A stretch of DNA of 35,611 nt from Reclinomonas americana ATCC 50394 (lineage: Eukaryota). Positions within the stretch are counted from its first letter, which is position 1; each line of letters begins with the position of its first letter. Shown here piece after piece: positions 1-35,611 of the stretch. Below the pieces are notes generated by a model. That model saw nothing but the letters and a program-made list of their open reading frames with translations, was not told the origin of the DNA and did not search any database. The position numbers were made by a program, and so were the translations under genes. The stretch lies in assembly GCA_048213135.1 (NCBI GenBank), contig PS015022.1, forward strand, positions 190,638 to 226,248, read 5' to 3'.

Positions 1-34
1 CAGGAGAACTGTGATGTACTCATTGTTTGTGCAG

Positions 35-2190
35 GCCGAATTGATGCTGCAGCAGAGAGTGGCCGAGGTGCGTGCGGAGACGCAGCAGCTGCTGGCCGAT
101 CGCGAACAGCAGCACAAGGCGACGCTGGCCGACGCTCTGGCCAAGGTCGACGCCACCTACCGTGCCAAGATTGTGCAACTGCAGGAGGCCACCAAGCAGC
201 AAAAGTTGTGTGCTGCACCGTGGGAAGGGGAGGTGAACTCAGAATCACTTTTGTCTCATGCGTGTCAACAGGAGTGCACGCGATCAGCAGTTTGTCGGGG
301 CGCTGGAGGAGCGCAACAAGGCGATCGAGAAGCTGAATGAGCAGCTGGTGGCGGCGCGCCAGGAGCGACAGAAGCTGATTGAGGACGCACGCGCGCGACT
401 TGCCGAGATGCAGAAGCGCTACGCCGCATCGTCGTCTGCGGCGGCTGAGAACAGTGGCTACGCAGCCGAGGATGTGAAGTTGGTACGTCGTGGCGCATGT
501 GTGAGGACACAGTCAGTGCTTGCGCCAACTCACACGTATTTTTTGCAGGCCATGAATCGTATCTACGTCGACTTTGAAAAGTCAGTCGACAAGTCGGCGA
601 GCTATCCGAGTTTCGTGTTGTTGTGCCTTTCGTGCATGCATCGGCATTCTGACCTTTCATGCTTCTGCAGCTCGCGAAGTGTTGACAAAGCTGGTGGCCA
701 CCATCAAGAGCGTCACGGCGCGCTTCATGGCTGGAGAGCTGGTGGACGACGACGATGACGATGAGGAGGAGGACGAGGAAGAAGAAGAGGAGGAGGAGGC
801 GGAGGAGGAGGAAGAGGAGGCGCCTGCAGTGGCGGCTGCTGGCTCGGTGTCGGTGGGAGAGGCTGATGAAGATGAGGAGGAGGAGGAGGAGGAAGCGGCT
901 GTTGGCGAGGCCGTGCCGCCGCCTGTGGTTGCCGCAGTGTTGCCATCTCCTGTTGTATCGCCGCACGATGTACACGTGGTGGTGTCAAGTTCGGCGCCGA
1001 GCGCGCACCATGCGGTGCCGGAGCACGTCGCTGCCAGCAGCTCTGCGCCAGAAGTTGTGGCGGTCGAACAGCCGGAGGAAGAGGTGGCCGCGCAAGTGGA
1101 AGCAGAGGAGGAGGTGGTCGTGGCGGAGGAGGAGGAGGAGGACGAAGCGCCAGCAGAGACCTCGGTTGTCGACGCTCCGCGTGCGCCTTCACCCGCATCA
1201 GCACCTGCTCCGGAACCGGTGGTTGCCCCCGCTCCGGCTCCAGTGCCTGTGCCAGCTCCAGCTCCAGTGCCTACTGCCGCACCTGAACCAGTGCCAGTCG
1301 CGACGATTGCCGTCAGTCAGCCACCGCCACCACTGTCACCGCCACCAGTGGCACCAGCACCTGCTTCACCGGCTGGTGTCCGCGTGCTGTCGGTCGAGTC
1401 GGCGGCACCGGCACCGACGCCGGAGAAATCACCGCTGAAGACGGCCGATGCCGCAAGCGGTTTGTTTGGCACCGATGAAGACGCAGAGCATGTCACTGCT
1501 CCTCCGTCGGCCGAAAAGAAGCCGTCTGGAGCCGCCGCCGCCGCTGCAACAGTCAAGGCCAGCAGCGCTGGTGGACTGTTTGGCGACGGAGACGATGATG
1601 AGGCTGGAGGGATTTTCGGCGACGGAGACGCGTTGCGTGCTGACAGAATTTCCTTTTTGTGCTTTTATTGTTTGCTTGTGCTCACTGTTGGGCACTCTGA
1701 CAGTCCGGCGGAGCGCAAGCCAGCTCGCCCTGCTGCGTCTGCAGCCAAGAAGAATGCACCACCACCGAAGCAGTCATCATCATCGTTGTTTGGCGATGAC
1801 GACGACACGGAAGACATTCTCGGTGGATTGCCTGTTGGTGCGTTGACTTGGCAACCAGGTTCTCTCTCTCCCTCCTGTGTGTTGACGTCTTCTCTGCAGC
1901 CGCGCCATCCTCGTCATCATCGTCGTCCGGTGGTCGTGGGGCGCGCCGTGTTGTTGCCGAGGACACGGGCTTGGATGCGGCTCCTGTGGACGAGATCTTT
2001 GGTGATCCACTGGCGGCAACGGCCGCCGCCAACGCCGCAGCTGCAGCACCTCCACGAACGGTTTGTTTTCATCGATCGTCTTCTGAATCAAGTCCGTGTG
2101 TGGCTCACACTCTTTGGTGTCGTTGTTGCTGCGCAGCGCCAAGCCAAGGCTGCAGTGTCTACCATCTCCGACGACGAGTTGTTCAACTAA
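35..2190 (+). CDS. 5'-truncated FKBP15-like (WASH/retromer-associated) protein: coiled coil, conserved helical segment, acidic/Pro-rich tail with LF-acidic motifs
   Basis: Introns 205-271 (or 208-271), 483-548, 610-670, 1632-1703, 1838-1899, 2061-2136; stop at 2190. The spliced segment AEDVKLAMNRIYVDFEKSVDKSASYPTREVLTKLVATIKSVTARF resembles, from memory, the FKBP15 post-coiled-coil region (VKKIMNQVF..TIKMVT). The tail has LFGDDDD-type motifs. Confidence 0.6.
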
Positions 2191-2340
2191 ACCGATATGC
2201 ACCTGTCGCCGCTGTGACCACGAGACGAATGAAAAGGATTAATGTCTACAAAAAACAACTTTTGACGCATAGTGCACAGCTTTTTTTTACTTGGCTGTTT
2301 TTTTGTTGATGATGTTGATGGAGATACAGTGTGAGGTCGA

Positions 2341-5300
2341 TTATCTGCAAATAGAGAGTGATGAGTCAAGAGTTTCTGGGGAGCGGAGAGATGATGTGGC
2401 GAAACTGTGACCGTGATTCGTCGTTTTGATCAAAGTCTGTGTGTGCAAGGAGGGTGGGTGAGTCACTTGGACTGTACGGATCCTTTGCACCTGTGCAGCT
2501 CACACTCACCACTTGATTGCTCGGTAGCTTCAGGAGTAATGGGAGAATTGAGTGAAACGCACTTTTCACACAGGTAGGAGGCGAGACAACTCACCTTGTG
2601 GTGAGAAATCATCTGTGCGACAAGCAAGCATGCACAGTCAGCAAGTGACACCAAATAACGGAATGCAGACAACGAGACGACGCACCCATGGAGTCAAAGT
2701 CCGAGTTCGAGAGCAACTCATCCTCGTCGGCAGAGCCCACTGGCTGCCATTCGCGCTGCGCGGACTTGGCAAGTGCCTCGGGGACAGCTGTAAAGAGAGG
2801 TGAGACAGTGGAACCACGGCGGCACAAGGGTTGGAAGTTCACTGACCCGAGTCTTCCAAGTTGGCGACATCGGCTACGCATGGATAATGGGAGTCGTGAG
2901 CGACAGCAACAGTCAAGAGAGCGACGTGGGGAGACACGACTATGAACCATTCTCAGTGTTGTTGACTTGATCAAAGTCGGCGGCTGTTTTCACCGTGAGT
3001 AACTGGTGGTATCGAGCACACCATGCACACACACACACACACACCAAACGCACCGTACTCAGCACCTGGAACCTGCAACTGGGTCTGCTGCAATTGCTCC
3101 TGTGCCACCGGCTGCGAGGCGTAGTCCAGTCCATTTCCTGCACAAGAGAAATTAAGATGAAGAAAACCCCACACAAGCAACAACACTCAATACTGCAGAC
3201 CGAGAGTCAGCGTGTGTGCGAGTTCCAGGTGGTGCTGTTGCATGGCAGCACGCGAGCGCACAGAGAGGCACTTCCATGGCGCCGTAGAGGCGCGGCCACC
3301 GCTGCGCGCGGCCTTGGAGCACAGCTTGCGGGCGCGTCGGCGGAGGATCTTCAGTCGGCAAAGGTACTTGTCCGGCGCCTGCAGCTTCTTGCACTTGCGG
3401 TAGCGACGCTGTTAAGATGGTATGTGAGTGAAGAGTATGGTGTGATACCAGTGAAAGCTGCACAAACCAGTTGTTTGCGAGTGAGCAGCGAGCGCAGCGG
3501 CAAGCCACCTGCCATGATGAGGTGGTGAGAATAACATGAGAAACAACACCGCCACGCTGCAAGTCACTCACGTGATCGGCGGCTGCGGCCACGGCGAGAG
3601 CGAGCACGGGGGCGACGGGGAGCAGCATCGTCGGCTGCAATGAACAAGAAATGAGCAAAAAGCATTCGCTAGTGGTGTAGGGACAAGACGAACCGTCGTC
3701 ACCACCGCGGCGGCGGCGCAGCTTCTTCTGCGGCTTCTCGTCGTCTGCAACACACATGTTGGAGACACCAAAAAAACAAACAGGGAGTAACACACTCTCC
3801 GATCACTCACCATCATCGTCGCCGGCTGCAGGAGCAGCACGACGGCGTCGTTGGCGTCGGCGAGGCGGGTCTGCAAGAGCGGAGATCAGAGTTGTGGTGA
3901 GGGGTGTTACGCGTGTTGACGAAAGCATACCAACGTCGTCATCGTCCACGGCCAGACTGCCGGCCGACTTGCGCGGTCGTCGTCTCGCTGTGTTTCCACT
4001 TTGGTGAATGACTGACCATCAACGCAAGGACAACAACAAATATCGCGTACCCGGCATATCATCAGCATCGTCTGTGGAAGGCATCTTGGGTGCCGGGGCC
4101 ACAGCGTCGGCATCGTCGTCCTCGTTCAGGCTGCGACGCGGGCGACGGCGGGAGCGGCGGCGACGGCGGCCAACGCTCTCGTTGCTGTCGTCGTCCTGGT
4201 CAGCGTCGCGCACCTTTCTCGTGCGTCGTCTGCGAGCTGGCCTGTCGACCTCGTCGTCTGCACGTGCATCAACACCAGAGTGAGGGACACGGCAACAAAC
4301 TAATGCACACACGTGTTGAGTTGTGCTCACCAGGGGCGTCGTCAGCATCGCGTGAGCGACGAGAGCGGCGCTTGGGAAGCGCGGCGGCATCGTCACCATC
4401 CTCGTCGTTGGAGGCGCGACGACGGCGGCGGCGGCCGAAGCGTTCCACGGACTGGTCGCTCTCCTCGTCGACATCCCGGGAAGCGCGACGACGACGACGG
4501 CGCTTGGGCGCAGCATCGTCACGGACTGCAGGCACTCGTGAATTAGCAAGTCGCCACTATGATGAGTGCGAGGTCTTGAACGCAACTGCTGCTGTCGCCG
4601 TCCTCGTTGTCGTCGCTCTGCTTGCGGCTGTTGCGACGGCGGCGGCGTGGGCGCGCATCGGCGTCTATGTTGCAATATGTCAGCGAACGACTTGAGAGTG
4701 GTCACAGGCAACGACAGAGAAAGGGGAGGCGAACCGAGGCCGTCAGCATCCGAGTCGCGGTTGCGGTTGCGATTGCGTCTGCGACGGGCAACTGCGAGCA
4801 CAACAAGATAAAAGTCAGCCAGAAATGCGACAGGGTGGGAAATGAATATATATGATCTCATCCACGAGCCTCGTGCACGCAGAGCTGCAGGGGGGAAGAG
4901 GAGATGAGAGACAAGTGACCGTGCGGCATGCAAGATGGAGAATCACAAACCGCGATGCAGGCGTCCAAGTTCTTGGGCAAGTCGGCGCACTGAATCTGCG
5001 TGGATGTGAAGCGCATCAGCCAATAACACCCACCAGTGAAACACTGTGAAGGGTGACATACCAGAAACATGGCGGCTGGGCTGCAACTCGCCACCTTCTT
5101 CTTCGGCGGCATCACCGCCTTCCTGGCGAGGACGACGGCGGCGACGGCCACCAGCCTGCTCCTCGTCCTGGTCACGCGAGTCACGACGGCGGCGACGGCG
5201 GCCACCAGTCTGCTCCTCGTCCTCGGCACCACCGCGGTCACGGCGACGGCGGTCGCGCATGTCCGAGACGCGGGACGCTGTGCAGGGGGTTGTCAGCAAC

Positions 5301-7062
5301 GTGATAACGAGCAGCACGCAGCACACTTCAACCACACGTACCGAGGCGGCGACGGCACTTGCGGGCCTTGGCGCGCCAGATCTTCAGCTTGCGCACGGCA
5401 GTGGAGAGCGTGCGCTTGGCACGGCGGAGCAGGTTGCGCGCCTTGCGGTACTTGCGGCTCATGGCCGAGTTGGCCGTGTTAGAGGAGCTGCGCTCCTGCT
5501 CACGCCACTGCTGCACACGCTGACGCATGCGCATCAGGCGGCGACGAGCCGATACGACGGCGCGCTTCAGACGCGAGTTGTTGACGCGAATGCGGCGCAA
5601 CAATGCATTCTGGCGCTTCAGTCGAATCACTGCGCGCTTTGCGTTGCGTCGGACATCCTGTGAATCGCCACCAAAGATCAGCACTGTGTGTGTGTGTGTG
5701 AAGGTGCGATGTGAAGGCACGGGTTTTTACCTCGTCCTCGTCCTTCAGCTTGCCGTAGCTGCCGGTGCATGCGCGGGCCTGGCGAGCAGCACGCCGCAGC
5801 CGCTGGTACAGGTTGCGGTTCTGCTCCGTGCATCCCACACCGGCTGCAAATGTCATCGGGGAGAAGATGAGCAACACACCGCATTGAAAGGAGTTTTCGC
5901 ACGCACCCTTTCGGTACTTGACAAGCATGTTCTTGAAGAGGTGCGTCTGAGCCTTGTAGTGCTGCACAGTGCGACGGAGCTGCGATACGCAAATGTCATG
6001 CGCCGGGCAGAGGAGGGGAAGAGATGTGCCCGCGTCTCCCCCACGCAACATGCAGGATCTCACGCCACTGGTGCATGATCTTTTGTGTGTACCGTGAAGT
6101 CGCAGCGTTGCGCCCGCCATACGACTGCGAGCCACCATACGACTGCGAGCCACCACCATACGAGCTGCGGCCAGAAAAGTCGTCGTTGCCAAACGACGAC
6201 GCGGAGGAAGAGGGGGGCGGAAAGTACGACGGAGTCCGCGCAACCACACCGCCACGCACGCCACTCCTGCCTCCCAGATTGTCAAACGGATTCGAGGCAA
6301 ACGGATTGCGGCTGGCTGCTGCTCCCCCGCGGCTGCCAACACCAGCACCGCCACCGGTAAAACGATCGCCACGACGCAGTGGATCCATCAGCGGATCCTC
6401 ACCCGTCGGGTCAATGGGAGGCGGATCCAGCGGGCCACCCATTCCATCGTCGCCCAGTCCATTGCCATCGACATCGGAGAAGGCGTCGCCGTAATCTGCT
6501 GACAGGCACACGAATGATTGTCACGATCAGCGGTGTCAATGAAGAAACGAAAAGAGTGAGCGTGCGACGCACTCTCGTCGTCGAGTTGCGCGAGAAGTTG
6601 CACTGCGCTCATGACCATCGAATCAGTGCAAACTTATGTCACACTCACAGTGCAAAGTGGACCGCGCACGCACCCAAGTCAGCATCTGTCAATGAGCTGC
6701 TGATGTCCTCCTCGTCGTCCATGTTTGACGCTGCTCAACGATGATGAGAGAGTGGAATGAATGAAAGACGCACACAAAATCGGCGCAACGTCTGAGCAAG
6801 TCATCGTCGATGTTGCCACCTTGCTCAGCCCACACTGCTGGTGACTCTGTGCCACACATAACGTTACACACGCACACAAAGAGAGAGAGACACTCACGCG
6901 CGCGCATACCATCAACAACCTGCACACACACACACAAAGGAAATGATCAGTGTCTCTCTCTCTCTTTGTCACATACAGACAGGCACACACCTGCGAGTGC
7001 ACCGCCACTGCCACTGTCGCCACCACGAGCGACAGTAACAGAAGCAGCACTACTCTGCGCAT
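2341..7062 (-). CDS. Secreted low-complexity protein with alternating Arg-rich and Asp/Glu-rich blocks, ~30 exons
   Basis: ATG 7062 starts a signal peptide (MRRVVLLLLLSLVVATVAVAVHSQ). The frame can be followed through ~29 introns, mostly phase 1. It contains YGGSQS repeats, basic helices and DD..RRRRR modules. The last exon and stop (2341, alternatively 2366) are uncertain. Confidence 0.7.
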
Positions 7063-7191
7063 GAAGAAGAGCACACAACAACAAAAAGATATTCAACGTG
7101 CTCGCGCAAGATATCTGCACCACAACTGTCCACTGATCATTGACTGACTGAGCGAGAGAGACAACAGAGAAGGCCGGCAGCGGTCTTTGCG
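7063..7191. promoter_or_regulatory. Putative bidirectional promoter
   Basis: Only 129 bp separate the divergent ATGs at 7062(-) and 7192(+). Confidence 0.5.
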
Positions 7192-10100
7192 ATGGAGACC
7201 GCCAGGAGGAGGAAGAGAAGACAGGCGCTATTATGCGTGGCAGTGGCACTTGTCGTCGTCTTGCTGTGCGCATGTGTCACTGTGGCAAGTGGAGCGCGTG
7301 TGCGTGCCTCGGCGGCTGCTGAGTCGCTGAAGCGTGCGCGTCTGTGTGGTCGCGGTGGTGGCTCGTGTGGGTTTGAGGGGTACTTGTACTTTGGGGATTC
7401 GTGGGATACGCGGTCGGAGCGCAAGGCGCCGGCGCTTAATCCGTGCGATTATCGCGAGGTGGGCGCGAGGTGGCGAGTGCATTTTGTGGAGGTTGGTGGG
7501 GATCGCAGAGGGAGGAGGAGGGGGGAGAAGGAGAAGGAGGGAGAGATGGGGAAGGGAGGGGAGAGGGAGGGGAGAGGGAGGGGAGAGGGAGGGGAGAGGA
7601 AGGTGAGAATGTATGCATTGTCTGTGTACGGGCGGAGGCAGTGTTGCTTTGTGTGCGTGTGTGTGTGTGTGTGTGTGTGAATGTTACATGTGTGTGTGTA
7701 CAAGCGCGTGTGCAAGTTGTGTATGCAAGTGTGTGGAAGTGTACTTGTATCGCTTTATGAATCACTGTGTTTTTGTTCCGCAGTATGTTTGTGTACATGC
7801 GTTTGTGTGTATTTCGCTGTGCTTTAGACTGTGTTGCTGCATGTGTTTGTGTCTGTGTGTGCTGATGGAGATGCGTGTTCTGCAGGCGCGTGAAGAGGAC
7901 AGTGTGTTTGATATCTCCTTCGTGTCGACGCGGATGCGGGTGAACTGCGCGGTGAGCAACGATGGCACGAGGCGGCTGAGCTCGCAACTGGAGGCCATGC
8001 CGATGCGTATTGTGCAGAACCACGTTGCGTCTTTGCATCATCGTGTGTGTCTGGCGAGCGCGTGCTCATGCGGTAGTGTGCATGCAGGCGACTGGTGTGG
8101 TCAAGAGCGTTCACTTTCACAAGAATATGCCCCGCGAGGGTGTGGCCATGGCGTCGTCGTTCTTGCACTCGATCAATCTGCACGTTCTTCCGTCGGTGGA
8201 GGCCGCAGCGTCGCCAACGGAGCAGCCTGGTGAGCAAGGCCAGTTGCTGTTTCTCGACACGTCGGATGGGTCGTCGGAGCCGTTGCTTCGCCTGTGCGTT
8301 GCTTTGAAAAGAGAGGTTATCGATTACCTGTGCTCATTTAGAGATGCAGTCTCACATCCGAAGCCGACGGCGAGCACACGGTGGTGCGCCACCAGTTTGT
8401 CAGCGTCTCCGAGTTCGAGGTCAACGAAAAGGGCATTCACAAGCTCGAGTTGCGTGGGTGTACCGATCCAGGAGTGTGATGTATCACGCAGTTGCACTCA
8501 CTCAAATATCTGCACAACAGAAACAGGCTGCTGAAGAGCACGTACTCGGAGGAGGCACAGACCACAGCCAAGGTGCGTCTCGGATTACTGGCATCAATTT
8601 TCCGACATGGTTGTTGTGCTCACTCTTCTGCAACAGGGAGCGGCCACGGTGCGCGTCGATTCGTATGGCGTGACAGTCGAGGCCAGTGGCAGCATCAAGG
8701 TATGAGACGGAGAGAAAGAGTGCGGGTTGTGTACCAGCACTCTTCATCGTCGTTTGACGATGTGTGCAGGTCAAGGCCGGTGACCCGTCGGCCGCCGGTG
8801 AAGTCGGCGTGCGATACGCCAAGCCACAGCTCTTTGTCGCCACCTCGTCGAGCGAGGGCGCAGTGCAAGGTTTGAATTGCTTGTCAAAGTTGAGTGATAC
8901 TGTTCCTTAACCGTCGGTTGTTGATTGCAACAGAAAACAAGGCCGCCGAGGAACTCAAGGACACCATGTCGGCCAATCAGGTAATGTGTCAAATGCTCGC
9001 CGTCCTCGTGCGTGTCGGTGTGCTGACTGCCTCTTGACGATGACAGCCTCCTGGTTTCGGACTCGGCCATCAAATCAAGTTCACCGTGAAGCGTGTCTTG
9101 ATTCCTGAGGATCCCGCTCCCGACGTCCTCGATCTCGCCGAGTACGTGGAAGACGATTTTTATGCGCCACTAACATTGGAGGAGACGATGGACTTTGCAT
9201 TCATCGCCCTCTCGCCGAGCGAACTCACCGCCGTGGTAGAGCAGTTGCGGCAACACTTCAATGCCAGGCAAAAGTCTTTCGAAAGGTGACTGACAGCGTA
9301 CCATCGCGTGTGCAGAGCTTGCAACGGTGAGCGCACGCCGGCCGAGGCAGCCGCACTGATCATGCCACACACGTACAAGCCAGAAGCCGTGACGCATGTG
9401 GTTCGCCTGATTGAGCGCGTGCAACACAACTGCAGTGATGAGGCGCTGCAGGCGGTGCGTGTGGCACTCGTGTTGTTGTTGTTGTTATCCGGAGTTGATG
9501 CTGACTGACTGTGATCAATGCAGCTATTTGTGGCAGTGGGCGCACAGAATCACCCGGTGGCACAAGAACACTTGGTGCGTTTCGCGTCTGCACACGCGAC
9601 CAACCATCGTATCCGTCACCACGCGCTGGTCGCGCTGGCACACGATCGAGATGGCCATCGGTTTGGGATTCCAGAGTCGACTGCCGACACGATTCACAAG
9701 TTGCATTCGTTGTGGCGGCGCGATGCGGACACGCAGGTGAGCGCACTGGAGGGGAGGGGGGGAGAAAATGAGAGGGAAAGGATGCAGTGTGCGAGTTGGG
9801 TGCAACGCGCAGTAGGGAGAGTGAGAAAGAACGTAGTATGTGCATGAGATGTGCGAGGTGAAAGGAGAAGAGAGGGCGGTGCACTGAGCGACTTACCATG
9901 AGATGCTACACAGTTGTGATGAGAGTGAAAGAAAAGTGGTGCATGAAGCGAGTTTACAAGCAGTGCTCAGAAAGAGGAAAATTTGCCTTACCCTCTATCT
10001 GCATCACTCACTCTCTTTCCTCCTCTCGCAGGTGCTGCTGACTCTGACGGCTGCCATTGGCACCCGGCAGACGGCAGAGGGCTTCGAGCACGTCATCTCG

Positions 10101-12521
10101 GCCATTGAGGACGAAGCGCGTGTGCTCCTTCGCCAGCAACACCACGCTCCACCAACACCGGGCCATCTGGCGCACATGACCGTGTTGGTGCGCTCGCTAA
10201 GCAATGCCGGTGCTCCGCAGGCGCTCTCCTTCCTCGAAGCATGTGTTCGTCAGCATCGCGACAATGCTGTGAAGCGCGAGGCTGTGACGGCGCTGTCACG
10301 CATTGCCGCTCCCGAATCGACTCACGTGCTGATGAGTTTGGCACACGACGCCTCTGTCGACCACGATGTTCGCCTGGCCGCCGTGCAGTCGCTGTCGATG
10401 CGGTTCGTCCATTTTATTCTTGAGTGGTGTGGTCTGTCGTGTGTCGCTCACAGTGCGCCACAGCAACACGATGCGCCGACACTTCAATCGCACGCCGGAG
10501 GAAGCGTACGAGGCGGCCATGCGTGCAGAGCCACCACGAGACAGGAGTGACGATGATAACGACAACAATAACGATGACCAGAACGACGATGAGCCTGCGC
10601 AGGACGGTGGTGATGGCGACTCGTGGCAGCTGAAAAAGTTGCGCTTTTCTGCGTACTCTGCAATGTCGAGAGTCTTGCCTCAACAGTGCTTCCCCGTGGT
10701 GCGCACAGAGAGTTTCAGAGTCCGCAGTTTGGCAAGGTATTGACAGCAAGCTGATGAACTCGCTGTGCTTCGCTTGCTGACAACTGTTTGTCTGCGCCAC
10801 AGCACATTTTGAATGGCTCCTTCTCTGCCAGCATCGACATGAATGCGTCAAAGAGGTGTGGTGCTTTATATTATTTGCGAGGAGTATTGTGGACTGTGTG
10901 TGTCTCACCCTTTGTTCTCTATGTGTGTATCGCAGTGGCGATGACACGCTGCAAATGTTGCGTTGTATGGGCGACCATTGCAACAGTGACAACTCGCACT
11001 CATTCCTTCCCACTTGCAGGTCTGGTGTGGCGAATGTGGAGATGCCATTCCAGGTCTGCCTCTCTTGCGCGTGTAGACGACTGCTGTGAGAGTGGTCTCA
11101 TCTGTCGGGATGCATATGCAGGTGTGGAAATTCCACATGAAGGCATTCGAGGCCACAGCACGCGCCACATACCCTTCTGAGGAGGGCGCAGATGCCACTG
11201 TCGAGTTCAATGTGCAGGTTCACACAGGAGTGAGGACTCTATCTGTGATGATCACCACCCTCACCGCGCGTTTGTGCACCACAGTCATTCGGCGTCAGCC
11301 TCTTCCAGGAGGTGTTCAACCGCCAAGTGCAACCGGTGCAGACGCAAGACACATGCAATCTCGGCGCCGAGCCAACTCAAGATGTTGCGTCATGCACTCA
11401 CCCACAGTCTCATCCTCCACCGATCAACCAACATACTGTGCCATCACACAGGAGGAGATTGCCAGCAAGGAGCTCGTCAAGTCGGTGACGAAGAGCAACC
11501 GCAAGTGCTTCAGTTGCGGTGACAGCGATCGCAAAGTGGGAAGAAGTCAGTCACTCACGTTGGCGATTTCTGTGTCCGTGCAGTGGGCAAGATCTGCATC
11601 GGCATGCGTCTGCACGCCACCATGTCACTCAGCGCCAATCTGTACCTGGCGCCATTCGGCTGTGTGCCGCCGGCGGTAACAGCTGGCATCCGCGCGGCAG
11701 CGAAAATTTCGGTATGTCCGGAGGTGGAAGAAGAGGAGATGACAACCATGCGCTGTTTACTCATGGTTGTTGTTGTGTAGATCAGAGCCGAGGGCGGTGT
11801 TGGCACTGCAGCGGCCAAGGGCGGAGTGCGCGGAAAGCTCACGCTGGTCGATATTGCGTTGCCGTTCTTTGTCCGTGCACGCGCTGATGGCGCCTCGTGC
11901 ATGCGAGGCGTTGCGCAAGTCTAGTTGCGTCGGGCGGCGAGTGGTTGGGAGGAGAAAAATGGGGCACTGAAAAAATGTGTGCTCTCGCAGCCCGAGTGGT
12001 GGCAAGTTGAGTGTGTGGTGGGACGCCACTGGCGGTTCGGGTGGGTCGTCGGAACAAGCGCTGGTGGCCGTCGACGAGGACGAGGAACTGGTGGAGGCTA
12101 TTCCGCTGCTGGTCCCCATTGCAGCTCGTGTGGGTGGCATGTTGCTGAAGCACGCGGTGAAGAAGGTGGCCAAGAACATGCTCAAGTCGGGGTTGAAGAA
12201 ACTGGCCAAGAATGTTGCGTCTGTGTGTTGCTTGCATGCGCAAGACAAATGTGACTTACCGAGCGTTTCTTGCCGCGCAGCTGGTTGGAAAATTGCTCAA
12301 GGGCTCCCAGGTGTGTGGGATTGCATGGTCTTGTTGTGTAATCAAGTTGTACTCACTCGTCGCAGACGCTGTGGGAGTGGCACACGCCACATCGCGAGTT
12401 GAATTTGATGGCAGTGGGCCAGTGCACGGTGGAGGATCTGGCCAACTATTCGGGCGGCAACGGCGGTGGTGATGGTAATCGCGGAGGAAATGATGACGAC
12501 GGTGGTGGTCAGTGGTGGTGA
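7192..12521 (+). CDS. Vitellogenin/large lipid transfer protein (LLTP)-like secreted protein, ~26 exons
   Basis: N-terminal hydrophobic signal, then a beta-rich region, a helical/HEAT-like domain (LFVAVGAQNHPVAQEHL; VRSLSNAG; VKREAVTALSRI; VRLAAVQSL), and a C-terminal beta-sheet (IRAEGGVG..KGGVRGKLTLVDIALP). Stop TGA at 12521. Two junctions (~8270-8349, ~10607-10687) are ambiguous. The family call rests on architecture only. Confidence 0.6.
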
Positions 12522-12657
12522 GGCGAGTAAATTACTGGTACAGGGAAGCTCTCTTTATGGCCGCTGAGAGGCAAAGGAAAAAAGCAACGAGCTCACCCAT
12601 TGGCCGTTTGTTCGAATTGCTTGCTCTCCTGTTTCTTAGCGCACTTGCACGCGAATC

Positions 12658-15029
12658 ATGTCTCTCTCCCCTTCCGCGTCGGCATCCATGAGTTGCGACA
12701 CCACCCCACTACTCTCATGCGAATTGAAACTCAACTGCCTCTCACCCCTCTCTCCTCCTCTGCGTGCACACACAGGTGTGGTGGATGGCGAGGTGAGTGT
12801 GTCCGCGCATGCATTTTTCCCTGCATGCTCACGTGCGCGCGCTCTCTCTCTCTCTCTTACATACGCGCACACACGTAGGTCATCTTCCGCTCCACTCGTT
12901 GCGTGGTGTTATTCGTGAATCGTCAGCACCAACTCACACACAAATTTACCCGCGCGCCCCTGCATGCAGTGCCGGTTCCGCCGCCGCCCGCCGACATGCT
13001 CCCGGGCGACGCATACTCAACCTGGCTCATTCGCCGCATGCGCCAGCGAGACCACGAACAAGGCGAGCATCCGCTGCTGCTGCAACACGAAACGCAACAG
13101 CAGTGGACTGGCACGCAAGTTGCTCAAATGGCAGAGAACGTTGCCCGTCGCCTGCGTGCGTCGCCGACCGAGGGTGGGGCCAGCGACGGGTGCGGCTTGG
13201 TGGCTGGCGAGACCGTGGCGCTGGTGGCCACCACCTTTGTCCACTTTCTGCCTGTTGTGCTCGGTGTGAGCGAAGCGGCATGCACTCTGTGTCCACTGCC
13301 TGCCATCTCCGCAGGTGTGGCAGTTCGTCATCATCATGAGGGAGGCACCTCGAGTACATATGCTCACTGTGCGCAACAGAGGACGAGCTGATGGCGTACT
13401 TTACGCAGACCCACACGCGAGTGGTCATTGTCAACGCGACGGTGCTGGCCAAGACCCTTCGCGCGATTCTTCGGCTCGGCGCGCAGCCGTCGCAAGTCCG
13501 CAGCGTGTTTGTCATCTCGCCGCACGGCTTGCACAGCGACAGTGAGTGGCGCGAGTCGGAGGCGGTGGCGGATGCCGTGGCGCAAGGTTTGTAAGTTGCC
13601 GAAGAGAGGTGCGAGAATGCCACCACCACCACTAACTGCGCACACGCTGCATAGGCATCGCGGTGCACCCGCTGAGCGTGCTGCTTGACGACGTTCCTGG
13701 GTGCCACGGGCAGGCCTTTAAGCGCGAGAGCACCGTTCTGGAGGAGGACGTAACGCTGATCATGTTCTCAAGGTGCGCTCTGCGTTTTCGAACAAACCGC
13801 TGCTTTGCATGCATGTCTGATGAGTCCCACAGTGGCACCACTGGCCACCCGAAGATCGTGATGCACACGCAAAAGTCGATTCGCAACTTCCTCGTCAACG
13901 CCACCTCACTGGCCTGTGACAATGACAATCTTGTCAACTCGGCGTTGCGTGACTGCGTGTGAGATACGGGAGGAAGAATGAGCATGAGGTGACACCTCCT
14001 CCCCTGCAGGTTCTCCTTCCACGTCTCGGGCGTACTGCTGTCACTCTCCGTTGCGTTTCACACTCTTCTGCATCGCCTCGCTTGCTGCTGAGTTGTTATG
14101 GTGCAGGGATGCGTGCACGGCTGCCGGACCACGTTTTTCGAGATTCCACTGCCTCCCAACCCGCGCTTGCTGCTGGAGCTGCTGGTCAAGTACCAGGCCA
14201 ACTTTGTGTTTGTTTCGCCGGCGTCGATTCATGCGTTTTGCGCGCTGCCTGATGTTGCGGGGGGAGGGAGAGGGAAGGGGGAAAGGGGGAAAAGGGAGAG
14301 GGAAAGGGGGAGAGGGAAAGGGGGAGAGGGAGGGAGTTTATCTTTGTGTTTGTTTCGCCGGCGTCGATTCATGCGTTTTGCGCGTTGCTTGATGTTGCGC
14401 GGAGGGAGAAGGGAGAGGGACAGGGAGGGAGAAGGAGTTTATCTCACCTATAAAATTAATGAGGATTGCAGCTGCCTCCGTGTCGTTGAAGTTGCCACAT
14501 TGCTTTTGGATTGGCAGACACACAGAGATGGTCTTTTGGTGCTCGTTCTTTCTTCAGGATCACGGGGAGAGAGTCTTGATTCACCGGACTGCCTTCCTTC
14601 TCAACTTGCTGTCGCGACTCACCTCGGTTGTCGTGCTGTTGCAGCTCGAGAGCTTCGACCTGAGCCACCTGCGGCAGATTATGGTCGGCGGTGCGCTGCT
14701 GAACTTGGATCAGGCGCTGGAGGTGCACCGTCGCACGGGAGTGCGTCTCATGCAGGTGCGTCATCAACGTAGCGCTGCTGCACGCTGCCGGCTGTGTTGT
14801 TTCACCTGCTCCGTTGCATTTCTCGTGCGCAGCTGTGGGGCATGACCGAGATCCTGGTGGCCACTGCGGACACGGATGCTGCCGATGCGCCCGTGGAGTC
14901 CATTGGCTGTCTGCAACCGGGTGTGGAGATGAAGCTGGTGGATCCTGTCGACGGAACCACCGTCGGCGTCGGGGCGATTGGTGAGATTTTCATCCGGGCG
15001 CCGGGAGTTGCGTTGGGGAAGTGACAGAG

Positions 15030-15065
<36 letters not shown>

Positions 15066-16023
15066 GGCGCTGGCCACTGCAAGTGACACATGGGACTATT
15101 GCTTTCGTTGCTTGATGGAAACGAGAACATTCTGGTCATGGGTCCGTTGTCTTTCTTCGTTTGCGATGTGTGTAGGTGGTACAACAACAACAAACTTGCA
15201 AATCCGAAAAGCTAGACAGTTGCATGATGATCACCATCTTGTGTGAGCACCAGAAACTGAGTGAGACATCACGGAACAGTAAGAAAAAGTCGAGATGCAT
15301 AATGCTGCCGCTTCTAGTGACCACACTTATTCCTTTCCCTCCCTTCCCCAAAGCGCAGAACATGCTCGGCTACCGCGATGCCCCCGAGCTAACCGCGGAG
15401 ACCATTGTCGACGGTGGCTGGGTCCGTACCGGCGATCTCGGACGAATCGACCATCGTGGGCTCGTGTTCTTCGAGGGCCGAAGTCGCGTCTCCTTGCGTG
15501 TGGTCAGTAGTGTGGTGTCGAGTCTTCTCACCACCACCTCTGTGCGCACAGTCAAGGAGATGATCCGCGTGCCCATCTTCCCGATGTTCGCTCCGACCGA
15601 CATTGATATCGTGCTGCAACACCATCCGGCCGTCAAGGAGTGTGCCAGTGCCGGACTGGTGCGTCGTGCCACCGGTTACGACGTGCCGGTGGCCTTTGTG
15701 GTGAAGCAGGCGTCGGTTCGTGTTGCGACAATGCAGCAACCTTGAGAGGACGATCGCTCACAGAGTGCTTGCAGCATGCGAACGTGACGGAAGACGAGCT
15801 GATCGAGTTCCTTCGGCCGCAGCTGGTGTGTGATACCCTTGGATGAACGCAGCATGCAGAGTTGCTCACTGCTGTGTTGTGGTGTCTCCAGCCGGTGCAG
15901 AAAGTGCCAGCGCACGTGGTGTTCCTCCAGCAGATGCCACGCAGCAGTGCGCTGGGCAAACCGATGCGGCACATGTTGAGGGAGACGCCGGAGGCCAAGG
16001 CCCAGTTGAGCGACCTGCTTTGA
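12658..16023 (+). CDS. ANL-family AMP-dependent acyl-CoA ligase, 4-coumarate-CoA ligase/luciferase-like, 15 exons
   Basis: Spliced motifs VIFRSTLP, IMFSSGTTGHPK, FHVSG, QLWGMTE, GEIFIRAPGNMLGY, GWVRTGDLG, GRIKEMI, HPAVKE, PRSSALGK. No PTS1 (ends SDLL*). Confidence 0.9.
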
Positions 16024-16330
16024 GGTGTTTTCGCTCACGGTGTTGCAGACTTGCGTTTTTCAATTGAATATGGTTGTCTCCCCGAGTTAAGGGTCAAGTG
16101 TGGAGGGCACAGAGGCCGCAGTTTCGCTGCCATCTCTCTCTCTTTCTCTCTCGCTCTCTCGCGACGTCGACGTTCAGGACACAGCCTTTTTTTCTTCTTT
16201 CGTGGGAGAAGGCACCACCTTGGTCGTCTTCATCTCTCTTCTTCTTCTTCTCCCTTGTGCTTCAGTGTCGTTCCACAAAGTCAGAGAGAGAGAGAGAGAG
16301 TGCGAGTTGTCTCGTCATTTTTCCGAAACC

Positions 16331-18918
16331 ATGAGCGATTTTGAATTCGACAGCGACGATCACGCCTTCCACCACCCACCCACAGACGGTGCCTTTCCCT
16401 GTCTCCCCTCCTTGTCTCCCTTCTCTCTCTCAATGCCCTTTTCCCTCAAAAAACGCCATCACCTGCAGGTGAGGCCTCGTCGTCGTCGGCGTCGGCGAGT
16501 CAAAATGTCAGTGGCCCCTTCCCTCCCACCGACCACCACTCCGCCCACGCCATTCTGCTCATCGACCTGCAAAACGACTTTCTGGAGCCACGCGGCGCCT
16601 TTGGCGAGCACGAGTGCGTGCCGTTCGTCGACGATCTGTGGCCACAGATCGAGGCCTTGACCGCCCACGCGCAGCACCACGTGTTGCCCCTGATTTGGGT
16701 GCGCAGCGAGTACAGCGCCGAGAGGAGAGCACAGACAGATCATGCCTGTGACACAATCAACACGGGTTTCCTGGCCGGCAGTCATCGCGGAGGGCGGGCG
16801 TGCTGTGAGCCGGGCTCGTGGGGCGCCGAGTTGCACGAGTTGGTGGCCCCGATGGCCGCGCACCACGTCTCTGCGGTGGTGACCAAGACGTGGTTCTCGG
16901 CGTTTGCAGGCACCGATCTGGAGGCGCGCCTGCACCAGCTGGGAGTGCGGAGACTGATTGTGGTCGGCGTCGCTGCCAATGTGTGCGTGCTGGCCACGGT
17001 CAACGACGCCCTGCATCGCGGCTTTCGTGTGACGGTGCTGTCGGATGCGGTGTCGGTGCTGAAGGGCCGCGCGAAGAACAAGCAGCGCGTCAATCACGCG
17101 CTGCGCGACATGACGCAGGCCGGCGCCACCGTCGTGACCACCGGCGAGTGGCTGCACGAGTACGCCACCAGCATTGCGCCGATCGAGCCAGTGGCCTCGC
17201 AGGATGGCGACAGCCGACTGGTGTGCGAGCCGCTGACGGTGGGCGAAGGCGACACGATGCTCCTGCATCACGTGCTGCCGCGACGTGCCGACGTGCTGCG
17301 CGTCTCGTCCGACATGCAGCCGCTGGTGACGGCCGACGACGCGTTCGACTGGGTGCGCGACGAGGTGCACTGGCAGACCATGTTGAACCAGGGCAACCCG
17401 GTTCCGCGGCTGGTGGCCATTCAGGGCGAGTTGTCGAGCGACGGCAACGTGGAGCCGCTGTACCGGCACCCGGTCGACGTGCAGCCGGTGCTGGAGTGCT
17501 GGTCGCCCACCGTGCGCGCCCTGCGTGATGCCGCACAGGCGGCCCTCGAACAGGTTCTCGGTCGCCAGCACCCACAGCTGAATCACGCCCTCATCCAGCT
17601 GTACCGCGACGGACGAGACAGCATTGGCGAGCACGCCGACAAGACGCTGGACGTGCACCCCGACAGCTACATTGTCAACCTGTCACTCGGCGCCACACGC
17701 GTCATGACTCTGCGGCGCAAGCTGGGTGACAGGCCGGTGGTGCGCGTCGCCCTCAGCCACAACACCATGATGATGCTGCACTTGGAGACGAACCGCTTCT
17801 GGAAGCACGCCGTCAACGCAGAGCAGAAGCCGTGCGGTGAGCGCATCAGTCTGACGTTCCGCGCCATCTCCACGTTCTACCACCGCCAGTCGGGCGTGAT
17901 CTCGGGCCAAGGTGCCCGCCGTGACCCACTGTTGGCCCTCCCACAACACGAGGAATGCGCCGCCATGCTGACGGCCTTTGGCCTCGAGAACCGCTCGTCG
18001 GACTTTGACTGGCAGACCGTGTACGGGCAGGGATTCAACGCGCTCAACTTTGCCGTGCTCAACGCCGCCGGCAGACCAGAGGAGGCGCGAGCGGACGCCG
18101 TGCTTGATGACGGCGATGCGCGCAGTCAAGAGGAGGAGGAGGTGGTGGTGGAGGAGCAGGAGGAGGACGACCCATCGGCAGCCGAGGTGCGAGACCGACG
18201 ACGTGGCTTTATCGCACCGCAGCCCGGAGAGCGCACGCTGTACTGGGTGCACGGCTCCATTCCCAGCTGGCGCGTGATGCTGGTGTTCCACGAGCTCGGC
18301 ATCCCATTCCAGCCCGTGCGCCTGCGCGTCATGGTGGAGCCGCGAGACACCCACGACCCGGACTTTGCGGCACTCAATCCGCGGTGCAAGACGCCGACGC
18401 TGGTGGAGCCCGACGGCACCGTGCTCTACGAGTCGCTGGCCATCCTCACCACGTACGCTCTCGGCACGCCACTGATTCCCGAGTCGCGGCGGAGTCGCGT
18501 GCTGATGCGCGTGCAGGAGACGGAGAACCTCAGCCACAAGTACAAGCCGATGGAGAGCCTGTTCCGCGTGGACAGCCTGGATCCGCCCGACGTGCTCCAG
18601 CTGGGCGAGGATCGCGAGAAGTTGTACGACGAGTTGAGCTTGTGGGAGCGGTACCTGGAGGAGGAGGGCAGCGGCTGGGTGGTGGGCGACTCGCTGACGG
18701 CCGCCGATCTGGCGCTGTACGCCGTGTTGGCGTACATGGCGCGTCGAGGGTTGTCGCTGGCGCGTCGCGGGCAGTGGCCTCGGCTGTGTCGTCTAGTCGA
18801 GCAAGTGAGTGCGAGGCCGAGCGCCGTGCACTCGTACCCCAGTGAGTGGAGGAGGAAGAAGGGGGTGGATTTGTTTGCGAGGTTGGATAGGTTGTTGGTG
18901 CAGGTGCGGGGGTGGTAG
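16331..18918 (+). CDS. Three-domain fusion: isochorismatase/cysteine hydrolase + AlkB-like 2OG-Fe(II) dioxygenase + glutathione S-transferase
   Basis: One intron (16389-16468). Hydrolase triad motifs IDLQNDF, TKTWFSAF, ANVCV. AlkB motifs LYRDGRDSIGEHADK, WKHAV, RISLTFR. GST motifs GSIPSWRV, LNPRCKTPTL, YESLAI, GDSLTAADLA. Confidence 0.9.
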
Positions 18919-19451
18919 TATGAAAGTGAAGGGGAGCGGTGAGGGTGATGAAAGGGGAAGGGGAAGGGGAAGGGGAAGGGCGAAGAGGAAGGGAAAGGAT
19001 TCGATTCTTATCATGAAAACGGATTCGCTACCGTCACGCGACAACTGTGCAACGATGACAGTTGTCCACCGATGTAACCACTGGCTCGTGTGTTATGAAG
19101 CAGTGCACGCACCTATTTGCACAAGTCTCTCCTCGGCGACACGCTTTTCCTGTTTTGTGAGCCAGCATGCATGTGCACACACGCACCAACGAAGTCCTGT
19201 CCCACAATTGCTGTCAGAGTCGGTCGGTGGTTTGCGGAGCAGAAGACGGAGTGTGTTCTCTGTTCTGTGTCAGTGTGCTTCCCCACTGTGCGTGTGTGCA
19301 AGAGAGAAGGGAGAGAGGAGAGTGAGCTGTTGCATTTCTCCGCATATTATTGTGACAGAGAGAGAGAGAGAGAGAGAGAGACAAGAGGAGCGTTTCATTC
19401 CCCTGTGCATCTGTTAGTGTGCTGTCGGTAATCTTGTTGTGACACATTCTG

Positions 19452-22400
19452 ATGGCAAGTGGGAGTGGTGTGCCGCGTGAGTTGCGTGTCTCTCTCTCAT
19501 TGTATTGTTGTCAGATGCATCATCTCCATCATTCTCACATTGTGTGATTCGTTCCCTATGTTACTCTCCTCTCACTCTCTCGTGCAGTCATGACCACGAT
19601 GTTGGTGATGAGGAATGTGCGATGCGCCTTGTCAAAGCACTGTCTCGTCCATGCACCCGCGCTCTGCAATCCAAACTCGAGCAAGTGCTGCCGGCGTTTC
19701 TCGATTCGTATCCTGGTGTGAATCACGTCGCCGAGTGGTGCAAGGCGCCGAGTGAGCGGGATGTGCGGTGAGTGTGTGGGGAGAGATGTGGAAGCACGCG
19801 ATGGCAGGATGCAGATGGAGATGTGAAAGAGAGAGAAGAGAAGAGATTGCCACAAGCAAGCGGCAGATGGTCATCCCTTTCTTTTCATTGTCTCACCACA
19901 CGGACTCCTCATTCTATCCCGATGTATGCCCCCCCTTTCTTGTCACACACATGCTGTCGCTCACCAACATCCTCTCTTTCTTTGTGCCTTTCCCCGCATG
20001 CAGAACCATTCCAGACGGAGTGGAAATGTGTGTCCAGTTGAGCGAGATTGAGCGGAAGACGGTGCGCGAGTGGCATCAGCGAGGCCAGCTGCACGACTGC
20101 TTTTCGTTTGATGCGATGCTGTGCTGCTCGATCTTGCTGCTGGCCGGTCATCGAGAGCACCCTGGGGACGAGCCAGATCGTATGATTGCGGAGAGCGATG
20201 TGGTGAGTGTGAAATGGGATGAGGAGGAGTGTGATCTCCCTCTCTATGTGATCATGCCTCTCATTCTCTTACTGTTACACAGCGCAATGCGATTGAGCGA
20301 ATGAGGGAGGTGTTTGAGCAGGCGAGTCCTGCCCGAGCTCGTGCACTCTTTGTGCCTCTGCTCGGTGGCGGAGGAAGAGGAGAAGGTGAGTTGCACCGGC
20401 TTGTGCGACAGCTGCAGGTTGGCAGGGATGTGGAGGAGGAATTGGTGGTGCAGCTGAACGATGCCCGTGATGGTGAGTGAAGAGACAAGAGATGGATGGT
20501 GCTTGTGGTTGGATGGTTGGATTGAATGTGGAAGCTGATGCTGTCTGGTTGTGTGTGAATGCAGGTGCACTGACTCAAGCAGACCAGTCATCACCACCGT
20601 CGGTGAACATGGAGCAAGTTGAGTGAATTTACACGTAGAGATTGTCGCTTGCAGATTTCTCATCGTTTCTCACGTGTATGCTGGTTGATCAGATGCGAAT
20701 GGAAATGCAGGAGACCATGCGTGCAGAGATGGAACTCATGCGACAACAGCTGGTCACAATTATCATGTCGCCCTCTTCTCCCTCAGCTGCAGGTGTGTTC
20801 CGTGATGGACCTTCATGGATGTGCTTTGCTGTGCTCACTCATTCCCTCTGTGCCACACAGCACCCGACAACAGTCGCTCATCAAAGACACCGCTCATCGC
20901 CCGCACCGTCAATCCAGTGACTACATTCCGTTTCCCCAGTCGGTGTGCGCTGGCTGCCTCTCTCGCCACGCGCATCGTGGATGCTGTGGAAGGTTGGTTG
21001 TTCCTTGTCTGCCCCCTTGCATCTCCGCACACGTGTGTCTCATGATGTTGTCTGGTGCTGGATGATTCTTCTCAGCACACCAACCGATCATGGTGGTGCT
21101 GACGGGCGATGGTGGCACTGGCAAGTCATTCCTGGCCGAGCTGCTGGTGACCGAGTTGCAGGTCACTCGCCGATGGAAGGGATCAGCCGTGTCGGTGGAG
21201 ATGCGTGGTCATGTGGGTGATGCGAGGGAGCATATGAAGGTGTGCTGACGAACATGCATGTTGTCTTTTCCAGTTGTGTCTTCTCCTCTCGCTGCTATTC
21301 TGACTCTGCTCTCTCCTTGCCACATGCTGCAGGCAGAGAATGCACTGGGCGAGTGTCTGCGTGCCTTTGTTTCGGCACAGATGCGAGTGGATGAAGTGGA
21401 GGGACGAAGGATGGCCGGTCAGGTGGATGCACTGCTGGCGAGTGGTGAGGCGGAACCAGCACGTCGTCTGGTGCGACAGCTGATGCACGCCTCGGGTGGA
21501 GTGATGGTGCTGGACAATGTGGGATCGGCGGAGCAAGTGAGGAGTGTTGTTCGATGTGCTGATGAGGGTGCGTGGCTATTAGAGAGAATCTGGGATGGAT
21601 GTTCTAATCCTGACTTGATGTGCATCATGCCGGTGCAGGTGGAATGGTGGCACCGACTGTGGTGGTGACGACTCGGTATGGACATGTGGCAGATGAGATT
21701 CGTGACTCGATGATGCACGAGGCGGAGGTGGAGTGTGTGCGAGTAGAGAGCGTGGAGAACGAGGATATTGTGCAGCTGGTGGAGGAGCGACTGCTCCACA
21801 AGGTGTCAGTGGATGTGCGACGACGGATTGTGGAGGCACTGGAGAGTGGACAGCAGGAGAAGAGTGCACTGCGAGTGAGTGCTTGTGTTGGGTAAGTGAG
21901 TGCGTGAGTGAGTGCATGACTTGGATGAGAAGCCTCACTCGTCTCTCTGCTTCTCTTCTTCGTCCTGCAGCTGGTTGTTGTCACAGTCAGCAGCACAGCT
22001 GGTGGGCGCGCGACTGGAGGAGGTACTGAGTGGCATTGGTAGTGATGCGCTGTCGCAGTTGCTGGAACGCAATGTGATGTCACAGACAGCGGCTGTACGT
22101 CGTCTGTTGGTGCTGATCACGGCGTGCAAGGAACTCGGCTTGCCAGTGACAGTGGCACTCGCACGAGTGGCTTTGAGTGTGTTGCGAGTGATTCCCGATA
22201 TGACAACGGCAGTGGGCGGTGATGATGGTGGTAAGCAGGCTGCAGTTGAAGAAGATGAGGAGGCGGCAAGTCGACTCTTGGAGCTGGGTCAGTGTGTGCG
22301 TCGACTGCGTATGCATGAGCTGGCTCAGGAGAGGCGACGACATGCGCCTAAGGTGGTGGGTGAGCGACTACAGTTTGGCGAGATGAGTGAAGAGGAGGAG

Positions 22401-23825
22401 CGCCGATTTCGTGCACGGCGTGATGAGTTGGTGAGTGGTGATGAAGGTGTGGAAGATGTGCTAGAGGGTCTGTGTTTGTCGAATCTGGTTACGGTCGGTG
22501 TCAGTGGCAGCGTGGAGGGTGTGGCTCGTGTGCTGTGTGGTGGACAGGAGGGGAAGAGTGGCAACAAAGTGGTGGAGTATCGAATTCACGATGAGAGTGC
22601 TGGGTGGATTGTGGGACGGTGTGGGGATGCAGTATCACGGGCGCGGCGACTGATTGTGCGATTGGTGTGTTGTGTGCTGAGTGGCATTGATTCTCAAAAT
22701 GACAGTGACGGTGTGCTGTTAGTGTCACGAGACTTGCTTAGTGTGCTGCACACAGTGTGGCGACGTTTGGGTGACGACGACGGTATGTGGGTGAGTAAAA
22801 CTGTCGGTGTGAATGGACTGCTGGTACAAGTCGGGGCTGGGAAGTGGATTGGCGAGCTTTGTTACAGAGGAATTCTACCGTCGCGTGGGTTCGATGAATC
22901 AGTGGCCTCGTCAATTATGCGACGTGCGACGACAGGTGGACTTCGCGAAAGTTATACTGTGAAAGCAAGTCCAGTGCGACGGAGGTTTGCCATTGTGGTG
23001 GCAAATTGTCGTGCATGGTTATTTGGCATGCGTCGTCAATGGGAAGAACGAATGGCAGCGTGGCAACAAGCGTGGCGTCTGTGTGAGGAATGGGAGAGGG
23101 ACGGCAGTGGTGAGCTGACTGTGCTGGATAGGATCGACTCATTTCGCTGCTTGATGTGGTTTGCCTACTATGCGGACAACTTGCCACTCCTCGTGCAGTG
23201 CCATGAACGGCAATGTGCGAAACTGGGTGAGCGTCATCTGGACTCGCTGACGACATTGTTCTGGCAGGCCAGGTTCCACTATTATCGAAAACGATATGCG
23301 GATGCAGAAGCACTCTTTCGGCGCTGTTGGGAGTTGCGTCGACTGGTTCTCGGCGATGAGCATCCGGAAACATTAGCGTCTATGAGCGATGTTGCGTTGT
23401 GTACCCTTGATGGCAGTCATCTGGAAGAAAGGATACTGTTGGAACGTGATTGTTTGCAGTTGATGCGAGATGCACTGGGAGAACGGCATCCAAGCTCTCT
23501 CACGTCGATGAACAATCTTGCTTTTTCACTCAGTCAGCGTAACACACCCGAATTACTGGCCGAAGCTGCTGATTTGTACCGTGAGTGCTTGGAGGGCCTT
23601 CGAGAGCTACTGGGTGACAAGCATGTGAGGACACTATTCGCCATGTACAACTACGGCATTCTGCTCATGAAGCAGCAACGGTGGGCCGAAGCAGAGGCTC
23701 TGCTGGTGGAGTGTGTGGATGGTCGGCGAGCGGAGCTTGGTGAAAAGAATTCGGACACTCAGGAAGGCGTTAGGGGTCTGGCCGAGTGCCGACGACGTGC
23801 GAGAGAGGCCGGTGTGATGTTGTGA
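19452..23825 (+). CDS. NLR-like STAND P-loop NTPase with C-terminal TPR repeats (copy 1), 11 exons
   Basis: Walker A VVLTGDGGTGKS, Walker B VMVLDNV, sensor VVVTTR. Kinesin-light-chain-type TPRs (LGDEHPETLASM, LGERHPSSLTSMNNLA). Ten introns keep the frame. Confidence 0.8.
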
Positions 23826-24251
23826 ACGATAAATGAACCTGTTCACTCTGTCGTTCGCCTCTCCTCGAGTGCTCTTTGACGGTCTCTCTCAACGTTTCAC
23901 CGATGTTACCACTGGTGTGTGTACTTCGACACATGCACATACACGCACAAGTCTCTCTCCTCGGCGACACGCAGTTCTGCCATGTGAGCCAGCATGCTAC
24001 ACACCGACGACGTCGTGTCCCAGTCAGAGTGTGATTTGCTGCTTGTTGAGTAGGAGTGAGCTTGTGTGTTCTCTATTCTGTTCTCTGTCTGTTTCATTCC
24101 CCACTGTGCGTGTGTGCAAGAGAGAAGGAGAAGGAGCGAGTTGTTTCATTTCTCCGCTTCTTATTGTGCCACAGAGAGAGAGAGAGAGCGTGCCATTCCC
24201 CTGTGCATCTGTCAGTGTACTGCTTGTTCTTCTTGCTGTTGACGCACCATC

Positions 24252-27200
24252 ATGGCGAGTGGGAGCGGAGTGCCGCGTGAGTTATGTGTCTCTCATTGCG
24301 TTGTAGTCAGATGCGTCATCATCATCATCATTCACACATTCGTTTCCTGTCATTCTCCTCTCTCTCCACTCTCGTGCAGTCATCATCACGATGCTGGAGA
24401 TGAACAATGCATGATGCGTCTTGTCAAAGCACTGTCTCGTCCCTGCACCCGCGCTCTGCAATCCAAGCTTGAGCAAGTGCTGCCGGCGTTTCTCGATTCG
24501 TATCCCGATGTGAATCACGTCGCCGAGTGGTGCAAGGCGCCGAGTGAGCGTGATGTGCGGTGAGTGTGTTGGAAAGATGTGGAAGCACACGATGGAAGAT
24601 GCAGATTGGAGATGTGAATGAGTGAGAAGAGAAAAATTGCCGCAAACGGTGATGCACTTGTCATCCCTTTCTCCCCATTCCCGCACTCTTCATCTCCCTC
24701 CACACGGACTCCTCATTCTATCCCGATGTATGCCCCCCCTTTCTTGTCACACACATGCTGTCGCTCACCAACATCCTCTCTTTCTTTGTGCCTTTCCCCG
24801 CATGCAGAACCATTCCAGACGGAGTGGACATGTGTGTCCAGTTGAACGAAGAGGAGTGCCAGCTGGTGCGCGAGTGGCATCAGCGAGGCCAGCTGCATGA
24901 CTGCAGTTCATTCGATGCGATGCTGTGTTGCTCGATCTTGCTGCTGGCGGGTCATCGAGAGCACCCGAGAGACGAGCCGGATCGTCTGATTCCAGCTGGC
25001 GATGTGGTGAGTGTGTTGGAATGAGTGGAGATGGGAAGAGGAGAGAGAGGAGTGTGGTCTCCTTCTCTGTGATTGTGTCTCTCACTCATTGTGTGCAGCG
25101 CAATGCGGTTAAGCGAATGAGGGAGGTGTTCGAGCAAGCAAGTCCCGCACGAGCTCGTGCACTCTTTGTGCCTCTGCTCGGAGATGGAGGAGGAGAAGGC
25201 GAGTTGCATCAGCTTGTGCGGCAGCTGCAGATTGGCAAGGAAGTGGAGGAGGAATTGGTGGTGCAGCTGAACGAGGCTCGCGATGGTGAGTGAAGAGAGA
25301 GATGGATGGTAATTGTGTGCGGATGATTTGATTGAATGTGGAAGCTGATTCTGTCTTGGTTGTGTGTGAATGCAGGTGCACTGAGCCAGGCGGATCCATC
25401 ATCACAATCGGTGAACTTGGAGCAAGTTGAGTGAGAATGCATGAGGAGGGCAGTCGCTTGCAGATGTCTCATTGTTTCTCACTTGCATGTTGATTGATTA
25501 GATGCGGATGGAAATGCACGAACGAGACGACGCGATGAGCGTCTCTCCTCCTTCTCCCTCAGCCGCAGGTATGTTCCATGATGGATCCGCACGGTAGTGC
25601 GTTGCTATGCTCGCTCTCACTCACTCACTCTCTCTCTCTCTCTCTCTCTCTGCTCACTCTCCTTGTGCCACACAACACCAGAGAGCAGTCGCCCACCCTT
25701 GACACCACTCATCGCCCGCACCGTCAATCCAGTGACCACATTCCGCTTCCCGAGTCGGCGTGCACTGGCAGCTTCACTCGCCACGCGCATTGTGGGTGCT
25801 GTGGAAGGTTGGGTGTTCCTTCTCCTTCTCCCTTCCTTTCTTCACCACATTCGTGTGTCTCATCATGTTGTCTTGTGGTGGATGATTCCTGCGCAGCACA
25901 TCATCCTATCGTGGTGGTGCTTACGGGAGATGGTGGCACTGGCAAGTCGTTCCTGGCAGAGCTGCTGGTGACCGAGTTGCAGGCCACGCGGAGATGGAAG
26001 GGATCGGCCGTGTCTGTGGAGATGCGTGGTCATGTGGGTGATGCGCGGGAGCATGTGAAGGTATGCTGAGGAGCAAGCATGTTGTCTTTTCCTGTTCTGT
26101 CTTCTCCTTATGCTGACATTCTGACTCAGTCTCTCTCGTCGTCATGCCGCAGGCAGAGAATACACTGGGCGAGTGTCTGCGTGCCTTTGTTTCGGCACAG
26201 ATGCGAGTGGATGAAATGGACGGACGAAGGATGGCCGGTCAGGTTGATGCTTTGCTGGCGAGTGGCGAAGTGGAGCCAGCACGTCGTCTCCTGCGACAGT
26301 TGATGCATGCATCGAGTGGAGTGATGGTGCTGGACAACGCGGGATCGATGGAGCAAGTGAGGAGTGTTGTTCAGTGTTCTGATGAAGGTGCGTGTAATCA
26401 TGAGAGAGAATTCGTTCTTGGTCAGATGTTTGATCCTGACTTAATGTGCATCATGCCGGTGCAGGTGGAATGGTGGCACCGATTGTGGTGGTGACGACTC
26501 GGTATGGACATGTGGCAGATGAGATCCGTGACTCGATGATGCACGAGGCAGAGGTGGAGTGTGTGCGAGTGGAGAGTGTGGAGAACGAGGATATTGTGCA
26601 GCTGGTGGAGGAGCGACTGCTCCACAAGGTGTCAGTGGATGTGCGACGACGGATTGTGGAGGCGCTGGAGAGCGGACAGCAGGAGAAGAGTGCACTGCGA
26701 GTGAGTGCTTGTGTTGGGTGGGTGGTGTGAGTGAGAGTAAGAGGTGCGGATGAGAGGACTCACTCATCTCTCTCAATTCTTCATGCAGCTGGCTGCTGTC
26801 ACAATCAGCAGCAGAGCTGGTAGGCGCGCGGCTGGAGGAGGTGCTTATCGGTGTTGGTGACGATGCGCTGTCGCAGCTTCTGGAACGCAATGTGATGTCG
26901 CAGACAGCAGCTGCACGTCGCCTGTTGGTGCTGATTGCGGCGTGCAAGGAACTCGGCTTGCCAGTGACTGTTGCACTTGCGCGAGTGGCACTGGGCGTGC
27001 TGCGTGTGATTCCCGATGTGGCGGTGGCTGTGGGTGGTGCGGATGAAGATGAGGAGGCAGCAAGTCGACTGGTGGAGTTGGGTCAGTGTGTGCGGCGACT
27101 GCGATTGCATGAGTTAGCACGGGAGAGGCGACGGCGTGCGCCTGAGGTGGTGGGCGAGCGACTGCAGTTTGACGAGATGAGTGAGGAGGAAGAGCGAAGA

Positions 27201-28658
27201 GTGCGTTCACGTCGTGATGAGCTGGCGGGTGGTGGTGTTGGTGACGACAGAGTGGAGGATATGTTGGAGGGTCTGTGTTTGTCGAATCTGGTGACCGTGG
27301 TTGTCAGTGGCAGCGTGGACAGTGTGGCTCGTGTGCTGTGTGGCGAGCAGGTGAGGGAGAGCAACGTGGCGATGGAGTATCGAGTGCACGACGAGATTGC
27401 TGGGTGGATTGTAGAACGATGTGGGGATGCAGTGGCACGGGTGCAGCGACTGATTGTGCGACTGGTGTGTTGTGTGCTGACTGGCATTGATTGGTGTGAC
27501 AGTGATGGTGTGCTGTTGGTGTCACGAGACTTGCTTGGTGTGCTGCACACAGTGTGGCGACGATTGGGTGAGGACAATGAAATGTGGGCGGCTGATGCTG
27601 TGGGTGTGAACGGTTTGTTGGTGCAATGTGGGGCGGTGGAGCTGATTGCTGAGCAGTGTGGTAGGCGACGACTACCACCGCGTGGATTTGGCACAGATAT
27701 GGCCTCGTTGCTTCTGCGACGCATGACAGAGTGTGGACACCACGGAGGTAGCGATGGTAAAGCAAGTCCTGTGCCACAACGACGATTCGCCGTTGTTGTG
27801 GCCAAGTGTCGTGCTCGGTTGTCTGGAATGGTTCATCATTCGGATGGACGCAACGCAGCGTGGCAACTAGCGTGGCATCTGTGCGAGGAGTGGGAGAGGG
27901 ATTTCAGTGGAGAGATGACTGTGCTGGATAGGCTTGACATGCTTCGTTGCTTGATGTTTCTTGCGTACTTTTCCGAAGACTTGCCTCTGCTACAGCAGTG
28001 CCATGAACGGCAGTGTGCGACACTGAGTGGGAGTCATCCGGATTCGTTTAGTGCTCTCTTTTATCGGACCAAATACTACATTAATCAACAGCAGTTTGCT
28101 GATGCTGAGGCAGACTGTCGTCGGTGCTGGAAAATGCGACGACTGCTTCTTGGAGCAGTGCATCCAGACACATTGGTGTCCATGAGCGAAACTGCATTCT
28201 GCGTCCAAGATGGCAGTCGTTTGCAGGAAAGGAGTCAGATTGAGAGAGAATGTTTGCTGTTGAAGCGAGAAGTGCTGGGGCATCGGCATCCGGAGACTCT
28301 CAGCTCGATGAACAATCTAGCTGCTTCTCTATATCAGCAGGATTCTTCAACTTCGCTGGCGGAGGCAGCTGACTTGTACCGTGAGTGCTTGGAGGGTCGA
28401 CGAGAGGTGTTGGGTAACAGACATCTTGATACATTGCAAACGATGTGCAACTTCGGCATCGTGCTCATGAAGCAGCAACGATGGGCCGGGGCAGAGGCAC
28501 TGTTGGTGGAGTGTGTGGATGGTCAGCGAGCGGTCCTGGGCGAAGAGTATCCGGATACGGCAGATACTATCAAGGCGCTGGCTGAGTGTCGACGTCGTCA
28601 TGACCAAGACCAGCAGCGAAGGCAGCGACTTCGCGATCGCGTCTGCTCTGTAATGTGA
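24252..28658 (+). CDS. NLR-like STAND P-loop NTPase with C-terminal TPR repeats (copy 2)
   Basis: Same exon-intron structure as copy 1. Motifs GDGGTGKS, VMVLDNA, VVVTTR; TPRs LGAVHPDTLVSM and LGHRHPETLSSMNNLA. Confidence 0.8.
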
Positions 28659-28937
28659 TAGTGTAAAAGGCCGCATCTCTTTCGAATTCAATTTCTCTCC
28701 ACGCCGCAGCGTGCACGTCGTGGTTGCGCCTCAGCAGGTCTATGCGCATACTCGACGATAACAAGGACAACCACTTGCACTGAGCATCACGTGACCACTA
28801 CCGACGACGCCTTCACTGCTTTATTGTCTTCTTTTCCCGAATTCGATGTGCCGTGTACGATCGCAGAAAATNNNNNNNNNNNNNNNNNNNNTCAGGTGGG
28901 AGGAGAGAGAGAGAGAGAGGGAAGGAGGGATAGAGAG

Positions 28938-29035
28938 TGTGTGTGTGCATTGATGATGAGTGATTGTGCATTGCGCATGTGATGTCTTTGCCTCTTGAGT
29001 GAGTGCGTTGTGTCTCTTCTTCTTCTTCTCTCTCA

Positions 29036-29068
<33 letters not shown>

Positions 29069-29160
29069 CATTGATGATGAGTGATTGTGCATTGTGCGCA
29101 CGTGATGTCTCTTTGACTCTTGTTGAGTGAGTGCGTTGTTGTCTCTCTCTCTCTCTCTTT
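28938..29160. repeat. ~120-nt degenerate tandem repeat, 2 copies, in the lipase intron
   Basis: gtgtgtgcattgatgatgagtgattgtgcattg...ttgagtgagtgcgttg occurs twice. Confidence 0.8.
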
Positions 29161-29231
29161 GTGCGCGTGCGTGCGTGTGTGCATTGCTCATGCTGTCTCT
29201 TGTGTTACGAAGTTGTGAGCTTGGGCTGTTG

Positions 29232-29326
<95 letters not shown>
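29232..29326. repeat. Compound (TC)n(TG)n microsatellite
   Basis: Seen directly. Confidence 0.95.
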
Positions 29327-29328
<2 letters not shown>

Positions 29329-29340
29329 CGTTCCACGCAC

Positions 29341-29827
29341 TGCTTCCACATCTGCGGACTGGCAATAGGCTGCACCGGAGAGATACACACATGTCTTGGC
29401 AAGCGACTCGGGGTAAGCTCCAACAGGCCCTGCAAACACGCACACACAAACACACACAAGAGAGTGAGTTGAGAGTGTGTGAGAAAGAGAAGAGAGGAGT
29501 TGTGTGACATCGGTGATGCAATACGCGGGTGAAAAGCGACTGAGCAGAGAGTGTGTGTGTGGGTGTGAGAGAGAGAGAGAGGAGGGAGAGGCTCTGTGTG
29601 TGTGTATGTGCGCGTGCGTTGAGAGAGAAGAGATGCGATTCGCGCACACGCACGCAACGATGAACACGAGCACCGCGCAAGAGCGCTCCTCCTTCTCCTC
29701 CTTCGTGCTCGCGTGCTCTTTGTGAGGCGACTTGAGTGTCGATGAGCGCGTCAGTTGCGTGGCATGAGAGGAGCAGTGTGGCCAGTGACATGATGGCGAT
29801 GAGGAGACACACAGAGGTGCGCGTCAT
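29341..29827 (-). CDS. 5' exons (signal peptide and N-terminus) of the class 3 lipase, in inverted orientation
   Basis: Exons 29827-29659, 29539-29525 and 29429-29341 give MTRTSVCLLIAIMSLATLLLSCHA...AYPESLAKTCVYLSGAAYCQSADVEA. The AAYC motif is typical of the Lipase_3 N-terminus. Confidence 0.75.
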
Positions 29828-30142
29828 GGTGTTGAGAGAAGGGGAAAGAGAGAGAGAGGGAAGGCGAGTCGAGGAAACGAAAGAGAAGATGTGAGAGAGG
29901 AAGAGAAAGAGATCGTGACTCGCGTGAGCGCGCGGAGTGAAGAAACGACTTCTGAAATCGCCGCATCTTAGAATCTTAGACAGACGATATTGGCCTTCAA
30001 CAAAACCTCGTTTACAAACAAGCAAGCAACAGCAGCTGTCTTGGCGAGCACCAGAGACGGGGACATCTCAGATGGAGTTGAAATGTGAAGCTGGCGTTTC
30101 CGCAAGAGAAACGGTGTCGAGAGAAAGAGAAGATACTGTAAC

Positions 30143-30261
30143 AACAACAAACTTCATTCACCAACAAATAAGCAACTGCTGTCTTGATGACCAAGTTCAA
30201 CCAAACAACAATTCATTCACCAACAAACAAGCAACAGCTGTCTTGATGACCAAGTTCAACC
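30143..30261. repeat. ~59-nt tandem repeat, 2 copies, next to a gap
   Basis: ttcattcaccaacaaaYaagcaacWgctgtcttgatgaccaagttcaacc occurs twice. Confidence 0.85.
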
Positions 30262-30296
30262 GTATCCAAAACNNNNNNNNNNNNNNNNNNNNCGAC

Positions 30297-30392
<96 letters not shown>
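30297..30392. repeat. Compound (CA)n(GA)n microsatellite
   Basis: Seen directly; it is the reverse-complement type of the tract at 29232-29326. Confidence 0.95.
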
Positions 30393-30395
<3 letters not shown>

Positions 30396-30429
30396 GCAGG
30401 AGGGAGAAAGAGAGTTCACTTACTCCGTC

Positions 30430-30745
30430 TCTCTCGCGGTCTCCCTCTTCTTCCCTCCTTCCCTCCCTACTTCCTCCCTCTCCCTTCGTCTCCATTCCTC
30501 CCTCCTTCCTCTCCCGTTCTCCTTTCTCCCCCTTCCTCCCTCCTTCCCTCTCTCCTTCCTCCCTTCTTTCCTCCCTTCCTTCCTCCCTTCCTTCCTCCCT
30601 TCCTTCCTCCCTTCCTTCCTCCCTTCCTTCCTCCCTTCCCTCCTCCCTTCCATACCCCCTCCTTCCCTCCCTCCTCTCCCTCCCTCCTTCCCTCCCTCCT
30701 TCCCTCCCTCTTTCCTCCCTATCACCCACCCTTCCCCTCCTTTGC
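30430..30745. repeat. Polypyrimidine tract with 12-nt (CCCTTCCTTCCT)n repeat, intronic
   Basis: Seen directly. Confidence 0.9.
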
Positions 30746-30747
30746 AG

Positions 30748-32724
30748 TGGAACCCCAAGACCTGCATCGCCTGCTCTCAAGTGCCCGGCATCAGTCAAGT
30801 GCAGACCTTTAGCTACAGCTCATTGACGGTATTCCTTCTCCTCCCTTGCTTCACTTCTTCTCCTCCTCCACTCACTCTCGTACTCTCCCTCTTAGGTTTC
30901 CTCATTCGGCTACGTGGCCTACTCGAGTACCCTCTCCGCCATTATCGTCTCGTATCGCGGCAGCACCGACTTGCCGAACTGGCTCGACAATCTGGACGCG
31001 CTCAAGACGCAGTTTTTCAACTCGACCTCGGTGGAGGTGCACGCCGGCTTTTACGATGCGTACATGGCGGTGCGCGTGGATATTTTGAAGAAGTACGCGG
31101 CGGCGCGGTCGGCACACCCGACTGCGCGGACGATTATCACGGGGCATTCGCTGGGTGCGTTTTGGAGGGGATGGGAGGCGGGCAAGCAGTGAGCTCATGA
31201 TGTCGTTTTGCGTGTAGGTGCCGCCATGGCCACCATCTGTGCGGCCGACTTCATGATGCAGGTGAGTTCTCTCTCTCTTCCCTGTCCCCCTAATGCCTCG
31301 TACTCACGATGGCTTTCTACTAGTGGCCGCTGCTGGATGCGACGCTCATCACGTTCGGCTCTCCGCGCGTTGGCAATGCCGCGTTCTACGCCACGTTCAT
31401 GAAGATTTTCCCGCCGAACGCGGCGTGGCGAGTGACGCACAACAAGGACATTGTGCCGACGGTGCCGGCAGGTGTGTGTTCACCTCAAAAAGGTCTTCCG
31501 AGATATCGTGCTCACTGGGGTTTATTTGCGCAGCATTTATGGGTTTCCACCACCTTCCACGAGAGGTGGGCCCTCATCTTTCTGTACTTTATCCATTCAC
31601 TTTCTCACTCGCGTTGTGCAGATTTGGTACACCGAAGACAGCTCCTCGTACAAGGGTGAGTGTGCGGGAGAAGAGATTTTCCGGCACACGTTTTCGCTCA
31701 CTTTGATTCACTCGCAGTCTGCGACGGCACTGGCGAGGATGCGGTACGCGTGTGTGTTTTGTGTGGGTGTGCCGTCCGTGTTGTTGTGCTTACCTCGATG
31801 TTGTCTCCGCAGAGCTGTGAACCGTTTGGCACCAGCGTTTCCGGTTCGTTGACACTCGGAGTGTCTCTCCGTTTCTCCCTGTACTCTCGTTTATCTTCGT
31901 GTTCTGCTGGCTATCTCTCTTTTTCTCTCCCTCAATCTGTTTCGTTTCTGGTTGGCCTCCGCTTGTCTCTACTCGCTCTGCCCTTCCCCCTCCGTTCTCG
32001 CACTCTGTCTTTCCTTTCCTCTTTCTCCTCTCCTATCTCGATTTTCACTCTGCTCTAACTTGTTCTTCTTCTGCTTCGTTCTCCCCCTGCTTACTGTGCC
32101 CCGCCGCTCGCTCTGTTTCTTCCCGCCTTTCCCTCGTGTCATCCGTCCACTCGCTCTTCTCTCGTCCATTCCTCTCTGTGTTTTCTCTCCTTTCTGCTCG
32201 GTTTACTTGCTCTCTCTCCATTGGTCTGTTTCGCCTCCCCCCCTGTGTTTCTCTCTATCGCCGTCACATTGGTCTCGTCTCCGTCTTTGTTCTTCTTTCT
32301 CCTTTCCTCTCTTCGTAACTCAATTGCGTGCTCTTCTCTCCTTCCGGTCACTCTGTCTTCCTGACTCCAATCGCTCTGCCCCCTCCTCATGCGGCGTCCT
32401 CCCCTCCTTTCCCTTCCCCTCCCCTGCCCTCCCCTGCCCTCTCCCCTCCCCTCTCCGTTCCCTTCCCTCACCCCTCCCCTCCCCTTTCCTCCCCCCTCGT
32501 GCGGCGTCCTCTCCTCCTTTTCCTTCCCCTCCCCTGCCCTCCCCTGCCCTCCCTGCCCTCTCCCCCTCCCCTGCCCTCTCCCTTCCCCTCTCCCTCCCCT
32601 CCCTTCCCCTCTGCCCCTCTCTCCCTTCCCCCTTTCTCCCCTCCCGTCCCCTCATCCTCTCCCTTTCCTCCCCGCAGACCACCTCCACTACCTCGGCATC
32701 CGCATCGACTGCGCCCTCGCATAA
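30748..32724 (+). CDS. Class 3 (fungal-type) triacylglycerol lipase, catalytic portion
   Basis: WNPKTCIAC, IIVSYRGS, VHAGF, ITGHSLGAAMA, TFGSPRVGN, RVTHNKDIVP, CDGTGEDASC, DHLHYLG*. The Ser-Asp-His triad is intact across 8 introns. Confidence 0.92.
31844..32677 (+). other. Long (~830 nt) pyrimidine-rich last intron of the lipase
   Basis: G|GTTCGT donor to CCGCAG acceptor; removing it joins TSVS to DHLHYLG. Confidence 0.8.
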
Positions 32725-33021
32725 GAGAAATCGCCCTCCACCCACTAATCCAAATTTTGATGGCCGTCGTGCCCTCTTCTGTCTCGCGTCATTTTTTTGT
32801 TTTGCATACTCCTCCTCCTGTCTACCATTTCTGTCTCTGTTGAGCGAGTCGATGGGATGCGCCGTGCCGCAAACTTCCCCCCCGCCTCTGTCAACGAACA
32901 ATAACAACACATGTTTTATTTTTTGAGAAAAGAAGGAACGAAGGACACTGTTTTACAGGTACAGATTTAAAACTCTTGCCAAGCAAACATACGCAAGAGC
33001 CCCATCAAAACAAAAAACAAA

Positions 33022-33825
33022 TCACTTGCGCAGGCGCGCCAGCAACGCCTCATACTCGCGGCGCTCCTGCCGCAACATATCCTGCACACTATCCAACAAC
33101 GAATGCTCCTCGCGCACCCGCCGATCAAACTCATCCTCGCGCCTCGCCGCCACCGGATTCCGCGGTGTCGCCTCCGCCACTCCCACCGCCCCCACATGCT
33201 CATACGGCACCGCCACACTCCTCTCCGTCCTTAACACGCGCGTCTCATGCAACGACGGCATCGACACAGACAACGACGAAGGCCGTTTTCTCTCCGCAGA
33301 CACTGCTCTCCGTCGAATCACCGTCGCCGTGCTCGGCATCATCGTTCCCACAGTCGGCATGGCGCGTTTCACCGACGAGGACAATGATCGACTGTGCCTG
33401 TGATGCTGATGCTGATGACGTTTCTGCTGCTGCGCCGGCTTCTCCAGCACAAACGACGCCGGTTGAGTCAGCTGGCGATAGTCCTCTGTGTCGCGCACCG
33501 GCACTGCGTCGAGATCATCCACGCGCATCATTGAGCCTGCAGGCGAGAGATACATGGAGCTAATGGATAGGTTGTTGGTGACTGTGGTGCCGGAGGAGGG
33601 CGCGGCAATGACCCATGCAGTGGGCTTTTGCCTTGGTGGTGGAGCGGGAGGCGAGGTGGGCGATGAGGGTACAAAGTCGAGTGAGTCGGCCAGGGTGGGA
33701 GCGGGAGGCGGTACTCGCGCGGCCACTGGCACTGCGGTGGCCGGGCCGCCGGCGTAGGACGCGTGGATGCGGTAGGCTTGGGAGAGCACGTAGGGTTCGG
33801 GCGAGGAGGCAGTGGCCATGCTCAT
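33022..33825 (-). CDS. Hypothetical intronless Pro/Ser-rich protein with a C-terminal coiled coil
   Basis: 267-aa ORF flanked by A-rich UTR-like sequence; ends REDEFDRRVREEHSLLDSVQDMLRQERREYEALLARLRK. Confidence 0.6.
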   Translation of the reverse strand: MSMATASSPEPYVLSQAYRIHASYAGGPATAVPVAARVPPPAPTLADSLDFVPSSPTSPPAPPPRQKPTAWVIAAPSSGTTVTNNLSISSMYLSPAGSMMRVDDLDAVPVRDTEDYRQLTQPASFVLEKPAQQQKRHQHQHHRHSRSLSSSVKRAMPTVGTMMPSTATVIRRRAVSAERKRPSSLSVSMPSLHETRVLRTERSVAVPYEHVGAVGVAEATPRNPVAARREDEFDRRVREEHSLLDSVQDMLRQERREYEALLARLRK

Positions 33826-33936
33826 TGCTCTTCTTGTTGGTGTTGTTGCAAAAGCGATCTATATGGGAGAGGAACTGCGTGTTGGGGTGTGAATGCGACG
33901 TGAGTGGGGAGCGCGGAGAAACAATGGAGAATCGTG

Positions 33937-33979
<43 letters not shown>

Positions 33980-34124
33980 ACTCACTTGCCAGAGAGCGCG
34001 GCAGCTCGCTTTGCTCTACTCCCTCCCTCCGATTTTTGATTGGTCTCGCGCGGCTCTCAGCTGTCCTGTTGTCCTCCGACCAGACCGTTACGTCCGTTAC
34101 GTACGTATCGCGCGCTCCGGAGAC

Positions 34125-34322
34125 ATGGCAGTGACCCGTGAGGATATCGCCGAGCTATTTGGTGAGCTGCGTGCCGAGATGCGCCAGGCTGTCCGTGACG
34201 AGGTGCGCCAGGCTGTCCGTGACGAGGTGCGCCAGGCTCTCGATGGCAAGTTCCAGGCTCTCGATGGCAAGTTCCAGGCTCTCGATGGCAAGTTCCAGGC
34301 TCTCCATGACGAGGTGCGCCAT
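34125..34322 (+). CDS. N-terminus of a coiled-coil repeat protein, running into the gap
   Basis: MAVTREDIAELFGELRAEM followed by RQAVRDEV x2 and QALDGKF x3, all in frame. Confidence 0.55.
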
Positions 34323-34993
34323 NNNNNNNNNNNNNNNNNNNNNNNNNNNNNNNNNNNNNNNNNNNNNNNNNNNNNNNNNNNNNNNNNNNNNNNNNNNNNN
34401 NNNNNNNNNNNNNNNNNNNNNNNNNNNNNNNNNNNNNNNNNNNNNNNNNNNNNNNNNNNNNNNNNNNNNNNNNNNNNNNNNNNNNNNNNNNNNNNNNNNN
34501 NNNNNNNNNNNNNNNNNNNNNNNNNNNNNNNNNNNNNNNNNNNNNNNNNNNNNNNNNNNNNNNNNNNNNNNNNNNNNNNNNNNNNNNNNNNNNNNNNNNN
34601 NNNNNNNNNNNNNNNNNNNNNNNNNNNNNNNNNNNNNNNNNNNNNNNNNNNNNNNNNNNNNNNNNNNNNNNNNNNNNNNNNNNNNNNNNNNNNNNNNNNN
34701 NNNNNNNNNNNNNNNNNNNNNNNNNNNNNNNNNNNNNNNNNNNNNNNNNNNNNNNNNNNNNNNNNNNNNNNNNNNNNNNNNNNNNNNNNNNNNNNNNNNN
34801 NNNNNNNNNNNNNNNNNNNNNNNNNNNNNNNNNNNNNNNNNNNNNNNNNNNNNNNNNNNNNNNNNNNNNNNNNNNNNNNNNNNNNNNNNNNNNNNNNNNN
34901 NNNNNNNNNNNNNNNNNNNNNNNNNNNNNNNNNNNNNNNNNNNNNNNNNNNNNNNNNNNNNNNNNNNNNNNNNNNNNNNNNNNNNNNNNNNNN

Positions 34994-35421
34994 CAGGCCC
35001 TGCCTCTCCTCGGCCTCGAGGCCACCGGCGACATCCTGGTCAACTTTGACAGCTCCTCTGGCGCCTTTACTGCACACCAGCCTCTCGGCGACAATCCCAA
35101 CAACATCTTCTGTCAGACCATTCAGTACACGGATGCGTCGCACTCGTCGCTGTGGATGGGCCCGTGTTTCGACAACCGACTGTTGACCACAAACCTTTTG
35201 CGCGTGAGTGTTGCTTCGATGGATCGCGTGGATTCCTCCGTGCAGCTGCATCTTCCGGTGTATAACACGACGGTGGCGACGGAGGCTGTCACGCTGATGG
35301 CGGATGAAGGCAGCGGAGAGTTGTTTGCGGTGGTGGTGTTTAGCACGAATTTTGCGAAGCAGCTGGCGGTGGTGCGACTGATGAAAGTGGATACGCGAAG
35401 CGGGGCGATGCAGGCGGTTGG
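34994..35421 (+). CDS. Internal exon of an unknown beta-rich protein
   Basis: Open frame ALPLLGLEATGDILVNFD...LMKVDTRSGAMQAV, ending at a G|GTGAGT donor. Confidence 0.55.
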
Positions 35422-35611
35422 TGAGTGAGTGAGTGCGAGAGGTTGCTCACACTGTCTCTCTCCTCGTCACCTCTGGCTGCCTGCATGTCGCTCCGTCTCA
35501 TGTTTTCTGTTTTTCATCCTCTCTCTCTCTCTGTGTGTGCCTGTATGCATGTCTCTCACTTGCCAGTTGTCTGTTTCTTTTGCATTCCGTCTCTTGCTGG
35601 TGGTGCTGTCT

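What the first reader, a model, noticed from the sequence alone, without database searches (positions are those of the whole stretch)
205..29658. A second, abundant class of 5' splice site shifted by one base (GTTNNG[T]), about a quarter of introns
Seen in sequence: keeping the reading frame requires donors whose usual +5G/+6T sits at +6/+7. Plus strand: 610 GTTTCGT; 1632, 8024, 8449, 10957, 11384, 11924, 12214, 12898, 13944, 14050, 15007 and 19481 GTTGCGT; 9244, 11513 and 14254 GTTGCGG; 12692 GTTGCGA; 15483 GTCGCGT; 20618 and 25426 GTTGAGT; 24281 GTTATGT; possibly 205. Minus strand: 6789 GTTGCGC; 6049, 4586 and 29658 GTTGCGT; 29524 GTATTGC. Each is the genome's normal donor (GTGCGT/GTGAGT/GTATGT/GTTCGT) with one extra base after GT. 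My manual count is ~27 of ~105 introns. Several are fixed by conserved protein motifs (IRAPG|NMLGY, GR-I-KEMI, LPD|LESFDL) or remove an in-frame TAG (11922-11924). Established knowledge: shifted or bulged U1-pairing donors such as GTTAAGT exist as rare atypical sites in humans. Inference: here they are a main class, suggesting a modified U1/U6 register or variant snRNAs. I know of no description at this frequency, but I cannot check the literature.
Basis: partly seen in the sequence, partly recalled or inferred. Interest (0 to 1): 0.92.

Follow-up and report, generated by a model that had tools for sequence, protein, structure and literature searches.

The report
Splice donors shifted by one base
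About three in ten introns in this stretch of an unidentified, intron-rich microbial eukaryote begin with GTTGCGT instead of the usual G|GTGCGT, a one-base-shifted splice signal that in humans is only a rare oddity.

Summary
GTTGCGT is about 3x over-represented (21 vs 7.25 expected) and strand-biased like the normal donor GTGCGT (sense/antisense 16/3 vs 31/7). A gene parser blind to everything after GT still chose it (12 of 84 sense donors, 0 of 49 antisense, p=6e-10). In an acyl-CoA-ligase-like gene, homologues favour the GT of GTT at three junctions, strongly at 15483 and 15007, over a GC donor 3 nt downstream.

My curated set has 84 introns: 56 normal, 25 shifted (30%), 3 other. The shifted introns are otherwise ordinary, with the same length, CAG acceptor and branch motif, and they are not copies of a mobile element.

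New here: the exon base before the intron is G in 51 of 56 normal donors and in 0 of 25 shifted ones (p=3e-16). Both classes therefore share one heptamer, G-[G/T]-T-N-N-G-T, cut just before its first GT. This fits the Roca-Krainer "shifted U1 register" better than a bulged base.

Modelled pairing to a standard U1 does not explain the class. No RNA reads, genome or snRNA genes could be obtained, so the mechanism stays inferred. I found no published description at this frequency. The human bulge +2/+3 register, the one written like GTT, is 68 of 201,541 sites.

The parts
205..271 (+). intron, shifted donor GTTGTGT (ambiguous with GTGTGC at 208)
   Evidence: Chosen by the donor-blind parser. An in-phase alternative lies 3 nt downstream.
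610..670 (+). intron, shifted donor GTTTCGT
   Evidence: Chosen by donor-blind parsers. No in-phase normal GT within 45 nt.
1632..1703 (+). intron, shifted donor GTTGCGT
   Evidence: Chosen by the donor-blind parser.
8024..8087 (+). intron, shifted donor GTTGCGT (Vitellogenin_N/HEAT-like gene)
   Evidence: Chosen by donor-blind parsers.
8449..8526 (+). intron, shifted donor GTTGCGT; acceptor may be 8520 or 8526 (tandem CAG)
   Evidence: Chosen by the donor-blind parser.
9244..9315 (+). intron, shifted donor GTTGCGG
   Evidence: Chosen by donor-blind parsers. No in-phase normal GT within 45 nt.
10957..11019 (+). intron, shifted donor GTTGCGT
   Evidence: Chosen by the donor-blind parser. No in-phase normal GT within 45 nt.
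11384..11451 (+). intron, shifted donor GTTGCGT
   Evidence: Chosen by the donor-blind parser. There is no in-phase GT or GC at all within 45 nt.
11513..11583 (+). intron, shifted donor GTTGCGG
   Evidence: Two-class gene model only.
11924..11990 (+). intron, shifted donor GTTGCGT whose G completes an in-frame TAG (11922-11924)
   Evidence: Chosen by donor-blind parsers. A donor 3 nt downstream would keep the stop codon (sequence).
12214..12280 (+). intron, shifted donor GTTGCGT
   Evidence: Donor chosen by the donor-blind parser. The acceptor is 12280 or, if the 30-nt exon is skipped, 12365.
12692..12775 (+). intron 1 of the AMP-binding gene, shifted donor GTTGCGA
   Evidence: Needed for the 598-aa reading frame. 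No homology support, because the N-terminus does not align.
12898..12969 (+). intron 3 of the AMP-binding gene, shifted donor GTTGCGT
   Evidence: The junction reads IFRST|LP. The local alignment to P0007 scores 25 with the GT donor and 22 with GC at +3.
13944..14009 (+). intron 7 of the AMP-binding gene, shifted donor GTTGCGT
   Evidence: Needed for the reading frame. Homology is uninformative: GC at +3 scores +5 in sum.
14050..14106 (+). intron 8 of the AMP-binding gene, shifted donor GTTGCGT
   Evidence: Needed for the reading frame. Homology is uninformative: the sum is 0.
14254..14644 (+). intron 9 of the AMP-binding gene, shifted donor GTTGCGG; the intron holds a duplicated copy of the exon end plus donor
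   Evidence: The GT donor is best against homologues: -10 for GC at +3 and -22 for a shift of -3. Duplicate at 14202-14295 / 14342-14435.
15007..15358 (+). intron 11 of the AMP-binding gene, shifted donor GTTGCGT
   Evidence: The junction reads IRAPG|NMLGY. The GT donor is best: -24 for GC at +3 and -17 for a shift of -3, summed over 7 homologues. The exon aligns to its last residue with Pfam AMP-binding positions 318-378 of 384.
15483..15551 (+). intron 12 of the AMP-binding gene, donor GTCGCGT (extra base is C, not T)
   Evidence: The junction reads EGR|IKEMI. The GT donor is best by far: -38 for GC at +3 and -47 for a shift of -3.
19481..19587 (+). intron, shifted donor GTTGCGT (P-loop/TPR gene, copy 1)
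   Evidence: Chosen by the donor-blind parser. The paralogous site keeps GTT.
20618..20692 (+). intron, shifted donor GTTGAGT (copy 1)
   Evidence: Chosen by the donor-blind parser. The paralog has an identical donor.
24281..24379 (+). intron, shifted donor GTTATGT (P-loop/TPR gene, copy 2)
   Evidence: Aligned to 19481: the tail changed from GCGT to ATGT while GTT was kept.
25426..25501 (+). intron, shifted donor GTTGAGT (copy 2)
   Evidence: Chosen by the donor-blind parser. Paralog alignment.
6731..6789 (-). intron, shifted donor GTTGCGC
   Evidence: Two-class gene model only.
5962..6049 (-). intron, shifted donor GTTGCGT
   Evidence: Chosen by donor-blind parsers.
4526..4586 (-). intron, shifted donor GTTGCGT
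   Evidence: Chosen by donor-blind parsers.
   Evidence: Only phase 1 at 29658 joins the signal-peptide exon to the frame reading ...LSGAAYCQ... A normal GTGCGT 5 nt downstream is out of phase.

Best explanation
These are genuine U2-type GT-AG introns. Both donor classes carry the same seven-base signal, G-[G/T]-T-N-N-G-T, most often with GC at the two N positions. I infer that U1 snRNA docks on this heptamer in one fixed register, with the first G opposite U1 C9, the third-position T opposite A7, and the final GT opposite C4-A3.

If the second base is G, the first GT starts one base in, and the cut falls after the first G. This is the normal G|GTNNGT donor. If the second base is T, the first GT starts the heptamer, and the cut falls one base further upstream. 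This is the |GTTNNGT donor.

Relative to the cut, U1 then sits one base downstream. That is the 'shifted register' shown for a few human sites, where U1 only marks the region and U5/U6 fix the cut. It follows that in about 30% of introns the conserved G sits 6 nt rather than 5 nt from the cut. The later U6 contact must therefore either tolerate one extra base or do without pairing.

Shown here: the class exists, it is abundant, the cut is at the G of GTT, and G is absent at -1. Inferred: the U1 register and what happens at U6.
For: Real donors:
- Enrichment of the heptamer and sense bias equal to that of the normal donor.
- A donor-blind parser picks them: 12 of 84 sense donors against 0 of 49 antisense, p=5.8e-10.
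- An unsupervised mixture finds the two classes.
- The AMP-binding gene closes into a 598-aa frame with all hallmark motifs only with these donors.
- Moving the donor by 3-9 nt lowers the homologue alignment scores at 15483 (-31 to -55), 15007 (-17 to -90) and 14254 (-10 to -45). The two normal control junctions 13773 and 14756 behave the same way.
- An in-frame TAG is removed at 11924.
- 16 of 25 have no in-phase normal GT within 45 nt.

Ordinary apart from the 5' end:
- Median length 72 nt against 70.5 nt.
- CAG acceptor in 24 of 25 against 50 of 56.
- Strict branch motif in 18 of 25 against 48 of 56.
- No sequence family among the introns.

One register:
- G at -1 in 51 of 56 normal donors against 0 of 25 shifted ones, Fisher p=2.7e-16. 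The donor-blind set gives 34 of 43 against 0 of 17.
- A at the shifted -1 (13 of 25) resembles A at the normal -2 (21 of 56).
- The shifted tail is much more constrained: GC in 20 of 25 against 14 of 56, p=5e-6. This is expected if the lost C8 pair must be made up elsewhere.
- With a U1 carrying G at nt 5 or GC at nt 5-6, the best modelled duplex puts +1G opposite C9 in 17 of 25.
- Class membership is kept in the two paralogs. The two shifted donor pairs stay shifted although the tail of one changed from GCGT to ATGT. The eight normal pairs, matched by their order in the two gene models, stay normal.

Published: U1 can bind one base downstream of the canonical register, and U5/U6 define the cut (passages of PMC11162779; PMC4856993).
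Against: - No RNA evidence for any junction.
- Several gene models outside the AMP-binding gene rest on coding statistics that are weak in this GC-rich DNA. The first blind parses were poor.
- Only one 35.6-kb window was available, with 8 gene models tallied.
- Modelled duplexes with a standard U1 5' end are no better for shifted donors than for random GTs. The median is -1.5 against -2.4 kcal/mol, and 0 of 25 are stronger than 90% of background, against 73% of normal donors (similar). With that U1 the best duplex pairs +1G to C9 in only 3 of 25.
- Even the two trial variant U1 ends separate the class poorly: 12% and 4% are stronger than 90% of background.
- G at -1 is rarer than the shift model alone predicts: 0 of 25 against 11 of 56 at the normal -2, p=0.015.
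- GTCGCGT at 15483 fits a bulge better than a shift.
Confidence: 0.55

Rival explanations
1. Real donors, but recognised by changed machinery. This could be a U1 whose 5' end has co-evolved (for example G at nt 5, pairing with the C of the GCGT tail), a second U1 variant complementary to GTTGCGT, or a protein factor. In this reading the class is not ordinary U1 shifted by one base.
For: - A standard U1 5' end gives shifted donors a median of -1.5 kcal/mol, weaker than background GTs.
- The class is nearly invariant: GTTGCG in 22 of 25 and C at the +4-equivalent position in 21 of 25, against 21 of 56 in normal donors, p=1e-4. C cannot pair with the standard U1 nt 5.
- No GTTAAGT occurs, although that would be the best fit to a standard U1.
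- Precedent: Entamoeba U1 has a changed recognition sequence, and a Mastigamoeba balamuthi U1 candidate has an ACGUAC core matching C at +4 (Roy & Bowser preprint, abstract and sections 15-16).
Against: - Thecamonas and five Mamiellales species prefer C at +4 yet keep a standard U1.
- The two trial variants did not separate shifted donors from background in my duplex model either.
- No snRNA gene of this organism could be examined.
Confidence: 0.22
2. Real donors read by standard U1 in the canonical position, with one U of GUU bulged out. This is the human 'bulge +2/+3' register and is the literal form of the first reader's 'one extra base'.
For: - The motif is exactly a normal tail behind GT plus one U.
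- The register is validated in human cells (PMC4856993 Figure 1C legend and Table 3).
- GTCGCGT at 15483 can only be read this way.
Against: - In this register the exon's last base still faces U1 C9, so the strong preference for G at -1 should persist. It is 0 of 25 against 51 of 56.
- No best duplex with a standard U1 placed +1G on C8 (0 of 25).
Confidence: 0.12
3. The exon runs 3 nt further, and the intron is a GC-AG intron starting at the GCGT.
For: It keeps the reading frame, and GC-AG introns are a known minor class.
Against: - It adds a residue that homologues lack at 15483 (-38), 15007 (-24), 14254 (-10) and 12898 (25 down to 22).
- It keeps a stop codon at 11922-11924.
- GCGTNN would lack the G at +5 that all 56 normal donors have.
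Confidence: 0.02
4. An artefact of gene modelling, or introns that are not removed. This would mean retained, decoy or pseudogene sequence with no functional donor class.
For: - There are no RNA data.
- GC-rich DNA leaves many frames open, so introns can be read through.
- The donor-blind parser missed 9 of 22 plus-strand sites, most of them in the AMP-binding gene with its tiny exons.
Against: - Motif enrichment, strand bias, blind recovery and the homology-fixed junctions.
- The -1 dichotomy was not part of any scoring.
Confidence: 0.05

Closest known systems
Shifted-register 5' splice sites (Roca & Krainer 2009, human). The paper itself is not held. I know it through passages of PMC11162779 and PMC4856993, and otherwise by recall.
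   Same: The consensus-like bases sit one position downstream of where the GU predicts. U1 is taken to bind one base downstream, and the cut stays at the GU. The exon's last base does not need to be G.
   Different: In humans this covers a handful of atypical sites (rarity recalled). All validated non-canonical registers together make about 1.5% of human 5' splice sites. Here it is 25 of 84 introns and occurs in 7 of the 8 gene models tallied. The tail here is GCGT, not the AAGU-type tail of the human test site. No U1 genetics exist for this organism.
Bulge +2/+3 register of human 5' splice sites (Roca et al. 2012, not held; Tan et al. 2016, PMC4856993, sections 18-19 and passages read).
   Same: Written out, the donor is GU + U + a normal tail.
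   Different: The human count is 68 predicted (54 curated) of 201,541 sites. Here G at -1 is absent, which argues against this register.
GTGCGT-type donors with a standard or co-evolved U1: Mamiellales, Thecamonas trahens, Mastigamoeba balamuthi, Entamoeba. Sources: Irimia & Roy 2008, PMC2483917, passages; Verhelst et al. 2013, PMC3879977, passages; Roy & Bowser 2022 preprint, abstract and sections 15-16.
   Same: The normal class here has the same atypical G|GTGCGT(G) donor and a CTSAC branch motif. The question of whether U1 changed to match is the same.
   Different: In the parts I read, none of these papers mentions a second, one-base-shifted class. Their supplements were not seen. The window's proteins have no close match to any sequenced relative: the best is 47% identity to an unnamed marine transcriptome protein.
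Non-canonical U6 register at the STAT3 tandem donor (Kramarek et al. 2024, PMC11162779, passages).
   Same: It raises the same question: can the distance between the cut and the G that pairs with U6 differ from 5 nt?
   Different: There the G is one base closer (4 nt), and it is a single human site. Here it would be one base further (6 nt) in about 30% of introns. Nothing about U6 was tested here.
[quoted passage not shown]
   Same: A donor population that splits into two classes.
   Different: Those classes share one register and differ in which side pairs best. Here the register itself differs by one base.

Membership tests
U2-type GT-AG spliceosomal introns | GT at the 5' end and AG at the 3' end | tested here: met
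   All 25 start with GT. The acceptor is CAG in 24 of 25 and TAG in 1.
U2-type GT-AG spliceosomal introns | Branch-site motif shortly upstream of the acceptor | tested here: met
   Strict CT[CG]A[CT] within the last 48 nt in 18 of 25 shifted introns, against 48 of 56 normal introns.
U2-type GT-AG spliceosomal introns | Removal restores the reading frame and the protein | tested here: met
   The AMP-binding gene gives a 598-aa frame. Junction scoring against 7 homologues is. Elsewhere the evidence is frame and coding score only.
U2-type GT-AG spliceosomal introns | Spliced RNA observed | not testable with these tools
   No sequencing run was listed and no genome is held.
Shifted-register 5' splice sites | Consensus tail displaced one base downstream of the GU | tested here: met
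   G at +6 in 25 of 25 (by definition of the class) and T at +7 in 20 of 25. Normal donors have G at +5 in 56 of 56 (also by definition) and T at +6 in 43 of 56.
Shifted-register 5' splice sites | +1 G takes the place of the -1 G, so the exon's last base loses its G preference | tested here: met
   0 of 25 against 51 of 56, p=2.7e-16. The donor-blind set gives 0 of 17 against 34 of 43.
Shifted-register 5' splice sites | U1 pairing shown in the shifted register (suppressor U1 or energetics) | tested here: inconclusive
   With a standard U1, +1G pairs to C9 in 3 of 25 and the median dG is -1.5 kcal/mol. With trial variants it is 17 of 25.
Bulge +2/+3 register 5' splice sites | Canonical pairing kept on the exon side (G at -1 to U1 C9) with one bulged U | tested here: not met
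   G at -1 in 0 of 25. +1G pairs to C8 in 0 of 25 best duplexes with a standard U1.
GC-AG introns | The intron starts at GC and the exon keeps the preceding bases | tested here: not met
   Homologue scores fall at 4 junctions, and a stop codon is retained at 11922-11924.
U12-type (minor) introns | Extended RTATCCTT-type donor (motif recalled) | tested here: not met
   None of the 25 donors resembles it. All are GTT[GAT][CAT]G.
Introner / transposon-derived intron families | Introns share sequence beyond the splice signals | tested here: not met
   All-against-all blastn of the 84 introns finds only the tandem paralog pairs and microsatellites.

The most novel reading that the evidence does not exclude
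This organism runs its major spliceosome in two registers as a matter of routine. About a third of its introns place the conserved G six bases, not five, from the cut. This is made possible by a changed or second U1 5' end (for example G at nt 5, or a variant complementary to GTTGCGT) and by a U6/5' splice-site contact that accepts one extra base. It would be a natural, genome-wide system for asking how the cut site is measured off from the U1 and U6 helices.
Probability: 0.25. Interest if true: 0.85.

Novelty: new variant of a known kind. Interest (0 to 1): 0.7.

Why it matters
Textbook splicing fixes the cut five bases upstream of the G that pairs first with U1 C4 and later with U6. Exceptions are known only as rare human sites. 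All validated non-canonical registers together make about 1.5% of human sites, and the bulge +2/+3 register, the one that looks like GTT, makes 68 of 201,541.

If a whole genome uses a one-base-shifted register for roughly 30% of its introns, three things follow:

1. It provides thousands of natural test cases for how U1 positioning is uncoupled from cut-site choice, and for whether the U6 ACAGAGA helix can slide.
2. It predicts either a co-evolved snRNA or a tolerance that other spliceosomes lack.
3. Gene finders trained on GTNNGT will mis-annotate about a third of exon ends in this organism and its relatives, each error costing a frame. This may be one reason why no annotated protein of this genome turned up in the searches.

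The absence of G at -1 gives a simple sequence rule, G[G/T]TNNGT cut before the first GT. That rule can be put straight into annotation pipelines.

Tried and rejected
- Whole genome: none is held, so there are no genome-wide logos and no U1/U5/U6 genes.
- Rfam scan of the window: 0 families at gathering score.
- Sequencing runs: none was listed for window 8000-17000, so no reads could be laid.
- Earlier notes of this scan: nothing for this genome, for look-alike stretches or for the motif.
- Protein searches for the organism's own or sister proteins:
  - The N-terminal AMP-binding exon found nothing among 326 candidates.
  - The 857-aa single-exon ORF found at best 47% identity, to unnamed marine transcriptome proteins, and the cluster look-up gave no organism.
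  - The TPR exon found only bacterial-type TPR proteins.
  - The representative search with a 58-aa exon gave 8 distant AMP-binding proteins, from a nematode, a chytrid, a smut fungus, a locust and unnamed sources.
  - The organism was therefore not identified.
- Solved structures: the 58-aa exon gave 0 hits.
- Related loci in metagenome contigs: 203 pattern matches, none confirmed, so no orthologous introns were available.
- Gene parsing:
  - The first donor-blind parsers, using a codon model built against out-of-frame codons, were too noisy: 4-5 of 27 claimed sites recovered.
  - A forced single-gene, donor-blind parse of the AMP-binding gene read through introns.
  - A forced parse of the Vitellogenin_N/HEAT-like gene used a wrong stop coordinate.
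  - Retraining the codon model against intron trinucleotides fixed most of this.
- 3'-signal association test: GTTGCGT is followed by a strict branch site plus YAG in 10 of 21 cases, like GTGAGT (29 of 59) and GTGCGT (20 of 50), against 27% of all GTs. The support is only modest.
- Duplex energies: neither a standard U1 5' end nor the two trial variants separate shifted donors from background.
- Alternative 'exon keeps the G, intron runs TT...AGN': rejected, because it needs non-canonical ends on both sides and keeps the TAG at 11922-11924. It is not excluded by protein length.
- Literature: 8 full-text searches found no description of an abundant GTT-shifted donor class in any organism. Roca & Krainer 2009 and Roca et al. 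2012 are not held. Supplements were not seen. The genome paper of this unidentified organism, if one exists, could not be looked for.
- Left out of the curated count of 84 because they were ambiguous:
  - the 10638 / 10720 / 10737 / 10856 region and 11200 / 11218 in the Vitellogenin_N/HEAT-like gene;
  - the single intron of the isochorismatase fusion gene (16389 or 16401);
  - 3549, 3044, 2594 and everything further downstream in the minus-strand gene;
  - 30414, 30829 and 31744/31750 in the plus-strand lipase gene;
  - 29524;
  - everything beyond 31853.

Full report
**What the window is.** The window is 35.6 kb of GC-rich (about 57%) eukaryotic DNA. It is packed with genes that carry many short introns. 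By Pfam and ORF analysis it holds:
- a coiled-coil/acidic gene (1-2190, +);
- an Arg-rich gene on the minus strand (about 7062-2566);
- a secreted Vitellogenin_N/HEAT-like gene (7192-12519, +);
- an AMP-binding, 4-coumarate-ligase-like gene (12658-16023, +);
- a single-exon isochorismatase + 2OG-oxygenase + GST fusion (16345-18915, +);
- two tandem P-loop/TPR paralogs (about 19450-23825 and 24250-28658, +);
- two class-3 lipase-like genes.

No genome is held for it. It contains no Rfam family, and no sequencing run was listed. Its proteins have no close relatives in the searched collections. The best match is 47% identity to unnamed marine transcriptome proteins, and two other searches found nothing or only bacterial TPR proteins. 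The organism stays unidentified, and everything below rests on this one window.

**Is the motif there, and is it more than chance?** All coordinates and motifs of the finding that I printed are correct.
- GTTGCGT occurs 21 times against 7.25 +/- 2.59 expected, and 0 of 100 shuffles reach 21.
- In the 28,154 nt whose gene orientation is established, it is 16 sense to 3 antisense. This is the same bias as the normal donor GTGCGT (31 to 7).
- The same heptamer with A, C or G as the extra base shows no bias: 0/0, 3/3 and 4/7.
- Fourteen of the 16 sense copies are donors in my gene models. The other two lie in a long exon.

**Is it a donor? Tests that do not assume the motif.** I wrote a small dynamic-programming gene parser. 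With a crude codon model it was too noisy. Even so, an unsupervised two-component mixture fitted to its donors converged on GTG.GT (about 65%) and GTTGCGT (about 35%).

I then retrained the codon scores against intron composition. A parser that gives every GT the same score recovered 13 of 22 claimed plus-strand donors and 2 of 5 minus-strand donors. Twelve of its 84 sense-strand donors are GTTGCG, against 1.23% of all 2,281 sense GTs (p=5.8e-10). None of its 49 spurious antisense donors is GTTGCG. The sites it missed lie mostly in the AMP-binding gene, which has exons as short as 17-19 nt.

**Homology fixes the cut in the AMP-binding gene.** Built by hand, this gene gives an uninterrupted 598-aa protein with the family's hallmark motifs and 14 introns. 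Six of these have GTTGCG donors and one has GTCGCGT. Pfam confirms the exons. I moved each donor by 3, 6 or 9 nt either way and scored the products against seven distant homologues.
- The proposed GT is clearly best at 15483: -38 for the GC 3 nt downstream and -47 for a shift of -3.
- It is also best at 15007 (-24 and -17) and at 14254 (-10 and -22).
- The two normal control junctions 13773 and 14756 behave the same way.
- Donors 13944 and 14050 lie in a variable stretch and are uninformative.
- The N-terminal junction 12898 weakly prefers the GT: 25 against 22.
- At 11924 the G of the donor completes an in-frame TAG, so a cut 3 nt later would end the protein.
- Sixteen of the 25 shifted donors have no in-phase normal GT within 45 nt.

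The GC-AG reading and the modelling-artefact reading are therefore unlikely.

**How many?** My curated list combines the two-class parse, the hand-built AMP-binding model and a few manual corrections. Ambiguous introns were left out and are listed under Tried and rejected. The list has 84 introns: 56 normal (G at +5), 25 shifted (GTT with G at +6), 2 with another extra base (GTAATGT, GTCGCGT) and 1 other. Shifted donors occur in 7 of the 8 gene models tallied: 3 of 6, 3 of 19, 8 of 20, 6 of 14, 2 of 10, 2 of 10 and 1 of 2.

**What kind of introns are they?** Apart from the 5' end they are indistinguishable from the rest.
- Median length is 72 nt against 70.5 nt.
- The acceptor is CAG in 24 of 25 against 50 of 56.
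- A strict CTSAY branch motif is present in 18 of 25 against 48 of 56.
- All-against-all blastn finds no shared sequence except between the tandem paralogs and in microsatellites, so they are not introner copies.
- They are not U12-like.

In the two paralogs the two shifted donor pairs stay shifted. One pair changed its tail from GCGT to ATGT while keeping GTT. The eight normal pairs, matched by their order in the two gene models, stay normal.

**The new point: the base before the cut.** Normal donors have G at -1 in 51 of 56 cases. Shifted donors have it in 0 of 25 (A 13, C 7, T 5). Fisher p is 2.7e-16. The donor-blind set shows the same: 34 of 43 against 0 of 17. Position -1 was in no scoring function.

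Written with that base, the two classes are GGTNNGT and GTTNNGT. This is one heptamer that differs at its second position, cut just before its first GT. It is what the 'shifted register' predicts: U1 C9 pairs with the first G of the heptamer in both classes, and the cut is set later at the only GU. A bulged U with U1 in the canonical place would keep the exon's last base opposite C9, and so would keep its preference for G.

The shifted tail is also far more constrained: GC in 20 of 25 against 14 of 56, p=5e-6. This is expected if the lost C8 pair has to be compensated. The literature I could read supports the logic. U1 can bind one base downstream of the canonical register, and U5/U6 define the cut (PMC11162779 passages; PMC4856993).

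**What is not explained.** Nearest-neighbour duplexes with the standard U1 5' end (as printed in PMC4856993) separate normal donors from background GTs well: 73% are stronger than 90% of background. They do not separate shifted donors at all: 0 of 25, with a median of -1.5 against -2.4 kcal/mol (similar).

I also tried a U1 with G at nt 5, the core reported for a Mastigamoeba balamuthi candidate, and one with GC at nt 5-6. Either makes the shifted register the best duplex in 17 of 25. Neither separates the class well from background.

The strong preference for C at the +4-equivalent position (21 of 25) has no partner in a standard U1. G at -1 is rarer than even the shift model predicts (p=0.015). 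A co-evolved or second U1, or a protein reader, therefore remains a serious rival. Published precedent cuts both ways. Entamoeba and the Mastigamoeba candidate have changed U1 ends, while Thecamonas and five Mamiellales species with GYGCGY donors do not.

Whatever U1 does, the conserved G lies 6 nt from the cut in these introns. The one published non-canonical U6 register is a single human site with the G at 4 nt.

**Novelty.** In humans all validated non-canonical registers together make about 1.5% of sites, and the bulge +2/+3 register that looks like GTT makes 68 of 201,541. Eight full-text searches found no report of such a class as a major fraction of introns in any organism. The two founding papers are not held. 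I could not see supplements, and I could not look for the genome paper of an organism I cannot name.

**Verdict.** The mechanism is inferred. RNA junctions and the organism's U1/U6 genes would decide it.

Noticed in passing
window 14202-14295 and 14342-14435 (+): Inside intron 9 of the AMP-binding gene, the last ~52 nt of the upstream exon together with its shifted donor are duplicated 140 nt downstream. The copies are 83% identical over 94 nt, and the exon part is nearly identical. The duplicated donor reads GTTGCGC. It could be a decoy or an alternative 5' splice site.
   Followed up: partly
window 15716 and 15722 (+): Two in-phase donors lie 6 nt apart: GTTCGT (normal) and GTTGCGA (shifted). 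Homologue alignments slightly favour the downstream, shifted one (+23 in sum), so the AMP-binding gene may hold an eighth shifted-type donor.
   Followed up: partly
window 8515-8526 (+): Tandem acceptors CAACAG|AAACAG lie 6 nt apart behind the shifted donor at 8449. Both are in frame.
   Followed up: no
window 19380-23825 and 24180-28658 (+): A tandem duplication with a period of about 4.8 kb holds a 10-intron P-loop + TPR_10/TPR_12 gene. Segments are 74-97% identical, and the introns are conserved about as well as the exons.
   Followed up: partly
window 16345-18915 (+): A single-exon 857-aa ORF fuses isochorismatase, an AlkB-like 2OG-Fe(II) oxygenase and GST domains. Hits that pair the first two domains at comparable length come from marine transcriptomes and ascomycete fungi, and a few fungal ones also list a GST C-terminal domain. 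The shorter two-domain forms are mostly bacterial.
   Followed up: partly
window 7492-7885, 9737-10031, 14254-14644, 15007-15358 (+): The few long introns (295-394 nt) are filled with purine-rich GGGAGAGGGA-type low-complexity sequence and GT/CA microsatellites. All other introns are 55-110 nt.
   Followed up: no
window 28872-28891, 30273-30292, 34323-34993: Runs of N (20, 20 and 671 nt) are flanked by long CA/GA microsatellites. The minus-strand lipase-like gene that starts at 29826 runs into the first gap and is probably incomplete in the assembly.
   Followed up: no
window 8294, 6572 (-), 29340 (-): Three of the five normal donors that lack G at -1 have the full GTGCGT tail, against 10 of the 51 that have G at -1. 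This is the same compensation pattern seen in the shifted class.
   Followed up: partly

Follow-up and report, generated by a model that had tools for sequence, protein, structure and literature searches.

The gene models of the window, the whole 35.6-kb stretch of DNA analysed, show two forms of 5' splice site, an exclusive link of these forms to the last exon base (-1) and, from the frame, where the cut lies. This nuclear DNA comes from a eukaryote rich in introns and has a G + C content of 52–63%. Nine gene models (A–I) were built from reading frames with GT-AG introns only, no other type being needed; each is open from its first codon to the stop or to the end of the modelled part. The models hold 96 introns with both ends placed. 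Shifted donors make up 25 of these, about a quarter, and all 25 follow an exon end other than G, as the first-pass annotation had claimed.

Donor classes and the last exon base

Classes were set from the intron letters alone. Shifted donors lack G at +5 and carry G at +6 and a pyrimidine (T or C) at +3. G at +5 is present in 66 of the 96 donors, preceded by G (63), A (1), C (1) and T (1) (in what follows a slash within a donor marks the cut). Five donors belong to neither class, each preceded by G. The base before the shifted donors is A (14), C (6) or T (5), never G. The table of shifted class against G at -1 is [[0,25],[68,3]] (Fisher p = 4.4e-20, 96 modelled introns). With gene B and the paralog G removed, G precedes 0/21 shifted donors and 41/42 others (p = 8e-16). 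Donors starting with GTT number 38: 24 follow a base other than G, all with G at +6, and 14 follow G, 13 with G at +5 and one with neither, none being shifted. The heptamer GTTGCGT occurs 21 times on the two strands of the window, in no case preceded by G.

Shifted donors read exactly GTTGCGT in 15 of the 25 modelled cases, with T at +3 in 24/25, G at +6 in 25/25 and GC at +4/+5 in 20/25. Their A at -1 (14/25) resembles the A at -2 of normal donors (27/68), and their G at +8 (13/25) resembles the G at +7 of normal donors (30/68). Acceptors of the modelled introns usually end in CAG, which is common to both classes (24/25 shifted, 62/71 others). Median intron length is 71 nt in the shifted class, 69 nt in the others and 70 nt over all modelled introns. 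The shifted share per gene ranges from 0/8 to 7/14 in this one window.

The earlier claim that one motif serves both classes is borne out in part: the full seven bases fit 20/25 shifted donors (GTTNNGT) and 45/68 G-preceded donors (G/GTNNGT), the rest deviating; G at +5 is present in 63/68 of the latter. None of the G-preceded donors needs the shifted reading, as had been stated, but they number 68, not about 75. Canonical donors after a base other than G are four, not three, because T/GTGCGT at 8294 (+) was newly found; those at 6572 (−), 3571 (−) and 29340 (−) stand. The headline that class depends on the last exon base holds as an association but is largely a corollary of the motif, because in the normal class the first motif G is by definition the last exon base. 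Beyond this, the only non-trivial part is the complete lack of G before shifted donors (0/25); taking the G frequency at -2 of normal donors (10/68) as the expectation gives p = 0.019, which is suggestive only. The proposal that the exon end is freed from needing G gains some support from phase 2, found in 9/25 shifted introns versus 8/71 others (p = 0.012); the enrichment is weaker without genes B and G (8/21 versus 6/42, p = 0.052).

Gene models and positions of the donors

Gene A (35..2190, +), truncated 5', codes for an acidic product in which LFGD-like motifs recur. It has 6 introns and is open to the stop. The donors at 483, 1838 and 2061 (+) follow G. Shifted donors are A/GTTGTGT at 205..211 (+), ambiguous, with an in-frame T/GTGTGC 3 nt downstream; A/GTTTCGT at 610..616 (+), opening a 61-nt intron whose removal the frame requires; and C/GTTGCGT at 1632..1638 (+), opening a 72-nt intron called on signals only because its length is in frame.

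Gene B (2363..6722, −) encodes an Arg/Asp-rich repetitive protein, has 23 introns (19 in phase 1) and is open to the stop. Its donors are 2 shifted, 2 canonical after a base other than G and 19 after G. The shifted donors are T/GTTGCGT at 6043..6049 (−) and A/GTTGCGT at 4580..4586 (−). The exceptions are A/GTGCGT at 6567..6572 (−), where the preceding 30-nt exon is skippable in frame, and C/GTGAGT at 3566..3571 (−). A possible fifth canonical donor after a base other than G, C/GTGAGT at 6897 (−), lies in an uncertain 5' region.

Gene C (7192..12520, +) encodes a secreted large lipid-transfer-like protein, one exon of which matches Vitellogenin_N (Pfam). It has 23 introns and is open over 1065 codons. 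Donors are 8 shifted, 1 canonical after a base other than G and 14 after G. GTTGCGT follows C at 8024..8030, A at 8449..8455 (acceptor at 8520 or 8526, both in frame) and 11924..11930, and T at 10957..10963, 11384..11390 and 12214..12220; A/GTTGCGG is located at 9244..9250 and 11513..11519 (all +). The exception, T/GTGCGT at 8294..8299 (+), opens a 56-nt intron required by the frame. No other GT is seen by eye at 8294 ± 3k, and this junction is absent from the mismatches of the codon-usage junction test described below.

Gene D (12658..16023, +) encodes an acyl-CoA synthetase of the AMP-binding family, matches solved structures, has 14 introns and is open to the stop. Seven donors are shifted and seven follow G. 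A/GTTGCGA at 12692..12698 (+) is located in an N-terminal micro-exon region. C/GTTGCGT is present at 12898..12904, 13944..13950 and 14050..14056 (+). T/GTTGCGG at 14254..14260 (+) opens a 391-nt intron, and the alignment with P0122 is ungapped across the junction. Inside this intron the exon end and the donor are present a second time. Two further junctions are placed to the residue by solved acyl-CoA ligases, with no gap against P0122. At A/GTTGCGT, 15007..15013 (+), the exons flanking a 352-nt intron are consecutive residues of 8ppp_A (360/361), 4fut_A (356/357) and 6h1b_A (356/357). At A/GTCGCGT, 15483..15489 (+), shifted-like with C at +3, one exon stops at residue 432 of 3a9u_A and the next begins at 434, residue 433 being supplied by the split codon.

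Gene E (16331..18918, +) fuses parts resembling isochorismatase, 2OG-Fe(II) oxygenase and GST, named from the Pfam families of relatives, with 1 intron (G/GTGCCT). Gene F (19452..23825, +) encodes a P-loop protein with TPR repeats, has 10 introns and is open to the stop; its shifted donors are A/GTTGCGT at 19481 (+) and A/GTTGAGT at 20618 (+). Gene G (24252..28658, +) is a tandem paralog of F, with 10 introns in the same positions and phases and shifted donors A/GTTATGT at 24281 (+) and A/GTTGAGT at 25426 (+). The paralogs retain T at +3, G at +6 and T at +7 and diverge at +4/+5 (GTTGCGT versus GTTATGT). The suggested route to intron sliding by 1 nt is without support here, as 0/10 paralogous intron pairs of F and G change class or position. 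A route without frame change may be the insertion of T after GT in H/GTGCGT.

Gene H (partial; read as lipase-like) has a shifted donor C/GTTGCGT at 29652..29658 (−). The canonical A/GTGCGT at 29335..29340 (−) stands outside the 96 counted introns; its acceptor was not found, the sequence running on into a CA repeat and an assembly gap. Gene I (30748..32723, +) encodes a class 3 lipase (Lipase_3), with 8 introns, all after G.

Pairing with U1 and rival explanations

The best reading, tentative and held a little below even confidence, is that U1 pairs in a fixed register and that the cut is made at the first GU. U2-type introns would then have two 5' splice-site forms on one 7-base frame, G-[G/T]-T-N-N-G-T, with which U1 snRNA would pair in one register; we infer every U1 and U6 step. 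The first G would be anchored by U1 C9, the T by A7 and the final GT by C4-A3. The cut, chosen later at a GU, would fall after the first G if the frame reads GGT, giving normal G/GTNNGT, and before it if the frame reads GTT, giving shifted H/GTTNNGT, mostly GTTGCGT. Here the last exon G would be replaced by the G that opens the intron; the exon may then end in any base, and shifted donors would be oftener in phase 2. The fixed-register idea was already offered by the first-pass annotation; it fits the sequence and is partly supported.

Pairing was scored against the conventional U1 5' end as printed in papers, which may not be the U1 of the host. On this scale shifted donors form a mean of 3.0 Watson-Crick pairs in the normal register versus 4.9 in the register moved by one, and the other 71 donors 6.2 versus 2.6. 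The moved register pairs better in 22/25 shifted donors and in 0/71 others. The near-invariant T at +3 (24/25) would be a demand of pairing with U1 A7 in the moved register. Several points count against this reading. Rfam has no match in the window, and no U1 or U6 gene was seen there. U6 pairing would likewise have to be out of step, or lacking. The 25 shifted donors stand against few H/GTGCGT and H/GTGAGT donors (3 among the 96, plus 1), whose pairs in the normal register are, by hand count, at least as many, so that pair counts do not explain the excess. The GC at +4/+5 offers no complement to both pseudouridines of a conventional U1. The moved register also sets U opposite U1 C8, and mismatches at central positions strongly impair U1 duplexes, according to a published passage.

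Part of this would be met by two U1 species, an explanation judged unlikely. A second U1 with A for the C facing the frame's second base would pair with GUUGCGU-type sites without mismatch, and standard U1 would serve GGUNNGU, the cut still being made at GU. Such a pair would account for a shifted consensus that equals or exceeds the normal one in tightness (T at +3 in 24/25, G at +6 in 25/25) and for the excess of the class over H/GTGCGT donors, which one U1 leaves unexplained, and variant U1 genes are described in humans. It needs an extra component where the demonstrated shifted register suffices, and literature searches found no such U1 in print. It is similarly improbable that the GTTGCGT-type start is a separate signal, read mainly by U6, U5, Prp8 or a protein, with the link to non-G as compensation between exon and intron contacts. 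Splice sites in general show dependence between -1 and positions in the intron, which counts for this view. GC at +4/+5, left unexplained by conventional U1, agrees with it, as do the three canonical exceptions, each of which has one of the best hexamers (GTGCGT or GTGAGT). Against it, the exact one-base offset of GT (+6/+7 versus +5/+6), T at +3 and the A-rich -1 are predicted by a moved U1 helix and would have no cause in a separate signal.

It is very unlikely that the pattern is an artefact of the gene models, created by the choice of boundaries, with shifted donors that are false or whose true cut is at a different GT. The models were curated with the motif already known, and controls were run for that bias. 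Junctions are predicted from frames, which by themselves permit many other GT-AG pairs for most single introns; alternatives exist for 23/25 shifted introns and are lacking for 2/25 (10957 and 12692); 205 (+) has its in-frame alternative 3 nt off, and purely agnostic runs are very noisy. Against an artefact, the classes emerged unsupervised: a program that chains exons, supplied with nothing but GT...AG, codon usage and a mixture of two components, itself found nnnG/GTGnGTG and nnnn/GTTGCGT. The association persists with positions -4 to -1 dropped from the donor model (122 predicted introns, [[3,30],[56,33]], p = 4.7e-8); 70 of these 122 donors are common to the curated set and 52 are outside it, as are all 3 predictions of a shifted donor after G. 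The window's GTTGCGT heptamers fall exactly at modelled donors in 15/21 cases. A junction test, with flanking-exon frames fixed independently by codon usage and the 3 nt beside the junction left out, gave offset 0 (cut before the G of GTT) in 12/14 testable shifted introns (chance 1/3, binomial 8e-5) and in 32/34 other introns. Offset 0 was not picked at 11384 (+) and 29652..29658 (−). The second GT inside GTTGCGT, 5 nt downstream, corresponds to offset 2 and was favoured by 1/14 junctions. The two gene D junctions exact to the residue also speak for real donors.

Shifted introns as copies of a mobile family (introners), with GTTGCGT as the element's end, were considered and contradicted, and are regarded as extremely improbable. 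The heptamer is unusually uniform, and introner families that have a donor consensus of their own are described for Micromonas. Internally, shifted introns resemble one another no better than other introns or shuffled sequences do. Mean local alignment scores (introns of at most 120 nt, with 9 nt trimmed from the start and 6 nt from the end, F-G pairs omitted) are 7.4 for shifted-shifted, 7.9 for normal-normal, 7.6 for mixed and 6.8 for shuffled pairs, and the top score is 13 for shifted-shifted pairs versus 15 for shuffled ones.

Comparison with known splice-site systems

U12-type introns likewise form a second class with a rigid donor motif beside the major class. The minor-class donor motif is RTATCCTT. 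It is absent here, and in acceptor and length the shifted introns are like the normal ones.

Verhelst et al. 2013 (PMC3879977) give the donor consensus AG/GTGCGT for Mamiellophyceae such as Micromonas. GTGCGT after an exon-final G and a CTGAC-like branch motif are common to this group and the window; the passages of PMC3879977 consulted mention no second, shifted class, whereas the window has one.

Passages of Tan et al. 2016 (PMC4856993) describe non-canonical registers in which the pairing of a 5' splice site with U1 contains a bulge or an asymmetric loop. There too a downstream GU is brought to U1 C4-A3, and bases as far as +7 or +8 can have an influence. In those registers the exon G and +1/+2 stay in their normal pairing and intron bases are looped out, whereas the window's shifted donors lack the exon G and their entire helix would be moved.

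The shifted register is that of Roca and Krainer 2009, and the principle is not new. It was demonstrated experimentally as a U1 binding mode in human cells, according to passages in PMC4856993, PMC9311317 and PMC6280755. As described in those passages, the human sites and, on the pairing proposed here, the window agree in that all pairs between the 5' splice site and U1 are moved by one position, the normal register is poor and the cut is at GU (here read from sequence). An oligonucleotide printed in PMC4856993 is built like A/GTCGCGT at 15483. The human sites, as those sources present them, are rare; the window class comprises 25/96 modelled introns, has a consensus tighter than the normal class, is exclusive to exon ends other than G and has GC, not AA, at the two middle positions. 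A trick known for a few human introns looks routine in the modelled genes of the window.

Gene models and their introns

The nine gene models A to I contain 96 introns with a median length of 70 nt (range 55–834 nt). The models were curated by hand from program candidates, by a curator aware of the donor motif, and checked by translation; all nine are open to a stop codon or to the end of the modelled part. The evidence base is sequence, reading frames and a few homologs, and the introns are in-silico models. G+C content across the window is 52–63%, with short, interrupted reading frames densely packed. Runs of N are located at 28872–28891, 30273–30292 and 34323–34993 (711 N in total). An Rfam search of the window gave no match, with no RNA gene and no snRNA. 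All introns are GT-AG, but modelling allowed GT-AG only. Acceptors are CAG (86), TAG (9) and AAG (1); branch-like CTNAC motifs were noticed by eye and are uncounted.

Gene A lies at 35–2190 (+). Gene B (6722–2363, −) is repetitive, with small exons rich in Arg and Asp between its introns. Of the 23 introns 19 are in phase 1, nearly all directly after the G that opens a Gly, Asp or Ala codon. The gene looks like a product of repeated exon duplication; Pfam searches with two of its exons matched no family. Upstream of its likely start, three intron-like units (6731–7062, −) with donors G|GTGTGT at 6990, C|GTGAGT at 6897 and C|GTTGCGC at 6789 share the frame of an ATG at 7062, which would give a signal-peptide-like N-terminus; coding sequence, 5' UTR and chance are all possible. 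Gene C (7192–12520, +) has one exon matching Vitellogenin_N, and Pfam searches with eight more single exons gave nothing useful. Gene D (12658–16023, +) encodes an acyl-CoA synthetase. Gene E (16331–18918, +) is a fusion of isochorismatase-like, 2OG-Fe(II) oxygenase-like and GST-like parts; a search with one exon retrieved 395 relatives, of which the best is 47% identical and none near-identical, and the same family combination occurs in relatives from fungi and marine protist transcriptomes. A metagenome search for gene E loci gave 203 pattern matches, none of them confirmed. Genes F (19452–23825, +) and G (24252–28658, +) are tandem paralogs, each about 1120–1130 codons long and carrying TPR repeats and a P-loop region; the sequences upstream of them are alike too. 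The lipase-like genes H (29341–29827, −; partial) and I (30748–32723, +; class 3 lipase) stand head to head, with microsatellites and an assembly gap between them. Gene H stops in a CA repeat ahead of the gap at 28872–28891. The last intron of gene I (31844–32677, +) is 834 nt long, twelve times the median, and consists almost entirely of C/T-rich low-complexity repeats.

Donor forms and the last exon base

Donors were classed on intron letters only. Shifted donors are those with G at +6 instead of +5 and with a pyrimidine in position +3. Donors with G at +5 (n = 66) are preceded by G in 63 cases and by A, C and T in one case each. Shifted donors (n = 25) follow A (14), C (6) or T (5) and never G, as the first-pass annotation had claimed; within the 96 modelled introns of this window the claim holds. 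The five donors of neither class are all preceded by G. The association between the shifted form and the exon-final base gives a Fisher p of 4.4 × 10−20 for the 96 introns and 8 × 10−16 without gene B and one paralog. The heptamers of the shifted class are GTTGCGT (15), GTTGCGG (3), GTTGAGT (2), and GTTGTGT, GTTTCGT, GTTGCGA, GTCGCGT and GTTATGT (one each). Among the 38 donors starting with GTT, G occupies +6 in each of the 24 that follow a non-G base. The remaining 14 follow G: +5 is G in 13 of them, and one belongs to neither class. In the raw window sequence none of the 21 GTTGCGT occurrences is preceded by G, and 15 are modelled donors. The six unmodelled ones, at 5643, 23333, 23391 and 29754 (+) and at 27854 and 13098 (−), follow C, A, T, A, C and T; all are non-G, in a sample too small to weigh.

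All canonical donors that this annotation listed after a non-G base stand, and T|GTGCGT at 8294 (+) joins them. The exon after 8294 reads as coding only in the frame given by a 56-nt intron, and the junction test described below does not contradict it. C|GTGAGT at 6897 (−) may be a further case, in an uncertain 5' region; the listed donor at 29340 (−) has lost its acceptor and hence has no frame check. The single motif G-[G/T]-T-N-N-G-T proposed for both classes is present in all seven bases in 20 of 25 shifted donors and 45 of 68 G-preceded donors. The broader claim of a donor class set by the exon-final base largely repeats what the motif already says, because the first G of the normal-class motif is that very base. 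The part that stands independently is the lack of shifted donors after G. Were the last exon base of shifted donors G as often as position −2 is in normal donors (10 of 68), 0 of 25 would arise by chance with a probability of 0.019; as an independent signal the absence of G is suggestive only. On a simple selective account, where an exon-final G is present the normal form would pair at every position of the frame, and the shifted form would never be the better option; where it is absent, the shifted form would bring back the G-C9 pair.

Introns were also called by an exon-chain dynamic program blind to the motif. Given only GT...AG, an intron penalty and codon usage learned from three long exons, the program was too noisy for use. 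A version with a relaxed 3' requirement and a donor mixture of two components, started at random and re-estimated on its own output, settled on two kinds of donor, G|GTGnGTG and n|GTTGCGT. In a control run, positions −4 to −1 were dropped from the donor model, leaving the last exon base without influence on the calls. This run called 122 introns, only 70 of which share a donor with the final curated set; G preceded 3 of 33 shifted-type and 56 of 89 other donors (p = 4.7 × 10−8). Three program calls of a shifted donor after G were rejected: 6244 (−) is an in-frame piece of a repeat exon, 28723 (+) lies behind a stop codon, and 33462 (+) is antisense to a single-exon ORF. The program intron 23391–23459 (T|GTTGCGT) was also rejected; the paralog retains the stretch as TPR coding sequence.

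Phases 0, 1 and 2 are represented by 9, 7 and 9 shifted introns and by 27, 36 and 8 others. Shifted donors occur in phase 2 more often than the others do (p = 0.012, rising to 0.052 when genes B and G are left out). A phase-2 G would fall on the second codon base, and a visible link of shifted donors to coding has some support. The suggestion that the shifted form frees the exon end from needing G thus gains from the phase-2 enrichment, less so without genes B and G. The companion suggestion of 1-nt intron sliding through a single G>T change found no example: position, phase and class are kept in 10 of 10 paralogous F/G intron pairs. An alternative route that leaves the frame unchanged would be the insertion of a T after GT, from H|GTGCGT to H|GTTGCGT (H, any exon-final base except G).

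Position of the cut

An open frame is weak evidence for a cut in G+C-rich DNA; only 2 of 25 shifted introns are without an alternative frame-keeping GT-AG pair, and three further lines of evidence were therefore used. In the junction test, restricted to introns flanked on both sides by exons of 60 nt or more, codon usage picks the frame of each exon separately and the 3 nt at the junction are ignored. Offset 0 was obtained for 12 of 14 shifted and 32 of 34 other introns (chance, one third; binomial for 12/14, 8 × 10−5). A cut after the G (TT start, offset +1) and a cut at the inner GT of GTTGCGT (offset +2) were rejected on frame evidence, with 1 of 14 shifted introns each. The frames also permit a TT...AGN reading of equal length, which was discounted for being non-canonical at both ends.

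In gene D, the exons flanking donor 15007 lead to consecutive residues of solved ligases (8ppp_A 360/361, 4fut_A 356/357, 6h1b_A 356/357). At donor 15483 the exons end at residue 432 and start at residue 434 of 3a9u_A, and the split codon corresponds to 433. The single homolog retrieved, P0122, found with exon 15359–15481 as query and the sole usable one, aligns ungapped over 14254, 15007 and 15483; its alignment is gapped and uninformative around 13944 and 14050, neither of which is homology-confirmed. Searches of solved structures with exons 13834–13941, 14107–14253 and 14645–14755 gave only matches at E = 0.2–0.55, so that junctions 13944, 14050 and 14254 have no structure confirmation. No homolog was found with exon 14833–15006, and an exhaustive search with exon 12972–13313 gave one, irrelevant match. 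At donor 13587 (+), G|GTTTGTAAGT (13587–13596), the frame and the AMP-binding continuity into the next exon demand the cut at 13587 and rule out a textbook GTAAGT lying 4 nt further downstream. An exon end with its shifted donor (about 14204–14262) is duplicated in the next, 391-nt intron (about 14342–14400, +), with purine-rich repeats on the flanks and T|GTTGCGC as the second donor copy.

The coding part of the first exon, 29 bases counted from the start codon up to the shifted donor, differs between F and G at three sites in a comparison by eye, all of them third-position synonymous. The second exon has a coding-like pattern in the frame joined only by the shifted donor. A perfect-looking C|GTGAGT is located 4 nt upstream of the in-frame shifted donors 19481 (A|GTTGCGT, F) and 24281 (A|GTTATGT, G). 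Its use (19477–19487; 24277–24287, +) would break the frame begun at the conserved ATG; the two sites may compete or give an alternative transcript.

Predicted pairing with U1 and known shifted-register sites

Shifted introns resemble the others in acceptor and length: CAG in 24 of 25 vs 62 of 71 other introns, and a median of 71 nt vs 69 nt. A mobile intron family (introners) was rejected since similarity along the intron between shifted introns equals background, with local alignment means of 7.4 (shifted-shifted), 7.9 (normal-normal) and 7.6 (mixed) vs 6.8 for shuffled sequences. The U12-type donor box is RTATCCTT, and none of the 96 modelled donors contains it. Given the shared acceptors and lengths and the lack of intron-wide similarity, shifted introns are neither a mobile family nor minor-class.

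All 96 donors were scored against the conventional U1 5' end from the literature, from which the organism's own U1 may differ. Against this U1, shifted donors have on average 3.0 Watson-Crick pairs in the normal register vs 4.9 with the helix moved by one position, and 22 of 25 pair better moved; the other 71 donors have 6.2 vs 2.6 pairs, and none pairs better moved. Shifted donors thus combine a weak normal match to conventional U1 with a better match one base along, and by the junction test and two exact junctions the cut lies at the GU one base upstream of the normal-register site. The moved helix accounts for T at +3 (24/25), the invariant G at +6 and T at +7 (21/25). It also accounts for the A-rich last exon base of shifted donors (14/25), which acts as −2 in that helix; A occupies −2 in 27 of 68 normal donors.

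The best reading of the sequence is that a single U1 would bind to one fixed frame, G-[G/T]-T-N-N-G-T, with cleavage at the first GU that this frame contains; in shifted donors the intron's own first G would substitute for the exon-final G. This agrees with the fixed U1 register that had been suggested on first inspection, and the pair counts against conventional U1 favour it; several points weigh against it. The pair counts leave unexplained why shifted donors (25) outnumber donors of H|GTGCGT type (3 of 96), which pair as well in the normal register by hand count. GC at +4/+5 (20 of 25 shifted donors) is not complementary to conventional U1. The moved helix sets U against C8 of U1, and central mismatches strongly impair U1 duplexes, according to published work. 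U6 would also need to cope with the moved site. Live rivals are a second U1 species altered at the base facing frame position 2, and a contribution of later spliceosome parts to the recognition of shifted donors. Extended from a single frame-bound U1 to a routine two-form donor code, in which U1 is set by the G..T..GT frame, the cut falls at the first GU, about a quarter of all introns use their own first G as stand-in and the exon end is freed from coding constraint, the proposal is tentative, with the balance leaning slightly against it.

How the cut is exactly fixed after U1 has marked the 5' splice site is still argued. If the proposal is true, the organism would offer a natural system with U1 register and cleavage site uncoupled genome-wide, and a quarter of introns in the shifted register under a sharp rule for the last exon base would amount to thousands of natural test cases. 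Gene prediction in the lineage would benefit too: a standard donor model would miss introns there or misplace them by at least one base; GTGAGT near 19481 and 24281 and GTAAGT near 13587 are examples of decoys for such a model. The proposal would bear, too, on the reasons behind the distribution of intron phases and exon-end bases. Agreement of transcripts and genome-wide counts would make the finding of real interest to splicing specialists; limited to few genes, or previously described for the organism, it would be a neat, modest annotation point.

The principle of the shifted register is already known. Searches of the literature (open papers, main text) gave no genome that uses this register routinely for a second form of donor. 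In human sites, as described in PMC4856993, PMC9311317 and PMC6280755, the whole pairing of U1 with the 5' splice site is displaced by one position, with the cut still at the GU; the register is known so far from rare, weak human sites.
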